From: an uncultured Verrucomicrobiota bacterium
Lineage (GTDB): Bacteria; Verrucomicrobiota; Verrucomicrobiia; Chthoniobacterales; JACTMZ01
Length of the DNA stretch: 64,000 nucleotides
Reading direction: 5' to 3'
Assembly (NCBI GenBank): GCA_903953565.1
Contig: CAJBKE010000033.1
Span: 51,210-115,209, forward strand
Part shown: positions 1 through 64,000 of the stretch, one piece after another
How positions within the stretch are numbered: the first letter of the stretch is position 1
How the letters are laid out: every line of letters starts with the position of its first letter
Position numbers and translations under genes: made by a program
The notes under the pieces: generated by a model
What the model was told of the DNA's origin: nothing
The model's database searches: none
Seen by the model: the letters and a program-made list of their open reading frames with translations, nothing else

Positions 1-1
1 T

Positions 2-2791
2 GCGTTGGAGAAGGCGCTCAGCGAGCTTTTCAAAGCCGCCGACCGCGCCATGGCTGACGGCGCCAACATTCTCATCCTGTCCGACCGCGGCATCAGCGAA
101 GACAAAGCGGCCATCCCCGCGCTGCTGGCCATGTCCGGGCTGCACCATCACCTCGTGGCCAACGGCACCCGCACGCAAGTCGGCCTTGTCCTCGAGTCCG
201 GCGAACCGCGCGAAGTGCACCATTTCGCTCTGCTCACCGGTTACGGCGCAGGCGCGGTCAATCCGTATCTCGTCTTCGAATCGATCGAAGACATCATCCG
301 CCGCCAGAATCTCACCGGCATCGACGTCTCGAAAGCGATCAAGCAATACGTCAAAGCCGCAGTCAAAGGCATCGTCAAAACGATGTCCAAGATGGGTATC
401 TCCACCATCCAGAGCTATCGCGGCGCGCAAATTTTCGAAGCGGTCGGCCTGAACAGCGAGGTCGTCGACACCTATTTCAAATGGACCGCCTCGCGCATCG
501 AGGGCATCGATCTTGCCGGCATCGCCCGCGAAGCCGAAGAGCGCCACCGCCGAGCTTATCCCGGCCGCGACTACCGCGACGAAGTCCTCGATCCGGGCGG
601 CGTCTACAAATGGCGCCACGACGGCGAGCACCATGCCTTCAATCCGACGACCATCCACCTCCTGCAGCACGCCTGCCGCACGGGGAACATGGACGTCTTC
701 CGCAAATACACCGATTCGGTCAACGACCAGTCGAAGAAACTGGCCACCCTGCGCGGCCTCATCGATTTCGAATTCCCTGAAAACGGCGGCATCCCGATCG
801 AAGAGGTCGAGTCCGTCGAGTCGATCATGAAGCGCTTCAAAACCGGTGCCATGTCCTACGGTTCGATCAGCTCGGAAGCTCACGAGACGCTGGCCATCGC
901 CATGAACCGCATCGGCGGCAAGAGCAACACGGGCGAGGGGGGCGAGGATCCCGAACGCTACAGCGTGATGCCCAATGGCGACTCGAAAAACAGCGCGATC
1001 AAGCAAGTCGCGTCCGGACGTTTCGGCGTGACCAGCTATTACCTTTCGCAAGCCAAGGAGCTGCAGATCAAAATTGTGCAAGGCGCCAAGCCCGGAGAGG
1101 GCGGACAGCTCCCCGGCACCAAAGTCTATCCGTGGATAGCCAAAGTGCGTCACTCCACCCCGGGCGTCGGCCTTATTTCACCTCCGCCGCACCACGACAT
1201 CTACTCGATCGAGGACCTCGCCGAGCTGATCCACGACTTGAAAAACGCCAACCGCCACGCCCGCGTGTCGGTCAAATTGGTTAGCGAAGTCGGCGTCGGA
1301 ACCGTCGCGGCGGGTGTGGCCAAAGCGCATGCCGATGTCGTGCTCATCAGCGGTTACGACGGCGGCACGGGCGCATCGCCGCTTTCCTCGGTGCAACATG
1401 CCGGCATGCCGTGGGAACTCGGCCTGGCCGAAACGCACCAGACGCTCCTGCTCAACAATCTCCGCAGCCGCATCGTCGTTGAAGTGGACGGACAGCTCAA
1501 AACCGGCCGCGACGTGGTCATCGGCGCGCTCCTCGGCGCCGAGGAATTCGGCTTCGCCACCGCACCGCTCGTCGTCATGGGCTGCATCATGATGCGTGCC
1601 TGCCACCTCAACACCTGCCCGGTCGGCGTGGCCACGCAGGACCCCGAACTGCGCAAAAAATTCACCGGCGACGCCGACCACGTGGTCAACTTCATGCGCT
1701 TCATCGCCACCGAAGTGCGCGAACTCATGGCCAAGCTCGGTTTCCGCAATCTCGACGAAATGGTCGGCCGCGTCGACAAGCTCGTCATGCGCAAAGCCGT
1801 CGACCACTGGAAAGCCGAGGGCCTCGACTATTCGCGCATCCTCTACGCGCCCGACGTCGGTGACGAAGTCGGACGTTATTGCACGATGAAGCAGGATCAC
1901 GGCATCGAGAAGTCGCTCGACATGACGACGCTCCTCAAGATCTGTGAGCCGGCCATCAAGAAAGGGAAAAAAGTCCACTCGCGCATCCCGATCCGCAACG
2001 TCAATCGCGTGGTCGGCACCATCGTCGGCTACGAAATTTCCAAGGTGCACGGGCTCGAGGGATTGCCGGAAGACACCATCACGCTGGATTTTGTCGGTTC
2101 GGCCGGACAGAGCTTCGGCGCCTTCGCGCCGCGCGGACTCACCCTCCGCCTCGAGGGCGATGCCAACGACTACGTCGGCAAGGGCTTGAGTGGCGGAAAA
2201 ATCATCATCCAGCCGCCGCCCGAAGCGGATTTCAAGGCCGAGGAAAACATGATCATCGGCAACGTCGCGCTCTACGGCGCCACCGGCGGGGAAGTCTACA
2301 TCCGCGGCATGGCCGGCGAGCGCTTCTGCGTGCGCAACAGCGGCGTGACAACCGTCGTCGAGGCGGTCGGTGACCACGGTTGCGAATACATGACCGGCGG
2401 ACGTGTCGTCGTGCTTGGCCCGACCGGCCGCAACTTCGCCGCGGGAATGTCCGGCGGAATCGCCTACATCTTCGATAACGCCGGCACCTTCCATAAGAAT
2501 TGCAACATGGACATGGTCGACCTCGAGCGTCTGACCGACGCCGCCGAGATTGCCGAATTGAAGTCCATGATCGAGCGGCACGCCGAAGCCACCGGCAGCG
2601 TCCGCGCGCAGGAAGTTCTCGCCGCGTGGGACGAGTCCCTGCCGAAATTCATCAAGGTCCTGCCGAAGGACTACAAACGCGTCCTCATGGCCATGGACCG
2701 CGTCATCGCCTCCGGTCTGAGCGGAGACGAAGCGGTCATGGCCGCTTTCGAGGAAAACGCACGTGACCTCGCACGGGCGGGGGGGAACTGA
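2..2791 (+). CDS. gltB: Glutamate synthase large subunit, C-terminal ~930 aa (5' end cut by window edge)
   Basis: ORF open to the window edge. FMN/Fe-S domain motifs [25 protein letters not shown] and [16 protein letters not shown]-terminal GXGXG domain ([14 protein letters not shown]). gltD follows 3 nt later. Confidence 0.95.
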
Positions 2792-2794
2792 TTT

Positions 2795-4279
<1,485 letters not shown>

Positions 4280-4530
4280 TATAGTTTCTCGATTCTCAAT
4301 CTTGTAAGAAATTGGATATCAATATCTTGCATGACATGAGCGTCCGGAGTGCCGCAACCAGTCTTGCGGCTTCGTATTGATAATTAATTGCTTGTGGGTC
4401 CAGCTATGCTGCCTACACTTGTTCGCAGCAATTTCCCCATGAAACGCGACGTCATATCCTCTCTCTTTTTCGCGATGGTGCTCGGGTGCTCCGTCAGTCG
4501 CGCGGAGTTGATACTGATACATTCACTCTC

Positions 4531-5295
4531 ATGAATAAAAACCTCTGGGCCCTTCTCCTGCTCGTCGCTGCGATGTCATCAGCGAGTTTCTCCCAAGTCA
4601 TCGTCAGCAATTCGCTGGTCACATACACCTACGAACAAAGCGCGGGCAATGTTTTCGTTCCCAGCGCGCCGCTGACCTCGGCTACAGGGCCGGATTCCAC
4701 CCTTTCATTCTTCCCGGGAGGCTTCTCTGCCGTGAATTCCGGAAGCGCTTGGAACATCGACACGCTCAACTCGGTTCTGACTGTCACGATGGATGCCAAC
4801 CCCGGCTACTGGTTCACCAACAACGCGCTTCGTTTGAGCGCACAGGTGAACTATTCGCTGGTTGCGCCCACCGCCACCTCAACCGCCGGTGTTTCCGTCA
4901 GTGCGCCGTTCACCCTCTACATCACCGAGGTCGACGGATCCCCGTTCGGCAGCCCGGGCCTTCAACTCACCAACGCGCTCGGCTTCACACCTTCCTTTGT
5001 GGAGACCACGGGCCCCGCCAGCTTCCCGACAGGATCACTCTCCGGAAACGTCACACTCACACTCAACACCATCAAAACACATTTCGGCCTCGGTTCGTCC
5101 AACCGGATCACCGGCATGCGCCTGCAGTTTTCTCCGGTTGTTTCTGCTTGGAGCGAGCGCGGAAGCGCTTCCGCATCACTGGTCAATGTGGACGTCGGCA
5201 ACCAAGTTGTCCCGGAGCCTTCGACCTACGCGCTGCTGGTGCTTGCTGCTTCCGGGCTCGGTGTCTACGCCCTGCGTCGCAGAGGTCGTCAGTAG
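4531..5295 (+). CDS. PEP-CTERM sorting-domain protein (secreted, exosortase substrate)
   Basis: Signal peptide MNKNLWALLLLVAAMSSASFSQ; ATG 4531 is preferred over the upstream alternative start at 4486. C-terminus VPEPSTYALLVLAASGLGVYALRRRGRQ gives the PEP motif, a TM helix and an Arg-rich tail. Confidence 0.85.
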   Translation: MNKNLWALLLLVAAMSSASFSQVIVSNSLVTYTYEQSAGNVFVPSAPLTSATGPDSTLSFFPGGFSAVNSGSAWNIDTLNSVLTVTMDANPGYWFTNNALRLSAQVNYSLVAPTATSTAGVSVSAPFTLYITEVDGSPFGSPGLQLTNALGFTPSFVETTGPASFPTGSLSGNVTLTLNTIKTHFGLGSSNRITGMRLQFSPVVSAWSERGSASASLVNVDVGNQVVPEPSTYALLVLAASGLGVYALRRRGRQ

Positions 5296-5374
5296 GCGCT
5301 TTGTGTTGTTCCTCTCCTTCCGTTTTGCCAGTTAGCCCTTGTCACCCCCGGGGTGCGCACGTCATCATTCCCCC

Positions 5375-5644
5375 ATGCGTTGTTGGGCTATTCTTCTGGT
5401 CTTCCTGGCGGCAGCTTGGCCGGCCTTGGCCCAGGAAGTTGCCGTTGTTTCCGCCGAAACTGGCCCACTCAAGATTTCGGCCCGCGAAAAATGGGGACTG
5501 ACCATGGAGCAATACGCTCTCGTCGATCCGTCCCGTCGCCCGAGTGGCGATACCTTCAAATACTGGAAGGCGCGCAAGCGCGGGCCTTATGGCAATCTGC
5601 TGGAGCGAGTGCCGGGCGGACCGCGTCGCCCCGTGAAGATCTAA
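5375..5644 (+). CDS. Hypothetical small secreted protein
   Basis: ORF 5339..5644. An internal ATG gives the signal peptide MRCWAILLVFLAAAWPALAQE. No recognisable domain. Confidence 0.45.
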   Translation: MRCWAILLVFLAAAWPALAQEVAVVSAETGPLKISAREKWGLTMEQYALVDPSRRPSGDTFKYWKARKRGPYGNLLERVPGGPRRPVKI

Positions 5645-5737
5645 CCTCCATGCGCGGTCACTTGCTCCGTCTCGTCTTGATTCTTGCCGCGCTCGTGCTC
5701 GCGGGGTGTGCGCATATCCAATTTTAGCCGCTCCGTG

Positions 5738-6292
5738 ATGAAATCCGCTTTACGGATGCTCGGGCTGCTCGCGCTGTCCCTACTCGCCGCTTGCCAGCGG
5801 CCGCCAGTGGAAACGCCCGCGCCTCCGCCTTCGCCTGCCGCGATGACCAAGGAATTTTTCTCCTCCTACCGGGGGGATTTCCGCCAAGCCGATAGACGGC
5901 TGCTTTCCGGCGCGCTCGCCTCGGCTCTGCAATCGGCATCGGAGGGGGAAAAAGAGTCTGCGGCGCGGGTCAAAGCGAGCGAGTTTCCCAACGACAAACC
6001 GCTGATCCTCGAGGGCGAAATTTTTGCCGGACTCTACGAAGGTTTTACCGGCTACGAGGTTGCCAGAGAGAACATTTCCGAAGGTCAGGCCGTGGTCCAA
6101 GTCCGCTTCCGCAACGACAACTACAATGTCTCGTGGATGGATGACGTCGTGCTGGTCGACGAGGATGGCTGGAAAATCGACGATGTCCGCTACACGCAGA
6201 AATTGACCGGCCTGCTCGGCCTCCGCGATGTTCTTCTGGAGTTTGAAGGATCGCTCGCCTCCGAAGCAGCGAGCATGGCCAAATCGCAGTGA
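5738..6292 (+). CDS. Hypothetical lipoprotein (DUF3828-like)
   Basis: ATG 5738 gives MKSALRMLGLLALSLLAAC with a lipobox. The C-terminal part (VVQVRF..WMDDVVLVDEDGWKIDDVRY) resembles DUF3828 proteins; I recognised this by eye only. Confidence 0.6.
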   Translation: MKSALRMLGLLALSLLAACQRPPVETPAPPPSPAAMTKEFFSSYRGDFRQADRRLLSGALASALQSASEGEKESAARVKASEFPNDKPLILEGEIFAGLYEGFTGYEVARENISEGQAVVQVRFRNDNYNVSWMDDVVLVDEDGWKIDDVRYTQKLTGLLGLRDVLLEFEGSLASEAASMAKSQ

Positions 6293-6753
6293 AACCTCTC
6301 CAACACATTGCCTGCCTCGCGGCCCTCGCTTCGGCCGCATGTTCCTCCGAGCGATCGGCCTCGCTTTCCTTGGCCCCGCTGCCCTTCGCCATGGAAATAC
6401 CCGCGGGTGTTGCCCAGCGATTGAGCACCGGTCCGATCGAAGGGCCCTTCGCCAACCAAGTGCGTGAGGCCGGTGCTTTGGCTTCGACCGCAGTCTACTA
6501 CGCACCGCAGGAGCAGGGGAACAAAGTCATCTTCATGACCGCCTATTGGTTCCCCGCGGAGAAGTTCGACGTCCTGCAATCGCCCGACCAGCCGCCACTT
6601 TTCGGCGCCGAAGTGTTGCGTCAAGACGGCAAGGTGCTCAGCGTCGCCGGTCCGCTCGATGCCATCTTCGCGCCCGATACGCCCGATGGACAAAATCTCA
6701 CCGCGCTCTACGGGGTGATTTTCCTGCCCGCGACCTACCGCTCGAGCGAGTAG
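6289..6753 (+). CDS. Hypothetical lipoprotein
   Basis: The GTG start overlaps the previous stop (GTGA). MKPLQHIACLAALASAACSS carries a lipobox. Confidence 0.55.
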   Translation: MKPLQHIACLAALASAACSSERSASLSLAPLPFAMEIPAGVAQRLSTGPIEGPFANQVREAGALASTAVYYAPQEQGNKVIFMTAYWFPAEKFDVLQSPDQPPLFGAEVLRQDGKVLSVAGPLDAIFAPDTPDGQNLTALYGVIFLPATYRSSE

Positions 6754-6763
6754 CCGTCGTAAA

Positions 6764-6790
6764 GGTAGGGCGGGGCCTCCGGACCCGCCG
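6764..6790. repeat. Single arm of GC-rich repeat family GGTAGGGCGGGGCCTCCGGACCCGCCG
   Basis: Identical 27-mer to 23979-24005. Lies between convergent genes, just after the stop at 6753. Confidence 0.8.
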
Positions 6791-6804
6791 AGCGCCCGCG
6801 TCCG

Positions 6805-7518
6805 TCACTGCCGCGCCTCCACCCACTCCACAACGCGGTCGATCACATCGTCCGAGAGCAACGCGTGCCCGATGCCGGGCAAGGTGATCACGTCCGCTTC
6901 CGGTAAAGCCTCGCGCAGCTTACGCCGCGCCTCCGGTTCCACGATGCGGTCCGCTTCCGCCTCGACGATGAGCACCCGCGCGCCGCGTGGGAAACCGGAC
7001 GGCAATCCATCGCAACGTGCCAGCAAATCAAGATCCTCCCGCAGGCGCGCCCGGTTGTCTTCGCTGAGAGACCCATCCAAAGGCCCGGGCGGAAGAAGGT
7101 CGGGCGATTGAGGTTCCGCAACCCTCCCAGTGAAAACTTCGAGCATGGCCCGCGCGCGGGTTTCATCCTCCAAGCACGCCGCCATTCCAGCCAAGGCCGC
7201 GCGGGTGCGGCGACCTTCACGCCCCGGGGGAAGAAAAGTCGCGAAGCTCGCCAGCAAAACCACAGTATCGGCTTTTCGGAGAACGTCCGCAGGCACCATA
7301 TGCGGGCCGAGCGACCGTCCGATGACCAAGCGCCCCGTCCCGGATGCATGTTCGGACCACTCGGGAACGTGCGGCAAAAATCGGCCATAACCCCGCTCTC
7401 CGGTCTGCCAGCGCCAGCCGAGAGAGGCTGTCGCCCCCTGCCACGGCTCCCACGAGCGCGCATCACGTCCCCAGCCGTGCATGGCGATCACTTGCAGTGG
7501 TGTTTTGTTTTCGGCCAT
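6805..7518 (-). CDS. Alpha/beta-fold hydrolase (BioH/esterase-like)
   Basis: MAENKTPLQVIAMHGWG (oxyanion HGWG), nucleophile elbow GRSLG, C-terminal GIGHALL histidine. ATG at 7518 preferred over TTG at 7560. Confidence 0.7.
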   Translation of the reverse strand: MAENKTPLQVIAMHGWGRDARSWEPWQGATASLGWRWQTGERGYGRFLPHVPEWSEHASGTGRLVIGRSLGPHMVPADVLRKADTVVLLASFATFLPPGREGRRTRAALAGMAACLEDETRARAMLEVFTGRVAEPQSPDLLPPGPLDGSLSEDNRARLREDLDLLARCDGLPSGFPRGARVLIVEAEADRIVEPEARRKLREALPEADVITLPGIGHALLSDDVIDRVVEWVEARQ

Positions 7519-7582
7519 CCCAGAAATGAATCTAACACAGGAGTGATATGAGATCTCCAAAGGTTTCAGACTTTGAGGGCTG

Positions 7583-7648
7583 GGTGGATCGCGATGTCCT
7601 ATCGCGATTTTCCGACTAAATCATCGCGCCGGGACGGCGCGATCCACC
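7583..7648. repeat. 66-bp double-hairpin palindromic element (GGTGGATCGCG...CGCGATCCACC)
   Basis: Two internal hairpins (ATCGCGAT-GTCCT-ATCGCGAT and ATCGCGCC-GGGA-CGGCGCGAT) inside 11-nt terminal inverted repeats. An inverted near-copy lies at 20992-21059. Confidence 0.85.
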
Positions 7649-7753
7649 TTAGCAGGCGTCGAAAACCTTTTAATGTTTGATATGCACGGGGGGATCCAAG
7701 CTAAACGAGCCTTTGTTGACTTCGTTGGCTTCTCTTCACACTCTTTCCGCGTC

Positions 7754-7838
7754 GCCGGCGTGGTGGAATGGCAGACACATCGGACTTAAAATCCGAAGGG
7801 GTGAAAACCCCGTGTGGGTTCGAGTCCCGCCGCCGGCA
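7754..7838 (+). tRNA. tRNA-Leu (anticodon TAA)
   Basis: Acceptor stem GCCGGCG/CGCCGGC, anticodon stem TCGGA/TCCGA with loop CTTAAAA, long variable arm GGGG..CCCC, T-arm GTGGG-TTCGAGT-CCCGC, discriminator A. No encoded CCA. Confidence 0.9.
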
Positions 7839-7853
7839 GGTCTTCCGGAAAAG

Positions 7854-7887
7854 AAAAAAACCCGCGAGGTCTTCGCGGGTTTTTTTT
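7854..7887. terminator. Bidirectional intrinsic terminator
   Basis: A7-CCCGCGA-GGTCT-TCGCGGG-T8. Lies between tRNA-Leu (+) and the glutaredoxin-like gene (-). Confidence 0.75.
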
Positions 7888-7904
7888 GAGATTGATTCAG
7901 CTGA

Positions 7905-8216
7905 TCAGGCGACGTGCTGCTTTTTGTTCTGGCAGGACGAGTTGATCGGGACTTCGACCGGGGCGTCGCTGCGCGAGATGCGGTCGTTGGCCACCAGCCA
8001 GTTCTCCAACTCTTCGCCGCTGATGTCGGGGAGCATGTGGCCGTCGACCACCAGACAAGGGGACAGCTTTTGCCCGCTGCGCTGTTCCATCTCGGCGCGG
8101 AACTCGGGGTTTTTCAGGATGTCCTTCTCTTCGTAGGGAAGGTCGTATTTGGCCAGGATGGCGCGGACGCCATTGCTCCAGCCGCAGGACGTCTTGAGAT
8201 AAGCGGTGATTTCCAT
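7905..8216 (-). CDS. Glutaredoxin-family (thioredoxin-fold) protein
   Basis: 103 aa. N-terminal beta-alpha with a CGWS (CxxS) motif, then LSPCLVVDGHML, typical of Grx-like proteins. Confidence 0.7.
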   Translation of the reverse strand: MEITAYLKTSCGWSNGVRAILAKYDLPYEEKDILKNPEFRAEMEQRSGQKLSPCLVVDGHMLPDISGEELENWLVANDRISRSDAPVEVPINSSCQNKKQHVA

Positions 8217-8230
8217 GATTCGAGAAAGTT

Positions 8231-8265
8231 GCGCGGGCGACGTTGGTTGTCAACGCCGCCCGCGC
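8231..8265. other. GC-rich stem-loop between rpsA and the downstream gene
   Basis: GCGCGGGCGACGTTG-GTTGT-CAACGCCGCCCGCGC, 14/15 paired, no T tract. Possible processing or termination signal on the minus-strand transcript. Confidence 0.4.
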
Positions 8266-8273
8266 GGTGAGGG

Positions 8274-9962
8274 TTATTTCTTTTTGCCTTCGCCCGGACG
8301 GTATTCCTCGAGCGCGGCGGCGTCGAAGGCCTTGGCCAGTCCGACCATTTCCTCGCCGGAGCGCATCGTGCTCTCCATGGCTTCGGACTCCTTACGGAGG
8401 GCTTCTTCGCTGTAGTTGGCGGCTTTGATGGAAAGGCCGATACGGCGTTCGACTTTGTCGACCTTGATGACGCGGGCTTCCACGTCGTCGCCGACCTTGA
8501 TGACGTCTTTGACTTTGGCCACGTGTTCCTCGCTGAGTTGCGAGATGTGGACGAGGCCGTCGATGTCGTGCTCGAGCGAGACGAACGCGCCGAAGTTGGC
8601 CAGTTTGGTGACCTTGCCTTTGACCAGATCGCCGATCTTGTAGAGGCGGTCGATTTCTTTCCACGGATCCTCGTCGAGCTGTTTGATGCCGAGAGCAATG
8701 CGCTGGTTGGCTTTGTCGATATCGATGACCACGGCGTCGATGTCGTCGTTCTTTTTGAGGACTTCGCTCGGGTGGTTGATCTTGCGGGTCCAGCTGAGGT
8801 CGGACACGTGGACCATGCCGTCGATGCCTTCCTCGAGTTCGACGAAAGCGCCGTAGGCCGTCATGTTGCGGACCTTGCCCTTGACCTGCTTGCCGATGAT
8901 GTAGCGCTGCTCGATCTCATCCCACGGATTGGGTTCGAGTTGGCGGACGCCGAGGGAGATTTTCTGCTCCTCTTTGTTCACGCCGAGCACGACGGCCTCG
9001 ACTTCCTGGCCGGCGGCGAGGACGTCGGACGGGCGCGTGATGCGCTTGGTCCAGGAGAGTTCGGAAACGTGGATGAGGCCTTCGACGCCGGCTTCGATCT
9101 CCACGAAAGCGCCGTAAGGAACGAGGTTGGTGATCTTGCCTTTGACCTTGGTTCCGGTCGGGAAGCGTTCCTCGATCTTGTCCCAAGGATTGTCCGTCGT
9201 CTGCTTGAGACCGAGGGAGACGCGCTCTTTGTCTTTGTTGATCTCAAGGACTTGGAGTTGGATTTCCTGGCCAACCTTGAGCAATTCGCTCGGGTGCGTG
9301 AGGCGACCCCAGGTCATGTCGGTGATGTGGAGCAATCCGTCCATGCCTCCGAGGTCGATGAACGCGCCGAAATCGGTGAGGTTTTTCACCGTGCCGGTGA
9401 CCGTCGAGCCAACGTTGGTGTTGGACATGAACTCCTGGCGCTTCTCGCTGCGTTCCTGCTCGATGAGTTCGCGGCGGCTGAGGACGACGTTGCGGCGGTC
9501 GTCGTTGAGTTTGACGATTTTGAAATCGTAGGTGTTGCCGACGAATTGATTGAGGTCCTTCGGCGGGATGATGTCGATCTGCGAGGAGGGCAGGAAGGCT
9601 TCCACTCCGATGTTGACCAGCAGGCCGCCTTTGACCACGGCCTTGACGCGGCCTTTGATGATGCCTTCGTTTTCGAAAACCTTGCTGATTTTGTCCCAGT
9701 TCTGGCGGTAGGCGGCCTTTTCTTTGGAAAGGATGACCATACCTTCGTCGTTCTCGAGACGGACGAGCAGGACTTCGATTTCGTCGCCGACGGCGACTTC
9801 GGACGGATCGTCGAATTCCGTGGCGGGGATGGTGCCTTCGGACTTGTAGTTGATGTCGACGAGAAATTCGCGGGGGCGGACTTCCAGAATGCGGCCTTTG
9901 ACAATGCTGCCTTCTTTGAATTGTTTGGTCGCGTTGGCGATCAGTTCTTGGACTTGCGTCAT
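8274..9962 (-). CDS. rpsA: 30S ribosomal protein S1
   Basis: 562 aa with six repeated S1 domains (recurring G..V.G.V..L..FGAFV.L..G..GL.H.S.L pattern). Confidence 0.95.
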   Translation of the reverse strand: MTQVQELIANATKQFKEGSIVKGRILEVRPREFLVDINYKSEGTIPATEFDDPSEVAVGDEIEVLLVRLENDEGMVILSKEKAAYRQNWDKISKVFENEGIIKGRVKAVVKGGLLVNIGVEAFLPSSQIDIIPPKDLNQFVGNTYDFKIVKLNDDRRNVVLSRRELIEQERSEKRQEFMSNTNVGSTVTGTVKNLTDFGAFIDLGGMDGLLHITDMTWGRLTHPSELLKVGQEIQLQVLEINKDKERVSLGLKQTTDNPWDKIEERFPTGTKVKGKITNLVPYGAFVEIEAGVEGLIHVSELSWTKRITRPSDVLAAGQEVEAVVLGVNKEEQKISLGVRQLEPNPWDEIEQRYIIGKQVKGKVRNMTAYGAFVELEEGIDGMVHVSDLSWTRKINHPSEVLKKNDDIDAVVIDIDKANQRIALGIKQLDEDPWKEIDRLYKIGDLVKGKVTKLANFGAFVSLEHDIDGLVHISQLSEEHVAKVKDVIKVGDDVEARVIKVDKVERRIGLSIKAANYSEEALRKESEAMESTMRSGEEMVGLAKAFDAAALEEYRPGEGKKK

Positions 9963-10163
9963 AATATTAAGGCCTGCGCAAACGGCGCAGGAGCTTGTTT
10001 TTTGGATACCTCGGTTCCGGTTTCGGTTTCCGCTGCGGGGTCGGCGGTCCCTGTCGGGGCCGATCGGAGCGGTCGAACATCATGGCAGGAGGTGCGATCT
10101 GGGGCAAGGGAGAAAAGCCGGGAGGCGTGATTACACGGATTGCACCTATCGGAGGACGGCGGC

Positions 10164-10244
10164 GGTAGGGCGCGGCGTCCTCGACGCGCCGGAGGTTATT
10201 TTGGGTCAGTGTGTCCGCGGCGGGTCCGGAGGCCCCGCCCTACC
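10164..10244. repeat. Inverted pair of GC-rich repeat arms (same family as 23979-24052)
   Basis: Left arm GGTAGGGCGCGGCGTCCTCGACGCGCCGG (variant word). Right arm CCGCGGCGGGTCCGGAGGCCCCGCCCTACC, which is the reverse complement of the GGTAGGGCGGGGCCTCCGGACCCGCC word. Confidence 0.75.
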
Positions 10245-10300
10245 CGGGCTGGAGGGAAAGAGGGGGTGCGATCTTCGCTGTGCGGGTTTAGGCTGCAGCG

Positions 10301-11281
10301 ATGCAAACGATTCGGGCTGTCCGCTATCACTCCACCGGAGATCCGGCGCGAGTGGTGCAGGTTTACGAGGTTGCGGTCGGGGAACCCGCAGCGGGCGAGG
10401 TGCGGGTGCGGATGCTTTGGGCGCCTATCAATCCGGCGGACCTCAACATGCTCGAGGGCAAATACGGCGAGTCGCGACCGCTGCCCGATGTCCCCGGCAA
10501 CGAGGGGTGCGGTCGCGTGGTGTCGGTGGGTGGCGGGGTCGATGAGTCTTGGATCGGTCGTCTTGTCCTTGTCGATCGAATGGCATGGCGCGAGGAGGGG
10601 AATTGGCCGGTCGAAAGTCTCATCGCGGTTCCCGCGGGAATCGATGCGCGTCGGGCCTGCGTGCTGCGGGTGAATCCGCCAACCGCATGGTGCCTGCTTC
10701 ATGCCTTCGCTGACCTGAAGCCCGGTGACTGGATTGCCCAGAATGCCGCCACATCCGCCGTCGGTCGCGCTGTCATCGAGATTGCCCGTGCCAAAGGCTG
10801 GAAGACGCTCAACCTGGTGCGGCGTCGGGACGCGGCTGACGAATTGCGCGCCCTTGGTGCCGATGCCGTGGTGGTCGACCGACCGGAAGCCGCAGACGAG
10901 GCTGTCGCGATTCTCGGCGGGACCAAGCCGCGGCTTGGTCTCAATGCCGTGGGGGGCGTTCCGGCCACGCGGCTGGCCGGGTTGTTGGCAGAGCGGGGGA
11001 CGCTCGCCACCTATGGCGCGATGAGCAAGGAAGCGCTCAAAATTCCCAACGGATTCCTCATTTTTCGCGATCTGGATTTCCGCGGCTTTTGGCTCACGCG
11101 CTGGCTGCGCACGGCCTCGCCGTCCGAACGGGACGCAGTCTTCGACGGGGTATTCCATTTGGCCAGCCGGGGATGCTTCGCGCCTCGCGTTGCGGCGGAG
11201 TTCCCGCTGTCGGAAGTTGCCTCGGCCGTGGCGCGTTCGGGGGAGGGCAGGGGAAAGGTGTTGTTGCAGTTGACGATGTAG
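10301..11281 (+). CDS. Zinc-free MDR-family NADPH oxidoreductase (enoyl/quinone reductase-like)
   Basis: 326 aa. VRMLWAPINPADLNMLEGKYG and PGNEGCGRVV are typical of the 2-enoyl thioester reductase / quinone oxidoreductase subgroup. Confidence 0.8.
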   Translation: MQTIRAVRYHSTGDPARVVQVYEVAVGEPAAGEVRVRMLWAPINPADLNMLEGKYGESRPLPDVPGNEGCGRVVSVGGGVDESWIGRLVLVDRMAWREEGNWPVESLIAVPAGIDARRACVLRVNPPTAWCLLHAFADLKPGDWIAQNAATSAVGRAVIEIARAKGWKTLNLVRRRDAADELRALGADAVVVDRPEAADEAVAILGGTKPRLGLNAVGGVPATRLAGLLAERGTLATYGAMSKEALKIPNGFLIFRDLDFRGFWLTRWLRTASPSERDAVFDGVFHLASRGCFAPRVAAEFPLSEVASAVARSGEGRGKVLLQLTM

Positions 11282-11405
11282 GAATGTGCGGAAAGCGGCA
11301 CGGGGCTCCTGCCGATACCACGAAGTGAGGCGTCCTTGTTGCTGTCCGGGCGGGAGGAAACTTTTCGACAACCACGCGCGCAGCCGTTAACCAGTCCACT
11401 TTCCC

Positions 11406-11696
11406 ATGAGTGCCCCGCATCTCGATGTCCGCTATGTGGCCGATTTGGTCCGGTTGAAGCTGACCGACGACGAAATTGCCGAGCTTCAGCCGCAACTTGA
11501 CCACGTGCTTTCCTATATCGAGCAACTCAACGAGGTGAATGTCGACGGTATCGAGCCGACTGCCCACGCTTCGGCCGTCTACAATGTCTTCCGCGCCGAT
11601 AACCCGCGCGACACGTTCACCCAGGAGCAGGCCATCGCCAATGCGCCGCACTCCGGGAGCGGACTGTTTCTTGTCCCCAAGGTGGTGGAGGGCTGA
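11406..11696 (+). CDS. gatC: Glu/Asp-tRNA amidotransferase subunit C
   Basis: 96 aa, VRYVADLVRLKLTDDEIAELQPQLDHVLSYIEQLNEV. Overlaps the gatA start by 1 nt. Confidence 0.9.
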   Translation: MSAPHLDVRYVADLVRLKLTDDEIAELQPQLDHVLSYIEQLNEVNVDGIEPTAHASAVYNVFRADNPRDTFTQEQAIANAPHSGSGLFLVPKVVEG

Positions 11697-13123
11697 TGGA
11701 ACTCGCGGGAACCACCATCACGAAGGCGCGCCGTCTGCTCCAAGCCGGCGAGATTTCTCCGGTCCAACTGGTCGACGCGGTCAACGCTTCCATCGAGCAA
11801 ACCGACCCGAAGGTTGGTGGCTATCTCTCGCGCGACTACGAACGGGCCCGTGCCCTCGCGGCCGAAGCCGATACTTCTCTGCCGCTCGGAGGAATCCCGA
11901 TCGCGATCAAAGACGTGATCAATGTCCAAGGCGAGCCGTGCCGCTGCGCCTCGAAAATATTGACCGGTTATACGGCGCCTTATGACGCAACCGTGATCAA
12001 GAAACTCCGCGCGGCGGGAGCCATACCTTTCGGGCGTACCAACATGGACGAGTTCGCCATGGGGTCGTCCACGGAGAATTCGGCCATCCAGATCACCCGC
12101 AATCCGCGCGATCCCGAGCGCATTCCCGGCGGATCGAGCGGCGGCTCCGCGGCGGTGGTTGCGGCGAACGAAGCGTTGGCTTCGCTTGGCACCGACACCG
12201 GTGGCTCGATCCGGCAACCGGCCGCGCTGTGCGGTTGTGTCGGACTCAAGCCGAGCTACGGCCGCGTTTCTCGCTACGGCTTGGTGGCCTTCGCTTCATC
12301 GCTCGATCAGATCGGACCTTTCACCCACACGGTCGAGGATGCCGCCCTCGTGCTGCAAGCCATCGCGGGTCACGATCCCCTGGACTCCACGTCGCTCGAT
12401 GTTCCTGTGCCGGATTATTCGGCCACGCTGAATGACGGTGTCAAAGGCATGAAGCTCGGCGTGCCGAAGGAATATTTCGTCGAGGGCATGGATCCGCAGG
12501 TCGAGGCGCGCGTGCGCGAGGCCATCGAGGTTTACCGCGGGCTCGGCGCCGAGATCGTCGAAGTGTCGCTCCCGCACACCAAATATGCCGTGGCCGATTA
12601 CTACATCATTGCCACGGCCGAAGCCTCGGCGAACCTCGCGAGATTCGACGGCGTGCGCTACGGCAAGCGCGCCGAGGCGCCGCGCGATCTGGCCGACCAT
12701 TATGCCCGCACCCGCGGCGAGGGGTTCGGCAAGGAAGTGAAGCGCCGCATCATTCTCGGCACCTACGTTTTGAGCAGCGGCTACTACGACGCCTTCTACT
12801 TGCGGGCCCAGAAAGTCCGGACTCTCATCCGCCGTGATTTCGAGGAAGCCTTCCGGAAAGTCGATGGGCTCCTTTCACCGACTTCACCCGTGCCGGCTTT
12901 CAAGATCGGCGAACGCATGGCGGACCCGCTCCAGATGTATCTGGCCGACATCTTCACCATCGCGGCGAATCTGGCTGGCATTTGCGCCATCAGCATTCCG
13001 TGCGGCGAGACCGAAACCGACGGAAAGAAATTGCCCGTCGGCCTGCAGATCATGGCGCCATTCTTCGAAGAAGTGCGGTTGCTGCGTATCGCGCGCGCCT
13101 ACGAGTCGGCGGCTGGTTGCTGA
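11696..13123 (+). CDS. gatA: Glu/Asp-tRNA amidotransferase subunit A
   Basis: 475 aa. Amidase signature GGSSGGSAA and TDTGGSIRQPAA. Confidence 0.95.
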   Translation: MELAGTTITKARRLLQAGEISPVQLVDAVNASIEQTDPKVGGYLSRDYERARALAAEADTSLPLGGIPIAIKDVINVQGEPCRCASKILTGYTAPYDATVIKKLRAAGAIPFGRTNMDEFAMGSSTENSAIQITRNPRDPERIPGGSSGGSAAVVAANEALASLGTDTGGSIRQPAALCGCVGLKPSYGRVSRYGLVAFASSLDQIGPFTHTVEDAALVLQAIAGHDPLDSTSLDVPVPDYSATLNDGVKGMKLGVPKEYFVEGMDPQVEARVREAIEVYRGLGAEIVEVSLPHTKYAVADYYIIATAEASANLARFDGVRYGKRAEAPRDLADHYARTRGEGFGKEVKRRIILGTYVLSSGYYDAFYLRAQKVRTLIRRDFEEAFRKVDGLLSPTSPVPAFKIGERMADPLQMYLADIFTIAANLAGICAISIPCGETETDGKKLPVGLQIMAPFFEEVRLLRIARAYESAAGC

Positions 13124-14283
13124 GTGCGGAGTCGGGGCCCCAAGCTGAGGAAAAACCCGAGCGCGAGGCTGAGCGCGGCAATCACAAAAGTGGAGCGGTA
13201 TGACCAACCCACATCGATGAGCCAGGCGAGGGCGTAACTGCCCACCGTGATGCCCACGCCAAGGGCCAGCGTGAGAATTCCCCAATAGCGCGGATGGTCC
13301 GCCGCGCCCGCGATTTCGGCGGTCCGCTGCGACGAGAGGGCGACGCACGCGAGGAGGAAGAAGCCGATCCCAAACACGGAGAGGGAAATCCAAATCGGCC
13401 CGTCGCCGATCAGGACCAGAACCACCGCGGCAGTGCCCAGAAGGTAATTGGCCGACAAGCTCTGCCGGGTGCCGAGCACCCGCGCCGCGGCGCCACCGGC
13501 CAGCGCCCCGCAGAAACTGCCAAGACCGATCAGGCTGTAGTAGTAAATGCTGCTCGCCGTCGCCACATGCAGATCGCGGTGGAGATAATCCGTGAGGAAC
13601 AGCGTGTGCGGAGTGATACCCACGGCGGCAAGAAAGTAGGCGGAGCCGAGTACGCGGAGCGATTTGGCCTGGGGCGCCGTCAAGTGCGTCTTCCGTCGCG
13701 TGGGTGCGTTCGGACTCTGCGCGGAGGCGGCCAGCGGCCAGGCGACCGTTCCCACCGCCAAGGCCACTCCAGCCTCTAAAAGCCAACCGGACCCTACCGA
13801 TGTTTCGAGAAATCCGGGCAGCACGAGACTGATCATCAGGATCGTGAAGCCCGCTCCCGCGAAGATGGCCCCGCCGGCGAACTTCTTCCACCTCTGCGGC
13901 ACGGGCGCCAAGGCCAGCGATGGCGCATGGATGACCAGCACCGCACCCGCCAAACCGGTGAGCGTGCGGGCCGTGGCCAGCCAGGCAAAGCCAAGGTTCC
14001 ATGCGCACATGAGAAGACTGAGAAATACCGTCGCGATGGAAACCCGCAGGATGAGTCCCAAGGACAGGTGCTTGGGCAGGAGGATCGCGACGATGGCGCC
14101 GCCCAGATATCCCAAGGCGTTGAAACCGCCGAGGTAGCCCGCTCCTGCTTTGTCGACCCATCCCTCGGCGATCATCGCGGGGATCAAGGGAGCATAGGCA
14201 TAGCGGCAGAGGCAGAGCCCCATGCTCACCATGCAAAAACCCGCCAGCGTCGAGTAAAAAGGATTTTCCCGTAAACGCGCCAC
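13099..14283 (-). CDS. MFS transporter (YbfB/YjiJ-like)
   Basis: 394 aa, about 12 hydrophobic helices. N-terminus CLCRYAYAPLIPAMIAEGW resembles the YbfB/YjiJ family. The 3' end overlaps gatA convergently by 25 nt. Confidence 0.75.
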   Translation of the reverse strand: MARLRENPFYSTLAGFCMVSMGLCLCRYAYAPLIPAMIAEGWVDKAGAGYLGGFNALGYLGGAIVAILLPKHLSLGLILRVSIATVFLSLLMCAWNLGFAWLATARTLTGLAGAVLVIHAPSLALAPVPQRWKKFAGGAIFAGAGFTILMISLVLPGFLETSVGSGWLLEAGVALAVGTVAWPLAASAQSPNAPTRRKTHLTAPQAKSLRVLGSAYFLAAVGITPHTLFLTDYLHRDLHVATASSIYYYSLIGLGSFCGALAGGAAARVLGTRQSLSANYLLGTAAVVLVLIGDGPIWISLSVFGIGFFLLACVALSSQRTAEIAGAADHPRYWGILTLALGVGITVGSYALAWLIDVGWSYRSTFVIAALSLALGFFLSLGPRLRTQQPAADS

Positions 14284-14293
14284 CGGGGAAGCG

Positions 14294-14776
14294 TCAGGAT
14301 CCGCTGACGATTTTCTCGATCTTGGTCAGCACTTCCTGCGGCGACTGCCACTCGTTGCCGGGTTGGGCGGTGAGGGCTTTGCCTTCATTGTCGATCAGCA
14401 CAAGATAAGGAATGCCTTGCGAGGAGAATTTCCGGAACATTTCGCTTTGCGCTTTGTCATAAGCCACCGCCGGCCACTGCATCTTGTCGCCCTTCATGTA
14501 TTCTTCCATGGCGGCTTGGTCGCGGTCGCTGCTGACGAAGACCAGTTCGAAGTCCGGGTGCTTGGCTTTGAATTCGTTGTACCACTCGACGAGCTTCGGC
14601 GTGAACATGCGGCACGGCGGGCACCAATGGGCCGAAAAATAAAGCGCCGTGTATTTCGGCGAGCCTTCCACGGCGGGTCCGGTCAGGTCGCCTTTGATTT
14701 CGTCGAAAAATCCGCCGCGAACGGTGGTGGTGACGGCCAGGGCGGCCACGAGGAGGGAGAGGAGACGGTTTTTCAC
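14294..14776 (-). CDS. Thioredoxin-like (TlpA/nucleoredoxin-type) periplasmic protein
   Basis: Signal peptide plus YFSAHWCPPCRMFTP (CxxC) motif. Confidence 0.8.
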   Translation of the reverse strand: MKNRLLSLLVAALAVTTTVRGGFFDEIKGDLTGPAVEGSPKYTALYFSAHWCPPCRMFTPKLVEWYNEFKAKHPDFELVFVSSDRDQAAMEEYMKGDKMQWPAVAYDKAQSEMFRKFSSQGIPYLVLIDNEGKALTAQPGNEWQSPQEVLTKIEKIVSGS

Positions 14777-14957
14777 TCTTGGGAAAGTGGACCCGTGTCA
14801 TGACTTTGGCAACTCCGTCGTGGTCCAAGGGTGTGTTGGCCGTTGTTTTTTGTCCGGTGCGGCGAGACCAAGACCGCCGGAATGACAAACGGCTGAATAG
14901 ATTCTTAAACTGCTCTGGTCAGCGTCTCGCTGAAACAGTTGGTCCTACCGGACGGAG

Positions 14958-14972
14958 TATCGCGATCCACCT
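14958..14972. repeat. Partial copy (terminal half-site) of the GGTGGATCGCG palindromic element
   Basis: TATCGCGATCCACCT abuts and overlaps the stop codon of the metalloprotease gene. Matches the right ends of 7583-7648 and 20992-21059. Confidence 0.5.
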
Positions 14973-17673
14973 ACTGCGGCTGCGTTATGCGATAGAATTG
15001 GGCCGTGGTGGGAGGGTTGGTGTCGGTGAATTCTATCTCCCATTGCGCGGGGCCGGAATTCGTGTTCATGCGGTTTGTCCATGATCCCGCGTCCAGCGCG
15101 TCGCGACTTTGCACTGCGTAGCTTTTCCCCGGAACGGCCGGCCAGCTCAGCACTGCCCGGTTGCTCGGGTTGAAGGAAACATCGGTTGGCGCGAAGGAAC
15201 GATCCGCATCGAGGATATCATAGACGCCGTTGAGTTTTCGGTCCGCGATGGCGCTGACCGGAATGCGCAGGAATTCATTCGGCTCTAGGTTGCTGTTGCC
15301 ATTGCCAGCCGGCGCCTGACTGTTGATGCCGCCGCCGTCCGGGTTCGCATAGGCGACGGCCGCGACGTAGACGTGGTCGGGAACACGTCCGAACTCCGCC
15401 ACGAGGTCGATGACGCCCTCCATCACGCCCGAATTGACGGGGGACTTGAAAAGCGACGTGGGTGCCTCGGTGTTGAACCATCCGGCGTAGGTCGTTTCGT
15501 GTTCCCCTGCCAAATAGGGTTTGTCGCCGGGGATGGCGAGGAATCCGCTCTTGGTCCAAGGCGCCGGTGTGGTGGCTGAACCGAGCAAAGTATCACTGAC
15601 GAAAAGATGGTGATCGCTGCCAAAGCCGGAGAAGTCGTTGCCGGGCGACCAGGTGGCCACATAAAGCTTGGTGCCGCGCACTGCGGCATAGATGACCATG
15701 TCTGTGTCGGACACGCGGTAGCCGGCGAAGTCCGGTTCGCCGTCCATAATGAATTCGTCGAAGGTCGGAGTCGTCACCGTCGCGGGCGAGGAGGCTTGGC
15801 TTTCGCCGAAGGCGTTGGCGGCGGTCACGGTGTAATCGTAGGAGGTGGAGGGTTGCGCGGCGGCGTCGAGGAATTCGGTGCCCGCGATGGTGGCCAAGAG
15901 CACGCCGTCGCGGAAAATTTGGTATGAGGTGGCCGAGGGGTTCGGTGTCCAACCGATGACAATCTGCGATCCGGAAACGCGCCGCGTGCTCACGCCGATC
16001 GGGGCCGAGGGCGGAAGTTGCTGGTTGCCGAAACCGGTGAGGTAGTAGAGGCCGAGGCTGGCGTAGTCCGAGTAACCGGTGCCGAGCACATCGCCTTTGC
16101 CGGTGCCGTCAACGCGCAGGAACACGGTTTGCGGCGTGGCGAGGGTGAAAGTTGCGGTGGCAGCTAGTTCCTCGGCGGGGTTGGAGGTGGCGAGCACGCC
16201 TCCGGCGGTGCTCTCCACTTGAAGTTCCAGATCGAGATTGGTGAATGCCGCCGGTTGCAAAAAAATCGAATGCGTGCCGGCCGGAAGGTCGACGCGGAAG
16301 TAGTCGAAGTCTGCACGGCGTTCGGCCAAGCCCTCGGCGCGGTCGCCGGTGACATTGGAGGCTGTGTCGCGGGTGCTTCCGTGGTCATCGGTCAGCAGCG
16401 GAATCCGCAGGCTCTGACCCATGATGCTGATGTCGTCCTGCGTATTGTTGGCGCGGGCGTATTCTCCGCGGCTCCAATGGGTGAGCTGACGGTAATAGCC
16501 GACGCCCATGATCGGCGCCCAGCCGGTGGCGCCGCTGCCGTGTCCCTCGTAATATTCCTCGCTGGGCTGACTGCCCGAGGCGACGCGTCCGTCGTGGTTG
16601 AGCCCGAGCGTGTGACCGATCTCGTGTGAGGCTATTTCGGCGCAGCTTTTGGCCGAGGTTTCCACGAAGACCCAGCAGATTTTCCGGGCCGTGGTATTTT
16701 CGGTGAAGCTGCCGACGTAGGCCACCCCGCCTGCGCCGGGTTCCGCTTGGTCATTCGAGGTCACGATGCAATGCGTGCGTTTATTGATCGGCGCCGCATC
16801 GTGCACCGCACGGGAGGTGGTCACATTGACATCGAAAATCTCGAAGTCGCGCACCACGCGCTCCCATACTTCGTCGATCTGCGTGGCATTGAGGCCGGCG
16901 GCGGGAGCGACGATGGTTCTCCCGCTGTCCCACGAGGTGCCCGAAACCGTCTCGCCGTCGAAGTCGAGGTAGATCACCGCAACGGCACCCGGACGGCTGT
17001 TGCGCACAGTCACTGCGGCGGCACTGGTGAAGGCGCGGGGTGCCGGACCCGAAAGGGGCGGGATGCCCCGGTTCGCCGACTTCCCGGTGCGGTCCGGGGT
17101 GGCGCAGACCACATCGGTGAAAAGCCATTCCCTTGCGACATATCCGCCGTTGGTGGCGAGAATTTCATAAGCCAGGTTGCGTGAGGGAAGCTCGATCAAC
17201 CCACGGGCCTCCGCGTCTTTCCATGTCATAAACAGACGATCGCTTTCCGGATGACCATCGAGCTGTGCTGCGATGCGCGTCTCGCCGTGATCGTCCCATC
17301 GGCCGGTGATTCGTGCGGTGAAAGCGACCCCGGGAAAAAGCTCCAGCGAGATGACATTGCCGCGCTGCGCACGGCTCAGGAGCTGCGCGGTAGCCTCGCT
17401 GAAGGGCGCTTCGCGGAAGGGGAGAGGTTCGCCCAGTTCAGTGCGGCGGCGGGGCGCGTCGAGTTCATAGTCCGCCGCCATGGCCGCAAATTCCCCCTCC
17501 TCCGGCTTTTTCGTAGGGTCTGCAGACGCAGCGGTGGGTCCTGTTTGACCGGCTGCCTGCTCCGCTGTCCGCGCGCCCGCATCCGTCCTGTCTTCCGGAC
17601 GCATTCGCCAGAGGGCAAATGTGGCGACCAGAACAGCGGCCAGCAGCAAAATCAGAGTCAGGGGGCGAGGCAT
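14971..17673 (-). CDS. Secreted zinc metalloprotease (metzincin/reprolysin-like) with FN3 and C-terminal beta-rich domains
   Basis: 900 aa. Signal peptide, HEIGHTLGLNHDG zinc motif, FN3-like segment (PPSAPIGVSTRRVSGSQIVIGWTPNPSATSYQIFRDG). Confidence 0.8.
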   Translation of the reverse strand: MPRPLTLILLLAAVLVATFALWRMRPEDRTDAGARTAEQAAGQTGPTAASADPTKKPEEGEFAAMAADYELDAPRRRTELGEPLPFREAPFSEATAQLLSRAQRGNVISLELFPGVAFTARITGRWDDHGETRIAAQLDGHPESDRLFMTWKDAEARGLIELPSRNLAYEILATNGGYVAREWLFTDVVCATPDRTGKSANRGIPPLSGPAPRAFTSAAAVTVRNSRPGAVAVIYLDFDGETVSGTSWDSGRTIVAPAAGLNATQIDEVWERVVRDFEIFDVNVTTSRAVHDAAPINKRTHCIVTSNDQAEPGAGGVAYVGSFTENTTARKICWVFVETSAKSCAEIASHEIGHTLGLNHDGRVASGSQPSEEYYEGHGSGATGWAPIMGVGYYRQLTHWSRGEYARANNTQDDISIMGQSLRIPLLTDDHGSTRDTASNVTGDRAEGLAERRADFDYFRVDLPAGTHSIFLQPAAFTNLDLELQVESTAGGVLATSNPAEELAATATFTLATPQTVFLRVDGTGKGDVLGTGYSDYASLGLYYLTGFGNQQLPPSAPIGVSTRRVSGSQIVIGWTPNPSATSYQIFRDGVLLATIAGTEFLDAAAQPSTSYDYTVTAANAFGESQASSPATVTTPTFDEFIMDGEPDFAGYRVSDTDMVIYAAVRGTKLYVATWSPGNDFSGFGSDHHLFVSDTLLGSATTPAPWTKSGFLAIPGDKPYLAGEHETTYAGWFNTEAPTSLFKSPVNSGVMEGVIDLVAEFGRVPDHVYVAAVAYANPDGGGINSQAPAGNGNSNLEPNEFLRIPVSAIADRKLNGVYDILDADRSFAPTDVSFNPSNRAVLSWPAVPGKSYAVQSRDALDAGSWTNRMNTNSGPAQWEIEFTDTNPPTTAQFYRITQPQ

Positions 17674-17769
17674 GCTTGAAAACCGAATTTACCGCTCCGC
17701 GGTCGCGGCTCAACCGGTTTCAGTCGTCAGCCCCGTCTTTAGGGCAAATTGTTGGTGTGAACGCCTGCT

Positions 17770-18570
17770 TTGCCCGTTGTTTTTCCGCCGGAACGAGCGA
17801 TATTCTCCTGCGTGATCGCGCGTGTTGCCTTGCTTTTGCTGGCGGGAATCACCATGGCTCCGGCCGGTCCCATCGTCCGCGAGGCCGGTGCGATCTATCT
17901 GTCTGATTTCCACGAACGTCCGCCACGGTTCCGCCTGGTGGCGCCCGCACCGAGCTACTTCGAGACGTCGATGAAACGCTATGCCGGCACGTTGCGCTTT
18001 CCGCAGGCCGTGCAGTTGGATGCCATCGCGGTCAATGGTCTCTTGCGCGTGCGCGGCAACGCCCAGCAGGGCGGAGTGGCCGCCTGGATCGAGCCGCAAT
18101 ACGTGGCGGGTCTCCCCGAGAATTACCTCGAGATCGCGCTGCAGGCCGAGCAACGGCGTCGCGAGGTCGAGGAACTGATCGCACGCAACGAGGTGGCGGT
18201 CGGAATGTCGCTCGACGAAGTAACGCGTAGCCTCGGCAAGCCGCAGAAACGTTCCAGCCGCACCGGCCGCGAGGGGTCCACCCAGACCTACGAATACATC
18301 AAATACAAACTCATCCCGCAAACCGTCTACTCCCCGTCTTACGTCCAGTCGATTACCGGTAGCCTCCCCGACCCGCGGAAGCGGTTCGAGACGGTGACGG
18401 TGCGCGGCGGCTACGGATACGACGCCTCGACCATCTACGTCAAAGTGCCGGTCGGCACCGTGACAGTGGGATTCGTTAACGGCCTCGTCGAAACAGTCGA
18501 GGAATCTGAGGGAACACTGACCGGCGCTAACGCCACGATCGTCGTCCCTCCGATCGAGCTCGGCTGGTGA
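17770..18570 (+). CDS. Hypothetical secreted protein
   Basis: 266-aa ORF with a hydrophobic N-terminus. No recognisable domain; start uncertain. Confidence 0.45.
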   Translation: MPVVFPPERAIFSCVIARVALLLLAGITMAPAGPIVREAGAIYLSDFHERPPRFRLVAPAPSYFETSMKRYAGTLRFPQAVQLDAIAVNGLLRVRGNAQQGGVAAWIEPQYVAGLPENYLEIALQAEQRRREVEELIARNEVAVGMSLDEVTRSLGKPQKRSSRTGREGSTQTYEYIKYKLIPQTVYSPSYVQSITGSLPDPRKRFETVTVRGGYGYDASTIYVKVPVGTVTVGFVNGLVETVEESEGTLTGANATIVVPPIELGW

Positions 18571-18622
18571 GGCGCGCGTTACCGGCTTTACAAAAGGTGC
18601 CGTCGTCGCATTTTCTTGGGTC

Positions 18623-18862
18623 ATGGATGCGGCGACCGACTTCCTCCACGCCCGCTATGAAGTGCGGCGGGCGGATGGTTCCGAATTCGGCCCGGTCAGC
18701 GCGTGGACGCTGGCCGAATGGCGGGAAAACCGGCGCGTTTTCGATACCGACGAGATCCGTCGGATCAACGGCGAAACGGACCGCGAGTGGGTTGCCCTGC
18801 GTGACTCCGAGTTTCTGCGCCGCCTGCCGGACGAACCGCTCGGCTGGACCGAGCCATCCTGA
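18623..18862 (+). CDS. Small hypothetical protein, possible GYF_2 (DUF4339)-like
   Basis: 79 aa. DGSEFGPVSAWTLAEWRENRRVF resembles the GYF_2 pattern. Weak call. Confidence 0.4.
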   Translation: MDAATDFLHARYEVRRADGSEFGPVSAWTLAEWRENRRVFDTDEIRRINGETDREWVALRDSEFLRRLPDEPLGWTEPS

Positions 18863-18912
18863 ATTTTCCCCTTGCCGCAGGGCGCGGGCGGAGGATCATT
18901 ACCTTTCTGCCT

Positions 18913-18983
18913 GCGGGTGTAGTTCAATGGTAGAACGGCAGCTTCCCAAGCTGCATACGAGGGTTCGATTCCCTTCACCCGCT
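18913..18983 (+). tRNA. tRNA-Gly (anticodon CCC)
   Basis: Acceptor GCGGGTG/CACCCGC, D-arm GTTC-AATGGTA-GAAC, anticodon stem GCAGC/GCTGC with loop TTCCCAA, T-arm GAGGG-TTCGATT-CCCTT. No encoded CCA. Confidence 0.9.
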
Positions 18984-19029
18984 CTCCAATCTTGAACGTC
19001 CGCGATGGATACGCGGTCTTACCACCACG

Positions 19030-20982
19030 ATGTTTCGACCGCTTGCCTTTCTTGCCATTCTGTTGCCCGCAGTCGCCCCGGCCATGGAAACCAAACCACA
19101 AAAATCCGCCGAGCCTGCGCCGCTTGTTCCGCTGCGGGATTTTTTCCGCAATCCCGTGGCCGCGGCCTATCAGGTCAGTCCGGGCGGCGACTACATTTCG
19201 TGGATGGCGCCGTGGGAAAGTCGACTCAATGTCTTTGTTCAACCGGTCGATGGCAGCGCCGAACCGCGCCGTCTCACCTCGGCAACCAAGCGCGACATCG
19301 GCGGCTATTTCTGGTCGGCCAAGGATCAGATCGTTTACCTGCAGGACGACGGCGGGGATGAGAATTTCCACCTTTATTCGGTCAACGCTGACGGTAGCGG
19401 GCAAAGAGATCTGACGCCGTTCCCGGGTGTGCGCGTCGGGGTGGTCGATGATCTGCGTGACGACGAGGATCATCTCCTCGTCAGCCTGAACAAGCGCGAC
19501 GCGCGTGTCTTCGACGTCTTCCGCCTCAACACCCGCAACGGCGAGATGGAACTCGTCGCGGAGAATCCCGGCAGTGTGACTTCGTGGATCACTGACCACG
19601 AGGGAAAGGTCCGCGCCGCGACACAGACCGATGGCGTGAATTCCGAATTGCTCTACCGCGCTACGGAGGACGAGCCCTTCCGCAAAGTGCTCACCACGGA
19701 TTTTCGCGAGAGCGTCGATCCGGCCTTCTTTACCTTCGACAACAAGGAACTCTACGCGACTTCGAATCTCGGACGCGACAAGGCGGCTATTGTCCGGCTC
19801 GATCCGGAAACCGGCAAAGAGCTGGAGGTGCTCTTTGAACATCCCGAAGTCGATGCCGGAGGACTGCTCGCTTCGGAAAAACGCAAGGTTCTCACCGCGG
19901 CGACCTATACGAAGGACAAGACCGAATACCATTTCTTCGACGACTGGCGGCGCGGACTGCAGGAAAAGCTCGAGAAGCAGTTGCCGGGTTCCGAGGTGGC
20001 GCTCGTCTCGATGAGCCGCGACGAGGACAAATTCATCGTCCGCTCAATGAGCGACCGCTCGCGCGGCGCCTTTTGGTTCTACGACGACAAAAGCGGGGAT
20101 TTGCGCAAGCTCGCCGACGTGACCCCTTGGCTGGTGGAGGAAAATCTCGCGCCGATGAAGCCCGTTCGTATCACCGCCCGCGACGGACTCGAGTTGCCGG
20201 CCTATCTGACGCTTCCGCCCGGCAAGGAGGCGAAGGATCTTCCGGCGGTTCTGCTTGTCCATGGCGGACCTTGGGCCCGCGATGCGTGGGGATTTGATTC
20301 CGAAGCGCAGTTCCTCGCCAACCGCGGCTACGCTGTCTTGCAGGTGAATTTCCGCGGATCGACCGGCTACGGCCGCGCTTTCTGGGAGAAAAGCTTCAAG
20401 CAATGGGGCAAAACAATGCAGGACGACCTGACTGACTCGGCCAAGTGGCTGGTCGACCAGGGGATCGCCGATCCCAAGCGCATTGCCATCTATGGCGCGA
20501 GTTACGGCGGATACGCCGCATTGGCCGGCCTTGCTTTCACGCCGGACGTTTACGCGGCGGGGATCAGCTTTGTCGGTCCGTCGAACATCTTCACGCTGCT
20601 CGCCACCGTGCCTCCTTATTGGGAGCCGATGCGAAAGATGCAGTATGAAATGATCGGCGATCCGGAGACGGAGAAAGACCTGCTTACCGCGGCGTCCCCC
20701 TTGTTTTCGGCGGACAAGATCCAGTCGCCCTTGCTCATCGCGCAGGGGGCGAATGATCCGCGTGTGAAGCAGGCAGAGAGTGACCAGATTGTCGAAGCGC
20801 TGAAAAAACGCGGTGTCGATGTCCCTTACATCGTCAAGGGCAACGAGGGCCACGGCTTCGGCAACGAGGAGAATCGGCTTTATTTCTTCCGCGCGATCGA
20901 ACGCTTCCTGGCCAAACACCTCGGCGGACGTGCCGAGCAGAGCGACGAGAAGATTCCGGAGTTGAATGGAAGTAAGTCTTAG
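19030..20982 (+). CDS. S9-family serine peptidase (prolyl oligopeptidase / dipeptidyl aminopeptidase-like)
   Basis: 650 aa. Signal peptide, beta-propeller-like N-terminal half, catalytic GASYGGY, then GANDPRV and EGHGF in the C-terminal alpha/beta domain. Confidence 0.9.
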   Translation: MFRPLAFLAILLPAVAPAMETKPQKSAEPAPLVPLRDFFRNPVAAAYQVSPGGDYISWMAPWESRLNVFVQPVDGSAEPRRLTSATKRDIGGYFWSAKDQIVYLQDDGGDENFHLYSVNADGSGQRDLTPFPGVRVGVVDDLRDDEDHLLVSLNKRDARVFDVFRLNTRNGEMELVAENPGSVTSWITDHEGKVRAATQTDGVNSELLYRATEDEPFRKVLTTDFRESVDPAFFTFDNKELYATSNLGRDKAAIVRLDPETGKELEVLFEHPEVDAGGLLASEKRKVLTAATYTKDKTEYHFFDDWRRGLQEKLEKQLPGSEVALVSMSRDEDKFIVRSMSDRSRGAFWFYDDKSGDLRKLADVTPWLVEENLAPMKPVRITARDGLELPAYLTLPPGKEAKDLPAVLLVHGGPWARDAWGFDSEAQFLANRGYAVLQVNFRGSTGYGRAFWEKSFKQWGKTMQDDLTDSAKWLVDQGIADPKRIAIYGASYGGYAALAGLAFTPDVYAAGISFVGPSNIFTLLATVPPYWEPMRKMQYEMIGDPETEKDLLTAASPLFSADKIQSPLLIAQGANDPRVKQAESDQIVEALKKRGVDVPYIVKGNEGHGFGNEENRLYFFRAIERFLAKHLGGRAEQSDEKIPELNGSKS

Positions 20983-20991
20983 GTGCGCTCA

Positions 20992-21059
20992 GGTGGATCG
21001 CGCCGTCCCGGCGCGATAAATTCGCTCAACAGATCGCGATGAGGACATCGCGATCCACC
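20992..21059. repeat. 68-bp double-hairpin palindromic element, inverted copy of 7583-7648
   Basis: GGTGGATCGCGCCGTCCCGGCGCGAT...ATCGCGATGAGGACATCGCGATCCACC. Fills the gap between the convergent S9 peptidase and chrA stops. Confidence 0.85.
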
Positions 21060-21061
21060 TT

Positions 21062-22336
21062 TCAAAGCAACGCCCGCAGCAAACCCGCCCCCGCCGCCAT
21101 GCCCACCACAGCGGGAATAGACCAACCGCGTCCGACCAAGAGCCACAGGCTCACGCCCGCGATGACCGCGTGGAGCACCGCCGGTTGATCGGACGCGAAA
21201 ACTCCCGCGGCAAACCATGCGGTGAGGTTGGCGATCACGCCGATGACCGCGGCCGTTACCGTATCGAGGACCATGCGGGCGCGCGCACTCTGCGCCAAAC
21301 GCTCGATGAAGGGCGCGCCGGCCAGAATGAAGAGGAAACTCGGGACGAAAGTCACCCATGACGTGATCAACGCTCCCAGCGTGCCCATGGCCCATGGCGG
21401 CAGGGGCGACGCGTTGTTCCATCCGGCGAGGAATCCGGCGAAGGCCAGCACTTTGACCAAGGGCCCCGGCAGGGTTTCGGCCAAGGCCAGGCCGTCTTTC
21501 ATGGCACCTGCGGAAAGCCAACCCGCTTCGTTCACCGCATGATCGGCGACGTAGGGCAGCACGGCATAAGCACCGCCGAAGGTCACCACCGCGACTTTGC
21601 TGAAGAAAAATCCGAGGGAAGCAAGCAAGCTGTCCCAGCCGAAGATCAGCACGGCCAGCACAACCGGAGTCCACCAAGCAAGAGGCCCGAGAGCGATGAC
21701 GCGCCACGGGATGGCGGCAGTGGTCGCGGGCGGCAACTCTCCCCCGCTCGCGGGTGATGTCAGGTGTTTGACGGCGCCGAGTCCGAGGCCGGCGAGCACG
21801 ATCCACGGAAACGGCACTTGAAAGAAAAACACCGCGACGAATGCGGCCATCGCGACCAACCATGCACGGGTGTCCGGCAAGTGATGGCGCGCCATCCGCA
21901 CCAGCGCGACGATGATGATGGCGAGCACGGCCGGACGCACCGTGCCGAAGAGCGTCTGCACCCAAGCGAGCTGTCCGTAAACCGCATACAGTGCCGCCGC
22001 GATCGAAACGAGCAGCACGGCCGGCAAGACGAAGAGCACACCGGCCGCGATGGCGCCACGCAATCCGTGCAATTTCCATCCCGAATAGATGACCAATTGA
22101 TGCGCCTCGGGTCCGGGCAGGAGCATGCTGAAATTCAGGCCCGCGGAGAACTCGTGCGGGGTGAGCCAGCGGCGTCGTTCGACCAGTTCCTCGCGCAGGA
22201 TGGCGATCTGCCCCGCTGGCCCGCCGAAACTGATCCATCCCAACCGCGCAAAGAAACGGCGGGCGGCTGCCCAGTCAGCCGAGGCTTTTTCTTGGCAATT
22301 CTCCTGCATCTTTTTATCGTCCTCGGACGAATCCAA
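21062..22336 (-). CDS. chrA: Chromate transporter
   Basis: 424 aa. FFARLGWISFGGPAGQIAILREELVERRRWL plus a duplicated CHR domain (second FGGAYAVLPYV). The start may be the internal ATG at 22309. Confidence 0.85.
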   Translation of the reverse strand: MDSSEDDKKMQENCQEKASADWAAARRFFARLGWISFGGPAGQIAILREELVERRRWLTPHEFSAGLNFSMLLPGPEAHQLVIYSGWKLHGLRGAIAAGVLFVLPAVLLVSIAAALYAVYGQLAWVQTLFGTVRPAVLAIIIVALVRMARHHLPDTRAWLVAMAAFVAVFFFQVPFPWIVLAGLGLGAVKHLTSPASGGELPPATTAAIPWRVIALGPLAWWTPVVLAVLIFGWDSLLASLGFFFSKVAVVTFGGAYAVLPYVADHAVNEAGWLSAGAMKDGLALAETLPGPLVKVLAFAGFLAGWNNASPLPPWAMGTLGALITSWVTFVPSFLFILAGAPFIERLAQSARARMVLDTVTAAVIGVIANLTAWFAAGVFASDQPAVLHAVIAGVSLWLLVGRGWSIPAVVGMAAGAGLLRALL

Positions 22337-22343
22337 TCACGAT

Positions 22344-22577
22344 ATGGCTGAACTCGAAAACAAATACCCTGAAAACATTACCGGTAAGTTTTACGTCGAT
22401 GATCAGTGCATCGACTGTGACCTGTGCCGCGAGACGGCCCCGGACAATTTTACCCGCAGCGACGACGGAGGGTATTCCTACGTTTACAAGCAACCCTCCA
22501 CGCCCGGAGAGGAAGCCAAGTGCATCGAGGCGATGGAAGGCTGCCCCGTCGAGGCAATCGGCGACAACGGGTCGTAG
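22344..22577 (+). CDS. Small ferredoxin
   Basis: 77 aa from ATG 22344 (MAELENKYP...). CIDCDLCRETAP ... CPVEAI cysteine pattern. Confidence 0.8.
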   Translation: MAELENKYPENITGKFYVDDQCIDCDLCRETAPDNFTRSDDGGYSYVYKQPSTPGEEAKCIEAMEGCPVEAIGDNGS

Positions 22578-22640
22578 TTCTCCTTTGGTTGGCGGGTTTC
22601 TCCGGCTCCCTCAACTCTCAACCTTCGACCCTCAACTGAG

Positions 22641-22994
22641 ATGAGCCACTGGGCCGACACCGTCATGGCCGAGTGGCGGCGCTACCGCGAGCCCCGTGAT
22701 CCCACGGCGCGCACCACCGGGTTCAGCGATGCATTACGCGGATTGCTGCCCAAGCTTGGTCTGAGTTCCGCCATGGACGAACAGGCCGTGCGCCGCGCTT
22801 GGGGCGGACTGGTCGGACCTTTCATCGCATCGCAATCCGAACCCGATCGCATCCGCGGCGGTATGCTTTATGTGCGAGTGCACCAATCCAGCGTGCGCTT
22901 CGAACTCGAGCGCGTGTGGAAAGCGGAGATCGAGTCGAAACTCGCCGCCGAATTCGGGGCGGACAAAATCCGTTCCGTGAAGTTTTTCAGCTGA
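22641..22994 (+). CDS. DUF721 (DciA-like) domain protein
   Basis: 117 aa. W..LVGPFIASQSEP..IRGGMLYVRVHQSSVRFELE fits the DUF721 pattern. Confidence 0.65.
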   Translation: MSHWADTVMAEWRRYREPRDPTARTTGFSDALRGLLPKLGLSSAMDEQAVRRAWGGLVGPFIASQSEPDRIRGGMLYVRVHQSSVRFELERVWKAEIESKLAAEFGADKIRSVKFFS

Positions 22995-22996
22995 CC

Positions 22997-23983
22997 ATGT
23001 TGCGCAATCTTCTGCTCGATTGGTCGGGGACGCTCGTCGACGACATGCCGCCGGTCATCGGCGCAACCAACTTCGTGCTGGAGAAATACGGACGTCCGCC
23101 GTTGACCCGCGAGGAATTCCGGCGGCAATTCCGACTGCCTTTCACCGAATTCTACGAGGAGTATCTTCCCGACGTTCCCTTGCCGGAATTGGATGCCGCC
23201 TTTCATGGGCATTTTGTGCAGATCCAGGATGACGTCACGCCGCTGCCCGGGCTCTACGAGTTCCTCGATTTCTGCCGCGAGAGCGGACGGCGCCTGTTTT
23301 TGCTCAGTTCGATGAAGCGCGAGCACTTCGAGGTGCAATCGGAGAAGCTCGGTCTCGCCCATTACTTCGAGCATCCTTACGTCGGCGTTTTGGACAAACG
23401 CGCCAAGATTGGCGACATCCTCGAGACTCACGGACTGGCGCGTGGCGAGACGGCGTTTGTCGGCGACATGATCCACGATGTGGAAACGGCGCGCCATGGC
23501 GGAGTCATGAGCATTGCCGTGCTCACCGGCTATGACTCGATCGAAAAGCTCACTCCTTCGCGTCCCGATGTGGTCGTCACCTCGCTCGACGCCTTGCGCC
23601 GCCTGCTGCAGGATCCGCGAGACGGATTGCGGGCGGCGGGTGACTGCATCCGGGTCAACGGGCTGGAGGTTCCGGTTCGGATCGGCGTCGGAGACGAGGA
23701 GCGCGCGCAGGCGCAGAAGCTCGTCTTGGATGTCCTGCTCGAGACGGACTTTCGCGGGGTGGGTGACGACATCGCCGGCACGACCGACTATGCCGCGGTC
23801 GCGCAATGGCTCATCGCGGAATGCAGCCGGCGCGAGGTGCGCTTGCTCGAGACATTGTCGGGGGACCTGGCCGATGGATTGCTCGAGGAATTCCCGCGGG
23901 TCAAAGCCGTCACTCTCGAGATCCGCAAATTCATCCTGCCGGAGACCGAAAGCGTCTCGGTTCGCGTGCGGCGCAGTCGGTAG
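22997..23983 (+). CDS. Fusion protein: HAD-superfamily phosphatase (PGP-like) + dihydroneopterin aldolase domain
   Basis: ATG 22997. HAD motif I LLDWSGTLVDD, motif III/IV region FVGDMIHDVETA. The C-terminal ~115 aa (IRVNGLEVPVRIGVGDEERAQAQKLVLDVLL...TDYAAV...LLETLSGDLA) is FolB-like. Confidence 0.8.
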   Translation: MLRNLLLDWSGTLVDDMPPVIGATNFVLEKYGRPPLTREEFRRQFRLPFTEFYEEYLPDVPLPELDAAFHGHFVQIQDDVTPLPGLYEFLDFCRESGRRLFLLSSMKREHFEVQSEKLGLAHYFEHPYVGVLDKRAKIGDILETHGLARGETAFVGDMIHDVETARHGGVMSIAVLTGYDSIEKLTPSRPDVVVTSLDALRRLLQDPRDGLRAAGDCIRVNGLEVPVRIGVGDEERAQAQKLVLDVLLETDFRGVGDDIAGTTDYAAVAQWLIAECSRREVRLLETLSGDLADGLLEEFPRVKAVTLEIRKFILPETESVSVRVRRSR

Positions 23984-24052
23984 GGCGGGGCCTCCGGACC
24001 CGCCGCCCTGGTAAAAAGATGTTCCCGGCGGGTCCGGATGCCCCGCCCTACC
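23979..24052. repeat. Inverted pair of GC-rich repeat arms (long hairpin)
   Basis: GGTAGGGCGGGGCCTCCGGACCCGCCG (23979-24005) and CGGCGGGTCCGGATGCCCCGCCCTACC (24026-24052), 20-nt spacer. The left arm contains the stop codon of the HAD-FolB gene. Confidence 0.85.
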
Positions 24053-24089
24053 TTGTGGGCTGGCGTTCCGGCAGGTATGGTCGCTCTCC

Positions 24090-25142
24090 ATGCGCATCTT
24101 GGTCAGCGGCATTTGCGGGTTTGTCGGATCCGAGCTGGCTCTCGGACTGCGCCGCGCGGGGCATGAAGTGTGCGGGTTCGACAACTTCAGCCGGCCGGGC
24201 AGCCAACTCAATCAATCGCGCATCGAGGAGGCGGGCATCGAATTCTGGCGCGGTGATGTGCGTGAGGAGAGAGATCTCGAACCGGCGCGCGGTATTGATT
24301 GGGTGATCGATGCGGCGGCCAATCCCAGCGTGCTTGCGGGGGTTGATGGCAAAACGTCGAGCAAGGAACTGCTCGAACACAATTTGTGGGGCACAGTCAA
24401 CCTGCTCGAACTCTGCAAACGCGAGAACGCCGGTCTCATTCTTCTCAGCACGAGCCGGGTCTATTCGATCGGCGCACTCTGCGCCTTGCCCGTGGCGGAG
24501 GAGAATGGCGCGTTTGTCCTGCGCGAAACATCGGCGACGGCCGGTCCGCACGGCGTGACCGAGGAATTTTCCACCGCGGCTCCCATATCGCTCTACGGAG
24601 TGAGCAAATTGGCCAGCGAACAGATCGCGCTCGAATACGGCGCGGCTTTCGGTTTCCCGGTGTGGGTCGATCGTTGCGGGGTGATGGCCGGCGCGGGTCA
24701 GTTCGGGAAACCGGATCAGGGCATCTTCAGCTATTGGATCCATAGCTGGGCGCGGCGCGCTCCGCTCAAATACATCGGCTTCGGCGGCACCGGACACCAA
24801 GTGCGTGATTGCCTGCATCCGGAAGATTTGCTCGCGCTCCTCTTGCAGCAAATGGCCGCGGGTGATCGTCAAGCCAGCCGCATCGTCAACGTGGGTGGCG
24901 GCGCATCTTCCGCCATGTCCTTGCGTCAGCTCTCTGATTGGTGTGCGCGGGAATTCGGTCCGCATGATATCGCGGTCGATCTTTCCCCGCGCCCCTTCGA
25001 TTTGCCGTGGGTCGTGCTCGATGCATCGCGAGCGGAACAGGAATGGCAATGGAAACCGCGCAGGACGGTGGATGATATCTGCCGCGAGATTGCGCAGCAT
25101 GCGCGCGAACATCCCGAATGGTTGGAGGTCTCGCGCGGTTGA
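24090..25142 (+). CDS. NAD-dependent sugar epimerase/dehydratase (SDR, CDP-paratose-2-epimerase-like)
   Basis: 350 aa. MRILVSGICGFVGSELA Rossmann motif. The YGVSK motif matches the catalytic YxxxK. Confidence 0.85.
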   Translation: MRILVSGICGFVGSELALGLRRAGHEVCGFDNFSRPGSQLNQSRIEEAGIEFWRGDVREERDLEPARGIDWVIDAAANPSVLAGVDGKTSSKELLEHNLWGTVNLLELCKRENAGLILLSTSRVYSIGALCALPVAEENGAFVLRETSATAGPHGVTEEFSTAAPISLYGVSKLASEQIALEYGAAFGFPVWVDRCGVMAGAGQFGKPDQGIFSYWIHSWARRAPLKYIGFGGTGHQVRDCLHPEDLLALLLQQMAAGDRQASRIVNVGGGASSAMSLRQLSDWCAREFGPHDIAVDLSPRPFDLPWVVLDASRAEQEWQWKPRRTVDDICREIAQHAREHPEWLEVSRG

Positions 25143-25810
25143 ATACGACGGTCCGTTTCGGCGACTCGGAGGAAGAAGTCTGTTTTTTGCGGTTGGCGAA
25201 GTTGGAGGAGGCGGCGTCCTTCGAAGGGCTGCTCCATGCCACGGAGCGGGAACAGGCGGCGGCGGTGCCGAACCCATTGCAGCGCTCGCGTTTTGTCGTC
25301 TCCCGCGGACTGCGCCGCACCATGTTGTCCGCTTGCACTGGAGTTTCTGCCGACTCGTTGGTCTTCGCCCATGACGGGGAGGGGAAGCCGCGGGTGCCGG
25401 GGTTGACTGGATGGGATTTCAATCTTTCGCATGCCGGCGACTACGTCGCGGTGGTGGTGGGATGCGGCAGTGTGGGCGTCGATATCGAGAAGTATCGGGA
25501 GGTGCGGGACATGGAATCCATTGTGGGCCGCTACTTTCACCCTGAGGAACGAGACGCATGGCATGCTCTGCCGCTGGCCCGGCGACCGGCGGCATTTTTT
25601 TTGTTATGGTCGGCTCGCGAGGCGGCGATGAAATGTGCCGGACTGGGATTGGCCAAGGGGCTCTCCGTGACGCGGGTGGATCCCGGTATCTTGGAGCAGG
25701 GGACCGGGACCGCTTGGGTGGGGGATAGGCTTTTGCAGTTGAGATCTCTGCCGGCGCCCGAAGGGTATGAGCTTGTCATTTGCCGTCAGGAACACCCCGC
25801 ACTGATATGA
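25118..25810 (+). CDS. Sfp-type 4'-phosphopantetheinyl transferase
   Basis: FNLSHAGDYVAVVV..VGVDIE and FFLLWSAREAAMKC motifs. The exact start is uncertain and overlaps the epimerase 3' end. Confidence 0.8.
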   Translation: MVGGLARLNTTVRFGDSEEEVCFLRLAKLEEAASFEGLLHATEREQAAAVPNPLQRSRFVVSRGLRRTMLSACTGVSADSLVFAHDGEGKPRVPGLTGWDFNLSHAGDYVAVVVGCGSVGVDIEKYREVRDMESIVGRYFHPEERDAWHALPLARRPAAFFLLWSAREAAMKCAGLGLAKGLSVTRVDPGILEQGTGTAWVGDRLLQLRSLPAPEGYELVICRQEHPALI

Positions 25811-25974
25811 GAAAATTAGATCATATCATGTTCGTTTCCTGTTGAACTCGCCGGACCTTGTGCTTTCTTGAAGGAGTGTCAGCGGTCCTTGTGGCCGCTG
25901 CCGCGAAGCTCCCGATACTCCCCTCCACGGTAAAGCCCTGCGCGCTTTGACCAAGTGCGGCAGCGTTCCGCGAT

Positions 25975-26499
25975 ATGGCGGTAAAAGAAAAATACTATCT
26001 CGGCGCCCCGCCGGTGCCGGAGCCCGAGCTGGACGAGTTCCAACGCGAGTGCGTGGAGATTTTCCAACGTGCGGCGGCTGCGTTTTCTTTGGCGCCGTCG
26101 GTCGGTCAAATTTACGGCCTGCTCTTTGCCAACGAGGAGCCGCTCAGCATGGACCAAATCATGGCCCGTCTCGGCACCAGCCGCGGCGGCACGCACCAGA
26201 GTTTGCGTTGGTTGCGTCAGATTGGGGCGGTCGAACGTCATGTCATGCCCGGCCAGCGCAAAGAATTTTTCGCCGCCGTCCTCAACCTCCGCAAACTCGC
26301 CGGCGCCTTCGTCGCCGCCCGCATCAACCCGCATATCGAGAGCGGACACGAACACCTCGAACGCCTGCGCGCCAGCCTGCCATCCGGCAACGACGACAAA
26401 GCGCAATTCCAGCACCAACGCTACGACCAAATGGAACGTTGGCACCGCTTCCTCGGTGACCTGCTCCCCTTCATCCAGACCCTGGCCGGGAAATTCTGA
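25975..26499 (+). CDS. GbsR/MarR-family winged-helix transcriptional regulator
   Basis: 174 aa. SVGQIYGLLFANEEPLSMDQIMARLGTSRGGTHQSLRWLRQIGAVE is the typical wHTH of the GbsR/MarR subgroup. Confidence 0.7.
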   Translation: MAVKEKYYLGAPPVPEPELDEFQRECVEIFQRAAAAFSLAPSVGQIYGLLFANEEPLSMDQIMARLGTSRGGTHQSLRWLRQIGAVERHVMPGQRKEFFAAVLNLRKLAGAFVAARINPHIESGHEHLERLRASLPSGNDDKAQFQHQRYDQMERWHRFLGDLLPFIQTLAGKF

Positions 26500-26812
26500 T
26501 CCCCGATCAGACTAGATTATTTAGCCACAACCGAACGAACGTGAGATGGCCTGAGGTGTAGCTGAAGGCAAATAGACGCGGATAAAAGGCAGGATAAGTC
26601 CGACCGGCTGCGCCGCTCGGACTAAAGAAGGCGCTCTTGCTGGGTGACCCCAGCACTCGCAAGTTATCCGCCAAGCAGGTCAATCAACATGTTTGGCACA
26701 GTTGAGATACGAGTTGCCGCGCGTGTGCGCGCGGCAACTAATCCTCGTCGTTCATCTTCTGTTATCCGTGGCTAAACCCCCTCCGGGCTCTTAGCTCCCC
26801 GCTCCAAGCTCC
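26500..26812 (+). promoter_or_regulatory. Candidate structured leader / ncRNA upstream of the exosortase genes
   Basis: 313 nt without a credible ORF and with lower GC. Nested complementary segments: 26521-28/26768-75, 26578-85/26664-71, hairpins 26597-26623 and 26638-26655, and a perfect 11-bp hairpin at 26713-26738. Confidence 0.35.
26548..26572. repeat. Left arm of inverted repeat flanking the exosortase pair
   Basis: GGCCTGAGGTGTAGCTGAAGGCAAA. The reverse complement of 30127-30152 shares CCTGAGG and AGCTGAAGGCAAA, separated by a 3-nt indel. Confidence 0.6.
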
Positions 26813-28375
26813 ATGCTCCTGCGCCTCCACCCTCTCTGGCTTCTCGCCGCGGGTTACTGGCTCTGGATGATCTGGGCCTGTGCGGGAGAATGGACCAACT
26901 CGGAGGACTACAACTACGGATGGTTTGTTCCGCCGCTCGCGCTCTATTTTTTGTGGAAACGTCTCGAAGGCGCGCCGCGCGCGGATTCTTTGCCGCCCGG
27001 CGCGGGCGCGGGGCGCGTGTTGGCTTGGGCGGTCATTGTTCTTTCCCTGCTCGTCATCCTGCCGCTGGAAATTGTCCGCCAGACTCCCATCCATTGGCGT
27101 CCGAACCTCTGGGCGGTCGGTTTCCTTGCCGTGGCCAACACGCTGGCTGTTGCCTGGCTCACCGGTGGCCGTGCGCGGTTCAAGATTTTCCTCATCCCCG
27201 CCCTCTTCATGCTCGTCGGGGTTCCCTGGCCGACCTTTCTCGAGAGCGCGGTGGCCTATCCGCTCATGCCCGTCGTCACACGCTGGGCGGTTGGGTTGCT
27301 CCATTTCCTCGGTTATCCGGCCACTGCGGCGGGCACGACGATCACGTTGCCGAACTGCACCGTCGGGGTGGAAGAAGCCTGCAGCGGATTGCGCTCGTTG
27401 CAAACCGCACTGATGGTCGGCGTCGCGGCGGGCGAACTCACCCGGCTCGGCGCGTGGGGGCGCGTGGCGCTTCTTGCCGTGGCTTTCGTCATGGCCGTGG
27501 TCGGCAATCAGGTCCGCGTCCTCATGCTGGCCTTGGCCGGCATCAGCGGAGGCAATCAGGCCGTGGAGAATCTCCACGACACCGCAGGCTATGTGGTCTT
27601 GGCCATCCTGCTCGGCGGCGTCGGTCTGGCCGCGACCCTCGGCAAGCGTATGCAAACAGTCGTCAATCATGCGGCCCCGCTTCCGACCTCTTCGCCAGTT
27701 ACTCCTCCCGCAGTATCCGCTCGTTCCCCGTCGCGTGCCATGGGGTGGGCCGTGCTGCTTTGCGGCGCCCTTGCGCTGCTCGGGGCCAATGGTTGGTATT
27801 GGTGGCGCGCCTCGCTCGCTGCGCCGCCGTCGCCGCCGCTTCTCGCCCCGGTCGGTGACGCCGGGTTTGTCATAGACAAAAACGTCCCACCCGCCATTCT
27901 GGGCGTCCTCCAGCCCGACCAATACACTTATATTCGCGAGGCGATGGACGGCACGCCCACGCGGGCCATCGGTTACCACTTCTATTGGAAACCCCGCCGC
28001 GGCAACGCCAACCAGCTTTACCACCGTCCGGACCGCTGCATGCCCGGTGCCGGTTGGCGGATCGACGGCGAGATTACCCGCGAGACGTTCCGCCTCGGGG
28101 GGCGCGAAGTGACCTTCAATGTTTTTCCCTTCCGCGGTCCAGGTGGTCCGGCCCTCATGCTCTGGGGTTCGTATTTGAACGGCGAACCGGTCGAGATCGC
28201 CTTCACCAGCGATGTCTACGTCAACACCTCCAATCTCGCGCAATTCATCCGCACCGGCACACGCGACTACAGTTACGAGGTGGCCGCTTGCGTCATGCCG
28301 TATCCCGAAGGCGTGCGCCCCGGTCTCGCCGAGATCGAGGCCTACGCCAACCGTGTCTTCACCGCGGTGCCTTGA
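26813..28375 (+). CDS. Exosortase fused to an EpsI-family domain (copy 1)
   Basis: 520 aa. N-terminal GEWTNSEDYNYGWFVP. Catalytic-region motifs EEACSGLRSLQ (Cys), GNQVRV (Arg), LHDTAGYV (His). C-terminal ~190 aa are EpsI-like (YHRPDRCMPGAGW). Confidence 0.9.
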   Translation: MLLRLHPLWLLAAGYWLWMIWACAGEWTNSEDYNYGWFVPPLALYFLWKRLEGAPRADSLPPGAGAGRVLAWAVIVLSLLVILPLEIVRQTPIHWRPNLWAVGFLAVANTLAVAWLTGGRARFKIFLIPALFMLVGVPWPTFLESAVAYPLMPVVTRWAVGLLHFLGYPATAAGTTITLPNCTVGVEEACSGLRSLQTALMVGVAAGELTRLGAWGRVALLAVAFVMAVVGNQVRVLMLALAGISGGNQAVENLHDTAGYVVLAILLGGVGLAATLGKRMQTVVNHAAPLPTSSPVTPPAVSARSPSRAMGWAVLLCGALALLGANGWYWWRASLAAPPSPPLLAPVGDAGFVIDKNVPPAILGVLQPDQYTYIREAMDGTPTRAIGYHFYWKPRRGNANQLYHRPDRCMPGAGWRIDGEITRETFRLGGREVTFNVFPFRGPGGPALMLWGSYLNGEPVEIAFTSDVYVNTSNLAQFIRTGTRDYSYEVAACVMPYPEGVRPGLAEIEAYANRVFTAVP

Positions 28376-28445
28376 AAAAGTCGGCCCGGAAAACAAAAGT
28401 AGAACTTATACTTTGCCGAACCTCTAAACATCTCTCTGTTAACTC

Positions 28446-30038
28446 ATGACCACCGTCGCTGAAAACCATCCACCCGCACCCGACGCCTCGCGTGTTTCCG
28501 CCCTCGCTTTTTTCGCCGCGCTGGCCGCGGTGTGGGGGTGGCTCTTTTTCATCCTCAGCGGTGAATGGGAAGCCAACGAGCAATACTCGCACGGATGGTT
28601 TATCCCGTTCCTCGCGGGATGGATTTTGTGGCAACGCTGGACTACGCGCCCGTCGGCCGCACCGGCGCGTGGCCTCATGCTGATCGCCAGTTGGCTCGTC
28701 CTTTTCGCCCTCGTTGTTCCGTCTGCCCTCGGCATCCTCATCGCCGGAGCCTATCCCGACTGGCGTGTCGTCCTGTGGGGCCTTGGTGCCGCTGCTTTTG
28801 CCGCGAGCGTGGCCCTCACCGCGATCGCCGGTGGCTGGCCATGGGTGCGGCATTTGTCCTTCGCCTACTTCTTTGCCTTGGTCGCCATTCCCTGGCCAAG
28901 TCAGCCGGAGCGCTGGCTCACGCAGGAACTCAGTTTGCTCGCCGCGCAGATCGCCGCGTGGGTCTTGCCTCTCTTGGGAATTGCCGCCATGTGCCATGGC
29001 ACGACGATCGACGTCGGTAGCGACGTGCTTGGGGTGGACGATGCTTGCAGTGGCATCCGTTCCTTCCAGTCGAGCATCATGGCCGCGCTTTTCCTCGGCG
29101 AACTCTATGCTCTGCGCTGGGGATACCGTATCTCGCTCGTTGTTCTGGGGCTTTTTGCCGCATACGCCTTCAACATCATCCGCATGCTGGTGCTATCCAT
29201 CGCCGTGGCCAACGGCGGTGTCGATGCGCTGGACAAACTCCATGATCCTGCCGGGTTCGCCATTCTCATCGCGACGATGGGCGTGCTTTGGCTCCTCTGT
29301 TGGGTTTTCCAGAAAATCCCCGGATCGCAGCAAGCGCTGGCGACCGCGAAAATGCAGTCGGGGATCGGACACATCGCCAAAACGCCCGCCTTTGCCTGTG
29401 TTGCCGCAGTGGTGGCTATGGTGCTGATGGCCGGGGCATCGGAAGGATGGTATTGGTTGAAAAACAAAGATGCGGTGCGTGCTCCGGCTTGGACCATCGC
29501 CGCTGCGGATTCGGGCAGCGGGCTGGCCGACGAAGAACTCGACGAGCGCGTGAAAGAGATGCTGCGGTTCGATCGTGGCTTCCAGCGCAGTTGGCGGGAC
29601 GAGGGTGGGCGTCAGTGGCACATGATCTTCACCGAGTGGGAACCGAAGCGGATGAGCCTGCACTACGCGCAGCCGCACTTGCCCGAGCAGTGTCAGCGCA
29701 TGATCGGACGCGAGATCGTCTCCAAATCCGAGCTCCGCAAAACCGAAGCCAATGGTGTCACCATCGCCTACAACGTCTACAAGATCCGCGCTGGTGCCGA
29801 TGAGTTCTACCTCATGTATGTGGTCAACGATGATCGCGTGAGCGGAAAGGAGGTCACGGTCGAGCGTGCTCTTCCCTCCAACCGCATGAAGGCCGTTATG
29901 GCTGGCCGCCGCAATATGGGTCAGCGGTCGATGCAGCTTGCATTGGTCGGAGAGCCCGATGCCGCGATCGCCGAGCAAGCCATGCTTGAGCTGCTCCCGC
30001 AACTCGTCGTCCCCGCGAGTAGTGCGCAGGACAAGTAG
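28446..30038 (+). CDS. Exosortase fused to an EpsI-family domain (copy 2, divergent paralog)
   Basis: 530 aa. GEWEANEQYSHGWFIP, DDACSGIRSFQ, FNIIRMLVL, LHDPAGFA. The C-terminal EpsI-like domain has PHLPEQCQ. Confidence 0.9.
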   Translation: MTTVAENHPPAPDASRVSALAFFAALAAVWGWLFFILSGEWEANEQYSHGWFIPFLAGWILWQRWTTRPSAAPARGLMLIASWLVLFALVVPSALGILIAGAYPDWRVVLWGLGAAAFAASVALTAIAGGWPWVRHLSFAYFFALVAIPWPSQPERWLTQELSLLAAQIAAWVLPLLGIAAMCHGTTIDVGSDVLGVDDACSGIRSFQSSIMAALFLGELYALRWGYRISLVVLGLFAAYAFNIIRMLVLSIAVANGGVDALDKLHDPAGFAILIATMGVLWLLCWVFQKIPGSQQALATAKMQSGIGHIAKTPAFACVAAVVAMVLMAGASEGWYWLKNKDAVRAPAWTIAAADSGSGLADEELDERVKEMLRFDRGFQRSWRDEGGRQWHMIFTEWEPKRMSLHYAQPHLPEQCQRMIGREIVSKSELRKTEANGVTIAYNVYKIRAGADEFYLMYVVNDDRVSGKEVTVERALPSNRMKAVMAGRRNMGQRSMQLALVGEPDAAIAEQAMLELLPQLVVPASSAQDK

Positions 30039-30126
30039 CATCTTGCCGATGGTGAAGTTTTAAGTTTGTAAGTCTTAAGTTTTAAGCCTGTCTCCCGTCC
30101 TGCCCTCTGGCTCCTCGCTTTTCTCC

Positions 30127-30152
30127 TTTGCCTTCAGCTATCAGGCCTCAGG
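30127..30152. repeat. Right arm of inverted repeat flanking the exosortase pair
   Basis: TTTGCCTTCAGCTATCAGGCCTCAGG, the reverse complement of the word at 26548-26572. Confidence 0.6.
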
Positions 30153-30279
30153 TCTCCGTCTGTCTCTTCGTCTTTTAAGCTCTTAGTCTTTTCGTCTCTT
30201 TTTCCTGACTCGTCACCAGCCACCCGCCACTCGTCACCGCGGCCTACGGCCGCTCTCTTGCTCCTCGCTCCATGCTCCC

Positions 30280-32103
30280 ATGCACCTCCTCGGCATATCC
30301 GCCTTCTACCATGACAGCGCGGCGGCGTTGGTGCGGGATGGGGAGATTGTTGCCGCGGCGCAGGAAGAACGCTTCACGCGGAAAAAACATGATGAACGCT
30401 TTCCGGAAAATGCCGTGCGGTATTGTCTCGAAGCAGCGGGAATCAAGGCCTCGAATCTTGATGCCGTCATCTTCTACGAGAAGCCGCTGCTCAAGTTCGA
30501 GCGTCTTCTCGAGACCTATCTGGCTTTCGCTCCGCGCGGATTGTTCTCCTTCTTCCGCGCCATGCCGCAGTGGTTGCAACAGAAACTGCACTTGCCACGG
30601 GAAATCGACAAAGGACTGGGCGGCGACTACGCGGGGCCGATTTATTTCTGCACGCACCACGAGTCGCACGCCGCCAGCGCGTTTTTCCCGAGCCCGTTTG
30701 ACGAAGCAGCCATCATCACCCTCGACGGGGTGGGGGAGTGGACCACGACCAGTTGGGGTGTGGGCCGCGGCAACAAGATCGAACTTCGCGGCGAAGTCCG
30801 CTTTCCCCATTCGCTCGGGTTGCTCTACAGCGCGTTCACCTATTACTGCGGATTCCGCGTCAATTCCGGCGAATACAAAGTCATGGGCCTCGCGCCCTAC
30901 GGCGAACCGCGCTTTGCCGATCTCATCCGCCAGCATCTGATCGATCTCAAAGACGACGGATCGTTCCGTCTCGACATGGGCTACTTCAATTATTGTCAGG
31001 GTCTCACTATGACGAGTGACCGCTTCCATCGCTTGTTCGGCGGTCCGCCGCGCCATCCGGATAGCGCCCCGACCCAGCGCGACATGGATCTCGCGGCAAG
31101 TATTCAACTGGTCACCGAAGAAGCCATGCTCCATATCGCGCGACACGTGCATGCGAAGACCGGATTGAAAAATCTCTGCCTGGCCGGCGGCGTGGCGCTC
31201 AATTGCGTCGGCAACGGGCGTATCCTGCGCGAAGGGCCTTTCGAAAACATCTGGATCCAACCCGCTGCGGGCGATGCCGGCGGCGCACTCGGGGCGGCGC
31301 TCTGGTGCTGGTATCAACACATGGGCAGCTCGCGCACTCCGCAACCGCGCGACAGTCAGCACGGATCCTATCTCGGTCCGGAATATTCGCCCGCGCAGGT
31401 CCGCGAGGAACTCGATGCCGCGCACGCCGTTTACGAAACCTTCGAGAACACCGAGCAATTGGCCGACGCCATCGCCGCCGAGTTGGTCGACGGAAAAATC
31501 GTGGGCCACTTCGCCGGCCGCGCCGAGTTCGGTCCGCGCGCACTTGGCCACCGCTCGCTCCTCGGCGATCCTCGTAATCCCGAGACGCAGACCCGCATGA
31601 ATGTGGCCATCAAGTTCCGCGAGTCTTTCCGTCCGTTTGCGCCCTCGGTCGTGGAGGGCAAACAGTCCGGGTATTTCGATCTCACTGCCGAAAGTCCCTA
31701 CATGTTGCTCGTCGCTCCGGTTCGCGAAGACAAGCGCTGCCCGCTCTTACCCGAAGAAGAAAAGCTCACCGGTCTGGCCAAACTCAAAACCGTGCGCAGC
31801 GAATTGCCGGCCGTCACGCACGTCGACTATTCCGCGCGTGTCCAAACCGTGAGCAAGGATCGCTCCCCGCGTTTTCATGCGATCCTCGAAGCCTTCGAAA
31901 AACGCACCGGACGTCCGGTTTTGGTCAACACCAGCTTCAACGTCCGCGGCGAACCCATCGTGCATAGTCCATCCGATGCCTACCGCTGCTTCATGTTCAC
32001 CGACATGGACGTGCTGGTCGTCGAAAACTGCCTCCTACGCAAACCCGCACAACCGCCCATGCCGGGCGCGGAAGAGTATCGCCGCCAGTTCCGTGCGGAC
32101 TGA
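30280..32103 (+). CDS. Carbamoyltransferase (NodU/CmcH family)
   Basis: 607 aa. MHLLGISAFYHDSAAALVRDGEIVAAAQEERFTRKKHD and the C-terminal YrdC-like/Kae1-like organisation are typical of NodU/CmcH. Confidence 0.9.
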   Translation: MHLLGISAFYHDSAAALVRDGEIVAAAQEERFTRKKHDERFPENAVRYCLEAAGIKASNLDAVIFYEKPLLKFERLLETYLAFAPRGLFSFFRAMPQWLQQKLHLPREIDKGLGGDYAGPIYFCTHHESHAASAFFPSPFDEAAIITLDGVGEWTTTSWGVGRGNKIELRGEVRFPHSLGLLYSAFTYYCGFRVNSGEYKVMGLAPYGEPRFADLIRQHLIDLKDDGSFRLDMGYFNYCQGLTMTSDRFHRLFGGPPRHPDSAPTQRDMDLAASIQLVTEEAMLHIARHVHAKTGLKNLCLAGGVALNCVGNGRILREGPFENIWIQPAAGDAGGALGAALWCWYQHMGSSRTPQPRDSQHGSYLGPEYSPAQVREELDAAHAVYETFENTEQLADAIAAELVDGKIVGHFAGRAEFGPRALGHRSLLGDPRNPETQTRMNVAIKFRESFRPFAPSVVEGKQSGYFDLTAESPYMLLVAPVREDKRCPLLPEEEKLTGLAKLKTVRSELPAVTHVDYSARVQTVSKDRSPRFHAILEAFEKRTGRPVLVNTSFNVRGEPIVHSPSDAYRCFMFTDMDVLVVENCLLRKPAQPPMPGAEEYRRQFRAD

Positions 32104-32109
32104 TTCACC

Positions 32110-32268
32110 ATGCAAAAAAGACGTTCATTCATCGCCGAATTGTTCGACTTCATCCTGTCGAACAAGGCTTACTTCATCGCCCCGATCATCATTGTTCTCC
32201 TGTTGGTCGGAGTCCTCATTATCCTCGGCGGCACTAAAGCTGCTCCGTTTATTTATACGTTGTTTTAG
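32110..32268 (+). CDS. DUF5989-family small membrane protein
   Basis: 52-aa ORF below the track cutoff: MQKRRSFIAELFDFILSNKAYFIAPIIIVLLLVGVLIILGGTKAAPFIYTLF. It has the characteristic APFIYTLF end and lies after a carbamoyltransferase. Confidence 0.65.
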   Translation: MQKRRSFIAELFDFILSNKAYFIAPIIIVLLLVGVLIILGGTKAAPFIYTLF

Positions 32269-32399
32269 AGAGCGTGGAGCAGGGGGCAGGGAGCGGTGAA
32301 GCAGAGAAGGAAAACCGGAAACTGCCAGTTGAGCCGAGTCTTCGCCTTCACTCTTTTTCGGGCTGAAAACTGCCGACTGAACACTGAAAACTCGGTGTC

Positions 32400-32819
32400 A
32401 TGACGACGATCAACTGGTATCCTTCCTCCCGCGAGATGCGGCAGTGGGCGCTGACCATGGCGCTGGCGCTCGGATTGGTCGGTTCGCTCTTTTACTTCGT
32501 CGACTGGGGGATTTTTTCCGGCGGTCAGGGTTTTGCCAAATTCCTTTGGACTTTCGGTGCGTTTGCTTTTGTAACTGCGATCACAGGAACCAAGCTGGGT
32601 CTGCCGGCCTATTGGGCATGGATGGGATTCGTTTATGTCATCAGTTCGGCCATTACTTACACCGCGCTGACGCTGGTTTATTTCGGCGTGGTCACGCCGC
32701 TGGCTCTGCTTGCGCGTTTGCTCGGCCGTGACCGCTTGCAACTGCGGACGCGCAGACAGTCTACCTATTGGCATACCCTCGAGCCGGCGAAGCAGCACCA
32801 TCCGCAGAGGCAGTTCTGA
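32400..32819 (+). CDS. SxtJ-family membrane protein
   Basis: 139 aa with 3-4 TM helices. Sits in the conserved carbamoyltransferase-DUF5989-SxtJ arrangement. Confidence 0.65.
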   Translation: MTTINWYPSSREMRQWALTMALALGLVGSLFYFVDWGIFSGGQGFAKFLWTFGAFAFVTAITGTKLGLPAYWAWMGFVYVISSAITYTALTLVYFGVVTPLALLARLLGRDRLQLRTRRQSTYWHTLEPAKQHHPQRQF

Positions 32820-32905
32820 GGTTGCAGAGGTGTGGTGAAGACCCATAGGCCAGAGGTAAAAAGTAGCTGCGCAAAAGTGCGAAGGTCGCGTGCGACGCGG
32901 AAGTT

Positions 32906-33154
32906 GTGGGTCATGGCTTTGATGGAAAATCGAGTCCGGTGAAAAAGAAAACCCAGCATGATCCTGAGATATTGCCGGAGTATGACTTCAGCAGGGGCAT
33001 AAGAGGCAAATATTGCGGGCGCTACGCACAGTTTGCTGCTGTGCTCTCCGACTCTCACCCCGAAGCTGGCGCGCAGCGAGCTAACGGCCGAGGCTGGAAG
33101 CCTTTGGACAAGGTGTCCGATGCTCTGCCGCTGCTTGGCGATGAACGGCTATGA
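32906..33154 (+). CDS. Doubtful small ORF with an antitoxin-like EYDFSRGIRGKY motif
   Basis: 82-aa ORF. Only the N-terminal motif resembles small antitoxin-type proteins and there is no partner gene. May be a decayed fragment. Confidence 0.25.
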   Translation: MGHGFDGKSSPVKKKTQHDPEILPEYDFSRGIRGKYCGRYAQFAAVLSDSHPEAGAQRANGRGWKPLDKVSDALPLLGDERL

Positions 33155-33192
33155 AGCGTGGCGAAGTTGAATCCAGCGCTCACAGATAAGCC

Positions 33193-34176
33193 ATGACAGG
33201 CCTACCAGCATCCCAGGCGGCAGACAGAGTAGAGCCACTTTGGTCGGTGATTGTCCCGACCTTCAATTGCGCCGCTTATCTACGGGAAGCGTTGGAGAGT
33301 GTTCTCGGACAGGATCCTGGCCCGGAGGCGATGCACATCGAGGTGGTCGATGATCGGTCGACCAAGGATGACCCGGAAGCTGTTGTGCGGGAGGTCGGCC
33401 GTGGACGTGTGGGCTTCTGGCGCAATTCCGAGAATCTCGGGTCCACGCGCAACTTCAACAACTGCGTGCGCCGGGCCAAAGGGCGCTATGTCCACATCCT
33501 GCATGGCGATGACTTTGTTGCTCCCGGCTTTTACCGCGAACTGACGCGTTTACATGAGGAAAATCCCGAGGCCGGTCTGGTGGCATCACGTGTCATGTAT
33601 GTCGACGAAAAGGGCATACCCAACGGCGGCATCTCGCCGCGTTTGAAGAGCCATGAGAAGGGTTCCCGCGATGCCCGGCCATTTTACTACGACGTTCCGT
33701 TGCAATTTGCCTGTGTCACGGTGAAGCGTTGGGCCTTCGACAAAGTCGGACCTTTCAATGAATCACTCATCCATGCGGCCGACCATGACATGTGGTCGCG
33801 TTTGGTTCACGAGACCGGCAGCGTGGTTTCGCCCTACTGTCTCGCGTCCTACCGTGTATTCGAGGCCAACGAGACCGGGCGATTCCAGCGCACGGGGGAA
33901 AACCTCCGCGATTATCACCGGCTTGGTCTGGAGTTGCAGAAGCGCCATCCGGATTTCGATATGCGGCAATTCATGCGCGGGCGTTGGACTGTTTGGGATT
34001 GGCAGATGCAGCGCTTCCGCGCGACGGTCGACAAAGAGGCCATCGCAGCCAATCTGAAAGTGGCCGATGAAGTCATGCCAGGGGGGGAGCACCAGCGTCG
34101 CTTTGTGGCCGCCAAGATTTCTCGTCAAGTGCAGCGCCGGGTGCACGATGTCCTTCACTGCCTGCTCCGCGTTTAG
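33193..34176 (+). CDS. Glycosyltransferase family 2
   Basis: WSVIVPTFNCAAYLREALESVLGQ ... VVDDRSTKDD ... HGDDF (DxD-like). Confidence 0.85.
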   Translation: MTGLPASQAADRVEPLWSVIVPTFNCAAYLREALESVLGQDPGPEAMHIEVVDDRSTKDDPEAVVREVGRGRVGFWRNSENLGSTRNFNNCVRRAKGRYVHILHGDDFVAPGFYRELTRLHEENPEAGLVASRVMYVDEKGIPNGGISPRLKSHEKGSRDARPFYYDVPLQFACVTVKRWAFDKVGPFNESLIHAADHDMWSRLVHETGSVVSPYCLASYRVFEANETGRFQRTGENLRDYHRLGLELQKRHPDFDMRQFMRGRWTVWDWQMQRFRATVDKEAIAANLKVADEVMPGGEHQRRFVAAKISRQVQRRVHDVLHCLLRV

Positions 34177-34178
34177 CC

Positions 34179-35132
34179 ATGAAAATCTCCGCCATCATCT
34201 GTACGCATAATCCGCGTCCGCACTACTTGCGCCGGGTGCTGGAGGCGCTCGAGCGGCAGACGCTCGCCAAGGCTGAATGGGAACTGCTGCTCATCGATAA
34301 TGCCTCGACGAAGCCGTTGCGCGGGCGCGCGGCGCATGAGGTATTAGGCGAGAGGCCAGCGGATAAAGATCAGACGGCATTTGATTTAAGTTGGCATCCG
34401 CGCGGGCGGATCATCCGTGAAGATAAGGTCGGTTTGACTCATGCGCGTTTGCGGGGCATCGATGAGGCGAGGGGAGAACTCATCGTCTTCATTGATGACG
34501 ATAATGTTTTGGCGCCCGATTATTTCGAGCGCTGCCTGGCTATTTCCGCGAATTGGCCGCAACTCGGCGTGTGGGGTGGGAGCGTCGCCGGCGAGTTTGA
34601 GGTGCCGCCGCCGGAATGGATCAAGCGCTTCCTGGCTGGAATGGTCGTTTATGAAATCGATCGCGACTACTGGTCCAACATGGCGGTGTGGTCCCCGGCT
34701 ATTCCGTTTGGCGCTGGCATGTGCATCCGGTCATCTTTGGCGCGCATCTATGCTGATGGAGTGAAAAATGATCCCATGCGGCAGAGACTTGGAAGGACTG
34801 GTTCAGCGATGACGGCCTCCGAGGATGTCGACCTTGCCTACACCGTGATCGGGGAAGGATTTGGCACCGCGCGTTTCAAGGACCTCAAAATCACGCACCT
34901 CATTCCCAAGGAGCGACTCACCGAGGATTACGTGGTTAGGTTGTTCTCCGGCTTCGAGGTCTCCGGTTTTGCCATGGCAAAGATCCGCGGTGAAAAGCGG
35001 TCGCCGCTCTACGGCGATCTCCGTAGCGAACTGCGATTTTGGAAAAAGTATCTCGAGTCCTCGTCCATCGACCGCAAGATCATGGCGGCAGCGCGGAAGC
35101 AAATGAAGGAGATGGAGAAAGCGGAAGGCTAG
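34179..35132 (+). CDS. Glycosyltransferase family 2 (paralog group with 39705 and 54055)
   Basis: ISAIICTHNPRPHYLRRVLEAL, LLLIDNAST, FIDDDNVLAPDY. Contains a ~51-nt word-repeat insertion relative to its paralogs. Confidence 0.85.
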   Translation: MKISAIICTHNPRPHYLRRVLEALERQTLAKAEWELLLIDNASTKPLRGRAAHEVLGERPADKDQTAFDLSWHPRGRIIREDKVGLTHARLRGIDEARGELIVFIDDDNVLAPDYFERCLAISANWPQLGVWGGSVAGEFEVPPPEWIKRFLAGMVVYEIDRDYWSNMAVWSPAIPFGAGMCIRSSLARIYADGVKNDPMRQRLGRTGSAMTASEDVDLAYTVIGEGFGTARFKDLKITHLIPKERLTEDYVVRLFSGFEVSGFAMAKIRGEKRSPLYGDLRSELRFWKKYLESSSIDRKIMAAARKQMKEMEKAEG

Positions 35133-35295
35133 AGGCGGGAGGCAATAGGCGTAAGCCATGAGGCGCTAGGCGAGAGGCGATAGGTCAAAGACCGGAGATC
35201 AGAGTTCGGAGGTCAGCAACCTGACGTCAGCGGACGGAAGTGAGAGAGCTGAAACAGCAGATTGAACAAAGTAGATTCCAGATAGGAGAGAGACG
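35133..35295. repeat. Purine-rich degenerate word-repeat spacer (TAGGCGAGAGGCGATAGG / CGGAGATCAGAG / CGGAGGTCAG words)
   Basis: T-poor, G>C-skewed spacer. Homologous by eye to the spacer at 55078-55252 and shares words with most spacers between 46.5 and 60.8 kb. Confidence 0.8.
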
Positions 35296-36189
35296 ATGAA
35301 TCCAACCACTATATCCAATGTCCCGTCTTCCGCAGTGGCAGCGCCGTTGCAGGAGCGCATTTATTCGCCGGAGCCGCTGTTGCAGCATCCTTGGAAGATG
35401 CTCAAGGCGATCGCGGCCGACGTCTGGGCGGGCCGAGAGTTGGCGTGGCGTTTGTTTCTGCGCGATCTCCGTGCCGGCACGCGGCAGACCTATCTTGGCT
35501 ACATCTGGCTGTTCCTTCCGCCGTTGGTGGCTTCCTTTACTTTTATTTTCCTGCAGTCGCAGGGAATCACGAACATCGAGGGAACCGGTATCGCTTATCC
35601 CGCCTTTGCCATGATGGGAACGCTCCTTTGGCAGGTCTTCGTCGACGGCATGCAGAGCCCGATCAACTCCTTCAATGGTGCGAAGGCCATGTTGGTGAAG
35701 ATCAACTTTCCGCGCGAGGCCGTGCTCGTCGGTGGTCTTTACATGGTCATTTCCAACACGCTCATCCGCCTCGCGCTGGTTGTCGCCGTGATGCTGTGGT
35801 GGCATGTGCCGGTCAGCGAGACGCTGCTTTTCTTCCCTGTGGCCATGTTGGCTCTTCTGGCTGCCGGCTTTGCCTTAGGGCTTATTCTGCTGCCTATCTC
35901 AAACTTGTATGGCGACGTTGGAAGAGTCATTCCCATGGTCACAAGCTTCTGGATGCTGCTCACCCCGGTGGTATATCCGCCGCAGGGCGAAGGTTTGGCC
36001 GGATGGCTCGCAAAGTGGAATCCGGTTTCGCCGCTCATCATCACCGCGCGCGAGACGCTCACCGCCCAGCCGTTGAGCATGCTGGGGCCGTTCTTCATCG
36101 TCCTCGCCTGCTCGCTCGCTGTGATCTTTCTTGGGTTGGTCGGTTTCCGCATCTCCATGCCGCATTTGATCGCTCGGATGGGCGGCTGA
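35296..36189 (+). CDS. wzm: ABC-2 type polysaccharide export permease
   Basis: 297 aa, 6 TM helices. N-terminal RELAWRLFLRDLRAGTRQTYLGYIWLFLPPL is typical of Wzm/KpsM/TagG. Confidence 0.85.
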   Translation: MNPTTISNVPSSAVAAPLQERIYSPEPLLQHPWKMLKAIAADVWAGRELAWRLFLRDLRAGTRQTYLGYIWLFLPPLVASFTFIFLQSQGITNIEGTGIAYPAFAMMGTLLWQVFVDGMQSPINSFNGAKAMLVKINFPREAVLVGGLYMVISNTLIRLALVVAVMLWWHVPVSETLLFFPVAMLALLAAGFALGLILLPISNLYGDVGRVIPMVTSFWMLLTPVVYPPQGEGLAGWLAKWNPVSPLIITARETLTAQPLSMLGPFFIVLACSLAVIFLGLVGFRISMPHLIARMGG

Positions 36190-36203
36190 GCCGCCCAGCG
36201 GGC

Positions 36204-36337
36204 GATGGGAGATAGAAGATCGCAGATAGTAGATCGGGGGCAGGCGGAGTCTTCAGGAGATTGGAGACAAGAGATGGTAGATCGGCGCCAATCTTCTGCA
36301 TCCCATCTTCCATATCCCAGCTACCATCTTCCAATCC
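36204..36337. repeat. Palindromic AGATGG/CCATCT word element upstream of four-helix-bundle gene 1
   Basis: Purine arm GATGGGAGATAGAAGAT...AGATGGTAGATCGG, then pyrimidine arm CCAATCTTCTGCATCCCATCTTCCATATCCCAGCTACCATCTTCC. About 85% similar to the element inside wzt (36968-37078). Confidence 0.8.
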
Positions 36338-36341
36338 TTCC

Positions 36342-36722
36342 ATGAGTATGAAGTTCGAGGATTTGGAGGCGTGGAGGGAGGCGCGCATGTTGAGCAAAGA
36401 CATCTACGCGCTCACTCGGACCGGCTCACTGTCAAAAGACCTTCGGTTATGCTCGCAGGTTCAAGCCGCAGCCGTATCCGTTATGTCGAACGTTGCCGAG
36501 GGCTTCGAAAGAACGGGCAACCAAGAGAAGTTGCATTTTTACAACATCGCTCGTGCTTCGTGCGGAGAGCTGCGCTCACAGCTTTATATCATCGAAGATG
36601 TTTACACAGAGTTATCAGCAAAAACTTCAGAACTTCGGGAAGGTGCCGAGTCTGTCGGGCGGCTGATCAGCGGCCTCATCGCAAGCACGCGACGGCGTGT
36701 GGCCGGGGCCGCGAAAGAGTAG
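36342..36722 (+). CDS. Four-helix-bundle protein (23S rRNA IVS protein / Avd family), copy 1
   Basis: MSMKFEDLEAWREARMLSKDIY ... QAAAVSVMSNVAEGFER ... FYNIARASCGELRSQL matches the TIGR02436/PF05635 signature. Confidence 0.85.
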   Translation: MSMKFEDLEAWREARMLSKDIYALTRTGSLSKDLRLCSQVQAAAVSVMSNVAEGFERTGNQEKLHFYNIARASCGELRSQLYIIEDVYTELSAKTSELREGAESVGRLISGLIASTRRRVAGAAKE

Positions 36723-36738
36723 ATGGGAGATGGAAGAT
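36721..36738. repeat. Right inverted-repeat arm of cassette 1
   Basis: AGATGGGAGATGGAAGAT is complementary (16/18) to ATCTTCCATATCCCAGCT at 36305-36322. Starts within the ORF stop codon. Confidence 0.65.
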
Positions 36739-36764
36739 CAGAGGTAAAAGATAAAAGAGTCACG

Positions 36765-38159
36765 ATGAACAAAACTGCCCAATCCCATCTGCTATCTACC
36801 GGCGCCGAAAGCGCCATTCTAACCCCAACCTCGGCCGCAGACGGCGAGGTGCTTGTTCGCGTCGAGGGCGTCTCGAAGAAATTCTGTCGCTCTTTGAAAA
36901 AGAGCCTGTGGTATGGACTGTGCGATATCGCGGGGGAACTTTCGCCCTTCGGGCGGCGCGATGTCGCGGGAGATAGTAGATTGAAGATGGTAGATCGGGC
37001 CCAATCTTCCATGTCCCATCTTCCATCTTCTGGCGCAGGGACCGCCCTATCTTCCATATCCCAGCTTCCATCTTCCTCACCGTCCCTTCGCGATGGCGAG
37101 TTCTGGGCGGTGAATGATGTTTCTTTCGAACTGCGCCGCGGGGAATGCCTCGGCTTGATTGGTCACAATGGGGCGGGGAAGACGACGCTACTCAAGATGC
37201 TCAATGGGTTGATCAAGCCGGATGCGGGGACGATCACCATGCGCGGGCGGGTTGGGGCGCTGATTGCGCTCGGGGCGGGGTTCAATCCGATTCTGACGGG
37301 ACGGGAAAATATCTACATCAACGGTTCGGTGCTGGGCCTTTCGAAAAAGGAAATCGACGAGAAGATCGACGAGATCATCGACTTTGCCGAGATCGGGGAA
37401 TTCATCGACATGCCGGTGCAGAACTATTCGTCGGGAATGCAGGTCCGATTGGGGTTCGCGGTGGCTACCGCATTGGATCCTGACATTTTGATTTTGGATG
37501 AGGTCTTGGCAGTAGGAGACGCAAGATTCCAGGCCAAGTGCCTTAAGCGCATCACGCAGATGTTCAGTCGTTGCTGCGTGATCTTTGTTTCGCATCAGGC
37601 TCATATCATTCAGATGATATGCAGTCGGGTGCTGTGGATGCGGAAGGGAAGGACTGTGGAGGACGGCGCGCCTACGGAGATCCTTCAAGCCTATCTGGCC
37701 GCCAGCGATGGTGATTCCACAAAAGAAGAGTCGGGAGCTGTTTTGGCCCCCGAAATCGCGCGCTTCCATTTGGACGTCGAGCATCCTCGTTTGAGCCTTG
37801 GCGATTCGTTGCATTGCTGCATTCACGTGAGCCTGTCGCGGCCAGTCGCATTTGGTCGGCTACTCGTATGTCTTTTGGACGTGGCGGATAGGTATGTCGC
37901 GCGCGCTACCTGTGACCTGCGCAAGACGGAATCCATGTCAGGTGATGTCAGTATTCGTGTCTGCCTCCAAGATCTGCGTTTGGCTGTTGGTGAATACAAA
38001 ATACAGATTGTTTGCTTCTCCAGTCATCCGGTTGCCCAGCTTGTAAACTATACCCATCCACGGACAGTATTTTGTGATTCCGACATTGTTTCGGAGGTTA
38101 AGTATCAGCCCGCTTCCTCTTGGGAGTTGGTCGAAAATAGTGGAGAGCGTTGGAAGTAA
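36765..38159 (+). CDS. wzt: ABC polysaccharide export ATP-binding protein with C-terminal glycan-binding-type domain
   Basis: Walker A GHNGAGKTTLLK, signature YSSGMQVRL, Walker B ILILDE. An extra ~170-aa C-terminal domain as in Wzt. ATG 36765 preferred. Confidence 0.85.
   Translation: MNKTAQSHLLSTGAESAILTPTSAADGEVLVRVEGVSKKFCRSLKKSLWYGLCDIAGELSPFGRRDVAGDSRLKMVDRAQSSMSHLPSSGAGTALSSISQLPSSSPSLRDGEFWAVNDVSFELRRGECLGLIGHNGAGKTTLLKMLNGLIKPDAGTITMRGRVGALIALGAGFNPILTGRENIYINGSVLGLSKKEIDEKIDEIIDFAEIGEFIDMPVQNYSSGMQVRLGFAVATALDPDILILDEVLAVGDARFQAKCLKRITQMFSRCCVIFVSHQAHIIQMICSRVLWMRKGRTVEDGAPTEILQAYLAASDGDSTKEESGAVLAPEIARFHLDVEHPRLSLGDSLHCCIHVSLSRPVAFGRLLVCLLDVADRYVARATCDLRKTESMSGDVSIRVCLQDLRLAVGEYKIQIVCFSSHPVAQLVNYTHPRTVFCDSDIVSEVKYQPASSWELVENSGERWK
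36968..37078. repeat. 111-nt palindromic word element inserted in frame in wzt
   Basis: GGGAGATAGTAGATTGAAGATGGTAGATCGGGCCCAATCTTCCATGTCCCATCTTCCAT...ATCCCAGCTTCCATCTTCCTC. Near-copy of the intergenic 36204-36337. Length is 37 codons with no stop. Confidence 0.8.
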
Positions 38160-38194
38160 AAGTAGGCGGCAATGGCACGGTAGAGCGTAAAATT

Positions 38195-39568
38195 ATGACT
38201 GAATCATCAACTAGAGAAGCAATGTGGGCGCAGTTTGTTCGCGAAAATAACTTCCGTGACATTGCGGAGGTTGGCGTGTGGAAGGGCGAATTCGCCAGGC
38301 ATCTGCTCCTAGAGTGCCAGCAGATTCGCAGCTATCTCATGGTCGATAGTTGGAGGCACCTTGAGGGCTGGAATAAGCCGTTTAATCTGAGCGACTCTCA
38401 GTTGGAGCAAGTTTACCAACAGGCTCTCTTGAACACCGAGTTTGCTAAAGAAAAGGTGCGCGTGTTGAGAGGGACAACCCTTGAGGAGCGAGGGAAGATC
38501 GCAGACGACAGTTTGGATTTTGTCTACATCGATGGTGATCACTCGCTCAGAGGCATCGTGATCGACGCGCTGAGCAGGTGGCCGAAGTTGCGCGCAGGTG
38601 GGGTGCTGGCTGGTGACGACTTTAGTGATACCGTGTGGCAGCACTCGCTGGAATTCGAACCTTCGTTGGTCAACCCTTTCATGAGGTATTTCGCCGATGC
38701 GGTTGGAGAACACTTGCACGTCTTGCCGTATAACCAATGTTACATACAAAAGTCTTGCTCGAGCGGCATTGGTCAGGCTCCTGCCGCTAGCGCGCAGCAC
38801 GGTTTATTGCCGCTCCTAAATATTTCCTCATTGAGCAGTGGTTCTGACAAGAACCGAGAACTGCAGCAGTTATTGGCGTTACCTAAGCGCTTAACAAAAG
38901 CGCTACTCCGTCGCAGTTCTGCTCGCTTTCGAGAGCGGGAGGCTATCACGCGCCACGGCGAACGTTTTCCGGAGTATTTCTCAAGAACGGGTATTGCATT
39001 TATTCATGTTCCGAAAGCGGCTGGTACCAGCATTTCACTAGCACTATATGGACTCGCCGTTGGACATCGTCGCCTCAGTGAGTGGCAAACAAGGTTTCCG
39101 TTTTCAATGAGGAAAGTAAGGACCTTGGCTATTGTTCGAGATCCGCTGGAGCGTTTCGTTTCTGCTTTCAACTTCCTGAAGGCAGGTGGGATGAACGATC
39201 TAGACAAGAATTTTGCGAATGCTCAACTGGCCGCTTTTAGCGGCCCAGCAGAGTTGGCGGAGGCGTTAGTGGACCCAATTTGCCAAGCCAAAGTGCTTGT
39301 CTATCCCCACTTCACGAGACAGGTGGATTTTGTGACAAATGCGTCTGGCGCCGTGGATATTGATTGTCTTGTCTGTCTTGAAGACCTTGCTGTGGCGGAG
39401 AAGTGGGCAGCGGAAAGGAGCAGATCCAAAGTAGTGTTTAAACAAATGAACGCTAATCCCATAGCGAAAGGAAAATTGCGATGGACGCCAGCTTCCTTAG
39501 ACGTGCTAAAGGCTATTTATCGGGAAGATTTTGAGCTGTATGAGGCAGCAAAGAACCTCTCAAGCTAG
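38195..39568 (+). CDS. Bifunctional class I SAM methyltransferase (N) / family-2 sulfotransferase (C)
   Basis: N-terminal: FVYIDGDHSLRGIVIDALSRWPKLRAGGVLAGDDF (Methyltransf_24-like). C-terminal: FIHVPKAAGTSI (5'-PSB) and IVRDPLERFVSAF (3'-PB) sulfotransferase motifs. Confidence 0.75.
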   Translation: MTESSTREAMWAQFVRENNFRDIAEVGVWKGEFARHLLLECQQIRSYLMVDSWRHLEGWNKPFNLSDSQLEQVYQQALLNTEFAKEKVRVLRGTTLEERGKIADDSLDFVYIDGDHSLRGIVIDALSRWPKLRAGGVLAGDDFSDTVWQHSLEFEPSLVNPFMRYFADAVGEHLHVLPYNQCYIQKSCSSGIGQAPAASAQHGLLPLLNISSLSSGSDKNRELQQLLALPKRLTKALLRRSSARFREREAITRHGERFPEYFSRTGIAFIHVPKAAGTSISLALYGLAVGHRRLSEWQTRFPFSMRKVRTLAIVRDPLERFVSAFNFLKAGGMNDLDKNFANAQLAAFSGPAELAEALVDPICQAKVLVYPHFTRQVDFVTNASGAVDIDCLVCLEDLAVAEKWAAERSRSKVVFKQMNANPIAKGKLRWTPASLDVLKAIYREDFELYEAAKNLSS

Positions 39569-39704
39569 CGAATGCCATGCCTCCGTTCTTCAGTCCGCCT
39601 TTGCTCGCTTTAGCGGAGGCGCTTGGAAAGGTTCTTAAGCCAATAATTCCCTTAAGCTTGTTTAATTGCAAAAATATCCAACCTCCAACGTTTGAAACCA
39701 CAAC

Positions 39705-40658
39705 GTGTATCTCTCGGTAATTATCTGCACCCATAATCCCCGGGAAGAGTTCTTGCAGAGAACGCTACAGAGCTTACGGAGTCAGACGCTCCCGGCGGAC
39801 CGTTGGGAACTACTGCTTATCGACAATGCTTCCACCAAATCACTCGCGGAACAATGGGACTTGTCTTGGCATCCATCCTCCCGGGTTGTCCGGGAGGATC
39901 GTCTTGGTTTAACCCAAGCTAGGTTGCGCGGTATCGATGAGGCTAAGGGCTCAATATTGGTCTTTGTGGATGACGATAATGTGTTGGCGCAGGATTACCT
40001 TCAGGTTTCTCTGGAAACAATCTCCCGCATGCCATGGCTCGGAGCTTTTAGTGGATCGACGGTGGGCGAATACGAAGTGCCGCTCCCGCTGTGGGCGTCT
40101 AACATGCCTATCCAATTAGCCGTGCGGGAAATTAAGCACGTGGCCTGGGGTTGCCTGCCGGGGACGCAGTCACTTCCATTTGCGCCGGTCGGTGCCGGAA
40201 TGGTAATAAGGCGGCAGGTTGCCGAACACTACTTGCGACAAGTTAAGAAGGACAACTTGCGCCAGTCTCTCGACCGCAAGGGCGACTTGTTATTGTCGGG
40301 TGGAGACAGTGATATGGCTTACTGCGCTTGCGAACTCGGATATGCGGTCGGCGTCTTCCCAGAGTTGTCACTGGTTCATATAATACCGAAACAGCGTCTC
40401 GAGGCCCCATATTTGCTGAAGCTCGCTGAGGGAATGGCTTTCTCCCACGCGATTTTGCGATTTATGTGGGACGGCGAATTACCGCCGGAACCGCAGACAA
40501 AAATAGAGTCTCGGTCCGTAAGGATTTTCAACGCTTACGCACGTTTCAGAACCCGCCTACGCGGCAAGCCGCAACCGACTTTCGACGAGCAATGGTATGC
40601 TGCTACGCAGACAGGTGTCTTGCGGGCACGGGAATTCATTTTGTCACTCAAAGCCTAA
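39705..40658 (+). CDS. Glycosyltransferase family 2 (paralog of 34179 and 54055)
   Basis: GTG start. LSVIICTHNPREEFLQRTLQSL, LLLIDNAST, FVDDDNVLAQDY. Confidence 0.85.
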   Translation: MYLSVIICTHNPREEFLQRTLQSLRSQTLPADRWELLLIDNASTKSLAEQWDLSWHPSSRVVREDRLGLTQARLRGIDEAKGSILVFVDDDNVLAQDYLQVSLETISRMPWLGAFSGSTVGEYEVPLPLWASNMPIQLAVREIKHVAWGCLPGTQSLPFAPVGAGMVIRRQVAEHYLRQVKKDNLRQSLDRKGDLLLSGGDSDMAYCACELGYAVGVFPELSLVHIIPKQRLEAPYLLKLAEGMAFSHAILRFMWDGELPPEPQTKIESRSVRIFNAYARFRTRLRGKPQPTFDEQWYAATQTGVLRAREFILSLKA

Positions 40659-40741
40659 GCAAGGCGGAGAATGATCCCCCAATCAGAAGGGATGTTCCTC
40701 TTGAGCCGCAGAAAAATAAGGGCGACGGTATTACAGTCGTC

Positions 40742-40855
40742 ATGAAAAGGACGATCGCCCTGATCGACTGGAACTGGATGGGGCACCATCCAACGTATTT
40801 CACGCATCCCGCGGCGGCGGTTGTAGTGTCAAAAGGTGTGGCATGGCGCAGTTAG
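40742..40855 (+). pseudogene. Truncated duplicate of the 5' end of the GT-B gene at 42040
   Basis: MKRTIALIDWNWMGHHPTYFTH then diverges and stops. 45 nt (40763-40807) match 42079-42123 at 44/45. Confidence 0.65.
40763..40807. repeat. 45-bp direct repeat, copy 1
   Basis: ATCGACTGGAACTGGATGGGGCACCATCCAACGTATTTCACGCAT, 44/45 identical to 42079-42123. Confidence 0.85.
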
Positions 40856-41092
40856 TCTCGTGAGATAAGGATTCCCAAGAACCACCGCCATAAATACAAC
40901 CACACGAGGCGGCTTTCCCACTTAAGTCACACGAACCCAGCGAGATTTGCAGCCGGCTGATTGGCTCCGCTCCAGCCAACGAACTTCGCATGCTAAACAG
41001 CAAAAGCTGCTCCAACAACCAACCAAATCCCTCATAAAACCCGTTCCAAAGAGCGGGGGCAGATCAAGTGTTTTCGCGTTATCGCTCCCCAG

Positions 41093-42013
41093 TTGTGGTT
41101 GCCTCTCATTGTGACTAGCATTTCAATCATCACGCCCAACTATAATTACGGGCACTTTCTCGAGCAGACGTTGCAAAGCGTGCTGTGCCAGCGTTACCCC
41201 ATGCTGGAATACATCGTGATGGACGATGGTAGCACTGATAACAGTGTAGAGATCATCAAGCGCTATGCCGACCGCCTGGCGCATTGGGAAACTGGTCCGA
41301 ATCGCGGACAATACGCTGTGATTACAGAGGGCTTCCGCAAATCCACAGGGGAGGTTATGGGCTGGCTGAACAGCGACGATATGCATCTGCCCTACACCTT
41401 AAAAGCCGTCGCCGAAATCTTCGAAGCTTTCCCGGAGGTGGAGTGGATCACGACGATGCAGCCCGCTTTCTGGGACTACAAAGGGATGCTCTTAGGTTGT
41501 GGCCATATCGACGGTTTCTCGAAGGAATCATTCTTGGATGGCCGAAATTTCTCGCCGCTGACAAACCGACCTGTCGATATAGGCAAAGGGATTAAGCTAC
41601 AAGGTTGCCTGCAGCAAGAATCGACCTTCTGGCGGCGCGCGCTCTGGGAAAAGGCAGGAGCTTATCTCTCACAAGACTACGGGAGCGCGGGAGACTTTGA
41701 ACTGTGGTGCAGGTTTCTGCGTTACGCGGAACCGTGCGGCGTAGCTACTCCCTTGTCTGGTTTCCGCCTACAAAACCAGCAGCAGACGGCTCAGCGCCAG
41801 AGCTACGCAGATGGATGTCTCAAGGCGCTGCGCCAGGCGAGGCGCGATCTTGGATACAAACCCAACGCGATGAGATCGGAAGCTTTTCGGCGAAACTTGA
41901 CGCGCCCGGCGCGCCTTTTTGCCCGATATGACTACGAGGGAACAAGAATCGTCCGTGCGAATATCGACGGGCCGGAAGCGAGCTGGCGGAGAGAGCGTCA
42001 CCGTTTTCGCTAA
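41093..42013 (+). CDS. Glycosyltransferase family 2
   Basis: ISIITPNYNYGHFLEQTLQSVLCQ, VMDDGSTDNS, NSDDM. The start may be GTG 41111. Confidence 0.85.
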   Translation: MWLPLIVTSISIITPNYNYGHFLEQTLQSVLCQRYPMLEYIVMDDGSTDNSVEIIKRYADRLAHWETGPNRGQYAVITEGFRKSTGEVMGWLNSDDMHLPYTLKAVAEIFEAFPEVEWITTMQPAFWDYKGMLLGCGHIDGFSKESFLDGRNFSPLTNRPVDIGKGIKLQGCLQQESTFWRRALWEKAGAYLSQDYGSAGDFELWCRFLRYAEPCGVATPLSGFRLQNQQQTAQRQSYADGCLKALRQARRDLGYKPNAMRSEAFRRNLTRPARLFARYDYEGTRIVRANIDGPEASWRRERHRFR

Positions 42014-42039
42014 GATAGGAAGAGTTGCAAAGCAGAACG

Positions 42040-43275
42040 ATGAATCCACACAAGTCCGACAACCGCACCGTTGCGCTCATCGACTGGAACTGGATGGGGC
42101 ACCATCCGACGTATTTCACGCATTTCGCGGCAGCGATGGCCGAGGCTGGGGCCGATGTGGTGCCGTTCTGTGCGGATCCGGAAGACCTTCTCAAGAGACT
42201 CGGGAATGAATCGCTGCCGGCCGCGGTGCGCGGACGCATTGCGAAGCCGGTGCGGGTGGCGAGCCCCGTGCCCTCGCAGTTTCGTCCCACTCGCTGGCGC
42301 GGGCACTATAACGCGTTGCGCTTCTTCGGCGGCCTGGGAAAGCAGTCGCGAGCATGGGAGCGTCGTCACGGCCGCAAGATCGATCTAGTCTTCTTTGCCT
42401 GCATTTATGACCGGCAATTCGAAAACCTTCCGTTTGCCGAGCGTTGCTTCGGATATCCGTGGTCGGGCCTGTATCTCCATGCGCGTTCGTTCCGCATGCC
42501 AAGTTCGCCGATTCCAGGCTGGTGGGGGCTACCATGTCCGGAGAAGATTTTTACGGGCCAGAAGCTTCGCTCGGTGGCAGTTCTAGACGAAGGGGCAGTG
42601 GAGCCTTTGCGCGAACTTGCTGGTGGTAAGCCTGTTTTCGTTTTCCCCGATATTACTGATGCCGGCACCGAATCTGCAGGCCCGAGTCTTGGAGCCAAGA
42701 TCAAAGCCTTTGCCGATGGGCGACCGGTGGTTTCCCTGAGCGGTTACTTGCAGAAGACAAAGGGCATCGTGGAGTTTGTCGCCGCTGCAGGAGCGCCGAG
42801 CATGGATGGTGTGGTCTTTGTGCTGGCCGGCTCGATAAGCTGGCACGGCTTCAGCGCGGCCGAGCGTGAAGAGCTGCAGCGGGCGATCGAGTCGACTCCG
42901 AATATCTTCACGCATCTGATGGAGTTGCCCGAACCAGCCATGAATAGCATCATGGAGTCATCGGACGTCATTTTTGCGGCTTACCGGGATTTTCCGAACA
43001 GTAGCAATGCGCTGACCAAGGCCGCGGTATTCGAGCGGCCAATCTTGGTGAGTGAAGGGCACCTGATGGGTGAGCGGGTGCAGAAGTTCGGATTGGGCGA
43101 GGTGGTCCCGGAAGGCGATGTTGGACGGATTGTCGCGACTCTTGAGAGAATGTTGACGGCCGGCTACCCGGACTCATTGCGACAGCGCGCCAAGTGGGCC
43201 GAATATCGAGAGGCACACTCTGTGGACCGGCTCGCTGAGGTGATACGGAATCTGATCGCGGCGTCGGCGGGCTGA
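42040..43275 (+). CDS. Glycosyltransferase, GT-B fold (GT1/GT4-like)
   Basis: 412 aa from ATG 42040. C-terminal half with SNALTKAAVFERPILVSEG...GLGEVV is typical of the nucleotide-sugar-binding domain. Confidence 0.7.
   Translation: MNPHKSDNRTVALIDWNWMGHHPTYFTHFAAAMAEAGADVVPFCADPEDLLKRLGNESLPAAVRGRIAKPVRVASPVPSQFRPTRWRGHYNALRFFGGLGKQSRAWERRHGRKIDLVFFACIYDRQFENLPFAERCFGYPWSGLYLHARSFRMPSSPIPGWWGLPCPEKIFTGQKLRSVAVLDEGAVEPLRELAGGKPVFVFPDITDAGTESAGPSLGAKIKAFADGRPVVSLSGYLQKTKGIVEFVAAAGAPSMDGVVFVLAGSISWHGFSAAEREELQRAIESTPNIFTHLMELPEPAMNSIMESSDVIFAAYRDFPNSSNALTKAAVFERPILVSEGHLMGERVQKFGLGEVVPEGDVGRIVATLERMLTAGYPDSLRQRAKWAEYREAHSVDRLAEVIRNLIAASAG
42079..42123. repeat. 45-bp direct repeat, copy 2
   Basis: Inside the 5' end of the GT-B gene. 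See 40763-40807. Confidence 0.85.
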
Positions 43276-43314
43276 TTTTCGATTTGCCGCGGCGAAGATA
43301 CAGAGAGTGTTGTC

Positions 43315-44205
43315 ATGAGTGAGTCTTGTTGTTCGGTCGTGATTCCCACGCGTAATAGGGTATCTCTACTACCTAGATGTTTGGACTGTTTGGCGAAGCA
43401 GGATCTGCCTGCCGGGGCCATCGAGATCATCGTAGTAGACGACGATTCGACAGACGGGACGGGCGAGCGGGCGCAAGCGGCGGCGGCGACTATGCCTTTC
43501 AAGTTGCGGGTGCTGAGGGGTGGCGGGCGAGGGCCCGCGGCTGCACGTAATCTCGGATGGCGGGCGGCGCAAGCGCCGATCGTGCTTTTCACGGATGACG
43601 ATTGCGAGCCATCGATCAACTGGGCGCAGACCCTTGTGGATTTTCTCGATGCCAATCCGGATGTCGGAGGTGCAGGTGGCGAAATCAAGAAGCTTCGGGA
43701 TTCGCTAGCTGCGCGATTTACCGATGACATTCGTTGCATGGAACATCCAGGTGATCCCCGCGATGTGGACTACTTGGTCTCTGCCAACGCCTCCTATCGA
43801 CGGGAAGTCTTGGAGTCTGTGGGCGGTTTCAATGAACTATTTCCCTGTGCGGGCGGGGAAGATCCCGATCTTTCCATTCGCGTGCGGGCTTTAGGAGTGA
43901 AGCTTGCGCGGGTACAAGAGGCTGTCGTCTTGCACAACCATCCGACTTCTCTCGCTGGAATCTACTGCATGCATCACCGATACGGCCGCGGGGAATTCGG
44001 GCTCTTGCGTGCGGGACACGTGAAAACGAATGACCGAGGAACAGTGAAAAGGCTGCTCAAGGAGGTGAGGATAAGTATCGCCGTCTACCGTCGGCGCCTT
44101 GATCTTTCCATCACTGACCGCTTGTTGTTTTGCTCGCTGAGCTGGGTGAAGTGTTACGCGCTCTTTGCCGGCTTCCGATCCCAGGCTCGGCAAGCCGTTC
44201 GCTGA
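43315..44205 (+). CDS. Glycosyltransferase family 2
   Basis: CSVVIPTRNRVSLLPRCLDCL, VVDDDSTDGT, FTDDDCEP. Confidence 0.85.
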   Translation: MSESCCSVVIPTRNRVSLLPRCLDCLAKQDLPAGAIEIIVVDDDSTDGTGERAQAAAATMPFKLRVLRGGGRGPAAARNLGWRAAQAPIVLFTDDDCEPSINWAQTLVDFLDANPDVGGAGGEIKKLRDSLAARFTDDIRCMEHPGDPRDVDYLVSANASYRREVLESVGGFNELFPCAGGEDPDLSIRVRALGVKLARVQEAVVLHNHPTSLAGIYCMHHRYGRGEFGLLRAGHVKTNDRGTVKRLLKEVRISIAVYRRRLDLSITDRLLFCSLSWVKCYALFAGFRSQARQAVR

Positions 44206-44211
44206 TTTTAC

Positions 44212-45171
44212 ATGACCACTGAATCATCAGGTGGGGCGCTAGTCAGCGTGCTCGTCCCGTCTTTTAAGTCGGGGCAATTCATCGGCGAGGCTCTCGAGTC
44301 GGTCGGCGCACAGGCGCATCCACATTGGGAGGTTATTGTGGTGGATGATGCCGGCCCGGAGGATGGCACGCGGGCGACGGTGGAGGCATTCGCGGCGAAG
44401 CATCCTGACCATCGCGTGGAATACATCCTGCACGAGACAAACCAAGGCGTCAGCGTTGCCCGCCGCACGGCCTTTGAGGCCTCACGCGGCGAATACATCG
44501 CTTTCCTCGATGCCGACGATGCGTTCTTGCCCGAGAAGTTAGCCAAGCATCTCGCCGTGCTCGGAAAAAATCCGGGTGTGGTGTTGGTCCACGGTCCCGT
44601 GGTCGAGGTGGGAGACTGGCCTCGCGGTGAGATAGGGCCGGCAACTTGGTTCAGACCAAGCAGCCAGTCCATGCGCTACGACGCGCGTCGCTACGATTTG
44701 GCCTCCCGCAACCACATTTGCAATTCGACGGTGGTGGCGCGTAGGTCGGCCATGAGGGCGGAGGACTTTGCCCATCGTATGTATTTCCAATTCGAAGATG
44801 CGTTCCTCTGGCTTGGATTGGCGGATCGCGGGGAATTTTGCTACGAGGACGAGGCACTCACCGCATACCGGTATCATGCGGGGAGCTTTACGGCTTCTGC
44901 CATAGCCGGACGAGGGCTTGTCGAGTTCGCGCGCCTCGAGCTTCTCCTCGCCCGGTTTCCTTACGCCAGTGGCAATGGCGAGAGGGTCGCTCAGGCAGAG
45001 GGCATCCTTGCCACTTTGCAAATGCTGATGAGTTCGCGCTCTGCCCGCGGGGCCGATACCCGAGGACGGATGGGCTTCAAGCTGAGGTGGGCATTGCTTC
45101 AAGCTGTCCTGCGCGCGGAGACGCGCAAATTCTTCGGCGGCTTGTTGCGTCCATTCTCCGACGGGAAGTAA
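44212..45171 (+). CDS. Glycosyltransferase family 2
   Basis: VSVLVPSFKSGQFIGEALESV, VVDDAGPEDGT, FLDADD. Confidence 0.85.
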   Translation: MTTESSGGALVSVLVPSFKSGQFIGEALESVGAQAHPHWEVIVVDDAGPEDGTRATVEAFAAKHPDHRVEYILHETNQGVSVARRTAFEASRGEYIAFLDADDAFLPEKLAKHLAVLGKNPGVVLVHGPVVEVGDWPRGEIGPATWFRPSSQSMRYDARRYDLASRNHICNSTVVARRSAMRAEDFAHRMYFQFEDAFLWLGLADRGEFCYEDEALTAYRYHAGSFTASAIAGRGLVEFARLELLLARFPYASGNGERVAQAEGILATLQMLMSSRSARGADTRGRMGFKLRWALLQAVLRAETRKFFGGLLRPFSDGK

Positions 45172-46496
45172 TGAGAGTCGCCATGTTGAGCTTCGAGCAC
45201 GTGCCGCATTGGCACGGCGGCATCGGCAACTACACAAAGCAGGCCGCGGGCATGCTCGCCCGTCGGGGCCACGAGGTGGAGGTGTTCTCCGCTTGCCCGG
45301 AGAGAGCTTATGACGAGCCGCGCGACGGGGTGCTCGTCCATTTTGTAGAGTGCCCGGATCGCCGGTCTTTCGCTCGCGTGGCCGCAGACTCGCTGGCGCG
45401 CGAACATGAGCGGAGGCCATTCGATGTGGTGGAGGCTCCCGACTTGGCAGCGGAGGGACTCGAGGTGTTCCGGCGCTTTCCCGACCTTGCGTCCGTGGTG
45501 CGGCTGCACACTCCGTCGTATCTCGCAGCGTGGGTCGACCGTGCGACTTTCGGCCGGCCAGCCGTAGCCGCGCACTCCGTGCGGATCGCGTTCTCCGAAG
45601 TGCTGCGCGGGCGATGGCCAAAGCAGGCGGCTTCTTTCGCCCGCATGCATTGGTCGCTTAAATCCAGCTATTCACCCGAAGGCGATGAGGAGTGCGCGGC
45701 GGCCCTGCTTGCTGACGTGATGGTGGCACCATCCCGACGGCTCGCTGCGGAGGTAGAGAGCGCTTGGCACTTGGAGTCGGGGTCTGTCCGGGTGCTGCCG
45801 TATCCGCATCAACCGGATGAGGAGATGGTGTCGTTACCTGTTCCGCGCGGCGAGGTTGCCACGATTCTGTATTACGGCGGAATCAAGGGCTTCAAAGGGG
45901 TTGATGTTTTAGCCAAGGCGATTCCCGGTGTTTTGCAGAGACACCCGCGCGTCCGGTTTATTTTTGCGGGGAAATCTCAGGGTTCGCCATTTGCCGACCT
46001 GACTCCGCGTGCATTCATCGAGGGGCGTGTTTGCCAGTGGCAAGAAATGGAGGTCTGGCTCCAAGAACGTCTGTCCGCTTTTCGGGAGTCTGTGAGCTTT
46101 CTCGGGGCGGTTGACTCCGCGGGCATTAAGCGGCTGCTTTCCGAGGCCGATATCTGTGTTTTTCCCAGCCGGTTTGATAATTTTCCTAACGCCTGTCTTG
46201 AGGCAATGGCAGCTGGTCGGCCCATCGTGGCCACGCGCTCGGGGGGTATGGAAGAGATGTTCGGACCAACCGATGCTGGCTTGCTGGTCAAGCCGGGTAG
46301 TGTGCGGGAGTTGACCGACGCGTTGGTTCGCCTGATCGAAGACCCTGCCATGCGTAGCGCGATGGCGCAGCGTGCGCGACAGCGCGTGCTGCGCGCCTAC
46401 AGTGATGATGTCATCGGACCGCTGTATGAACAGACGTATGCGGAGGCGATAGAGATGAGAGGCAAAAGGCGAGAGGCTACAGGCAAGATGAGCTAG
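45171..46496 (+). CDS. Glycosyltransferase family 4 (GT-B)
   Basis: The ATG overlaps the previous TAA (TAATG). MRVAMLSFEHVPHWHGGIGNY. C-terminal FPSRFDNFPNACLEAMAAGRPIVATRSGGMEE (EX7E region). Confidence 0.85.
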   Translation: MRVAMLSFEHVPHWHGGIGNYTKQAAGMLARRGHEVEVFSACPERAYDEPRDGVLVHFVECPDRRSFARVAADSLAREHERRPFDVVEAPDLAAEGLEVFRRFPDLASVVRLHTPSYLAAWVDRATFGRPAVAAHSVRIAFSEVLRGRWPKQAASFARMHWSLKSSYSPEGDEECAAALLADVMVAPSRRLAAEVESAWHLESGSVRVLPYPHQPDEEMVSLPVPRGEVATILYYGGIKGFKGVDVLAKAIPGVLQRHPRVRFIFAGKSQGSPFADLTPRAFIEGRVCQWQEMEVWLQERLSAFRESVSFLGAVDSAGIKRLLSEADICVFPSRFDNFPNACLEAMAAGRPIVATRSGGMEEMFGPTDAGLLVKPGSVRELTDALVRLIEDPAMRSAMAQRARQRVLRAYSDDVIGPLYEQTYAEAIEMRGKRREATGKMS

Positions 46497-46608
46497 GTGA
46501 GAGGGACGAGGCGGAGGCGGAAACTGAGGTCGGAAGTCGGAGATTATATGACAGAAAAGAGGTCGGCGGTAGACGGTGTTCAGTTTGCGGACTGGTGAAG
46601 ACAGAGTC

Positions 46609-47526
46609 ATGAGGAAGCCGACAACAGCTCTGCTGATTCCGTGCTACAACGCGGAGAAGTATCTAGACAATCTGCGCAAGCAGGTGGATGCGCTGAATCC
46701 GGCCTTCGACGAGGTGCTGCTTGTTGATGATGCGAGCACGGATGGGACTATGGCCAGGGCTCGGGAGTTGGGTTTTGCTATCCATCCGCTCCCTAACAAT
46801 CGTGGGCCCGGAGGCGCTCGAAACGCCCTGCTGCAAATGGCAACGACGGAATGGGTGCATTTCCTCGATGCCGATGATGAGCTTGCTACCGACTATTTGG
46901 CTCAAGTGCTGCCGCATGCCAATGAAGCGACGGACGTGGTTCTCAGCGCCTGCGACTTTCTCGGCGCTGCTGATCGGAAGTTCTGGGTGCGGTGGACCTA
47001 CGACAACGAGAAGTTCCGCGACAACGCGCTGGCGGCAGCAATTGCCACCCCGGTGTTTCTGCATTGCACGTTCATCCGTCGCAGCAAGGCCCTGGAGGCC
47101 GGTGGATTCGACGAGGTGCATCGCTGCTTTGAGGACGGGGATTTTCATGTGCGTCTGGCTGCGGCGGGAGCGCGGTTTGCCTGCATTCCCGATGTTTTGT
47201 CCGTGAGCTTGCGGCACTCCGAGGGCAGCGGAGGGAACGAGCTTTACTGCGCGCAATGCCGGCTCGAGTTTCTGAAGGAGTATGGCAAATACCTCGGGCG
47301 AATCCCGGCGGATGTGCTCACGGGCGCGTTGGTCAATTGTGGAGCCCGGCTGCACCAGAAGGGTGATGTTCGAGCAAGTCGTGGGGCGTTCGATCTAGCT
47401 TTTGATCTTGGTTGGAAGGGGGCGGAGTCGGGAAAGCTGCTTCTGCGTGCTGCAAACGCAATACCGAGTCGGGCTTTGAAGCGAAGTTTGTTTCTTGCGC
47501 AGCATGAGGTGAGGAACAAGGAATAG
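46609..47526 (+). CDS. Glycosyltransferase family 2
   Basis: TALLIPCYNAEKYLDNL, LVDDASTDGT, FLDADDE. Confidence 0.85.
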   Translation: MRKPTTALLIPCYNAEKYLDNLRKQVDALNPAFDEVLLVDDASTDGTMARARELGFAIHPLPNNRGPGGARNALLQMATTEWVHFLDADDELATDYLAQVLPHANEATDVVLSACDFLGAADRKFWVRWTYDNEKFRDNALAAAIATPVFLHCTFIRRSKALEAGGFDEVHRCFEDGDFHVRLAAAGARFACIPDVLSVSLRHSEGSGGNELYCAQCRLEFLKEYGKYLGRIPADVLTGALVNCGARLHQKGDVRASRGAFDLAFDLGWKGAESGKLLLRAANAIPSRALKRSLFLAQHEVRNKE

Positions 47527-47684
47527 GCTATAAGGGAGAGGTGTTTGGGGAGAAGCTATAGACGGGAGGCACGGGGCCAGAGGACGGAGATCGGAGAGCG
47601 GTGGTTCGGTAACACGGTGTTGTGGTAAGCGGAGATGAGCGGGCACAGGCCGGAGCACAGAGGTGGTATAGTGCGCGATAAACT

Positions 47685-48749
47685 ATGGCGTTGAATTTCC
47701 AGTTTAGTGAAGAACGCAGTCTGTCTTTGCGCGACAACGGCTACGACTTGGTGCGTTTGGTCTTGGCCGCGATGGTGGTGTATTCGCACTCCTACGCTGT
47801 CGGAGGCTACGGAGCGGAGCCGCTGGCGCGCTGGTCCAAGGAGCATCTCATCATGGGCGAGTTGGGAGTGCTGGGGTTTTTCGCATTGAGCGGTTTTCTC
47901 GTTTCTTCGAGCGGAGAGCGGTCTCGCTCATTGGTCTCTTACTTTGTCAAGCGGGCGCGCCGGATCTTTCCGGGCTTTTGGGTGTGTCTCGTTGTTACCG
48001 CCTTTGTCTTCGCCCCTCTCATTTGGATCATTGGAGGTCGCAGCCTTTCCGCGTTCCCTTGGGCCGAACCCCAAGGAGCTGCGTCTTACGTCACGCACAA
48101 TGCGCTTCTCCAGGTGAATCAGCACAGCATAGGTGACGTGCTGTCGGGTGCGGCGTGGCCTGGCTCGATAAACGGCAGCTTGTGGTCACTCTTTCCGGAG
48201 TTTGGATGCTACTTGGCGGTAGCGGTCCTGGTCTTCGGCGGCGCTCTGACCCGCAGTCGATGGTTGCTAGCCGGAGTGGCTGTCGGCGCGTTCATCGACC
48301 ATATCGTGATGATTGTGGTCGGCCGGGACGCATTCCCCGGGATTCCATCGTTCTACGCGTTCACCAACTGGTCGCCATATTTGACCGCGTTTGCCGTCGG
48401 CGCCTGTGCCTATGTTTGGAGAGAGCATCTGGTCTTCTCATGGAAGACGGTCGGCGTGCTTGGATTTCTCTGCTTGGTCACGTTGAAGTTCGGCGGCTTC
48501 AAGCTCGTATCGCCCCTGCTCGTCGCTGCTTTGGTGCTCAGTGCCGGCAGTTGTTTCAAGCTGCGGCTGAAGACGGATCTTTCTTACGGGCTCTATATCT
48601 ACTCGTTCCCCTGCCAGCAGTTGCTGTTCGCGTTGGGGCTTGGCGCAACAGCCGTGCCGGTGTTTGTTGTTGGAAGCATCGCGCTAAGCGCGGGGTGTGC
48701 TTGGCTGAGCTGGAGTTTTGTCGAGAGACCGGCGTTGGGGAGAGGATAA
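47685..48749 (+). CDS. Acyltransferase family 3 (membrane O-acyl/acetyltransferase)
   Basis: 354 aa, about 10 TM helices. N-terminal RDNGYDLVRLVLAAMVVYSHSY is typical of Acyl_transf_3. Confidence 0.85.
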   Translation: MALNFQFSEERSLSLRDNGYDLVRLVLAAMVVYSHSYAVGGYGAEPLARWSKEHLIMGELGVLGFFALSGFLVSSSGERSRSLVSYFVKRARRIFPGFWVCLVVTAFVFAPLIWIIGGRSLSAFPWAEPQGAASYVTHNALLQVNQHSIGDVLSGAAWPGSINGSLWSLFPEFGCYLAVAVLVFGGALTRSRWLLAGVAVGAFIDHIVMIVVGRDAFPGIPSFYAFTNWSPYLTAFAVGACAYVWREHLVFSWKTVGVLGFLCLVTLKFGGFKLVSPLLVAALVLSAGSCFKLRLKTDLSYGLYIYSFPCQQLLFALGLGATAVPVFVVGSIALSAGCAWLSWSFVERPALGRG

Positions 48750-48866
48750 GAGGAGGCGGGTAGGAGGCCATAGGCTTTAGGCTATAGGTGCAGCACAGCT
48801 GCGGACCAAAAGACCAAGAGACTAAAAGACAAAGAGTCGAAGAGCTAAAAGCGGAAAGCTACAGTC

Positions 48867-49427
48867 ATGACAATACCCGGAATCATTCAGCGTTGGCGGC
48901 GGTGGTGCTTGGCGCGGCGGGGGCTGGCGCTGGATCGGTCGTGCTATGTTGGGCCGCAGGTTTCGCTCGGGCCGGACAATGCGGCGGTGCGCGGCGAGGT
49001 CACCGCAGGTTCATACTGCGAGATTAATCAGGGCGTGGAACTTAATGCTTTCGGCGGATCAATCCGATTGGCCGACCGTGTGTGGCTCGGGCCCTATGCC
49101 GTGATCTATGGCCATGGCGGTGTTGAGATCGGTGAGTGGACGATGGTGTCGATGCACGCAACCGTTGTATCATCGAATCACGCCATCCCAGGCATGGATC
49201 GGTGCATGCGTTGGGAAAAAGATGTGCTGTTGCCGACGAAGATCGGCCGCGATGTGTGGATCGGGGCGAATGCGGTGATTCTCGGCGGCATAACCATCGG
49301 CGATGGTGCGGTGGTTGCAGCGGGAGCGGTGGTGACGAACGATGTGGAACGCGGGGCGATTGTGGCGGGGAATCCGGCGCGCGAGATGCGCAGACGAAAG
49401 GCAATAGGCGAGGGACGAGAGGACTGA
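48867..49427 (+). CDS. Hexapeptide-repeat (LbH) acetyltransferase
   Basis: VWIGANAVILGGITIGDGAVVAAGAVVTNDVERGAIVAGNPA. Confidence 0.85.
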   Translation: MTIPGIIQRWRRWCLARRGLALDRSCYVGPQVSLGPDNAAVRGEVTAGSYCEINQGVELNAFGGSIRLADRVWLGPYAVIYGHGGVEIGEWTMVSMHATVVSSNHAIPGMDRCMRWEKDVLLPTKIGRDVWIGANAVILGGITIGDGAVVAAGAVVTNDVERGAIVAGNPAREMRRRKAIGEGRED

Positions 49428-49553
49428 GGCGGTAAGGAACGAAGAGACCAAAAGACCAAGAGACAAACGAAGTGCGGCAGAGCCCCAGAGATCAGCAACC
49501 AGAGGCCAGATGGCGGAGGGCGGAGAACAGATGACGAATGAGTGCGGAAGGCG

Positions 49554-50345
49554 ATGAATCTGCCGGCTAAAACCAAAGAATCGATGAACGATCTCAAGTT
49601 GTTGTCCATAATCATCCCCGCCCGGGATGAGGAGGGATGCATTGCTTCGACAGTGGAGCACTTGCACCTCGAGTTGGAGTTACGCGGGGTGCCGCATGAG
49701 ATTGTCGTGGTCGATGATGGCTCGACGGATCGCACTTGGAACATCCTTCAGGCTGAGGGGGAAAAGTTGCCTGAGCTGAAGCCAATCAAGAACGAGGGTC
49801 CGCATGGATTCGGGCGGGCTATCGTCAAGGGGTTGGATGCCATGACTGGTGATGCGGTGGTCATCATGATGGCGGATGAGTCAGATGATTGCCGGGATGT
49901 GGTGCGCTATTGGGAGAAGCTGAACAAGGGTTACGACTGCGTGTTCGGTAGTCGCTTCATGAAGGGAGGTGGAACGATCGATTACCCACCAATCAAGCTC
50001 TTCATGAACCGGATGGCCAATGCCTTCGTCCGCTTCATGTTCCGGCATGGTCTCAACGACACGACCAACGCTTTCAAGGCTTACCGCAAAGCAGTGATTG
50101 ATGGCATTCGTCCGATTCTTTCGCCGCATTTCAACATCACCGTCGAGTTGCCGCTCAAGGCCATTGTGCGTGGCTACAGTTTCACGGTCATCCCAATCAC
50201 GTGGCGCAACCGCCGCCATGGCGTGGCCAAGCTCAAGATCAAGGAAATGGGCAGTCGCTACCTTTTCATCTGTCTTTACGTGTGGTTGGAGAAATATTTT
50301 TCGAGAGGGGACTATTTGAAAAACGAAGAAGGCAAGAGGCAATAG
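49554..50345 (+). CDS. GT2 polyprenyl-phosphate glycosyltransferase (GtrB/DPM1/ArnC-like)
   Basis: LSIIIPARDEEGCI, VVDDGSTDRT, MADESDD, and a C-terminal TM segment YLFICLYVWLEKYF. Confidence 0.8.
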   Translation: MNLPAKTKESMNDLKLLSIIIPARDEEGCIASTVEHLHLELELRGVPHEIVVVDDGSTDRTWNILQAEGEKLPELKPIKNEGPHGFGRAIVKGLDAMTGDAVVIMMADESDDCRDVVRYWEKLNKGYDCVFGSRFMKGGGTIDYPPIKLFMNRMANAFVRFMFRHGLNDTTNAFKAYRKAVIDGIRPILSPHFNITVELPLKAIVRGYSFTVIPITWRNRRHGVAKLKIKEMGSRYLFICLYVWLEKYFSRGDYLKNEEGKRQ

Positions 50346-50424
50346 GTGACAGGCGATAGGGAAGAGAGGCACTACGCGCTAGGTGAGAGGCAAGGGGAGA
50401 GAGAAATGAATAACGTGGAGAACA

Positions 50425-50446
50425 GGCTAGAGGCGAGAGGCTATAG
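50425..50446. repeat. Left inverted-repeat arm of cassette 2
   Basis: GGCTAGAGGCGAGAGGCTATAG. Its reverse complement occurs at 50827-50848 with 21/22 identity. Confidence 0.85.
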
Positions 50447-50463
50447 ACGAGAGGGGAATAGCG

Positions 50464-50832
50464 ATGGGTAAGGGAGGCTTTCGAGGATTGAAGGTTTGGC
50501 AGCGGGCGAAAGCACTGGCTGTCGATGTTTATGCTGCCGTGAAGAGTTCTCCGGAGTTGGCCAAAGATTTCGGGCTGCGTGATCAGATGCAGCGCGCGGC
50601 GGTAAGTGTCTGCAGTAATATTGCCGAAGGAGATGAAAGGGACACGGACAAGGATGCGGTTCGCTTCTTCTACATCGCAAAAGGTTCTGTTGCGGAGCTG
50701 ATCACGCAGCTCGAGATAGCCAAAGACGCGCAGCTTATCGAGTTATCGAGGGCGGACGCCCTGATCAAAGAAGCCGAGGAGATTGGCTCCATGCTTGGCG
50801 CGTTGATCAAAGCCCGCGCCGCATGCCTATAG
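50464..50832 (+). CDS. Four-helix-bundle protein (23S rRNA IVS protein / Avd family), copy 2
   Basis: GFRGLKVWQRAKALAVDVY ... RAAVSVCSNIAEGDER ... FFYIAKGSVAELITQLEIA. Confidence 0.9.
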   Translation: MGKGGFRGLKVWQRAKALAVDVYAAVKSSPELAKDFGLRDQMQRAAVSVCSNIAEGDERDTDKDAVRFFYIAKGSVAELITQLEIAKDAQLIELSRADALIKEAEEIGSMLGALIKARAACL

Positions 50833-50848
50833 CCTCTCCCCTCTAGCC
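50827..50848. repeat. Right inverted-repeat arm of cassette 2
   Basis: CTATAGCCTCTCCCCTCTAGCC. Contains the ORF stop codon TAG (50830-50832). Confidence 0.85.
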
Positions 50849-50863
50849 TCCTTCCCCCATCTC

Positions 50864-52345
50864 ATGTCTACGCGTTCAGCTCTAACGGCCATCGTCTGGT
50901 TGGCCCTCGCCTTGAGCGCGATCGTCTGGATCATGCGGATATCCAGTGCAGTCGCGCTGGATCGTCCTTTTCTTGGCAACACCAGCGGATGCGAAGAGGA
51001 GGCGCTGTTCTCGGTATGGAAAGCGGCCAATGGATACGAGGTCTACAACAACCCCTGGTTACCGCCCTTCAGTGCGAGTTACTTCGGTTGGCTATTTTAC
51101 CAAGTCTACGGTTGGTGGGCAAAGGCCGGGTTGGCGGTCAGTGGCCTCGAAGACGCTTGGCTGCCGACCTTTACGCGTATCTTCACTCTGATTGGTTTGC
51201 TCGCCTGTATTGGGGTTTTTTACCGCCTTCTGCAGACCGGAGCCAACAGGGGGGCTACATTCCCGCCGAGCCTGCTCTTCGGTTTGGCGGCTCTGGTCTT
51301 CATCAATCCCCTGTTCCATTGGTGGGCCTTCACCACGCGAGCAGACGTGTGGGCTCTGGCCTGGGAGTTGGCTGCGCTGTTGGCTGCTTTTTGCTATGCG
51401 AAGAGCGGACGAGCGCGCGCCGTGGTTCTGGTCGGGGTCTTCGCCTTCCTTGCGTGGTCATTCCGGCAGACCAATATCTCGGTGTTGGCGGGCTTTGGTC
51501 TGTGGCTCCTCGTTAATCGGCGCTGGAAGGTGTTGCTGCCCATGGTGGCGTCAATGGCTGTTGCTTTCGGTGTGACCATGGCGGTCCTGGGGATGAACTT
51601 CATCGACAGTGCTTTCACCGCCAATGCCCTCAGCGGTGACATGCGAAGCTCGGTGGCGATCGCCAATGCATCCAGTGCGCTCACCAAGGACCCGCTTTTG
51701 ACGCTCGCGCTCGGCGCCGCTTTCGTTCTGGTTTTTTTCGCGGGCAAATGGTGGCACAACAACGCATCACGGCTGGCTTTTCTTGTCGCGGCCACGTCCG
51801 TCTTTCTTGCGGCAGCGCTTGCCGCCAAGGTTGGTGCGAGTTCAAACTACTACCTGCCGCCGGCTGCGCTGGTGCCGCTGTTTGTTCTTGTAGCGCTATC
51901 CCGCTGCGAGTTTCCGAGTTTTCTCAACGCGGGTTTCATTGGCGCCGGAGCTGCCGGAATCGGCCTGGCTAGCGCTTTGGTGCTGTCGGGAGCGAGTGGC
52001 AACCTGCGCTCGCCGGGGGACGAGCGTCTGCATGAAATGCGGGCGCTGCGCCGGGAATTGCGCGAGCCGGTCTTTAGCACTGACCGCGTGGTCAATTTGC
52101 CGTGGATTTTGGGTAATGGGCCGGAGAGCTACGTGTTCGGCTATGCCTATCAAAGAATGCTGGCAGCCAAGCCGGAGAAATTTACCGGTGGCACAATCGC
52201 CGATCTCCTCCGAGGCGGGCGCTTCAGCACCTTGATCACGCTTGAGGATAGCGCCTCTTATGTCGCCACAGCGGAAGAGTTGGCGGATTTCACAAGCGCA
52301 GGGGGAACGGTGAGGGAAGTGCGTAAGCGCGAAGGCGGGCTGTAA
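50864..52345 (+). CDS. Polytopic membrane protein, putative GT-C-type glycosyltransferase (ArnT/PMT-like)
   Basis: 493 aa, more than 10 TM helices. Follows a GtrB-like GT2. The function is inferred from context and topology only. Confidence 0.55.
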   Translation: MSTRSALTAIVWLALALSAIVWIMRISSAVALDRPFLGNTSGCEEEALFSVWKAANGYEVYNNPWLPPFSASYFGWLFYQVYGWWAKAGLAVSGLEDAWLPTFTRIFTLIGLLACIGVFYRLLQTGANRGATFPPSLLFGLAALVFINPLFHWWAFTTRADVWALAWELAALLAAFCYAKSGRARAVVLVGVFAFLAWSFRQTNISVLAGFGLWLLVNRRWKVLLPMVASMAVAFGVTMAVLGMNFIDSAFTANALSGDMRSSVAIANASSALTKDPLLTLALGAAFVLVFFAGKWWHNNASRLAFLVAATSVFLAAALAAKVGASSNYYLPPAALVPLFVLVALSRCEFPSFLNAGFIGAGAAGIGLASALVLSGASGNLRSPGDERLHEMRALRRELREPVFSTDRVVNLPWILGNGPESYVFGYAYQRMLAAKPEKFTGGTIADLLRGGRFSTLITLEDSASYVATAEELADFTSAGGTVREVRKREGGL

Positions 52346-52369
52346 GCAGGACAGAATGTTGGCAGTAGG

Positions 52370-52386
52370 CGGTAGTCAGTCGGCAG
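52370..52386. repeat. Left inverted-repeat arm of cassette 3
   Basis: CGGTAGTCAGTCGGCAG, complementary (14/17) to 52871-52887. A related word GCCGTAGTCGGTAGACAGTTGGCAGC occurs at 52481-52506. Confidence 0.5.
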
Positions 52387-52523
52387 AAAAAAATAAGTCA
52401 GCAGGCGTTGGTTGACGGTAGTCATCACAAGGCGAGTCAAACATGGCGTGCTTTGAAGATAGCAAAAGAGTCAGGGGTTGGCCGTAGTCGGTAGACAGTT
52501 GGCAGCAATTACAGAGACGAGCA

Positions 52524-52874
52524 ATGGCGGGATTTGAAGATTTGGAAGTTTGGCAACGGGCGGTGGCGCTTAGTGCGGATGTGTATCGTCGAATGGCTTC
52601 CTGCAAAGACTTCGGATTTCGTGATCAGATCACGCGATCTGCTCTTTCGATACCGTCCAACATAGCGGAGGGCATGGAGCGAAGCTCCGTCCCTGATCGC
52701 TCGAAGTTTCTGGACTACGCTCGTGGTTCTTGCGGCGAGTTTCGAACTCAAGCAACCGTTGGGACTAAAGCCGGCTTGCTCGAGTCAGCGCTCGCCGAAG
52801 AGTGGATCGCTGCAAGCCGCACTTTATCGGCGATGATCCAAGGGCTTATCCGCTCTCTGAAAACCGCAAACTGA
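52524..52874 (+). CDS. Four-helix-bundle protein (23S rRNA IVS protein / Avd family), copy 3
   Basis: MAGFEDLEVWQRAVALSADVY ... RSALSIPSNIAEGMER ... FLDYARGSCGEFRTQ. Confidence 0.9.
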   Translation: MAGFEDLEVWQRAVALSADVYRRMASCKDFGFRDQITRSALSIPSNIAEGMERSSVPDRSKFLDYARGSCGEFRTQATVGTKAGLLESALAEEWIAASRTLSAMIQGLIRSLKTAN

Positions 52875-52887
52875 CGACTGATGACCG
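52871..52887. repeat. Right inverted-repeat arm of cassette 3
   Basis: CTGACGACTGATGACCG. Spans the cassette stop codon and the ATG of the next GT2 gene. Confidence 0.5.
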
Positions 52888-53945
52888 ACGACTCTACGAA
52901 GCCTTCGGTTTCCGTGATCATTCCTGCCTACGGGCGGGTGGAGCCGCTGAAGTATACTTTGCGCAGCGCGGCGGTGTGCGCGCACGAGTCAGGGGTTCAT
53001 TGCGAAATCATCGTGGTCGATGACGGCTCCGAGCCGTCGATCGAGGAGCAGTTGGCCGGTTTCGATGTGGGGCATCCCGTGCGCTTTGTTCGCCAGGCGA
53101 ACCAAGGATCGATCGTCGCGCGGCTCACCGGCTTTCACGCCGCGACGGGGAAGTATGTGTTCTTCCTCGATTCCGATGATGTGGTTCAGCCGGACAAGCT
53201 CGGCGCGCATCTGCGAGCCATGGAAGAGAGCGGCGCTGATGTGAGCTACAGCGACTCGGCGGAAGCCAAGCTTGAGGCGGACTACGGAGTGTCTTTCGGT
53301 GCGGCGACCACACATTTTCCAACCGTGGACAGTGCATTGGATCTTTTGGTCAGGATACAGCCCGCGCCTTACAGTCCGGTTTATCGTAGATCTTATTTAG
53401 CCAAAGCCTTGGACAGCCCGATGATTCCGATTCACCGGATATACGATCCCTCGGGTGATGTGTGGCTCTATCGTGCCGCAGCCATGGTGCCGGGCAAAGC
53501 GGTGAGGGTTCGAGGCCATCTTGCCGCGACCGGTCCGCACGAAGAGAACCGTTTCAGTTTGTGTTGGGAAAAGCTTGGAGTGGCCTCCCTTGGTATCGAC
53601 GAGGCTGTGATGGCAAGTTGTCCGATGACTGCTGAAACGGAATCATTTCGGAGCGCAGTGGGCGAGGTGGCCTTCCGCTCATGGCGGATGCTTCCGGCGG
53701 ATGTGTTGCCGCAATTCGATCGACGCATGCTTGCGCTATGGCGCCAGGCTCCACGACAGCGCCCGAAGCAGATGGGTGGACGCTCTTTCCGCATGGTCGC
53801 GCGGTTGCTGGGTTGGGTGGGTGCCGGGCGATTGTTCCGTCGCTTGCAGCGGCCGACGTATGCGCAGTGCAAGACCTTGCGGGATGAGGGGGAATTTGCG
53901 GAGTTGGTGGCGAAGCTGCCCGCGGCGCGGGGGCATGAGGCGTGA
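52881..53945 (+). CDS. Glycosyltransferase family 2
   Basis: VSVIIPAYGRVEPLKYTLRS, VVDDGSEPS, FLDSDD. Confidence 0.8.
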   Translation: MTDDSTKPSVSVIIPAYGRVEPLKYTLRSAAVCAHESGVHCEIIVVDDGSEPSIEEQLAGFDVGHPVRFVRQANQGSIVARLTGFHAATGKYVFFLDSDDVVQPDKLGAHLRAMEESGADVSYSDSAEAKLEADYGVSFGAATTHFPTVDSALDLLVRIQPAPYSPVYRRSYLAKALDSPMIPIHRIYDPSGDVWLYRAAAMVPGKAVRVRGHLAATGPHEENRFSLCWEKLGVASLGIDEAVMASCPMTAETESFRSAVGEVAFRSWRMLPADVLPQFDRRMLALWRQAPRQRPKQMGGRSFRMVARLLGWVGAGRLFRRLQRPTYAQCKTLRDEGEFAELVAKLPAARGHEA

Positions 53946-54054
53946 GGCAAGAGGCAAGAGGCGCCAGGAAGGAGGCTAGGCACGGATCAACGCGGATTCG
54001 CGCGGATTATTCTTCGTGCGCACACGCACGAAGCAAAGTGATTGCTTGGGGAAC

Positions 54055-55077
54055 ATGAGTGAGAGCGCGGTAAAGATAGCGGCGAGCGTCTTGATTCCGA
54101 CGCATAATCCGCGGCGGGACTATCTCGCGCGGGTGGTAGAAGCGTTGCGCGGCCAGACTCTACCGCGCGAGCGGTGGGAGTTGCTCGTCGTCGATAACAG
54201 CTCGCGGGAGAAATTAGAAGGAAGAGTGGATATCGGGTGGCATCCGAGTGCGCGGGTGGTGTGGGAGGAAAGGCTTGGGCTTACGTTCGCGCGGCTCCGG
54301 GGTTTTGCCGAAGCAAAGGGTAAGCTCATTGTGATGGTCGATGATGACAATGTGCTCGCGCCCGATTATCTCGAAGCGGCTGTGCGTATTGCGCAGGAGC
54401 AACCCGCACTTGGAGCATTTGGAGGGAAATGTCTGCCTGAGTTTGAAGTGGAGCCGGAGCCTTGGCTCGAGGCTAGAGGCAAGGGGCTGGGGCTTCGCGA
54501 TCGTGGCGAACGGGAAGAGTTCTTCCCGGAAGCCGCGGTCGCGGAGGGTGGGAAAGTGGGAAAGTGGGAAGGTGGCAAGGTAAAGCGCGCGGTGCGCCAG
54601 TTTCCGGATTGTGCGCCGATTGGGGCAGGGATGGTCTTGCGGCGGGACGCCGCTCGGGCTTATGCCGAGCGGCTTCAGGTTCGAGGCGAGAGGCAGGAGG
54701 CACGAGGTAAAGAGACGATTACGGATAGGAAAGGCGACAGTTTGGCGTCGGGTGGAGACAATGACATTTGCCTTACGGTGATTGAGGAGGGTTGGCAGGT
54801 CGGGTATTTGCCGCAGTTGCAACTCATGCATTTGATTCCGGAGCGCCGCATGACGCTGGATTACCACAAGCGCATGGCACGGGATTCGATGAAAAGTTTT
54901 ATCCTGATGCTTGATCAGCACGGGATCCGTCCTTGGTCGGCCATGCCGAAGTGGACGTTGCCGTTGCGGGTGGCGAGTGACTGGTGGCGGGTCAAGCCAT
55001 GGCAAGGACCAGGGCAGTCGCTGAGCTTTTGGGGAAACGTCGGGATGTATGAGGGTCGCGCGGCCTTGCCGTGCTAA
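54055..55077 (+). CDS. Glycosyltransferase family 2 (paralog of 34179 and 39705, with word-repeat segments)
   Basis: ATG 54055. ASVLIPTHNPRRDYLARVVEAL, LLVVDNSS, MVDDDNVLAPDY. About 23 aa longer than its paralogs. Confidence 0.8.
   Translation: MSESAVKIAASVLIPTHNPRRDYLARVVEALRGQTLPRERWELLVVDNSSREKLEGRVDIGWHPSARVVWEERLGLTFARLRGFAEAKGKLIVMVDDDNVLAPDYLEAAVRIAQEQPALGAFGGKCLPEFEVEPEPWLEARGKGLGLRDRGEREEFFPEAAVAEGGKVGKWEGGKVKRAVRQFPDCAPIGAGMVLRRDAARAYAERLQVRGERQEARGKETITDRKGDSLASGGDNDICLTVIEEGWQVGYLPQLQLMHLIPERRMTLDYHKRMARDSMKSFILMLDQHGIRPWSAMPKWTLPLRVASDWWRVKPWQGPGQSLSFWGNVGMYEGRAALPC
54548..54579. repeat. Tandem degenerate 8-mer (GTGGGAAA x4) inside the GT2 coding sequence
   Basis: GTGGGAAA GTGGGAAA GTGGGAAG GTGGCAAG, encoding GKVGKWEGGKV. 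Confidence 0.8.
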
Positions 55078-55252
55078 GGTGAGAGGCATGAGGCACTAGG
55101 TAAACAGGCGTTAGTCCCGAGGCGTAAGGCGAGCAGGCGAAAAAGCCGAGAGAACAGAAATCAAAGGTCAGGGGTCGGAGATAGGAGTTCGCACAACAGA
55201 CCTCAGAAACCAGATGCCGGAGGCCGGAGAGCGAAAGACAGAGGACGTAAAG

Positions 55253-56263
55253 ATGCAGGTGAAGCTCACAGAGAAGGAGATTGCCACGGCGCTGGCGCGC
55301 ATACCACCGCCGCCAGGCCCGCGTCCCCCGATCACGGCGGGCGCAGTGGTTTATTGGACATGGCATTACCCGAAGCTCGTCCGGCGCGATGGGGCGCGTG
55401 CGCATTGGGAGGCGTGGCTGGGACGCCGGCGTTTTGTGCGGGCCTTGCGGGACCACAATCCCGAGCCGCCAGCCGGTGTGACCAGGGAAAACCCGCTTGT
55501 GGTCTCGCTTCTCGCGGGTCGCAAACACTCCGCATTAGCCGCACTTGCGCTGCTCTCGTTGCAGCAAAACACGCAAAGGCCGGTCCATCCGGTTGTGCAC
55601 GATGACGGAACACTTACTGTCGCACACCGTGACGAATTAAAGCGCTTCTTTCCGTCGACGCATTTTGTCTCCACCGACGAGATGTGCGTGGCTTTGGACC
55701 GCGTGATCCCCGAGCGGTCTTTCCCTGTTCTTCGTGGCCTTCGCAAAGGCTACATGCACCTGCGAAAACTCACGGACATCCATGCCTCGGGACGAGGGTG
55801 GACACTGGTGATGGACAGTGATGTGATCTTCTATCGCCGACCCGAGGAGCTTCTCCACGCGGTTGATGGATGCGAATGGGGACACATGGTCGACTGCCAG
55901 ACCAGCTACGGCTGTGATGTGAGTTTGCTGCGCGACTTGTCCGGCTTGAATGTGCATTCGCGCCTGAATGCCGGCCTTCTAAACATCAAAAGCTCCGATG
56001 TTGACTGGGAATTCCTTGAGTATGCGGCTGGCGCGATCCTGGCCAAAGCCGGCTTCTCCTATTACCTCGAGCAAGCACTGCTTGCCGTCCTCATGGCGAA
56101 ACACGGCGCCCGCGCATTCGACGCCGGACAGTATCTGGTTAATCCGACGGAGACCCAGTCGCGCGAACAACGCGAAGTTGCGCACCATTATGTGGACCGC
56201 TCGGTTCTTCACCTTTACCGGTTCGCGTGGCAGGGAATCTTGGGGCAGGGTGAAAGGCGATAG
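55253..56263 (+). CDS. Uncharacterised GT-A-like (nucleotide-diphospho-sugar transferase-like) protein, paralog A
   Basis: ATG 55253. LVMDSDVIFY (DxD) and YYLEQALLAVLMA. Clear paralog of 56689..57687. Confidence 0.6.
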   Translation: MQVKLTEKEIATALARIPPPPGPRPPITAGAVVYWTWHYPKLVRRDGARAHWEAWLGRRRFVRALRDHNPEPPAGVTRENPLVVSLLAGRKHSALAALALLSLQQNTQRPVHPVVHDDGTLTVAHRDELKRFFPSTHFVSTDEMCVALDRVIPERSFPVLRGLRKGYMHLRKLTDIHASGRGWTLVMDSDVIFYRRPEELLHAVDGCEWGHMVDCQTSYGCDVSLLRDLSGLNVHSRLNAGLLNIKSSDVDWEFLEYAAGAILAKAGFSYYLEQALLAVLMAKHGARAFDAGQYLVNPTETQSREQREVAHHYVDRSVLHLYRFAWQGILGQGERR

Positions 56264-56280
56264 GCGCTAGGCGAGAGGCG
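56255..56280. repeat. Left inverted-repeat arm of cassette 4
   Basis: AGGCGATAGGCGCTAGGCGAGAGGCG. The reverse complement of 56657-56682 matches 23/26. Contains the stop codon of the upstream gene. Confidence 0.75.
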
Positions 56281-56366
56281 GAAGAGGAAACAGGCGATAG
56301 GTGGCTAGGCGACAGGGGAAACAGGCGCTGGGCGATAGGTAAAACTAGGCGAGAGAAAATACGATA

Positions 56367-56684
56367 ATGGGTAAACGGGGATTTAGGGATTTGAAGGTTT
56401 GGCAACGGGCGAAGGCGCTGGCTGTCGAGGTTTATGCTGCGGTGAGGAGATCACCAGATTTGGCGAAGGAGTTTGGGCTGCGCGATCAGATGCAGCGCTC
56501 TGCCGTTAGCGTTTGTAGCAACATTGCGGAGGGGGACGAAAGAGACATGGATAAGGACGCGGTGCGCTTCTTTTATATGGCAAAAGGTTCGGTCGCAGAG
56601 TTAATCACACAACTCGAGATCGCGAAGGACGTCCGCGCCTCCTGCCTAAAGCCCATCGCCTCTTGCCTAGAGCCTATTGCCTGA
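56367..56684 (+). CDS. Four-helix-bundle protein, copy 4 (C-terminally truncated; possibly decaying)
   Basis: About 80% nt-similar to copy 2 through QLEIAKD. The last helix is then replaced by repeat-encoded ASCLKPIASCLEPIA. Confidence 0.7.
   Translation: MGKRGFRDLKVWQRAKALAVEVYAAVRRSPDLAKEFGLRDQMQRSAVSVCSNIAEGDERDMDKDAVRFFYMAKGSVAELITQLEIAKDVRASCLKPIASCLEPIA
56657..56682. repeat. Right inverted-repeat arm of cassette 4
   Basis: CGCCTCTTGCCTAGAGCCTATTGCCT. The ORF stop TGA follows at 56682-56684. Confidence 0.75.
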
Positions 56685-56688
56685 TCCC

Positions 56689-57687
56689 ATGACTTTAGGA
56701 CGTCTGGTATACGTGCTCTACCACCGGCCGGTTGGCCGGTTAAAAACGTGCTTACGCGAGGGTGGCCCGATCCAACAGTGGAAGACGGAGAAGGGGAGGA
56801 GGGAGATGGAGCAGGCGGCCTACGGCCTGACTGCTCCAGTGACGAGTGACAAGTGGCGAGTGACGAGTGCTTCGGAGGTCGGAGGTCAGATATCAGACAT
56901 CCGGTCCCCGATCTCTGGAGCGCCGGTCGAGATCCATATGTTGGTGGGAACGCGGTTTTGGTTTATGGCTGCCTACGCGTTGGTAAGTTTACAGCGGCAG
57001 ATCGACCGCGCGTTGCACGTGCATTTTTACGACGATGGGTCGCTCGAGGCGCGGCAACGGGAGAAGCTCAGAGAGTTGGCAGCGGAAGTGACTTTTCATG
57101 ACCGTGCAGGTATCGATGCGCGAATCGGGCAATATCTGCCGGAAGAGAAGTTCCCGTTTATCCGTGAGCGGCTGCGGAATTACCCGAATCTGAAAAAGCT
57201 GACGGATCCTCATGTTGGCTCAAGTGGGCCAAAGCTGGTCATGGATGCTGATGTCTTGTTTTTCGGTTGGCCGAAGGAATTACTTCAATGGTCCGATACA
57301 CCTGAAACCATTCTCTGCGCCACTGATGTAACTGAGAGCTATGGATACTCGCGGGCATTGATGGAGAAATTGGCCGGGGCGCCGATTCCCCTAGACATCA
57401 ATGTCGGCATTACTGGTCTGCAATCCGAGTCTCTGAACTGGCAAGAGCTGGAGCGCTGGTGTCGCGAGCTGATCACGCACGAGAAGACCAACTATTATCT
57501 CGAACAAGCACTCGTTGCGATGCTGTGTGCGCAGCGCCCTTTCACGCAGCTGCCCTTGGAGCGATATATCACCGGACCTTCCGACACGCAGGTGCTGGTA
57601 GGGGAAGGTGTAATGCAGCATTACGTGGACCTCTCAAAGAAGGAATACTTCCGAAAGGTGTGGAAGAAATTCACTGCTGAATCGTGA
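56689..57687 (+). CDS. Uncharacterised GT-A-like protein, paralog B
   Basis: LVMDADVLFF (DxD) and YYLEQALVAMLCA. The N-terminal region carries an ~83-nt word-repeat insertion. Confidence 0.6.
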   Translation: MTLGRLVYVLYHRPVGRLKTCLREGGPIQQWKTEKGRREMEQAAYGLTAPVTSDKWRVTSASEVGGQISDIRSPISGAPVEIHMLVGTRFWFMAAYALVSLQRQIDRALHVHFYDDGSLEARQREKLRELAAEVTFHDRAGIDARIGQYLPEEKFPFIRERLRNYPNLKKLTDPHVGSSGPKLVMDADVLFFGWPKELLQWSDTPETILCATDVTESYGYSRALMEKLAGAPIPLDINVGITGLQSESLNWQELERWCRELITHEKTNYYLEQALVAMLCAQRPFTQLPLERYITGPSDTQVLVGEGVMQHYVDLSKKEYFRKVWKKFTAES

Positions 57688-58631
57688 GTGCGCCACTCGT
57701 TTCCATATGCATGCCCTGCTACAACGCGGGAAAATATGTGGCCGAAGCCATAGACTCGGTGCTGGCGCAAACTTATCCCAACCTAGAGATCATCGTGGTC
57801 AATGATGGCTCCAAGGACAACAGCGCCGAGGTGACTGAGGGTTACCGGTCGAAGGGTGTGAAAGTCATTCACCAGGAGAATCGAGGCCAGTGCGCCGCGG
57901 CCAACCGCGCCTACGCCGAAGCGCGGGGCGAATACATCAAGTTTTTCGATGCGGACGACATTCTTTCGCCGGGTTTTGTCGAGGCTCAGATGCGGCGACT
58001 GAATGGGCGGACTGATGCGGTTGCTTCGGCGAGATGGGGGCGTTTCTACAATGATGATGTTTTGAGTGCTCAAACAACTCCCGAAGCAAACTGGAAAGAC
58101 ATGGAGCCGACCGATTGGTTGGTAGAGTCGTACATCGACTGCCGGGGAGTCATGCAATGCGCGCTGTGGATGCTTCCCCGGATGCTACTGGAAAAAACCG
58201 GCGTTTGGGACGAGCGGCTTTCGTTGATCAATGACTTCGAGTTTTTCTCGCGTGTGTTGTGCCATGCGAGTGAAGTTCTTTTCTGCGAGGACGCGATCTT
58301 ATATTATCGTTCCGGAATCTCGGGATCGTTAAGCGCGCAAATGTCGCACAAAGCGCGTGAATCTGAGTGCGACTCGCTGCTCATGGGAACGAGCCATCTG
58401 CTGGCCAAACGCTCCGACCCTAGGGCCCGTCTAGCGTGTGCCAATGTCTGCCAGCACTTGATCTTCGATTTGTATCCACAGTATCCCGATTTACGCGCCA
58501 AGTTGGCGGCCAGAGTTGCCGAGTGTGGCGGAGCTGAAATCAAGCCTTCCGGGGGTAGGTATTTCCAGATGCTGAGGCCCTTCATCGGTTGGAAACTGGC
58601 GCGACGCTTGCAGCGAGCTTGCGGCCGTTGA
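57684..58631 (+). CDS. Glycosyltransferase family 2
   Basis: VSICMPCYNAGKYVAEAIDSVLAQ, VVNDGSKDNS, FFDADD. The start overlaps the previous stop. Confidence 0.85.
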   Translation: MSAPLVSICMPCYNAGKYVAEAIDSVLAQTYPNLEIIVVNDGSKDNSAEVTEGYRSKGVKVIHQENRGQCAAANRAYAEARGEYIKFFDADDILSPGFVEAQMRRLNGRTDAVASARWGRFYNDDVLSAQTTPEANWKDMEPTDWLVESYIDCRGVMQCALWMLPRMLLEKTGVWDERLSLINDFEFFSRVLCHASEVLFCEDAILYYRSGISGSLSAQMSHKARESECDSLLMGTSHLLAKRSDPRARLACANVCQHLIFDLYPQYPDLRAKLAARVAECGGAEIKPSGGRYFQMLRPFIGWKLARRLQRACGR

Positions 58632-58644
58632 GACAACAAATCCT

Positions 58645-59940
58645 ATGAGTCGGGGCGGCAAAAAGACGCGCGTGGTGGCTCTCGCCTCCGGCGATCACAT
58701 TTGCAGCACCCCGCGGGTGGTTAAGGAAGCGGATGCCCTTTCGGACGCCGGCTGCAAGGTGCATGTGCTGGGCGGAGCCTATGCCGCAGACCTCAAGCAG
58801 CGCGACTTGAGTTTGGCCGAGGGCCGCGATTGGGAGTTCCGTCATGTCTATGACCTCACTGGAAGTGCTGCTGGCCGCATATGGCTCAAAGTCCGGAGAA
58901 AATTCGGCCTGCTTTTGTGGAGCAAGGCGCGGCTAGCCAACTCGTGGCAAATCTTCTATGGCACGGGCGATATCGCCCGTGCTGTGGCACGTCTGGACGC
59001 TGACTTGACCATCATTCACTGGGAGACGGCGCTGCCGGCTGGAATCGCGCAATTGAAAAGAGGAAAAGCAGTCGGTATCGACTTGGAAGATTGGTTCTCA
59101 GAGGACCTCCTTCCTTCGGCCCGAGCCGGCAGGCCGATTGCCATGCTTGCTGCGATGGAGAAACAATTGCTCTCCGATGGCGTGCATAGCACGTGTACCT
59201 CGGAAGCGATGGCCGGCGCACTTGTCGAGCGCTACCAATGCCGCCGGCCTTTGCCCATACGCAACGTGTTCCCCTCGGCCGAGCGCAACCAGATAGACGC
59301 GGAATGGAAGGATCGCACCGGGCTTTCCAGCCGCAACAGCGCACGCTCACCACGGAGCGAAACAGCACCAGTCTCAATTTTCTGGTATTCGCAAACCATC
59401 GGACCGGGCCGCGGCCTCGAAGAGCTTTTCCATGCGGCCGCTCTTCTTCGCGGCAATTTTGAAATCCATCTCCGCGGTGATGTTCGCGGCTACGAGACCT
59501 GGTTCGACGGAATAGTTGCACCGCAAGTGCAGCCTCGAGTTCACCTTCATCAGCTTGTGAGCAACGAAGAATTGCTCTCGCGGATCGCCGAACACGATGT
59601 CGGATTCGCCGGGGAGCGTGCCGAGCCGCCAAGCCGTGACCTCACTATCACGAACAAGTTCTTCCAATATCTGCAGGGTGGTTTGGCCGTGGTTGCGAGC
59701 GAAACAGCCGGCCAGAAGGAGGCTGCGCAAGCGGCCGGTGGCGCTGTGATGCTGCACAAACAGGGAGATACCCCGGCACTCGCGGCGAACTTGCAGCGAT
59801 TGATCAACGATCGATCTCATCTTAATGCGATGCGGGCAGCTTCGTGGGAAGCAGGTGAGCGGTTGGGTTGGGAGAATGAGGCACCGAAGTTGGTTGAATC
59901 GGTGGAGAGGGCGCTCGAGGGAAGAAAAGTGAGGCTATAG
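58645..59940 (+). CDS. Glycosyltransferase, GT-B fold (GT4-like)
   Basis: 431 aa. The C-terminal region FAGERAEPPSRDLTITNKFFQYLQGGLAVVAS resembles the EX7E-type donor-binding domain. Confidence 0.65.
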   Translation: MSRGGKKTRVVALASGDHICSTPRVVKEADALSDAGCKVHVLGGAYAADLKQRDLSLAEGRDWEFRHVYDLTGSAAGRIWLKVRRKFGLLLWSKARLANSWQIFYGTGDIARAVARLDADLTIIHWETALPAGIAQLKRGKAVGIDLEDWFSEDLLPSARAGRPIAMLAAMEKQLLSDGVHSTCTSEAMAGALVERYQCRRPLPIRNVFPSAERNQIDAEWKDRTGLSSRNSARSPRSETAPVSIFWYSQTIGPGRGLEELFHAAALLRGNFEIHLRGDVRGYETWFDGIVAPQVQPRVHLHQLVSNEELLSRIAEHDVGFAGERAEPPSRDLTITNKFFQYLQGGLAVVASETAGQKEAAQAAGGAVMLHKQGDTPALAANLQRLINDRSHLNAMRAASWEAGERLGWENEAPKLVESVERALEGRKVRL

Positions 59941-59976
59941 GCGCTAGGCAAGAGGCGATAGGAAGTTAAAGAGGCG

Positions 59977-60738
59977 ATGGATTTACCAATTCTGATGTAT
60001 CACGCGGTGGAGGCTGGGGAGCCGAGCGGATACGGATATGCGGTATCGGCGGCGCAATTTGAGCGTCAGTTGGATACTATCCAGCGGGCGGGATTTGAGG
60101 CGATTTCACTCGATCGGTTGTTCGACGGGTTGGACGGGAAAGCGCCGTTGCCTCGCAAGCCGATCGTTCTGACGTTCGACGATGCCTACCGCAATGTTCA
60201 CCAAGTAGCTTGGCCTTTGATGCGCGATCGCACCATGACGGGAACGGTATTTGCCGTTGCCGACCACGTCGGGGGGGCGAACGAGTGGGACGAGGGCAAA
60301 GGAATGCCGCGATTGGAGTTGATGAACGCTGCCGAGCTGCGGTCGCTAGCCGATGCGGGGTGGGAAATTGGCTCTCATGGTTGCCGGCATCTCGAATTGG
60401 CGCAAGTGGAGGAGGCCCGTCAACGCGATGAAATTGTCCGATCAAGAAGCCAATTGGAATCGTTGCTGGGAATCGTTCCGGAGTTTTACGCCTATCCCCA
60501 TGGGAGCTACACCGAACAGGTGGAGGAGGTGCTGCGCGAGGCGGGCTATCGCGGAGCGGTTTCCATGTTCTCCAGAATGGGTTCTGTGACTGAGGATCGA
60601 TACTGCATGCGGCGGGTTATGCCGCATCGTGGTGACTCGGCGTTGAGTTTCCGGCTTAAGTTGTCGCCGATTTATCTGCGATACGTGGCGTGGAGAGACC
60701 AGAGGAGGTATAACGGGGGTCAGAGATCGGAGGTCTGA
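59977..60738 (+). CDS. Polysaccharide deacetylase (CE4)
   Basis: PILMYHAV, VLTFDDAY, GSHGCRH, YAYPHGSY motifs. Confidence 0.85.
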   Translation: MDLPILMYHAVEAGEPSGYGYAVSAAQFERQLDTIQRAGFEAISLDRLFDGLDGKAPLPRKPIVLTFDDAYRNVHQVAWPLMRDRTMTGTVFAVADHVGGANEWDEGKGMPRLELMNAAELRSLADAGWEIGSHGCRHLELAQVEEARQRDEIVRSRSQLESLLGIVPEFYAYPHGSYTEQVEEVLREAGYRGAVSMFSRMGSVTEDRYCMRRVMPHRGDSALSFRLKLSPIYLRYVAWRDQRRYNGGQRSEV

Positions 60739-60816
60739 GGTCAGAAGTCGGAGATCAGAGGTCTGGGCGATTGCTTAAAACTTACAAACTTAATTCGTAA
60801 AACTGGCAGAAACTTT

Positions 60817-61647
60817 ATGGATAAGGAAAAAGCACTAAAGCGCGGGGAGTGGTTGACGCGGATGCGTCCGCTGGAGCTTGCGTTGTTTTTGAAGTGGGCC
60901 CTGCGGGTCAGACGCCTTGAGACAGAGGTGCAAGGCATCAGGATGTGGGTCGATCCGGCGAGCAACTTCGGCAAACGAGTCCTGCGGGAAGGAAACTACG
61001 AAGCGGATTTGACCGGTGCGTTCCGCGAATTGCTTCAACCCGGCCAGACATTTGTCGATGTCGGAGCGAACGAGGGATGGTTCTCCATGTTGGCGGCTGG
61101 ATTGGTCGGTCCAACCGGTCGTGTGCTGGCGTGCGAACCGCAAGAGCGACTCTGGGCAGTCATTGCAAAAAACATTTTCCTCAACGGCTATGCCAATGTG
61201 CAGCTTCTGCCGTTTGCGGTTGCCGAGCAGTCGGGTGAAGCGGTCATCAACCTCTATCCCTCGCTGAACACCGGTTCTTCCAACATCAGCGACAGCAAGC
61301 GGCGGTGGGAGACTCAGCAGCGGATCAAGCTGCTGCCGCTTACGGAGATTCTGGAATCCTTGAACGGCAGCCCTGTGGACCTCATGAAAGTCGATGTCGA
61401 GGGGTTCGAGCACAAGGTGCTCGAAAGTGCGGGAGACCATCTGGGGACCACGATCAGGAGCTTGGTGGTGGAGTTGCACCCCGAGCAGCTCGAAGCGCTC
61501 GGGTCGACTGTTGACGCGGTGATGCGTTTGCTCGAGTCGAGAGGCTATACCAAAGAGACTTCTTCCGGTGTGGATGTGTGGAGACTGGGCGGAACGGGGA
61601 ACGGGGTGAAAGCTGCCAATGCGCTGGCGGGTCGTGTCGCCGCCTGA
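60817..61647 (+). CDS. FkbM-family methyltransferase
   Basis: FVDVGANEGWFSMLAA ... ACEP ... DLMKVDVEGFEHKVL. Confidence 0.85.
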   Translation: MDKEKALKRGEWLTRMRPLELALFLKWALRVRRLETEVQGIRMWVDPASNFGKRVLREGNYEADLTGAFRELLQPGQTFVDVGANEGWFSMLAAGLVGPTGRVLACEPQERLWAVIAKNIFLNGYANVQLLPFAVAEQSGEAVINLYPSLNTGSSNISDSKRRWETQQRIKLLPLTEILESLNGSPVDLMKVDVEGFEHKVLESAGDHLGTTIRSLVVELHPEQLEALGSTVDAVMRLLESRGYTKETSSGVDVWRLGGTGNGVKAANALAGRVAA

Positions 61648-61652
61648 AATTC

Positions 61653-62333
61653 ATGAATCAGCAAATTAGCAGGTTCGTCTCCAAAGCCGTCGCGAAACTC
61701 CGCTACGATTTCTGGGATGCTCCTCGTGGGAGAGGGCGTTCTCCGGGCAAAGATCTATGGGACGACCAGTTCCGTTCTGGTTCATGGAATGGTTTGGGGG
61801 TGGCCGGGGAGGTCGCGCACTATGCGATCCTGGCCGCTTACGCTCCCTATCTGCATCCGAGCCCCGATATACTCGACGTGGGCTGCGGCCAAGGCGAACT
61901 GGTGAAGCACTTGAAGCTGCGCGGCTTCAATTCCTATCTGGGAATCGATCTGTCATCGGAGGCTGTTCAGCAGGCCGCGGCATCACACGCCTGCGAAAAA
62001 ATTCATTTTGTCAGTGCCAATCTTGATTCTTGGACCACAGAGCAAACCTTCGACCTCATCATATTCAACGAGTCCCTTTACTACTCGCGCGAACCCGCCG
62101 CGACGCTTGAGCGGTATGCGACTTACCTGCGTGCGCCGGCCGAGGGCGGATTACTCATATCGATGTGCGAGTATGGCAACCATGAGATCATCTGGCGGCA
62201 AATCGAGAAGAAATACAGCCCCGTTTTTTCCACTCGTGTGGAGAATGAAAATGCGCAAGCTTGGAACATAAAGGGATTCAAGACAACGGGGCCACGCGGG
62301 TGCGCACAAGGCTCTCCAATGGCTTCGTCTTGA
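61653..62333 (+). CDS. Class I SAM-dependent methyltransferase
   Basis: ATG 61653. ILDVGCGQGEL (motif I), FDLIIFNESLYY. Confidence 0.75.
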   Translation: MNQQISRFVSKAVAKLRYDFWDAPRGRGRSPGKDLWDDQFRSGSWNGLGVAGEVAHYAILAAYAPYLHPSPDILDVGCGQGELVKHLKLRGFNSYLGIDLSSEAVQQAAASHACEKIHFVSANLDSWTTEQTFDLIIFNESLYYSREPAATLERYATYLRAPAEGGLLISMCEYGNHEIIWRQIEKKYSPVFSTRVENENAQAWNIKGFKTTGPRGCAQGSPMASS

Positions 62334-62350
62334 TCACCGCGTCAAAGGGC

Positions 62351-63619
62351 ATGAAGCGCGTCCTCATAGTGGTTTCCACGTGGAAGCCTTGCATGATGGC
62401 AGACATGCAACGGGCCCGGTTGCTCGCCGGCGAGTTGCCCGCCTTTGGTTGGGATGCGGAGATTCTGACTCCGGATGCGAGTTTCCAAACAGATTTCAGC
62501 CGAGTGCAGGGTGAGGGATTGGAGTTTCCAGATGTTCCGGTGCATGAGTGCCGGCAATGGATGCCGGGATACTTCCGCGCTCTAGGTTCTCGAAACGTCG
62601 GTATACGGGCCGCGATTCCCGCGGGGAAGGCTGGTATGGAGCTGCTGAAACAAAAGAGCTTCGATCTTGTCTATTTCTCCACGACACAGCATTGGATCAC
62701 CTGCAACGGGGCGCGCTGGCGCCGCAAGACCGGGGTTCCTTACGTCGCTGATCTTCACGATCCCGTCTACCTCGAAAAGAAAGTCTATTTTGTCAGCCGT
62801 CACCGCATCAAAGAGCGGGTGGCAAGGCATCTGGGAAAGACGATCGAGAGGTTGGCCCTCGGACGGGCGGATGGGCTGGTGAGCGTTTCGGAGGGTTACA
62901 TGAAGGACGTCGGGCGGCGTCATCCGCAGGCGCCCTGGGCCCAAAAAGGTTCAGTGCTCGTGCAGCCATTTCCCGCGGACCTTGCGGCGCTCGATGCTGC
63001 CGAGGTGTGTGCAGGGGGTGGCAGCGGCGACCTGCAAGTGCTCTACATCGGCGCCGGGGGTTCCATCATGGAAAAGGGCTGGCGGGAGCTGATTTCCTGC
63101 CTGCGGGAGGAGAATCTGCCGGCAGACCTGCGCATCGATCTTCTCGGGACGGACACGAATTGGGAGCATAACCGCCGCCGTTATCTTCAGGACGTCGCAG
63201 AGCAGAGCGGCCTGCGTCAACTGGTGAACGAAGAACCGGCGCGTGTCTCCTATCGCGACTCGATGAAGTTCACCATGGAGGCGGCGGGGCTTATGGTCCT
63301 CGGCGTTGACGATCTGAATTACCGTCCATCGAAGCTCCACACCTGCATAGCTTCGGGGTTACCGCTCCTTGTCGTGATGCATGCGGACTCGGAGCTTGCC
63401 AAGACTGTGGAGCAGGCCGGCCCCGGCGTGCATGTGGTGAAATTCGGAGGAAGCGCTGCGGACCACGATCGCAATCGTGCCGCGTTGAGGAACTTTCTAT
63501 CCGGCGTAAAGGAAAAGCGCCGTGGGGCGCGCTCCGAGCGTTCGTTTCTTACCCCGCAAGATGCCGCCGAGGGACATGCAGCTCTTTTCAATCGCGTCGT
63601 GGAGTCCCGACCGAAATGA
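62351..63619 (+). CDS. Putative glycosyltransferase, GT-B fold
   Basis: ATG 62351. MKRVLIVVSTWKP, two Rossmann-like halves. Weak motif support. Confidence 0.6.
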   Translation: MKRVLIVVSTWKPCMMADMQRARLLAGELPAFGWDAEILTPDASFQTDFSRVQGEGLEFPDVPVHECRQWMPGYFRALGSRNVGIRAAIPAGKAGMELLKQKSFDLVYFSTTQHWITCNGARWRRKTGVPYVADLHDPVYLEKKVYFVSRHRIKERVARHLGKTIERLALGRADGLVSVSEGYMKDVGRRHPQAPWAQKGSVLVQPFPADLAALDAAEVCAGGGSGDLQVLYIGAGGSIMEKGWRELISCLREENLPADLRIDLLGTDTNWEHNRRRYLQDVAEQSGLRQLVNEEPARVSYRDSMKFTMEAAGLMVLGVDDLNYRPSKLHTCIASGLPLLVVMHADSELAKTVEQAGPGVHVVKFGGSAADHDRNRAALRNFLSGVKEKRRGARSERSFLTPQDAAEGHAALFNRVVESRPK

Positions 63620-64000
63620 GCGAGCAACGGAAGTTTGTCTGCGGCTTTTTCGGAGCCCGCGATGGCTACGAGGTTCCGGTGGCTTTGCAAGAGGCCGGCT
63701 TGCTCGAAGTCTTGCTCACTGATTTTTACGGTTGCGGCGGATTGTTGTCCAAAAGCGGACTCGCTCGTGCGTTGCGCGAGCATGAGAAGTTGCCGGCTGA
63801 CAGGGTGCGTGGATCGCTGGTTTTTTCGTTGGCACAAAGGGCTTGTGGCAAAATCTTTTCGGACGCTGAGCAGCGCAATCTTTGGCCGGACCGATTGCTC
63901 TCGAATCGCATCGCCCGTGAAGCGGCCCACCGCGGTGCGCATATCCTAACCTACGAGCCCTACGCCGTGCCGCGACCCTCGGGCGGATTCCCCTGTGGCA
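63616..64000 (+). CDS. Putative glycosyltransferase, N-terminal fragment (runs off the window)
   Basis: The ATG overlaps the previous stop (ATGA). Open frame to the window end: MSEQRKFVCGFFGARDGYEVPVALQEAGLLEVLLTDFY. Not in the ORF track because no stop is reached. Confidence 0.5.
   Translation, partial: MSEQRKFVCGFFGARDGYEVPVALQEAGLLEVLLTDFYGCGGLLSKSGLARALREHEKLPADRVRGSLVFSLAQRACGKIFSDAEQRNLWPDRLLSNRIAREAAHRGAHILTYEPYAVPRPSGGFPCG

Follow-up and report, generated by a model that had tools for sequence, protein, structure and literature searches.

The genes of an exosortase-type polysaccharide cluster in an uncultured Verrucomicrobiota bacterium are accompanied by four paralogous genes of the PF05635 family (c1 to c4), all of them on the + strand and each bracketed by inverted repeats. 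The question raised by this locus is what kind of unit these genes form and what it could do in a protein-coding operon. The window analyzed here is the whole stretch of 64,000 nucleotides, and L numbers are used below for homologous loci in other genomes. The four genes are:

36342-36722, + strand: c1 ORF, 126 aa, PF05635, dN/dS of 0.088 versus L105
50464-50832, + strand: c2 ORF, 122 aa, PF05635 with 119 bits
52524-52874, + strand: c3 ORF, 116 aa, PF05635, dN/dS of 0.063 versus L094
56367-56684, + strand: c4 ORF, 105 aa, 3'-truncated

The c1 gene is located between wzm (ABC-2 permease gene, 35296-36189) and wzt (ABC ATPase gene). Codons 1-90 of c4 are homologous to c2 (87% aa), and the tail of c4 is read from right-arm repeats. 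No further copies of the PF05635 type were found by tblastn across the window.

PF05635 proteins

The PF05635 profile scored 94.8, 119.2, 98.3, and 99.3 bits for c1 to c4 (cut-off 33.8), which bears out the original prediction of four paralogous four-helix-bundle genes on one strand among glycan-operon genes. TIGR02436 gave 96-123 bits against a cut-off of 24 for the three proteins scanned (c2 to c4). The AlphaFold model of the c2 monomer (pLDDT 95.6) matched Xcc0516 (2GSC, TM 0.87/0.92) and BT_0352 (2RLD, TM 0.81/0.91), with Avd (4DWL) as a more distant structural match (TM 0.76-0.86). The four proteins belong to the IVS-protein family (PF05635/TIGR02436), and the c2 model has a four-helix-bundle fold like that of Xcc0516 and BT_0352. 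The fold search returned five chains (A-E) for 2GSC and likewise for 2RLD, and 2GSC is a homopentamer according to the literature. Both the IVS proteins and Avd had been named as relatives; the first assignment stands, but Avd proper was rejected, as NF033474 reached 34.6 bits, below its 80-bit equivalog cut-off, and a reverse transcriptase was not found.

Regarding the surroundings, no transposase, integrase, or reverse transcriptase appeared among the about 50 ORFs scanned, no PADLOC anti-phage defence model matched c1 to c4, and no rRNA is present in the window, where the Rfam matches are two tRNAs only. Glycosyltransferase and ABC transporter genes adjoin the cassettes. The dN/dS values across cassette ORFs ranged from 0.02 to 0.09, and the PF05635 protein is under purifying selection.

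Inverted arms and RNA folds

The inverted repeats were located where they had been predicted, and each of the four ORFs has its stop codon within or at the right arm of its cassette, also as proposed. The cassettes span 420-434 nt from arm to arm, and their arms are:

36291-36324 / 36719-36752, + strand: c1 arms, 34 nt, 79% complementary
50424-50446 / 50827-50849, + strand: c2 arms, 23 nt, 96% complementary
52364-52386 / 52871-52893, + strand: c3 arms, 23 nt, 78% complementary
56255-56280 / 56657-56682, + strand: c4 arms, 26 nt, 88% complementary

Complementarity beyond that of shuffled controls was obtained for c1, c2, and c4, with arm scores of 14, 20, and 17 (shuffle mean about 7) that none of 500 composition-preserving shuffles equaled, but not for c3 (score 8 versus 6.9, p = 0.23). 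When arms were compared between cassettes, the score matrix was dominated by its diagonal, c3 excepted. The arm stem closes the whole-cassette RNA fold of all four cassettes in both the MFE and the centroid structures, and these folds are more stable than those of shuffles (z = -3.7, -3.4, -2.1, and -3.0). In c2 and c4, the right arm is able to pair equally well with solo arrays located kilobases away, because similar purine-rich arrays fill most of the operon spacers.

Heptad arrays

The arms are tandem arrays of 7-nt repeats with a defined polarity on the sense strand, G/purine-rich upstream of the ORF and complementary, C/pyrimidine-rich from the stop codon on. The arrays of the window are:

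36199-36341, + strand: left flank of c1, purine-rich heptads (Pu1, 36199-36290) followed by pyrimidine-rich heptads (Py1, 36291-36341)
36719-36807, + strand: right flank of c1, with Pu2 (36719-36760) and Py2 (36775-36807)
36960-37085, + strand: ORF-less Pu-Py heptad hairpin, in frame in wzt, a near copy of the c1 left flank
50330-50455, + strand: left arrays of c2, AGGCNNN-type heptads, left arm at 50424-50446
50827-50863, + strand: right arm of c2, pyrimidine heptads extending from the stop codon to the start codon (ATG, 50864) of the following gene
52358-52508, + strand: left end of c3, part-duplicated, with GGCAGT/GTCGGT heptads in the inner arm
52871-52893, + strand: right arm of c3, overlapping the ORF stop and the beginning of the following GT2 gene (ATG 52881), weak (78%)
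56255-56351, + strand: left arrays of c4, heptads, left arm at 56255-56280
56636-56682, + strand: right arm of c4, pyrimidine heptads, two 21-nt copies
35133-35295, + strand: one of the solo purine-rich heptad arrays, in a spacer, from the upstream stop codon
46497-46575, 47527-47684, 48750-48866, 49428-49541, 53946-54015, 55078-55213, 59941-59976, 60739-60816: solo arrays of the same kind
54469-54718, + strand: in-frame purine heptad/octad arrays inside the GT2 ORF 54016-55077

In c1, Py1 is the inner left arm; Pu2 pairs with Py1 and Py2 with Pu1, and the Pu2/Py2 hairpin has a z of -3.4. Py2 overlaps the likely start of wzt at 36765. The hairpin inside wzt adds about 42 aa to a variable N-terminal loop, is 16 aa longer in L081 and L105, and is missing from L088 and L091; its local fold is no better than those of shuffles. 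The left array of c2 starts where the upstream GT2 gene ends, at its stop codon, and the stop codon of the gene upstream of c4 (56261-56263) falls within the c4 left arm. An 81-bp internal duplication had been proposed for c3. The ORF's first 18 nt are indeed repeated at a distance of 81 nt, but this repeat is really part of a duplicated left end, composed of an outer arm copy (52358-52389), an ORF-start copy (52443-52460), and an inner arm (52477-52508), with the arm copies 119 nt apart.

Beyond the cassettes, AGGCNNN arrays (the c2/c4 type) occupy most operon spacers and begin exactly at the upstream stop codons, and pyrimidine arrays on the sense strand are found essentially only directly 3' of cassette ORFs. 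Two array sites inside the GT2 ORF 54016-55077 are hypervariable in the L114 ortholog. The heptad composition of the arms, the solo arrays of the spacers, the truncation of c4, and the ORF-less copy in wzt had been missed in the original prediction.

Turnover in related genomes

The wzm-wzt junction holds a cassette of the c1 type in L081, L082, L105, L118, and L119, one of the c3 type in L094 and L115, and a truncated cassette of a third type, with GAGGTCA arms, in L087. The junction is empty in L088 and L090-L093. In L106, homology to c3 occurs in a different context, beginning at about 52440, in the duplicated left end, and stopping at 52893, the end of the right arm; the same relative carries an intact c4 ortholog of 119 aa at the c4 site. 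One-gene indels with a breakpoint within the arrays were also observed. Two types at one wzm-wzt junction, one type at several junctions, empty sites, and decayed copies reveal that the cassettes assort independently of their neighbours in related genomes.

Architecture across the gene family

Of 79 homologous loci, drawn from many bacterial phyla and one archaeon, 50 showed the arm architecture, with scores above the 95th percentile of the cross-locus arm score; 25 of the 79 were above the 99th. The mean arm score was 16.2 within a locus versus 8.2 for cross-locus pairs, and similar arms were present in 21 of 31 copies from viral contigs. Repeat units vary by locus, while arm complementarity and polarity are retained. 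That arms differ and yet stay complementary had been claimed from the four cassettes, and it holds much more strongly across these 79 loci than within the window. A best period of 7 or 8 nt was obtained for 31 of the 79 upstream flanks versus 9 of 336 control segments, array density was 0.97/kb at cassettes versus 0.10/kb elsewhere in the loci, and the polarity (G>C upstream together with C>G downstream) was seen in 59 of 77 loci. Same-strand neighbours flank the gene on both sides in 41 of 66 loci, with median gaps of 70-80 nt, and the neighbours are enriched in nucleotide-sugar and polysaccharide genes. The architecture is a property of the PF05635 gene family across phyla.

Comparison with known systems

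The PF05635 protein is shared with the ORF-bearing intervening sequences (IVSs) of 23S rRNA in Leptospira, Coxiella burnetii, Xanthomonas, and Brucella. The Coxiella IVS is 428 nt long, has a 28-bp terminal stem, and carries GACAGAT heptamers of variable copy number directly upstream of the S23p ORF; RNase III cleaves at the first repeat, and its authors concluded that S23p is probably not produced in vivo there (PMC4990558). The proposal of an IVS architecture inside an mRNA operon agrees well with these features. The likeness extends to the size class (420-434 nt here, within the range of about 0.4-0.75 kb for such elements), to terminal inverted repeats with a stem of at least 20 bp enclosing the PF05635 ORF (weak in c3), to tandem heptamers of variable copy number just ahead of the ORF, as in Coxiella, and to decaying copies in both settings. 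On the other hand, the rRNA elements reside in helix 25 or 45 of 23S rRNA and the cassettes in the spacers of a protein-coding operon, where a cut stem would sever an mRNA, whereas cut rRNA pieces stay joined in the ribosome. Moreover, purifying selection acts on the cassette ORFs of this operon, and three of the four have remained intact. The cassettes are the element type named ORF-bearing intervening sequence when it is found in 23S rRNA.

Correia elements (CREE) of Neisseria, other MITEs that are co-transcribed (ERIC/IRU), and Rickettsia palindromic elements (RPEs) are also small inverted repeats between operon genes that form mRNA hairpins. The Correia hairpin is an RNase III substrate, and RPEs insert in frame into coding sequences. 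These elements are not known to carry an ORF, have termini of fixed consensus, and leave target-site duplications. The ORF-less in-frame hairpin inside wzt (36960-37085) is similar to RPEs and fits the MITE/Correia class better than the cassettes with their inverted arms and ORF. In contrast to those elements, the arms here are variable tandem heptads and the unit bears a conserved gene.

Avd, the accessory protein of diversity-generating retroelements (DGRs), has a homologous four-helix-bundle fold, but neither a reverse transcriptase nor a template/variable repeat pair was found near the cassettes. All five protomers of the Avd pentamer take part in gripping an RNA stem-loop that adjoins the avd gene, and pairing occurs between the avd 3' end and RNA downstream of it (10.1101/2023.10.23.563531).

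Intergenic heptamers have been described as GGGAATC in Xanthomonas, GGGGA(C/T)T (STRR) in Nostoc, and TAACTGA in Beggiatoaceae, Cyanobacteria, and Bacteroidetes, and Xanthomonas contains 70-75 convergent (inverted) array pairs (PMC4692102, PMC4679880). The arrays of the window are likewise head-to-tail 7-nt units in the spacers of co-directional genes, nearer to the end of the upstream gene and variable in length among relatives. However, PMC4692102 and PMC4679880 draw no connection to PF05635 genes, while here a PF05635 gene lies inside the inverted pairs and the sequence of the repeat unit varies within one genome.

Proposed mechanism and alternative explanations

Regarding these data, the four loci are probably independently assorting IVS-type cassettes in an mRNA operon, for which we infer RNase III processing and binding of RNA by the protein. 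They represent a single self-contained cassette, about 420-430 bp in length, in four copies, three intact and one (c4) truncated, and each consists of a PF05635 gene bracketed by inverted arrays of short tandem repeats, mostly of 7 nt. The cassettes may spread and recombine as DNA modules, with the arrays as the likely recombination substrate. Each cassette would be transcribed within the operon mRNA, its arms would form a stem of 23-34 bp looping out the ORF, and by analogy with the rRNA IVSs RNase III could cut this stem. Such cutting would segment the polycistronic RNA or control how the cassette ORF and the gene starting immediately 3' of the right arm are translated. As judged from Avd, the repeat stem is the probable binding target of the protein encoded in the same cassette. 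The hairpin copy tolerated in the wzt coding sequence argues against efficient cleavage of every such stem.

Another possible explanation, although an unlikely one, is a selfish element at the DNA level, MITE-like or cassette-like, whose inverted heptad arrays serve as TIRs or recombination substrates and whose RNA stem is incidental and unprocessed. Its movement could depend on a factor encoded at another locus or on recombination between arrays. The presence, absence, and type swaps at a single junction, the L106 homology that ends at the right arm, the indels that break within arrays, and the ORF-less hairpin in wzt are all consistent with it. The same is true of the mismatches in the arms, where no clear asymmetry was seen between G.U and A.C (113 versus 98, p = 0.34; 55 versus 33, p = 0.025, in one subset only), and the excess of G.U is at most weak. 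Fine-scale covariation is anecdotal, as five close Opitutales copies gave 2 compensated pairs and 148 of 500 shuffles did equally well. The pairing of the arms may be a property of their birth, or of upkeep at the DNA level, rather than the product of RNA selection. Nevertheless, the window contains no transposase, inspection of the c2 arm ends by eye revealed no target-site duplications, the strictly conserved polarity of the ORF relative to the G- and C-rich arms and position of the stop codon at the right arm suggest a constraint from expression, and the rRNA IVS stems of this same element type are real RNase III substrates.

It is quite unlikely that the four-helix-bundle pentamer acts in trans by binding heptad repeats in RNA or single-stranded DNA, with the purine arrays at nearly all stop codons of the operon as operators, so that cassette and arrays adjust how the glycan operon RNA is translationally coupled, processed, or stabilized along its length. 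The AGGCNNN arrays at upstream stop codons would suit this role, as would the roughly ten-fold enrichment of arrays near PF05635 genes and the Shine-Dalgarno-like (SD-like) units of the window (GAGG at 17/kb in spacers versus 6.9/kb in the window), with right arms that are anti-SD-like. The Avd pentamer touches RNA via repeated identical sites (10.1101/2023.10.23.563531), and the PF05635 homologs are mostly basic (median pI 8.9). However, the binding is putative and c2 itself is acidic to neutral (pI 6.3), the heptad units of other genomes are not SD-like, and the sharing of units between protein and arrays is explicable by common descent of the whole cassette.

Finally, a coincidence of ordinary accessory genes with slippage-born simple-sequence repeats, generic in the spacers of this genome and complementary as a by-product of low-complexity R- and Y-rich words, is very improbable and largely refuted: solo arrays do abound in ORF-less spacers, c3 does not beat its shuffles, and right arms also match distant arrays, but cross-locus R/Y-rich controls score half as high, composition-preserving shuffles never match c1, c2, or c4, sense-strand pyrimidine arrays are essentially confined to the positions right after ORFs, and many phyla as well as viral contigs show this layout with repeat units unrelated to one another.

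Implications

Since the layout of the IVS-type cassette recurs around this gene family in many phyla, the classic rRNA IVS seems to be one of the sites where a widespread cassette has landed. A broader and doubtful idea is that a single widespread system is made up of PF05635 pentamers together with heptad arrays: the protein would recognise tandem repeats of 7 nt, whether in RNA or in single-stranded DNA, and the stop-codon arrays would punctuate operons and join shuffled gene modules. If this were true, punctuation would act via translational coupling or processing, and shuffling would occur especially in surface-glycan loci. The rRNA intervening sequences would be accidental landings, and the heptamers of Xanthomonas, cyanobacteria, Beggiatoa, and Bacteroidetes, long unexplained, would be the footprints of this system.

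Genomic setting of the four PF05635 genes

The polysaccharide cluster extends over approximately 33-64 kb of the window, with its genes co-directional on the (+) strand. It comprises many GT2 and GT4 glycosyltransferase genes, the ABC-2 permease and ABC ATPase genes wzm and wzt, acyl- and methyltransferases, and a polysaccharide deacetylase, while two exosortase EpsH genes and a carbamoyltransferase gene are located upstream. The remainder of the window carries ordinary chromosomal genes (glutamate synthase, ribosomal protein S1, amidase and two tRNAs). GC content falls to 0.50 around a methyltransferase/sulfotransferase gene (38000-40000), and this region is followed by a 434-nt spacer without heptad arrays (40659-41092), which together may represent DNA acquired separately or the site of an internal promoter.

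Four paralogous genes of the 23S rRNA intervening sequence (IVS) protein family had been proposed in this cluster, and all four are clear PF05635 members, with no fifth copy in the window:

c1 ORF, 36342-36722, + strand, PF05635 match, in a cluster spacer
c2 ORF, 50464-50832, + strand, PF05635 and TIGR02436 matches, in a cluster spacer
c3 ORF, 52524-52874, + strand, PF05635 and TIGR02436 matches, in a cluster spacer
c4 ORF, 56367-56684, + strand, PF05635 and TIGR02436 matches, in a cluster spacer

The original prediction had also named Avd, and this part did not hold for Avd proper, as the scores are under the Avd equivalog cut-off. The predicted structure of the c2 product is a four-helix bundle (pLDDT 95.6) whose best structural matches are Xcc0516 (2GSC) and BT_0352 (2RLD), with Avd next. 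The exact c2 sequence has no protein record, and the names of close hits (Chthoniobacterales, Opitutaceae or Nibricoccus) make Verrucomicrobiota the probable source. Neither transposase, integrase nor reverse transcriptase was present among the window ORFs scanned, and a DGR reading was rejected because of the missing reverse transcriptase and the low Avd score. A defence-system role was not supported either, since the PADLOC search of c1-c4 gave no match; the Rfam search returned no known RNA family at the cassettes.

The cassette proteins are under purifying selection, as indicated by the dN/dS values of three pairs: 0.019 for c2/c4, and 0.063 and 0.088 for c3 and c1 compared with their counterparts in relatives (loci L094 and L105, respectively). 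The c4 gene is without its approximately 30 last codons, and repeats of the right arm supply the sequence of its tail. Since the orthologous site in one relative carries an intact gene of 119 aa, c4 is a deletion derivative.

Inverted arms and predicted folds

Every arm pair listed in the original prediction was recovered by a repeat search, and arm scores were compared with composition-preserving shuffles (n=500). The proposed pairing within each cassette stood against the shuffles for c1, c2 and c4 but not for c3, which is also the exception in an otherwise diagonal-dominant matrix of left against right arm scores.

Table. Arm complementarity and whole-cassette RNA folds.
c1: arm score 14; shuffle mean ~7; reached by 0/500 shuffles; fold z -3.40
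c2: arm score 20; shuffle mean ~7; reached by 0/500 shuffles; fold z -3.66
c3: arm score 8; shuffle mean 6.9; p = 0.23; fold z -2.07
c4: arm score 17; shuffle mean ~7; reached by 0/500 shuffles; fold z -2.99

When whole cassettes were folded, the arms formed the closing stem in all four, in MFE and centroid structures alike (z from -2.07 to -3.66). As had been noted, the stop codon lies within or at the right arm in 4/4 cassettes, and the following gene starts 4-43 nt after it. Among the local hairpins, Pu2-Py2 in the right flank of c1 is the only one that folds better than shuffles, the z values being -0.5 for Pu1-Py1 in the left flank of c1 and -0.95 for a hairpin inside wzt. Inspection by eye of the c2 arm ends revealed no target-site duplications, the array edges being fuzzy.

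Heptad arrays in spacers and coding sequences

The arms are composed of tandem 7-nt repeats (e.g. AGGCGAT AGGCGCT AGGCGAG), and purine-rich arrays of like kinds occupy nearly all the remaining operon spacers. In 11/11 cases (starts at 35133, 46497, 47527, 48750, 49428, 50346, 53946, 55078, 56264, 59941 and 60739) the stop codon of the preceding gene is exactly where the purine array starts (TAGGCG.., TGAGGC.., TAAGGT..). What distinguishes c1-c4 is the reverse-complement, pyrimidine-rich array immediately 3' of the ORF. As the arrays fall into families, the c2 and c4 right arms show complementarity to solo arrays at kilobase distances as well, with a score of 20 for the c4 right arm and the array at 59941-59976. 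Purine units resemble Shine-Dalgarno sequences (GAGG has a frequency of 17 per kb in the spacers vs 6.9 per kb in the window), and the pyrimidine right arms are anti-SD-like. The position of the arrays at stop codons and their SD-like units hint that they may help to retain ribosomes or to couple translation.

The spacer upstream of the carbamoyltransferase gene (30039-30279) is full of heptad arrays that are pyrimidine-rich on the sense strand, with a polarity opposite to that of the remainder of the operon, and one of its blocks corresponds, in reverse complement, to the GTGACGA array at 56838-56869. The latter belongs to a stretch (56833-56906) where GTGACGA-type and then GGAGGTC-type arrays lie within ORF 56689-57687, in the part that encodes its N-terminus; the segment covering the GTGACGA array (56758-56869) keeps ~91% nucleotide identity in the relatives' loci L106 and L121.

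Arrays were also found in frame within other genes. An ORF-less purine-pyrimidine heptad hairpin, near-identical to the left flank of c1, lies within wzt (36960-37085) and adds ~42 residues to a loop; close relatives have 16 aa more there, whereas in distant ones the loop is short and lacks the insert. Likewise, the GT2 ORF 54016-55077 carries in-frame purine heptad/octad arrays at two loop sites (54469-54718). Both are hypervariable in its ortholog in the relative's locus L114 (466 aa vs 353 aa), where longer and different array mosaics (L114:1775-2320) contain c3-type GTTGGCA units and adjoin a c3-type cassette.

G.U and A.C mismatches in the arms were counted to separate RNA-level from DNA-level selection, and the former scarcely exceed the latter (113 vs 98, p = 0.34); a difference appeared among arms with >=80% identity (55 vs 33, p = 0.025), with nothing at higher identity. 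Fine-scale covariation is anecdotal: among five closely related Opitutales cassettes, pairing holds in 98.4% of cells, with two compensated pairs, which is indistinguishable from shuffles. Together with a hairpin copy being tolerated within coding sequence, these results count against an RNA-only view of the arms.

Architecture across the PF05635 family

The finding holds far outside this window too. Arms were scored in 80 loci with homologs at 44-65% identity to c2 (Verrucomicrobiota, Burkholderiales, Acidobacteriota, Bacteroidota, Desulfobacterota, Clostridia, Planctomycetota, Methanophagales and others), the score being that of the best inverted repeat linking the upstream flank with the stop-codon region. 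Same-locus arms averaged 16.2 and cross-locus pairs, likewise R-rich against Y-rich, 8.2, which answers the earlier caveat that low-complexity purine and pyrimidine words could mimic pairing. The cross-locus 95th percentile was exceeded by 50/79 loci and the 99th by 25/79, and 21/31 IMG/VR viral contigs also had arms over the 95th percentile. A best period of 7 or 8 nt was obtained for 31/79 upstream flanks vs 9/336 control segments, and array density was 0.97 per kb in cassettes vs 0.10 per kb in the rest of the loci. Polarity (upstream G>C and downstream C>G) was the same in 59/77 loci (p ~3e-21), with repeat units that are unrelated between loci (e.g. GGTCATG, AGGTAAT, AGTGCCC, GGGCGTA and AGTGTTAA).

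The neighbours of these homologs are enriched in nucleotide-sugar and polysaccharide genes; both are on the cassette's strand in 41/66 loci, with gaps of 70-80 nt. A sarcin-ricin-loop motif search found no rRNA-embedded copies among the 80 loci. The family comprises ~36,800 clusters at 50% identity. Many of its representatives have 150-250 aa, with extensions at the N- or C-terminus, and their gene calls may often run through flanking repeat arrays, as in c4.

Cassettes as independent modules

Relatives of the wzm-wzt junction, where c1 is located, were collected by a metagenome scan with Wzm.

Table. The wzm-wzt junction in relatives, by Wzm identity.
98-99% strains: c1 present
94% relative: c3-type cassette at the junction (80% to c3, 35% to c1)
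91% relative: c1-type cassette, its arms laid out differently
67% relative (L087:4860-5260): truncated, divergent third-type PF05635 pseudo-ORF between (GAGGTCA)4 and (TGACCTC)n
66% relative: pyrimidine heptads only, ORF absent
55-59% relatives: wzm adjoins wzt
40% lineages: distant PF05635 family member at the junction

At 55-59% identity the two genes are adjacent and the site is therefore empty. The L087 pseudo-ORF was missed by tblastn with c1-c4, and ORF-only censuses will undercount decayed cassettes. Moreover, cassettes of the c3 type are found in three or more contexts, and those of the c2 type in two. In two relatives (L094:860-1121 and L115:2979-3564) the c3-type cassette at the junction is followed by a two-gene module (132 aa and 73 aa), which looks like a candidate toxin-antitoxin pair, and then by wzt; this junction is a hot spot for insertions in general.

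One-gene indels among relatives have their breakpoints within arrays. The gene at 55214-56263, encoding 349 aa and flanked by AGGCNNN arrays (55078-55213 and 56255-56366), is missing from locus L120, where the junction falls in AGGCNNN repeats (L120:1366-1926). The GT2 gene 52881-53945 is likewise missing from L114. Given these breakpoints, the arrays may serve as joints for the gain and loss of gene modules in this mosaic glycan locus.

Relation to rRNA intervening sequences

The Coxiella IVS has 428 nt and is located in helix 45 of the 23S rRNA, with a 28-bp terminal stem and an S23p (PF05635) ORF directly preceded by about three tandem GACAGAT heptamers, whose number varies between strains; RNase III cleaves at the first repeat (PMC4990558). 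The cassettes agree with this description in size, stem, ORF family and heptamers, as the original prediction of an IVS architecture in an mRNA operon proposed, whereas the host molecule differs (23S rRNA in Coxiella, an mRNA operon here). The left end of c3 is duplicated, so that its unit, as delimited by homology to L106, runs over 52440-52893; measured from the inner arm, it has ~420 nt. The IVS-like reading is supported in architecture, and the cassettes would be the rRNA IVS type of element residing in mRNA operons.

Intergenic heptamer arrays have been described in Xanthomonas, including 70-75 convergent pairs, and in Nostoc, Beggiatoaceae and Bacteroidetes, and were not tied to a PF05635 gene (PMC4692102, PMC4679880). 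PF05635 is treated as uncharacterised in the literature searched. A link between non-rRNA PF05635 genes and inverted heptamer arrays was not found in the searchable literature, where it appears to be undescribed at the family level, although this is no proof of novelty.

Proposed working and significance

The cassette architecture is family-wide, its polarity is conserved, the protein is under selection, and cassettes assort independently and decay. The cassette unit would spread or recombine as DNA, probably via its arrays, and would be co-transcribed with the operon. Its arms could form a stem long enough to be an RNase III substrate, and cleavage or unwinding of this stem may couple cassette expression to operon punctuation and also to how the gene that immediately follows the right arm is translated. 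The Avd pentamer holds an RNA stem-loop through all five protomers, and the avd 3' end pairs with RNA downstream (10.1101/2023.10.23.563531). By analogy, the cassette protein probably binds the repeat stem of its own cassette.

The origin of ORF-bearing rRNA IVSs and the function of the IVS protein are questions that date from the early 1990s, and these cassettes provide concrete substrates for testing RNase III cleavage and RNA binding. If the rRNA IVS is one niche of a mainly operon-spacer cassette, work on the protein could turn to settings in which it is intact and selected, the puzzling heptamer repeats in the spacers of several phyla would get a candidate partner, and mosaic polysaccharide loci would get a candidate shuffling or punctuation device.

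Follow-up and report, generated by a model that had tools for sequence, protein, structure and literature searches.

In-frame heptanucleotide-repeat hairpin in a verrucomicrobial wzt gene: a candidate passenger at a repeat hotspot

The window analyzed here, a 64-kb stretch of DNA from an uncultured Verrucomicrobiota bacterium, contains a wzm-wzt locus in which the genes for an ABC-2 permease and an ABC ATPase are separated by a small gene for a four-helix-bundle (4HB) protein. Short repeat tracts are located between these genes, around the wzt start codon and within wzt itself. The features of this region, all on the forward strand, are the following.

35296-36189 (+): wzm (ABC-2 permease), upstream of the repeat cluster; PF01061 ABC2_membrane, E 1.2e-09
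36207-36239 (+): intergenic purine arm A, four NGNAGAT heptamers followed by CGGGG; direct repeat D1, 88% identity to 36968-36999
36240-36255 (+): spacer module g (GCAGGCGGAGTCTTCA), akin to GCAGGCGGAGCCTGC, the GC mini-hairpin between the purine arms of the insert in the Wzt relative L001
36256-36285 (+): second, more degenerate purine arm A'; D1, 72%; D4, 79% over 58 nt with 36969-37026
36286-36341 (+): intergenic tracts B, pyrimidine-rich and of the ATCTTCC type, up to the PF05635 start codon; D2, 85% identity to 37046-37085
36342-36722 (+): PF05635/TIGR02436 4HB gene between wzm and wzt; Pfam E 4.5e-27, NCBIfam TIGR02436 E 7.5e-26
36719-36752 (+): purine arm A'', pairing with 36291-36324 and with 36778-36800
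36765-38159 (+): wzt, ABC ATPase with a C-terminal beta-rich domain; PF00005 ABC_tran, E 4.3e-25
36778-36800 (+): pyrimidine arm in wzt codons 5-12 (encoding AQSHLLST), partner of A''
36801-36815 (+): GC mini-hairpin h (GGCGCCGAAAGCGCC); the same 15-mer follows a pyrimidine arm in the L001 wzt insert
36942-36956 (+): small GC hairpin TCGCCCTTCGGGCGG, encoding SPFGR, directly 5' of the insert
36957-36968 (+): 5' junction with the imperfect palindrome CGCGATGTCGCG, of which the initial 7 nt (CGCGATG) are seen again at 37089-37095
36968-36999 (+): intragenic purine arm A (GGGAGAT AGTAGAT TGAAGAT GGTAGAT CGGG)
37000-37031 (+): intragenic pyrimidine arm B1, complement of A; inverted repeats I1 (32 nt, 78%) and I5 (16 nt, 88% complementary)
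37032-37046 (+): h' (GGCGCAGGGACCGCC), a diverged form of the GC mini-hairpin; alignment A2 places it opposite GGCGCCGAAAGCGCC of L001
37047-37078 (+): second pyrimidine arm B2; direct repeat D2, inverted repeat I4, alignment A2
37089-37095 (+): 3' copy of CGCGATG in native coding sequence (LRDGEF); stem base or 7-bp duplication

The segment at 36968-37078 is a 111-nt stop-free insert in the uninterrupted reading frame of wzt, as the initial annotation of this DNA had claimed. The first base of the insert is the third base of codon 68, so that the peptide given in that annotation comprises 38 residues and not 37. The other two forward frames, read from the sequence, contain TGA or TAG already in the first arm. 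The insert is a composite of degenerate heptanucleotides, with four NGNAGAT units followed by ATCTYCC tracts, and of a 15-nt GC mini-hairpin, in the module order A-B-h-B. The small GC hairpin immediately upstream is itself variable: in the relatives L185-L187, CTTCCTGGGAGGAAG or CTTCCCGTTGGGAAG (LPGRK/LPVGK) is found in place of TCGCCCTTCGGGCGG, and the two sides of the stem both differ (TCGCCC/GGGCGA vs CTTCCT/AGGAAG).

The insert-bearing region 35249-37223 is matched with 0 differences by contigs from two independent lake-metagenome runs, and the insert is also present in the contigs of a third and a fourth run, where 7 substitutions but no indel are seen. The contigs of one RNA run include related wzt sequences that reach the conserved flanks but not this insert. 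The predicted tryptic peptide spanning the insert of this Wzt is AQSSMSHLPSSGAGTALSSISQLPSSSPSLR.

The length of the repeat unit, 7 nt, is not divisible by 3, and genes for surface polysaccharides are classic targets of contingency loci, so that slippage of the units could conceivably toggle wzt and hence O-antigen export. Tandem Repeats Finder (TRF) indeed reports period 7, with 3.9 copies at 37004-37030, within B1. Such a phase-variation switch is nevertheless highly improbable. Unlike a contingency locus, the insert contains no long perfect tandem tract, and among its degenerate units no more than two neighbors are identical (CATCTTC CATCTTC); no indel or frame-shifting length polymorphism of the insert is seen in the contigs of the four runs, which mask rare variants; and every retrieved Wzt homolog is in frame, a pattern that is partly a collection effect because protein databases contain intact ORFs only.

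The relationship to the intergenic element at 36207-36341, described initially as that of near-copies, holds in detail: pieces of 32, 40 and 58 nt align at 88, 85 and 79% identity, and the arrangement is collinear (alignment A2). The inserts of two Wzt relatives, with the module orders A-g-A-g-A-B-h-B (L001) and A-B (L002), are also collinear with the window insert, and GATCGGGGGCAGGCGGAG is common to the intergenic copy of the window and the L001 insert. The sharing of modules that are not heptamers (GGCGCCGAAAGCGCC, GATCGGGGGCAGGCGGAG) speaks for true homology and against independently arisen simple repeats. The repeat family of the insert is represented by three copies in the 64-kb window, all within about 900 bp. 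Occurrences of the 10-mer CCATCTTCCA (at most 1 mismatch) number 15, against 4.05 expected and with none of 100 shuffles reaching 15; nine of the 15 lie within 36303-37077. The two copies outside the insert flank the PF05635 gene and surround the wzt start codon. In particular, the pair formed by 36291-36324 and A'' (I1, 34 nt, 79%) brackets the 4HB gene, whereas the pair formed by A'' and 36778-36800 (I3) encloses the start codon of wzt. For the intergenic copy, TRF reports period 14 at 36210-36236 and 36300-36327.

The gate helix of the Aquifex Wzm-Wzt structures sits at the substrate entry. The Wzt protein encoded in the window is homologous to the Aquifex aeolicus Wzt structures 6AMX/6AN5/6OIH (E 3e-61), and its residue 112 is aligned with residue 32-34 of Aquifex Wzt. 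The insert comes after strand beta1 and the helix next to it and precedes the conserved EFWAV...GHNGAGKT core. In the AlphaFold (AF2) model, the pLDDT of the insert is about 25 and that of residues 54-117 is below 50, so that, as far as the model indicates, the insert is probably a disordered loop following the gate helix. The possibility that wzt is a disrupted pseudogene was rejected given the intact ORF and ATPase motifs.

Alignment with orthologs confirms that the segment is an insert. The linker at this site comprises 81 aa in the window protein vs 41-52 aa in the insert-free orthologs P0003, P0004, P0005 and L105 (the latter being the insert-free relative among the metagenome matches listed for the Wzt alignment, most of which are distant ABC ATPases); relative to insert-free orthologs, the window protein is longer by about 40 aa. 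In the 113 Wzt relatives that were scored, the linker spans 42 to 153 aa, and its hairpins come from many unrelated repeat families. All 8 insert-bearing DNAs, but neither of the 2 insert-free ones, have inverted arms of 19-35 nt that are 71-84% complementary. The repeat family found in the insert is uncoupled from the phylogeny of Wzt. P0006, P0008, P0039 and other proteins, with about 75% identity in the nucleotide-binding domain (NBD) and unrelated C-terminal domains, carry a homologous AGAT-type segment in the identical position; the initial annotation had held that a homologous segment in orthologs from unrelated taxa would refute its reading, and these proteins partly speak against it. 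Conversely, P0001, which belongs to the same 90% cluster as the window protein and is 95.5% identical to it in the NBD and 92.2% in the C-terminal domain, contains a non-homologous hairpin as judged by comparison at the protein level. Both the insert and the N-terminal tract differ between members of one 90% cluster. Within the same protein, the N-terminal tract and the internal insert share 1.59 three-residue words compared to 0.68 +/- 0.11 for permuted proteins.

A linker that is extended in most members of the clade and adjoins the gate helix might be taken for a functional protein segment, in which case the Ser/Pro/Gly/Asp/Arg-rich loop would be a selected flexible tether or an interaction site of Wzt. 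This appears very unlikely given that the repeat dictates the sequence of the peptide, which is unrelated between near-identical orthologs, that the length varies more than 3-fold, that the segment is predicted to be disordered, and that GDRRSEMGDR and ISHLPSP peptides are also found in unrelated enzymes.

Selection could instead act on the nucleic acid, with the insert hairpin and the 5' GC hairpin being kept for an action on the wzm-wzt transcript or DNA; such a structure might serve to pause ribosomes after the gate helix, as a site for RNase III or other processing, to mask a Rho-loading tract rich in C, or as a recombination site for cassette capture. The hairpin architecture is kept at the site despite a complete change of sequence family, the 5' mini-hairpin is altered on both sides of its stem, and in the sense strand the G-rich arm invariably precedes the C-rich one. 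Furthermore, a related hairpin (36700-36820, -40 kcal/mol, z = -3.48, with 0 of 200 shuffles equally stable) has the wzt start codon in its loop, and regulatory roles have been proposed for cyanobacterial heptamer repeats near start codons (bioRxiv 10.1101/2022.06.06.494920; PMC4679880). The folding of the insert itself points the other way. Compared to dinucleotide shuffles, a 131-nt segment with the insert yields z = -1.5 in the sense and -2.2 in the antisense orientation, and a 156-nt segment across the insert z = -0.9. The z-scores are modest overall (-0.9 to -2.9) because purine-rich and pyrimidine-rich composition by itself yields pairing. The initially described succession of a purine arm and a self-complementary pyrimidine arm is recognizable (arms of 16-32 nt, 78-88% complementary), but shuffles fold with energies that are not clearly worse, so that the hairpin is a feature of the architecture and not a fold that stands out statistically. 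Neither strand folds consistently better in 8 orthologs, where a consistent asymmetry would have indicated an RNA-level element, and P0015, P0032 and P0083 retain a single arm or a short remnant only. A permissive Rfam scan of 35000-38300 yielded a chance match to a miRNA model alone (E 0.24), and the promoter and terminator scan detected nothing at the wzt insert. Taken together, we regard a functional nucleic-acid structure as unlikely.

The insert belongs to a much broader set of period-7 tracts. The window contains 21 tracts with a lag of 7 vs 0-4 at other lags, mostly at gene boundaries, where TRF also reports many period-7 rows. One 22-base tract pattern is found in 99 stretches in species-representative genomes, with fewer than one expected by chance according to our own arithmetic; the genomes that are nearest by tract are those of Verrucomicrobiota and Planctomycetota. 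Tract-bearing sequences include the 7.5-Mb Thermoguttaceae contig JAXGXG010000001 and the genome of the cultured Chthoniobacter flavus Ellin428, in which dxr (locus L030) contains an in-frame insert. In other, mostly verrucomicrobial genomes, GGGAGAT tracts occur in frame inside the Pfam domains of Dxr, UreC, CarB, DHFR and GT4, between the N-terminal and Rift-related domains of UbiD, at the N-terminus of MiaA, and in a second type of Wzt, in the same structural position. Peptides of the GDRRSEMGDR and ISHLPSP types recur in Dxr, UreC, CarB, DHFR, UbiD and GT4, whereas the copies in the window are confined to 900 bp.

This wide distribution of the tract family over many genes of many genomes, the near copy 700 bp upstream, and the complex modules common to copies at different positions would all fit the transposition of a discrete non-autonomous palindrome, similar to a Rickettsia palindromic element (RPE) or a MITE, which would have jumped into wzt in a single in-frame event, with 36207-36341 or a similar copy as its source. 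The 7-nt CGCGATG on either side of the insert, and TCGCGAT on either side of the insert in L103, could be viewed in the same light; however, the flanking CGCGATG consists of conserved coding sequence and the base of the stem, and CGCGAT flanks therefore need not be a target-site duplication. The copies vary in the number and order of modules and have different rather than fixed ends, the few family members in the window are clustered, and near-identical orthologs contain unrelated hairpin families at the identical site. No transposase, and hence no cognate enzyme of the kind associated with MITEs, was detected among the window ORFs scanned, neither terminal inverted repeats of known IS nor any unambiguous target-site duplication could be recognized at the insert, and the tract pattern has 0 matches in 2.9 million viral contigs. 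A transposition event of this kind thus seems unlikely. With respect to the likeness to RPEs proposed in the initial annotation, the palindromic character, the in-frame location and the predicted disorder of the region stand, but the element does not appear to be discrete, recently transposed and genome-specific.

The 4HB genes are linked to the tracts beyond the wzm-wzt locus. Inverted tracts flank these genes with a median score of 15 vs 9 for controls (p = 3.6e-4), and each PF05635 gene is accompanied by its own heptamer family. The 4HB cassette is present in some co-occurring strains and absent in others, with one co-occurring relative lacking about 555 nt at the site of the gene between wzm and wzt. 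A look-up of the exact sequence of the neighboring 4HB protein retrieved the same genomic context alone and so yielded no direct evidence of mobility at 100% identity. The 4HB protein also shows a weak NCBIfam match to Avd, the accessory protein of diversity-generating retroelements (DGR). PF05635 proteins are widespread and their function is unknown. As a tentative possibility suggested by these associations, the 4HB genes and the heptamer-tract hairpins might constitute one mobile system, in which a cassette resembling the intervening sequences (IVS) of rRNA recombines at tracts of its own family, the 4HB protein binds the cognate tract, and ORF-less hairpins such as that in wzt are non-autonomous derivatives, related to the cassette as REPINs are to RAYTs and MITEs to IS elements. 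Such a system, if real, would explain the presence of a PF05635 ORF in rRNA intervening sequences, the over-representation of heptamer repeats in some phyla, and the loop insertions gained by conserved enzymes in these lineages. In the literature library that was searched, absence from which is not proof of novelty, we found no paper tying PF05635 genes to heptamer repeats and no description of in-frame heptamer hairpins in these phyla.

On balance, the wzt insert is probably a tolerated, predicted-translated passenger at a long-standing repeat hotspot that is turned over by recombination or gene conversion. The wzt segment is an in-frame composite hairpin repeat, with a G/A-rich arm, its C/T-rich complement, the 15-nt GC mini-hairpin and a second C/T arm, and on this reading belongs to a lineage-wide system of period-7 tracts that occupy gene boundaries, form inverted pairs, bracket small accessory genes, chiefly those of PF05635 4HB proteins, and enclose start codons. 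The linker that joins the N-terminal beta1/gate-helix unit to the core of the Wzt nucleotide-binding domain tolerates nearly any length. The site in wzt is a hotspot, probably an old one, where exchange with nearby tracts of this locus or with further alleles, by recombination or gene conversion, could swap or resize the hairpin; duplication of whole modules might also resize it. Selection on Wzt would act as a filter only, admitting lengths divisible by 3, a stop-free used frame and a harmless low-complexity peptide, and the peptide itself would be a neutral passenger rather than a functional domain. The presence of a hairpin in nearly all members of the clade and the changes on both sides of the stem of the 5' hairpin run against the passenger interpretation and could reflect selection for nucleic-acid structure.

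To our knowledge, the colonization of functional genes by in-frame palindromic repeats has been regarded as a peculiarity of Rickettsia, and no explanation has been generally accepted for the excess of heptamer repeats in some bacteria. The present observations suggest a second route to in-frame repeat insertion, through heptanucleotide tracts in free-living Verrucomicrobiota and other phyla, which affects Wzt, Dxr, UreC, CarB, DHFR, UbiD and MiaA. The locus provides a concrete context for heptamer repeats, namely inverted pairs, bracketing of genes, hotspots and turnover of repeat families, and the association with tracts provides PF05635 proteins with a candidate nucleic-acid partner and connects them to how rRNA intervening sequences originated. 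For genome annotation, such low-complexity inserts should not be taken for pseudogenization or misassembly, and they inflate the apparent divergence of near-identical orthologs.

Among the known systems, RPEs are palindromes of about 100-150 nt that are found in intergenic regions and in frame in unrelated functional protein genes, where the peptide occupies a permissive place (PMC10969869). The 111-nt palindromic wzt insert is within the size range of about 100-150 bp and is likewise in frame, with a continuous ORF and intact ABC motifs. In contrast to the fixed consensus of RPEs, it is built from degenerate heptanucleotide tracts with a variable number of modules, many unrelated families occupy the same site in Wzt orthologs, free-living Verrucomicrobiota and other phyla serve as hosts, and PF05635 gene cassettes accompany the element. 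Homology to RPEs at the sequence level is unlikely because the nearest tract-bearing genomes are those of Verrucomicrobiota and Planctomycetota.

In sequence pattern, the tracts resemble bacterial heptanucleotide simple sequence repeats (SSRs), such as cyanobacterial STRR, GGGGA(C/T)T in Nostoc, GGGAATC in Xanthomonas, and TAACTGA in Beggiatoaceae and cyanobacteria (PMC4692102; PMC4679880). The tracts described here share with these repeats a G-rich 7-nt unit (GGGAGAT, similar to GGGGAYT), a preference for about four units, the occurrence as many dispersed tracts, mostly near gene boundaries, clustering near start and stop codons of co-directional genes, and a patchy distribution across phyla. 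The published SSRs are mainly intergenic direct repeats, under-represented in coding sequence, whereas the tracts analyzed here form inverted pairs and long hairpins, have GC mini-hairpin partners, bracket genes, and repeatedly lie in frame in conserved enzymes.

REP/REPIN elements consist of short imperfect palindromic units arranged as inverted doublets, are extragenic, and are associated with the gene for the tyrosine transposase RAYT. The hairpin formed by an inverted doublet and the small gene flanked by its own repeat family are features in common, with PF05635 in place of RAYT; in contrast to REP/REPIN, the repeats are also found inside coding sequence, and the associated gene encodes a four-helix-bundle protein with no known catalytic activity. 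Finally, the IVS of 23S rRNA share the PF05635 protein family and an arrangement in which inverted flanks form a long stem with an ORF in its loop. An IVS-like stem of this kind is formed by the neighboring cassette at 36286-36752 (I1, 34 nt, 79%) and by 4HB genes at other loci. Unlike the IVS, which interrupt a 23S rRNA helix and are excised by RNase III, these elements are located between and, by extension, within protein genes of an operon (wzm-wzt), and the copy in wzt contains no ORF of its own and is predicted to be read through by the ribosome.

The in-frame, stop-free segment of 111 nt that the initial annotation had described within the wzt gene is real and correctly placed at 36968-37078. 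The wzt reading frame runs through it unbroken, the remaining two forward frames contain TGA or TAG inside its first arm, and it begins at the third base of a codon, which accounts for the 38-residue peptide of the first reading. The segment belongs to the AGAT repeat family of the window (NGNAGAT heptamers with an ATCTYCC-type complement), which has three copies within ~900 bp, the third being the insert itself; the first two adjoin a gene for a four-helix-bundle protein (4HB) of the 23S rRNA-IVS protein family.

Features of the wzm-wzt region
35296-36189, wzm, ABC-2 permease, upstream of wzt
36207-36341, AGAT copy 1, upstream of the 4HB gene
36342-36722, 4HB gene (PF05635/TIGR02436)
36719-36752, AGAT copy 2, directly downstream of the 4HB gene
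36765-38159, + strand, wzt, ABC ATPase (PF00005, E 4.3e-25)
36968-36999, purine arm of the insert, four 7-nt units (GGGAGAT AGTAGAT TGAAGAT GGTAGAT), then CGGG
37000-37031, complementary pyrimidine arm, ATCTTCC type
37032-37046, GC mini-hairpin, 15 nt
37047-37078, second pyrimidine arm

Fragments of the insert are 79-88% identical to the intergenic repeat at 36207-36341, with which the insert is collinear in the alignment; this bears out the proposed near-copy relationship over pieces of the element. The core 10-mer of the repeat occurs 15 times against 4.05 expected, with 9 of the 15 occurrences within 36303-37077. The claim of self-complementarity, with a purine arm followed by a pyrimidine arm, holds for the architecture; folding energy is not clearly better than that of dinucleotide shuffles (z = -0.9 to -2.2); the palindrome is therefore one of architecture rather than of exceptional energy. 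The region is identical in independent metagenome assemblies, and two more metagenome runs contain the insert with seven substitutions and no indels. Phase variation through 7-nt slippage is hardly credible, given that the units are too degenerate and that no indels are seen.

Relative to the wider Wzt family, the segment is an insert. Wzt matches the solved nucleotide-binding domain of Aquifex aeolicus Wzt (E 3e-61), with residue 112 (EFWAV) aligned to Aquifex residues 32-34, and the distance from SLWYG to Walker A is 81 residues compared to 41-52 in the closest insert-free relatives. In the AlphaFold2 model, strand beta1 spans residues 29-34, and residues 38-59 form a helix that we take to be the gate helix of the published Wzm-Wzt structures. 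Residues 54-117 have pLDDT <50 and no secondary structure, and the insert itself (residues 68-105) has pLDDT ~25.

The same linker is a hotspot in other Wzt proteins. Among 113 scored homologs, its length ranges from 42 to 153 residues and it is filled by low-complexity segments of many kinds, for example GDRRLEMGDR...SSISHLPSS (the family of the window insert), VAGSGLLVAGNG...SELATSNSPLVT, RDEGRELSDR...LDSGLSTLDS and HKNLTTDGSDGHG...SVLISEISGKK; other families exist among these homologs. In all 8 insert-bearing orthologs with available DNA, a G-rich arm is followed by its C-rich complement (arms of 19-35 nt, 71-84% complementary), and no inverted repeat was found in the DNA of the two insert-free orthologs examined. 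This constant polarity, the persistence of a hairpin while its sequence turns over and a 5' mini-hairpin altered on both sides of the stem are what would be expected of a selected RNA or DNA structure; we nevertheless consider such selection unlikely, because some orthologs have a single arm, there is no strand asymmetry and no Rfam match was obtained.

The AGAT-family orthologs vary by whole modules. With A for the purine arm, B for the pyrimidine arm, h for the mini-hairpin and g for a spacer between purine arms, the orthologous locus L002 reads A-B, the window A-B-h-B, and locus L001 A-g-A-g-A-B-h-B. Moreover, GGCGCCGAAAGCGCC lies 3' of a pyrimidine arm both at the wzt N-terminus in the window (36801) and in the L001 insert, and GATCGGGGGCAGGCGGAG is common to the window intergenic copy and the L001 insert. 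Because these non-heptamer modules are common to copies at different positions, the copies are related composite repeats rather than independent simple-sequence expansions. Such complex modules, together with the CGCGATG flanking the insert, are compatible with classical transposition of the MITE or Rickettsia palindromic element (RPE) type, but the element ends vary, one family replaces another at one and the same site and no transposase was found among the window ORFs scanned, so that we regard this origin, too, as improbable.

The insert family is uncoupled from the Wzt gene phylogeny. The homolog P0001, in the same 90% cluster as the window Wzt (95.5% identity in the ATPase core, 92.2% in the C-terminal domain), has an unrelated VAGSG/ATSNS hairpin, whereas P0006, P0008 and P0039, with ~75% core identity and unrelated C-domains, contain an AGAT-family insert. 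The same pattern is seen in a second 90% cluster (P0015 versus P0125). A recent, genome-specific insertion does not fit this distribution, which does not speak for vertical divergence or a single transposition either. The N-terminal extension of Wzt contains the 3' arm of a hairpin around the start codon, and the extension and the internal insert of one protein tend to share a repeat family (1.59 three-residue words in common versus 0.68 +/- 0.11 with proteins permuted). The pattern points to recombinational swap of the wzt 5' part, local gene conversion between neighbouring tracts, or both.

The anatomy, the hotspot and the uncoupling from phylogeny are established by these data; beyond them, we infer that heptamer-tract hairpins are a lineage-specific repeat class that would build up between genes, at their boundaries, and near small cassette genes. 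In a permissive protein loop, purifying selection would require no more than freedom from stop codons and a length that is a multiple of three, and hairpin content could turn over when modules are duplicated, when alleles recombine or when a nearby tract acts as donor in gene conversion. The peptide encoded by the insert would be a passenger; a role as a functional protein tether seems very unlikely. Taken as a whole, this account of tolerated, recurrently replaced hairpins is the probable one.

The window contains 21 tracts of 7-nt self-similarity, compared to 0-4 at other lags, in several families (AGGCGAG, GTGACGA and GGTCAGA among others) located mostly at gene boundaries. All four PF05635 genes of the 64-kb window lie within the polysaccharide cluster, and each is adjoined by period-7 tracts of its own family.

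Further PF05635 genes, and repeat tracts in a GT2 glycosyltransferase ORF
50464-50832, PF05635 gene, AGGCTAG/AGGCGAG upstream and GCCTCTA downstream
52524-52874, PF05635 gene
56367-56684, PF05635 gene
54461-54499 and 54671-54711, AGGCNAG-type heptamers in the GT2 ORF
54543-54581, GGAAGGTG x4.9 in the GT2 ORF

The tracts of this GT2 ORF (54016-55077; purine-rich repeats at 54461-54711) resemble additional in-frame repeat inserts, here with no complementary arm evident. Period-7 tracts of the AGTGACG, TCGGAGG and TCGTCAC families are also found near the 5' end of ORF 56677-57687 (56832-56910) and at the N-terminal end of the carbamoyltransferase ORF (30187-32100; tract at 30202-30238). At 35121-35216, a 95-nt AGGCGAG-type run (period 7, 8.4 copies) with AGGTCAGAGACCGG occupies the spacer between a GT2 gene (end 35132) and wzm. 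The gene after wzt (38150-39568) encodes a methyltransferase-sulfotransferase fusion (PF13578 + PF03567) which, judging from known O-antigen systems, would fit a Wzt-dependent pathway with chain-terminating modification; its listed TTG start overlaps the wzt stop, and the public gene call (448 aa) implies a later start.

Upstream of wzt, 36719-36752 pairs with 36291-36324 (34 nt, 79%), bracketing the 4HB gene, and also with 36778-36800 in codons 5-12 of wzt, so that the start codon of wzt lies in the loop of a hairpin (z = -3.5). In a relative co-occurring in the same samples, the wzm-wzt gap is ~555 nt shorter, with no room for the 4HB cassette, and an 81-nt segment takes the place of 108 nt within the insert. 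The spacer of other relatives contains ParE, FitA/PIN, BrnT, DUF4160, or a 4HB gene with GIY-YIG. In the fetched loci, 4HB genes lie between inverted tracts, and each gene has a heptamer family of its own (e.g., GGACCAC/GTGGTCC, CGGTGCG/CGCACCG, GCTAGTT/AACTAGC, CAGAGGT/ACCTCTG); the flanks of these genes are more complementary than control positions taken from the same loci (median 15 versus 9, p = 3.6e-4), and 7 of 14 lie above the 95th percentile. In relatives, small accessory genes gather in the wzm-wzt spacer, namely BrnT toxin, ParE, FitA/PIN, DUF4160, Kinase-PolyVal and 4HB (L003 7030-11401; L185, L186, L001 and L002 upstream of wzt), and L003 has, in addition, a second wzm and a wzt fragment of 111 aa. 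In L187 (2084-3001), the order is a shortened second copy of the wzt 5' end (to ...VSKKFCRSL), a GC mini-hairpin, GTAACGA heptamers, a PF05635 gene apparently split by a GIY-YIG nuclease gene, another heptamer hairpin and intact wzt. This arrangement suggests the landing of a cassette inside wzt, with duplication or replacement of the 5' end of the coding sequence.

Tracts of this type are not confined to wzt. A 22-base purine-arm pattern matches 99 stretches in species-representative genomes (<1 expected by chance, by our own arithmetic over 596 Gb), mostly in Verrucomicrobiota, including Chthoniobacter flavus Ellin428, with further matches in Planctomycetota, Chloroflexota, Chamaesiphon, Gemmatimonadota and other groups; viral contigs gave no match. 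Read in any of the six frames, a perfect (GGGAGAT)n tract and its complement have no stop codon, and they encode GRWEMGD and ISHLPSP. In Pfam comparisons of eight tract-spanning ORFs, the tract falls within a domain in C. flavus Dxr (DXP_redisom_C), urease alpha (amidohydrolase), CarB (pre-ATP-grasp), DHFR and a GT4 protein (GT4 domain). In UbiD it separates the N-terminal domain from the Rift-related one, at a site that is occupied in three MAGs; in MiaA it is N-terminal; and in another Wzt subfamily its structural position is the same as in the window Wzt. In the GT4 glycosyltransferase of two loci (L025 and L088), the purine tract and the complementary pyrimidine tract are in two separate loops, with the conserved strand WDLVLLGDGP encoded between them. 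The dxr hairpin of C. flavus Ellin428 (L030, NZ_ABVL01000018.1) combines GGGAGAT-type and AACTCCG-type tracts in frame between DSEHNAIFQCL and LILTASGGPF, and this cultured organism is a possible experimental model.

The initial comparison with RPEs is apt in effect (PMC10969869) but not as to the kind of element: the window repeat has no fixed consensus and homology is unlikely, so we do not classify it as an RPE. Closest in substance are the bacterial heptanucleotide repeats, which include STRR, GGGGAYT of Nostoc, GGGAATC of Xanthomonas and TAACTGA (PMC4692102, PMC4679880). We found no paper on in-frame heptamer hairpins in these phyla or on an association of PF05635 genes with heptamer tracts, in a literature coverage that is incomplete and does not establish novelty. 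In organisation, the element recalls REPINs, where a gene is flanked by repeats, and 23S rRNA intervening sequences, where the same PF05635 ORF lies in the loop of a long stem. In-frame palindromic repeats are a known kind, and the present case has, in addition, a connection with heptamer repeats and with PF05635 cassettes that is unexplained but open to testing.

Follow-up and report, generated by a model that had tools for sequence, protein, structure and literature searches.

IVS elements of 23S rRNA lie inside the 23S rRNA gene, at helix 25 or helix 45. To our knowledge, no function has been assigned to the S23p/IVS proteins in 30 years, despite thousands of members and solved structures. 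The IVS of Coxiella measures 428 nt and is closed by a terminal stem of 28 bp that is interrupted by one mismatch and one bulge; three tandem heptamers, variable in number among strains, precede the ATG of S23p, and RNase III cuts within the stem (PMC4990558). That source treats the S23p IVSs of Coxiella burnetii and Leptospira, citing Ralph & McClelland 1993 and Afseth 1995. Genes annotated 23S_rRNA_IVP have also been reported in cas operons, for example in Pleurocapsa PCC 7327 with cmr3 on one side and cmr2 on the other, where an RxxxSxxxNxxE motif was recognised and the gene was read as possibly CRISPR-associated, flanking repeats not being described (PMC3936711). Here we describe a gene of the same family, PF05635, in a spacer of a polysaccharide operon.

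We know of no mechanism for the heptamer repeats of bacterial spacers, although they have been described repeatedly. The STRR heptamers of heterocystous cyanobacteria were reportedly the subject of work by Mazel in 1990. TAACTGA repeats occur in Beggiatoaceae, Cyanobacteria and Bacteroidetes (PMC4679880), GGGAATC repeats in Xanthomonas, with 70 convergent pairs (PMC4692102), and paired heptamer/octamer sites in Geobacter metallireducens (PMC2700814). None of these three papers mentions a tie between heptamer arrays and PF05635/S23 genes, and the open-access full-text literature yielded no paper in which flanking heptamer arrays are tied to PF05635 genes that lie outside rRNA. An array over the beginning of XCC0516, whose PF05635 protein has been crystallised, is nevertheless listed in the supplement of PMC4692102, where it goes unremarked.

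Structure of the cassette

The window (the whole 64-kb stretch of DNA analysed here) carries a 424-nt unit that we call cassette 2. Its left arm, GGCTAGAGGCGAGAGGCTATAG (50425-50446, + strand), and its right arm, CTATAGCCTCTCCCCTCTAGCC (50827-50848, + strand), a pyrimidine-rich array of reverse-complement heptamers, form an inverted repeat with a single mismatch, a C/C opposition (21 of 22 positions), just as the initial annotation had described. An extra A-T pair between 50424 and 50849 lengthens the match to 22 of 23 (arms 50424-50446 and 50827-50849), and the inverted-repeat score lies at z = 10.7 relative to shuffled flank. The 122-aa ORF that had been placed between the arms is likewise there (50464-50832), starting 18 nt past the left arm and ending in a TAG (50830-50832) inside the right arm.

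The left arm belongs to a forward, purine-rich array of AGGCNNN heptamers (50329-50461, + strand, from period-7 and repeat-family listings), whose units before the ORF span 50329-50454. From the arm to the ATG runs a 17-nt purine-rich leader, GACGAGAGGGGAATAGCG (50447-50463, + strand), which by its sequence probably holds a ribosome-binding site. Beyond the right arm, a 14-nt pyrimidine-rich link, TCCTTCCCCCATCTC (50850-50863, + strand), leads to the start of the next gene and is conserved in the orthologous cassettes L045 and L049. When up to three mismatches are allowed, the left-arm 22-mer has four matches in the window against 0.00 expected from window shuffles; two are the arms themselves, and the remaining pair, at 35127-35148 and 46461-46482, belong to forward arrays of further spacers. 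This makes the left arm a member of a dispersed heptamer-array family and not a unique terminus, and the pairing partners of cassette 2 are non-unique. Of the terminal inverted repeats originally proposed, the inverted repeat stands, but fixed element ends do not, the arms being tandem heptamer arrays of variable length. Searching Rfam over cassette 2 gave no family, the sole match being a chance miRNA (E 0.69), and a promoter and terminator scan in and adjoining the cassette found none exceeding shuffle expectation.

The likeness to S23p IVSs is close: the unit is 424 nt here and 428 nt in Coxiella, both have terminal inverted repeats with a stem of 22-28 bp and a single mismatch (predicted here), strain-variable tandem heptamers stand just before the ATG, the ORF is also PF05635, and both are viewed as selfish inserts whose mobility is unknown. 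The host RNA differs, being a protein-coding operon spacer here and helix 45 of 23S rRNA there. Moreover, the protein here is intact and evolves under strong purifying selection, whereas Coxiella S23p is thought to be unexpressed and decaying.

The encoded protein

Family profiles and an AF2 model agree with the earlier designation of an intact four-helix-bundle gene (50464-50832, + strand; PF05635 23S_rRNA_IVP, TIGR02436, NF008912). Pfam PF05635 matches the protein at 1.2e-34 and 119 bits (cut-off 33.8) over positions 3-105 of 106, and in NCBIfam it scores 138 bits with NF008912 (cut-off 124) and 123 with TIGR02436 (cut-off 24). The model (pLDDT 94.2) has four long helices and, with the XCC0516/BT_0352 four-helix bundle taken as the reference, shows the same fold: the best Foldseek match is 2GSC, XCC0516 (TM 0.87-0.92, rmsd 1.4), followed by 2RLD (TM 0.81-0.91) and then Avd 4DWL. 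S48, N52 and E55 of the RxxxSxxxNxxE motif are invariant in all four copies of the window, and R44 is present in copies 2, 3 and 4 and replaced by Ala in copy 1.

With a dN/dS of 0.02-0.09, the protein is much more conserved than the neighbouring proteins. Such strong purifying selection implies that the protein has a function, and it is poorly compatible with a purely selfish, decaying IVS as proposed for Coxiella. By analogy with its relative Avd, the protein most likely binds nucleic acid. It shares fold and superfamily with Avd (Foldseek TM 0.73-0.86 to 4DWL and 8UB7, with a weak PF22296 match), but reaches only 34.6 bits against the NF033474 equivalog cut-off of 80 and has no reverse transcriptase among its neighbours within 5 kb, and on these two grounds we rejected an identity with DGR/Avd.

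The interrupted gene pair

Upstream of the cassette lies a GT2 glycosyltransferase of the polyprenyl-phosphate (GtrB/ArnC/DPM1-like) class (49542-50345, + strand; Pfam Glycos_transf_2 1.7e-23), whose final six or so codons and stop sit in the heptamer array. Its top NCBIfam matches, each under its curated cut-off, are all polyprenyl-phosphate glycosyltransferases: AglJ, dolichyl-P hexose transferase/DPM-like, PgfS, ArnC and PpgS. Downstream, a 493-aa polytopic membrane protein (50864-52345, + strand) can be called GT-C/ArnT-like through a distant homolog only (P0018, named ArnT family; 34% identity, E 1.6e-56), with no family in Pfam or NCBIfam. Every related contig examined has these two as neighbours, in keeping with the proposal that the cassette splits a functionally linked pair.

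The host operon is a polysaccharide operon. Called genes within 5 kb of the cassette comprise glycosyltransferases, an acyltransferase, a hexapeptide transferase and PF05635 genes, with no transposase or reverse transcriptase among them. Rfam detected two tRNAs only and no rRNA in the window, and cassette 2 is not inside a 23S rRNA gene. In its tight spacing between two linked co-directional genes, and in its conserved motif, the cassette gene resembles the Pleurocapsa IVP gene, differing in that the host operon here makes polysaccharide.

Orthologs of the pair were obtained via protein search and contig look-ups. In contig X11 (about 85% identical) the two genes abut, with 89 nt from GT2 to GT-C as against 600 nt, and in another relative the gap is 134 nt; a methyltransferase occupies the slot in L044, L046, L047 and L048, and cassette 2 is present in L045 and L049. 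On this comparison of sequences, cassette 2 is an insertion into a short GT2/GT-C spacer. No target duplication is visible next to 50424/50849, as judged from the filled-site sequence alone. Scanning metagenome contigs with the GT-C protein gave no match.

The insert also varies internally. Its right arm is 24 nt longer in runs X4 and X14, and ortholog L045 has about 72 extra nt there. Other strains of the species carry at 50624-50626 (+ strand) a 279-nt insert with a GIY-YIG ORF, absent in the window, which is seen as loose ends in runs X3 and X6 that match the insert ends of L045 and L049; its site lies inside an invariant protein motif, between SNIA and EG.

Heptamer arrays and further cassettes in the window

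All four PF05635 genes in the window are bracketed by inverted heptamer arms. Cassette 1 (36291-36752, + strand; gene 36342/36348-36722, arms 36291-36324 and 36719-36752) is built on ATCTTCC/GGAAGAT heptamers and sits between ABC-2 permease and ABC ATPase genes. Cassette 3 (52364-52893, + strand; gene 52524-52874) has weak arms of GTAGTCG-type heptamers (52364-52386 and 52871-52893), the right one extending into the next GT2 gene; its site holds a different PF05635 gene in a strain with a 99% identical GT-C. Cassette 4 (56255-56682, + strand; arms 56255-56280 and 56657-56682) is a paralog of cassette 2 (81-87% aa), with an ORF (56367-56684) that is truncated after codon 90 and continues into the reverse array. 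The four thus employ three unrelated heptamer families.

Cassette 2 is, as first noted, the cleanest copy in the window, at 21/22 against 23/26, 27/34 and 17/23 for the other three. Its use as a search template is limited: the 424-bp unit is a poor BLASTN query outside close relatives, because arm sequence changes from cassette to cassette. Copies with equivalent boundaries are found, four in the window and about 30 at loci of other bacteria. A longer segmental duplication is ruled out by the unrelated outer flanks of cassettes 2 and 4, which are homologous only over array, ORF and reverse array. The idea of cassettes as recombination anchors was dropped, the copies sharing only about 80% nucleotide identity with saturated dS.

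Allowing one mismatch, AGGCNNNAGGCNNNAGG has 55 matches in the window against 1.6 expected. On the + strand are 47 of these, at about 14 sites, and forward AGGC arrays fill about 14 operon spacers. The remaining eight, on the - strand, are confined to 50819-50849 and 56638-56682. No other reverse AGGC array occurs in the 64 kb, and each of these marks the 3' end of one of a pair of closely related four-helix-bundle genes. About ten stop codons sit within arrays in the spacer listing. The arrays fit the STRR/TAACTGA type, being tandem, of 7 nt, intergenic and forward, overlapping the upstream ORF end and supplying stops in several frames. More broadly, they share with the intergenic heptamer repeats the 7-nt unit in 2-14 copies, stops in all three frames, strain-variable length, a mostly forward placement before start codons or over the upstream ORF end, a patchy cross-phylum distribution and some convergent pairs; the difference is that here arrays bracket a PF05635 gene, inverted.

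The array families in the window outnumber the PF05635 types. Reverse arrays of other heptamer families lie at 30040-30280, with no PF05635 gene, and heptamer-derived segments are inserted in frame in genes at 36968-37085 and 54543-54714. Two ORF-less hairpins (36200-36345 and 36960-37090) were rejected as structured elements, folding no better than shuffles (z 0.09 and -1.5).

Related cassettes across phyla

About three-quarters of some 45 relatives, from more than 10 phyla, have the inverted-array layout, and about one-quarter of PF05635 genes are without clear arms. Among the carriers of this layout are Cyanobacteria, Burkholderiales, Geobacteraceae, Clostridia and Nitrospirota, and their genomes are otherwise poor in arrays. 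The median inverted-repeat score was 31.5 around 32 PF05635 genes, compared with 15 for 110 other ORFs of the same loci (Mann-Whitney p 1e-13), and three of five high-scoring control ORFs proved to be additional PF05635 genes. In the 150 nt around PF05635 genes, the density of heptamer arrays is 7.5 times that of the remainder of those loci.

Heptamer type varies among cassettes, agrees between both arms of one cassette and tracks protein clade. Left arms fit their own right arm best, at rank 1 in 16 of 33 cassettes and at rank 3 or better in 25 (permutation p < 1e-4), and cassettes with more similar arms also encode more similar proteins (Spearman 0.50, Mantel p < 5e-4). Purines predominate in the left arm of 26 of 28 cassettes (p 3e-6). 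In the median, the left arm lies 16.5 nt ahead of the ATG, the right arm begins 6.5 nt past the stop, and an arm is 29 nt long. Solo arrays, at a distance of over 200 nt from a PF05635 gene, also resemble the arms of the local gene: among 41 candidates the local arms ranked third or higher for 9 of the 22 arrays, where about 1.6 were expected (median rank 5).

Most host contexts of the other cassettes are polysaccharide synthesis. A textbook copy is found on pNPUN01 of Nostoc punctiforme PCC 73102 (NPUN_RS33770; L051 1520-1965), a culturable strain, with units CTGACTC/CTGAATT of the same family as the Geobacter 'class 3' MTYCTGA. Roughly three-quarters of neighbours are co-oriented with PF05635 genes, a proportion not clearly over the usual bacterial background.

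RNA folding and proposed mechanism

When 50400-50870 is folded, the MFE and centroid structures are both closed by an arm-arm helix (z -3.5), and the arms alone give -44 kcal/mol (z -7.5). For the arms of copies 4, 1 and 3 the values are -51, -26.5 and -26.3 kcal/mol (z -9.6, -4.3 and -4.7). Stem formation by the cassette 2 arms is thus a prediction of the folding model. Searches of RNA runs for cassette 2 and for locus L013 found neither sequence. On the sense strand, G-U-compatible arm mismatches show no excess over A-C-type ones (41 against 49, with 50 transversions besides), so there is no RNA-specific covariation signal, and the arm matching could equally stem from DNA-level copying.

We give somewhat better than even credence to the view that cassette 2 is an IVS-type cassette, an S23p-family gene between opposed heptamer arrays, inserted in a polysaccharide operon and working through a stem and RNase III. 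It would be transcribed within the operon; the scan detected neither a promoter nor a terminator belonging to the cassette. The purine-rich left arm and pyrimidine-rich right arm are predicted to form a helix some 23 bp long, containing a single mismatch, which would close a 380-nt ORF-bearing loop and bring the end of GT2 beside the start of GT-C. This helix may be a substrate for RNase III, like the rRNA IVSs of Coxiella and Leptospira; cleavage has been shown in Coxiella, whereas for cassette 2 RNA we infer processing by analogy. The insert might then be cut or looped out of the host RNA, with limited polar effect. The forward array would give the upstream gene its stop codons and the cassette gene its purine-rich leader. 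Since right-arm pairing would mask this leader, most translation of the cassette gene would take place ahead of stem formation. The arrays may lengthen and shorten by slippage, with complementarity of the arms held by selection for pairing. Counting against the stem model is that translation through to the stop in the right arm would melt it. The near-copies of the left arm in other spacers and the PF05635 genes without clear arms also count against it. As to spread, the neighbourhood within 5 kb offers no transposase, the termini are not fixed, and the filled site shows no visible target duplication.

Competing explanations

If the protein rather than the stem is placed at the centre, the PF05635 protein, probably as an oligomer, would recognise tandem heptamers, with one clade per heptamer type and putative binding. 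The flanking arrays would be cis sites for autoregulation and the solo forward arrays in operon spacers trans targets, making up a post-transcriptional or DNA-level regulatory network of the polysaccharide cluster in which arm complementarity is secondary. We hold this to be unlikely, though much of the comparative evidence is in line with it: heptamer type co-varies with protein clade across phyla, solo arrays resemble the local gene's arms (rank 3 or better in 9/22), the window has 14 forward AGGC arrays apart from the arms, and the protein is far more conserved than its neighbours under strong purifying selection. Its fold relative Avd is the RNA- and RT-binding component of the DGR ribonucleoprotein, and 2GSC has five chains, with arrays typically of 4-6 units both here and elsewhere (PMC4692102, PMC2700814); intergenic heptamers were, moreover, earlier proposed as a regulatory network with no known factor (PMC4679880). 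However, recognition of heptamers leaves unexplained both the reverse-complement downstream array and the preference of a left arm for its own right arm even inside one heptamer family. The array families of the window also exceed the PF05635 types, and the association may merely be co-inheritance of gene and arms.

The arms could instead be the TIRs of a DNA transposon, a non-autonomous MITE-like element with its transposase elsewhere and the RNA stem as by-product. MITEs, REP elements and Rickettsia palindromic elements are short inverted-repeat elements scattered in spacers, some of them in frame in genes; cassette 2 differs from them in having a conserved protein gene and arms that are copy-variable tandem arrays. 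Presence/absence/replacement polymorphism at fixed sites, several copies per genome with unrelated outer flanks, and 60-68% protein identity across phyla, which suggests horizontal spread, would all suit transposition. We nevertheless regard it as quite improbable, given that cassettes of the same genome differ in arm sequence, length and heptamer family with no shared terminal sequence, that the arm ends are fuzzy, strain-variable tandem arrays, that no direct target duplication is visible beside the arms (in the filled-site sequence alone) and no transposase within 5 kb, and that the purine-upstream polarity relative to the ORF (26/28) is unexpected for symmetric transposase sites. That the inverted repeat has no function at all, and arose by chance or as a mutational by-product of slippage-prone heptamer spacers around an ordinary resident gene, seems very improbable. 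Forward arrays are indeed ubiquitous in the cluster, the reverse arrays at 30040-30280 manage without a PF05635 gene, and arm mismatches have no G-U bias. Yet the only reverse AGGC arrays in 64 kb come directly after two AGGC-type PF05635 genes, the same architecture recurs in several phyla whose genomes are not otherwise array-rich, and the comparison with control ORFs gave p 1e-13.

Implications

Cassette 2 and its relatives indicate that S23p/IVS proteins and tandem heptamer repeats belong together, and that the anatomy of the IVS, inverted heptamer arms around a four-helix-bundle gene, is the normal state for such genes when they lie outside rRNA. The arms evolve together with the protein as a unit, and cassettes enter tightly linked operon genes with no obvious breakage. 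PF05635 genes in cas, LPS and capsule operons are probably inserts, not pathway components.

A wider reading, rather unlikely in our estimation, would take PF05635 proteins for the missing trans partners of bacterial tandem heptamers (STRR, TAACTGA, GGGAATC and others). The protein would act as an oligomer, probably of five protomers, each reading a single unit in an array of about 4-6 heptamers, and every clade would be tuned to a heptamer of its own; the cassette would be a mobile, self-contained module of protein, cis site and anti-site; solo arrays seeded from it would put the polysaccharide cluster under post-transcriptional control; and the rRNA IVSs would be the special case in which such a module landed in rRNA. 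Nostoc punctiforme and Xanthomonas campestris are among the culturable carriers in which both puzzles, that of the proteins and that of the repeats, become experimentally approachable. For annotation, the arrays flanking PF05635 genes break metagenome assemblies and are mistakable for other kinds of repeat.

The arms and gene of cassette 2

Cassette 2 (50425-50848) is a gene for a PF05635 four-helix-bundle protein held between two arms, and it separates a polyprenyl-phosphate-type glycosyltransferase gene (GT2, 49542..50345) from a gene for a 493-aa GT-C/ArnT-like membrane protein (GT-C, 50864..52345). The initial annotation read this feature essentially correctly, and the finding is real: the arms, 50425-50446 (GGCTAGAGGCGAGAGGCTATAG) and 50827-50848, are reverse complements with one mismatch, and the 122-aa ORF (50464-50832) begins 18 nt past the left arm and has its TAG stop within the right arm. 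The match can be extended by one more pair (50424/50849). Against shuffled flank the inverted repeat has z = 10.7, and the 22-mer occurs four times in the window at up to three mismatches (0.00 expected), with near-copies of the left arm at 35127-35148 and 46461-46482. The arms had been called terminal inverted repeats; the inverted repeat holds but unique termini do not, since the arms are tandem heptamers, the left one GGCTAGA GGCGAGA GGCTATA and the right one its reverse complement. The right arm has 24 extra nt in related strains from metagenome runs X4 and X14, and about 72 extra nt in L045, a locus from another bacterium.

The protein is a full-length member of PF05635 (1.2e-34), TIGR02436 and NF008912, over every cut-off, while its score against the diversity-generating retroelement (DGR) protein Avd, 34.6, is below the cut-off of 80. 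Its AlphaFold model (pLDDT 94) is a predicted four-helix bundle, superposing on XCC0516 (2GSC, TM 0.87-0.92) and BT_0352 (2RLD), with Avd more distant. Measured against close relatives in other metagenomes, the gene has a dN/dS of 0.02-0.09 with dS saturated, and the flanking genes in the same contigs are just 41-74% identical, so the protein is under strong purifying selection.

Insertion and replacement of cassettes

Four PF05635 genes were found in the window by tblastn, each with inverted flanks: cassette 1 (ORF 36342-36722, between ABC-2 permease and ABC ATPase genes, with ATCTTCC/GGAAGAT flanks), cassette 2, cassette 3 (52524-52874, GTAGTCG-type flanks) and cassette 4 (56367-56684). The heptamers differ, but cassettes 2 and 4 both have AGGCNNN flanks; cassette 4 is 81-87% identical to cassette 2, its ORF being truncated past codon 90 and running directly into the reverse array. 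The initial annotation would have fallen had no other copies with the same boundaries existed, or had the repeat belonged to a longer segmental duplication. Copies with equivalent boundaries are present, and the duplication is ruled out by the alignment of cassettes 2 and 4, which is confined to array, ORF and reverse array, the outer flanks being unrelated.

Orthologs of the GT-C-like protein led to further contigs. Between GT2 and GT-C, the cassette is present in the window, in L045 (GT-C 79% identical), in L049 (69%) and in one contig with a 99% identical GT-C. A methyltransferase gene takes its place in L044, L046, L047 and L048 (70-82% identical), and the slot is empty in two cases, one with a 134-nt gap and the other a contig from run X11. 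In this last contig, about 85% identical, 89 nt rather than 600 link 50311 to 50912, leaving about 7 nt between the genes. Judged by these sequence comparisons, cassette 2 is an insertion between GT2 and GT-C, and the cassette-3 site (52330-52901) is a fixed site that has undergone recent cassette replacement: 549 unrelated nt take the place of 572 nt in the strain of run X4, and a strain with a 99% identical GT-C carries a different PF05635 gene of 119 aa with other spacing.

Gene order in the cluster is mosaic among relatives. The whole of locus L060, compared with 49593-58628 of the window, has a copy-2-like cassette (93% aa identity) between orthologs of the 54016 GT2 and the 56806 gene, lacks the 55214-56263 gene and has a GtrB-like GT2 downstream. 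A 279-nt insert with a 79-aa GIY-YIG ORF and imperfectly inverted ends (CTCCGCCCCG...CGCGCCGGAGG) lies in two orthologous cassettes (L045 4000-4278 and L049 686-964; window site 50624-50626) and in some strains of the window's species (runs X3 and X6). The four-helix-bundle gene is interrupted precisely between A54 and E55, in the invariant SNIAEG motif. Once the insert is taken out, both reading frames are whole and still seemingly selected (dN/dS 0.068, dS 1.1); the insert resembles a homing-type parasite of the cassette.

Cassettes in other bacteria

A scan of one genome per species gave 40 loci with relatives 35-68% identical (best segment), a sample biased toward the copy 2 clade because it was gathered by similarity to copy 2. 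The loci come from Verrucomicrobiota (many Opitutaceae), Cyanobacteria, Burkholderiales, Geobacteraceae, Clostridia, Nitrospirota, Kiritimatiellia, Acidobacteria, Chloroflexota, Bacteroidota and others, and a profile search found about 20 additional PF05635 genes inside them. By the origin of its closest homologs alone, the uncultured freshwater bacterium that carries the window would itself probably belong to Verrucomicrobiota. With census ORF starts and control ORFs called by simple rules, the median inverted-repeat score was 31.5 around 32 PF05635 genes against 15 for 110 other ORFs of the same loci (p 1e-13), and of the five "controls" that scored high, three proved to be PF05635 genes. 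The left arm is the purine-rich one in 26 of 28 cassettes (p 3e-6). Geometry is constant across the 28: the median gap is 16.5 nt between arm and ATG and 6.5 nt between stop and right arm, the median arm length is 29 nt, and cassette 2 is consistent with these values (17, -6 and 23 nt).

Within 150 nt of PF05635 genes, the density of strict period-7 arrays is 7.5 times that seen elsewhere, and the heptamer types are diverse (AGGCNAN, GGTGAAT, AGGTGTA, TCAGGTN, ATCTCAA, GGAGATA and more). Allowing that tandem arrays make arm alignments ambiguous, the best fit to a left arm is its own right arm at rank 1 in 16 of 33 cases and at rank 3 or better in 25 (permutation p < 1e-4), and more identical proteins tend to have more similar arms (Spearman 0.50, Mantel p < 5e-4), which argues that gene and arms evolve, and probably travel, as one unit. 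AGGC-type arms accompany nearly all proteins at least 55% identical to copy 2, irrespective of phylum.

A culturable textbook example is Nostoc punctiforme pNPUN01, where CAGGAGT/CAGAATT arrays begin at the upstream gene's stop, the complement array overlaps the four-helix-bundle gene's own stop, and the next ATG comes 2 nt further on. Neighbours of PF05635 genes are enriched for sugar-nucleotide and polysaccharide functions (NTP_transferase, HAD, SIS, epimerases, RmlD, GDP-mannose dehydratase, Wza, Wzz). Other genomes also have ORF-less forward-plus-reverse heptamer pairs and solo arrays (L026 4782-4857 and L021 1471-1513) that share their heptamer family with the local PF05635 cassette, 0.7-1.4 kb distant.

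Relation to rRNA intervening sequences

The intervening sequence (IVS) in the 23S rRNA of Coxiella burnetii is a 428-nt element whose terminal inverted repeats pair into a stem of 28 bp, with one mismatch and a bulge; RNase III cuts within this stem, at the first heptamer, and three tandem heptamers (GACAGAT), variable in number among strains, lie between a Shine-Dalgarno-like sequence and the ATG of its PF05635-family protein, S23p (PMC4990558). Cassette 2 is nearly the same object, agreeing with the IVS in every point of anatomy by which it is recognised; the defining location of the IVS, however, is 23S rRNA, whereas cassette 2 lies in an mRNA spacer. We conclude that cassette 2 is a clean example of a widespread operon-dwelling variant of the rRNA IVS element.

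This variant is apparently undescribed so far, and we found no paper in the open literature that joins PF05635 genes, heptamer arrays and the IVS. TAACTGA arrays of Beggiatoaceae and Cyanobacteria stand forward before starts, overlap upstream ORF ends and carry stops in three frames (PMC4679880), GGGAATC arrays of Xanthomonas include 70 convergent pairs (PMC4692102), and paired heptamer and octamer sites of Geobacter metallireducens were interpreted as IHF/HU sites (PMC2700814); none of these three papers mentions PF05635. In the Xanthomonas supplement an array overlaps the start of XCC0516, a crystallised PF05635 member (PMC4692102). PF05635 genes wedged between cmr3 and cmr2 were interpreted as possibly CRISPR-associated (PMC3936711).

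In the predicted RNA fold of 50400-50870 an arm-arm helix closes both the MFE and the centroid structures (z -3.5). The arms alone, with a short artificial loop, are predicted to reach -44 kcal/mol (z -7.5), and the arms of cassettes 1, 3 and 4 likewise give significant predicted folds. No promoter-like or terminator-like site was found within cassette 2, nor did any Rfam family match it. The rRNA IVS suggests by analogy that the insert may be cleaved by RNase III or looped out of the operon transcript, which would lessen polarity on GT-C, and that the right arm may mask the purine-rich leader of the cassette gene.

Three points speak against a purely RNA-level reading of the arms: the arm mismatches show no excess of G-U-compatible changes (41 vs 49), the stem would open on translation to the stop within the right arm, and reverse arrays of other families occur at 30040-30280 with no cassette. 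Recognition of the heptamers by the PF05635 protein itself would accommodate three observations, namely that solo arrays lying over 200 nt away from a PF05635 gene resemble the local gene's arms far above chance (local arms rank 3 or better of 41 for 9 of 22 such arrays), that protein clade is tracked by heptamer type, and that the protein is too conserved for a decaying passenger; we nevertheless regard such recognition as rather improbable. A classical TIR transposon is unlikely because the arms differ among copies of one genome and have fuzzy ends, no target duplication was seen next to the arms and no transposase within 5 kb, and polarity is strict.

Heptamer arrays and other repeats in the window

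Between about 33 kb and 63.6 kb the window forms a single co-directional polysaccharide cluster (GT2s, one GT4, acyltransferase, hexapeptide transferase and ABC-2 transporter genes), and purine-rich heptamer/octamer arrays occupy nearly all of its spacers longer than 35 nt; about ten genes have their stop codon inside an array. AGGCNNNAGGCNNNAGG, at up to one mismatch, occurs 55 times in the window against 1.6 expected. The + strand has 47 of these matches, at about 14 sites; the remaining 8 are on the - strand, only at 50819-50849 and 56638-56682, the 3' ends of the two closely related four-helix-bundle genes, and because of this confinement the right arm is the unusual feature of cassette 2. 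Solo forward arrays (purine-rich), in spacers without an adjoining four-helix-bundle gene, lie at 34339-34362, 35119-35216, 46445-46511, 47517-47583, 48743-48836, 49391-49467, 53930-53976, 55077-55190, 56240-56351, 59917-59976 and 60717-60763, and belong to the families AGGCNNN, GGTCAGA/GGAGATC, GACCAAAA and AGTGACG.

The spacer at 30040-30280, between exosortase and carbamoyltransferase genes (both + strand), is pyrimidine-rich, and the complements of its reverse arrays are forward arrays lying 19-30 kb downstream (30055-30086 with 60774-60804, 30162-30199 with 49411-49448, and 30208-30237 with 56839-56868). Array sequence also occurs in frame within genes, at 36968-37085 in the linker ahead of the ABC domain (from residue 116) of the ABC ATPase, and at 54463-54486, 54543-54581 and 54676-54714 inside the GT2 gene 54016-55077, encoding low-complexity peptides such as GGKVGKWEGGKV and RGERQEARGKE.

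A GC-rich, REP-like palindromic repeat of 27-29 nt (GGTAGGGCGGGGCCTCCGGACCCGCCG) has four copies, 96-100% identical and in both orientations (6762-6790, 10217-10244, 23979-24006 and 24026-24054), and a second inverted pair of 36 nt (7618-7653 / 20987-21022) has its arms 13 kb apart. The 435-nt spacer upstream of 41093 contains a 63-nt stretch, 40757-40819, that matches 42073-42135 inside gene 42025-43275 at 90% identity and is probably a gene fragment left over from rearrangement. Lastly, at 8496-9402 a long ORF contains a 261-nt unit in three to four tandem copies, which are 65-74% identical and probably encode a repeated protein domain.
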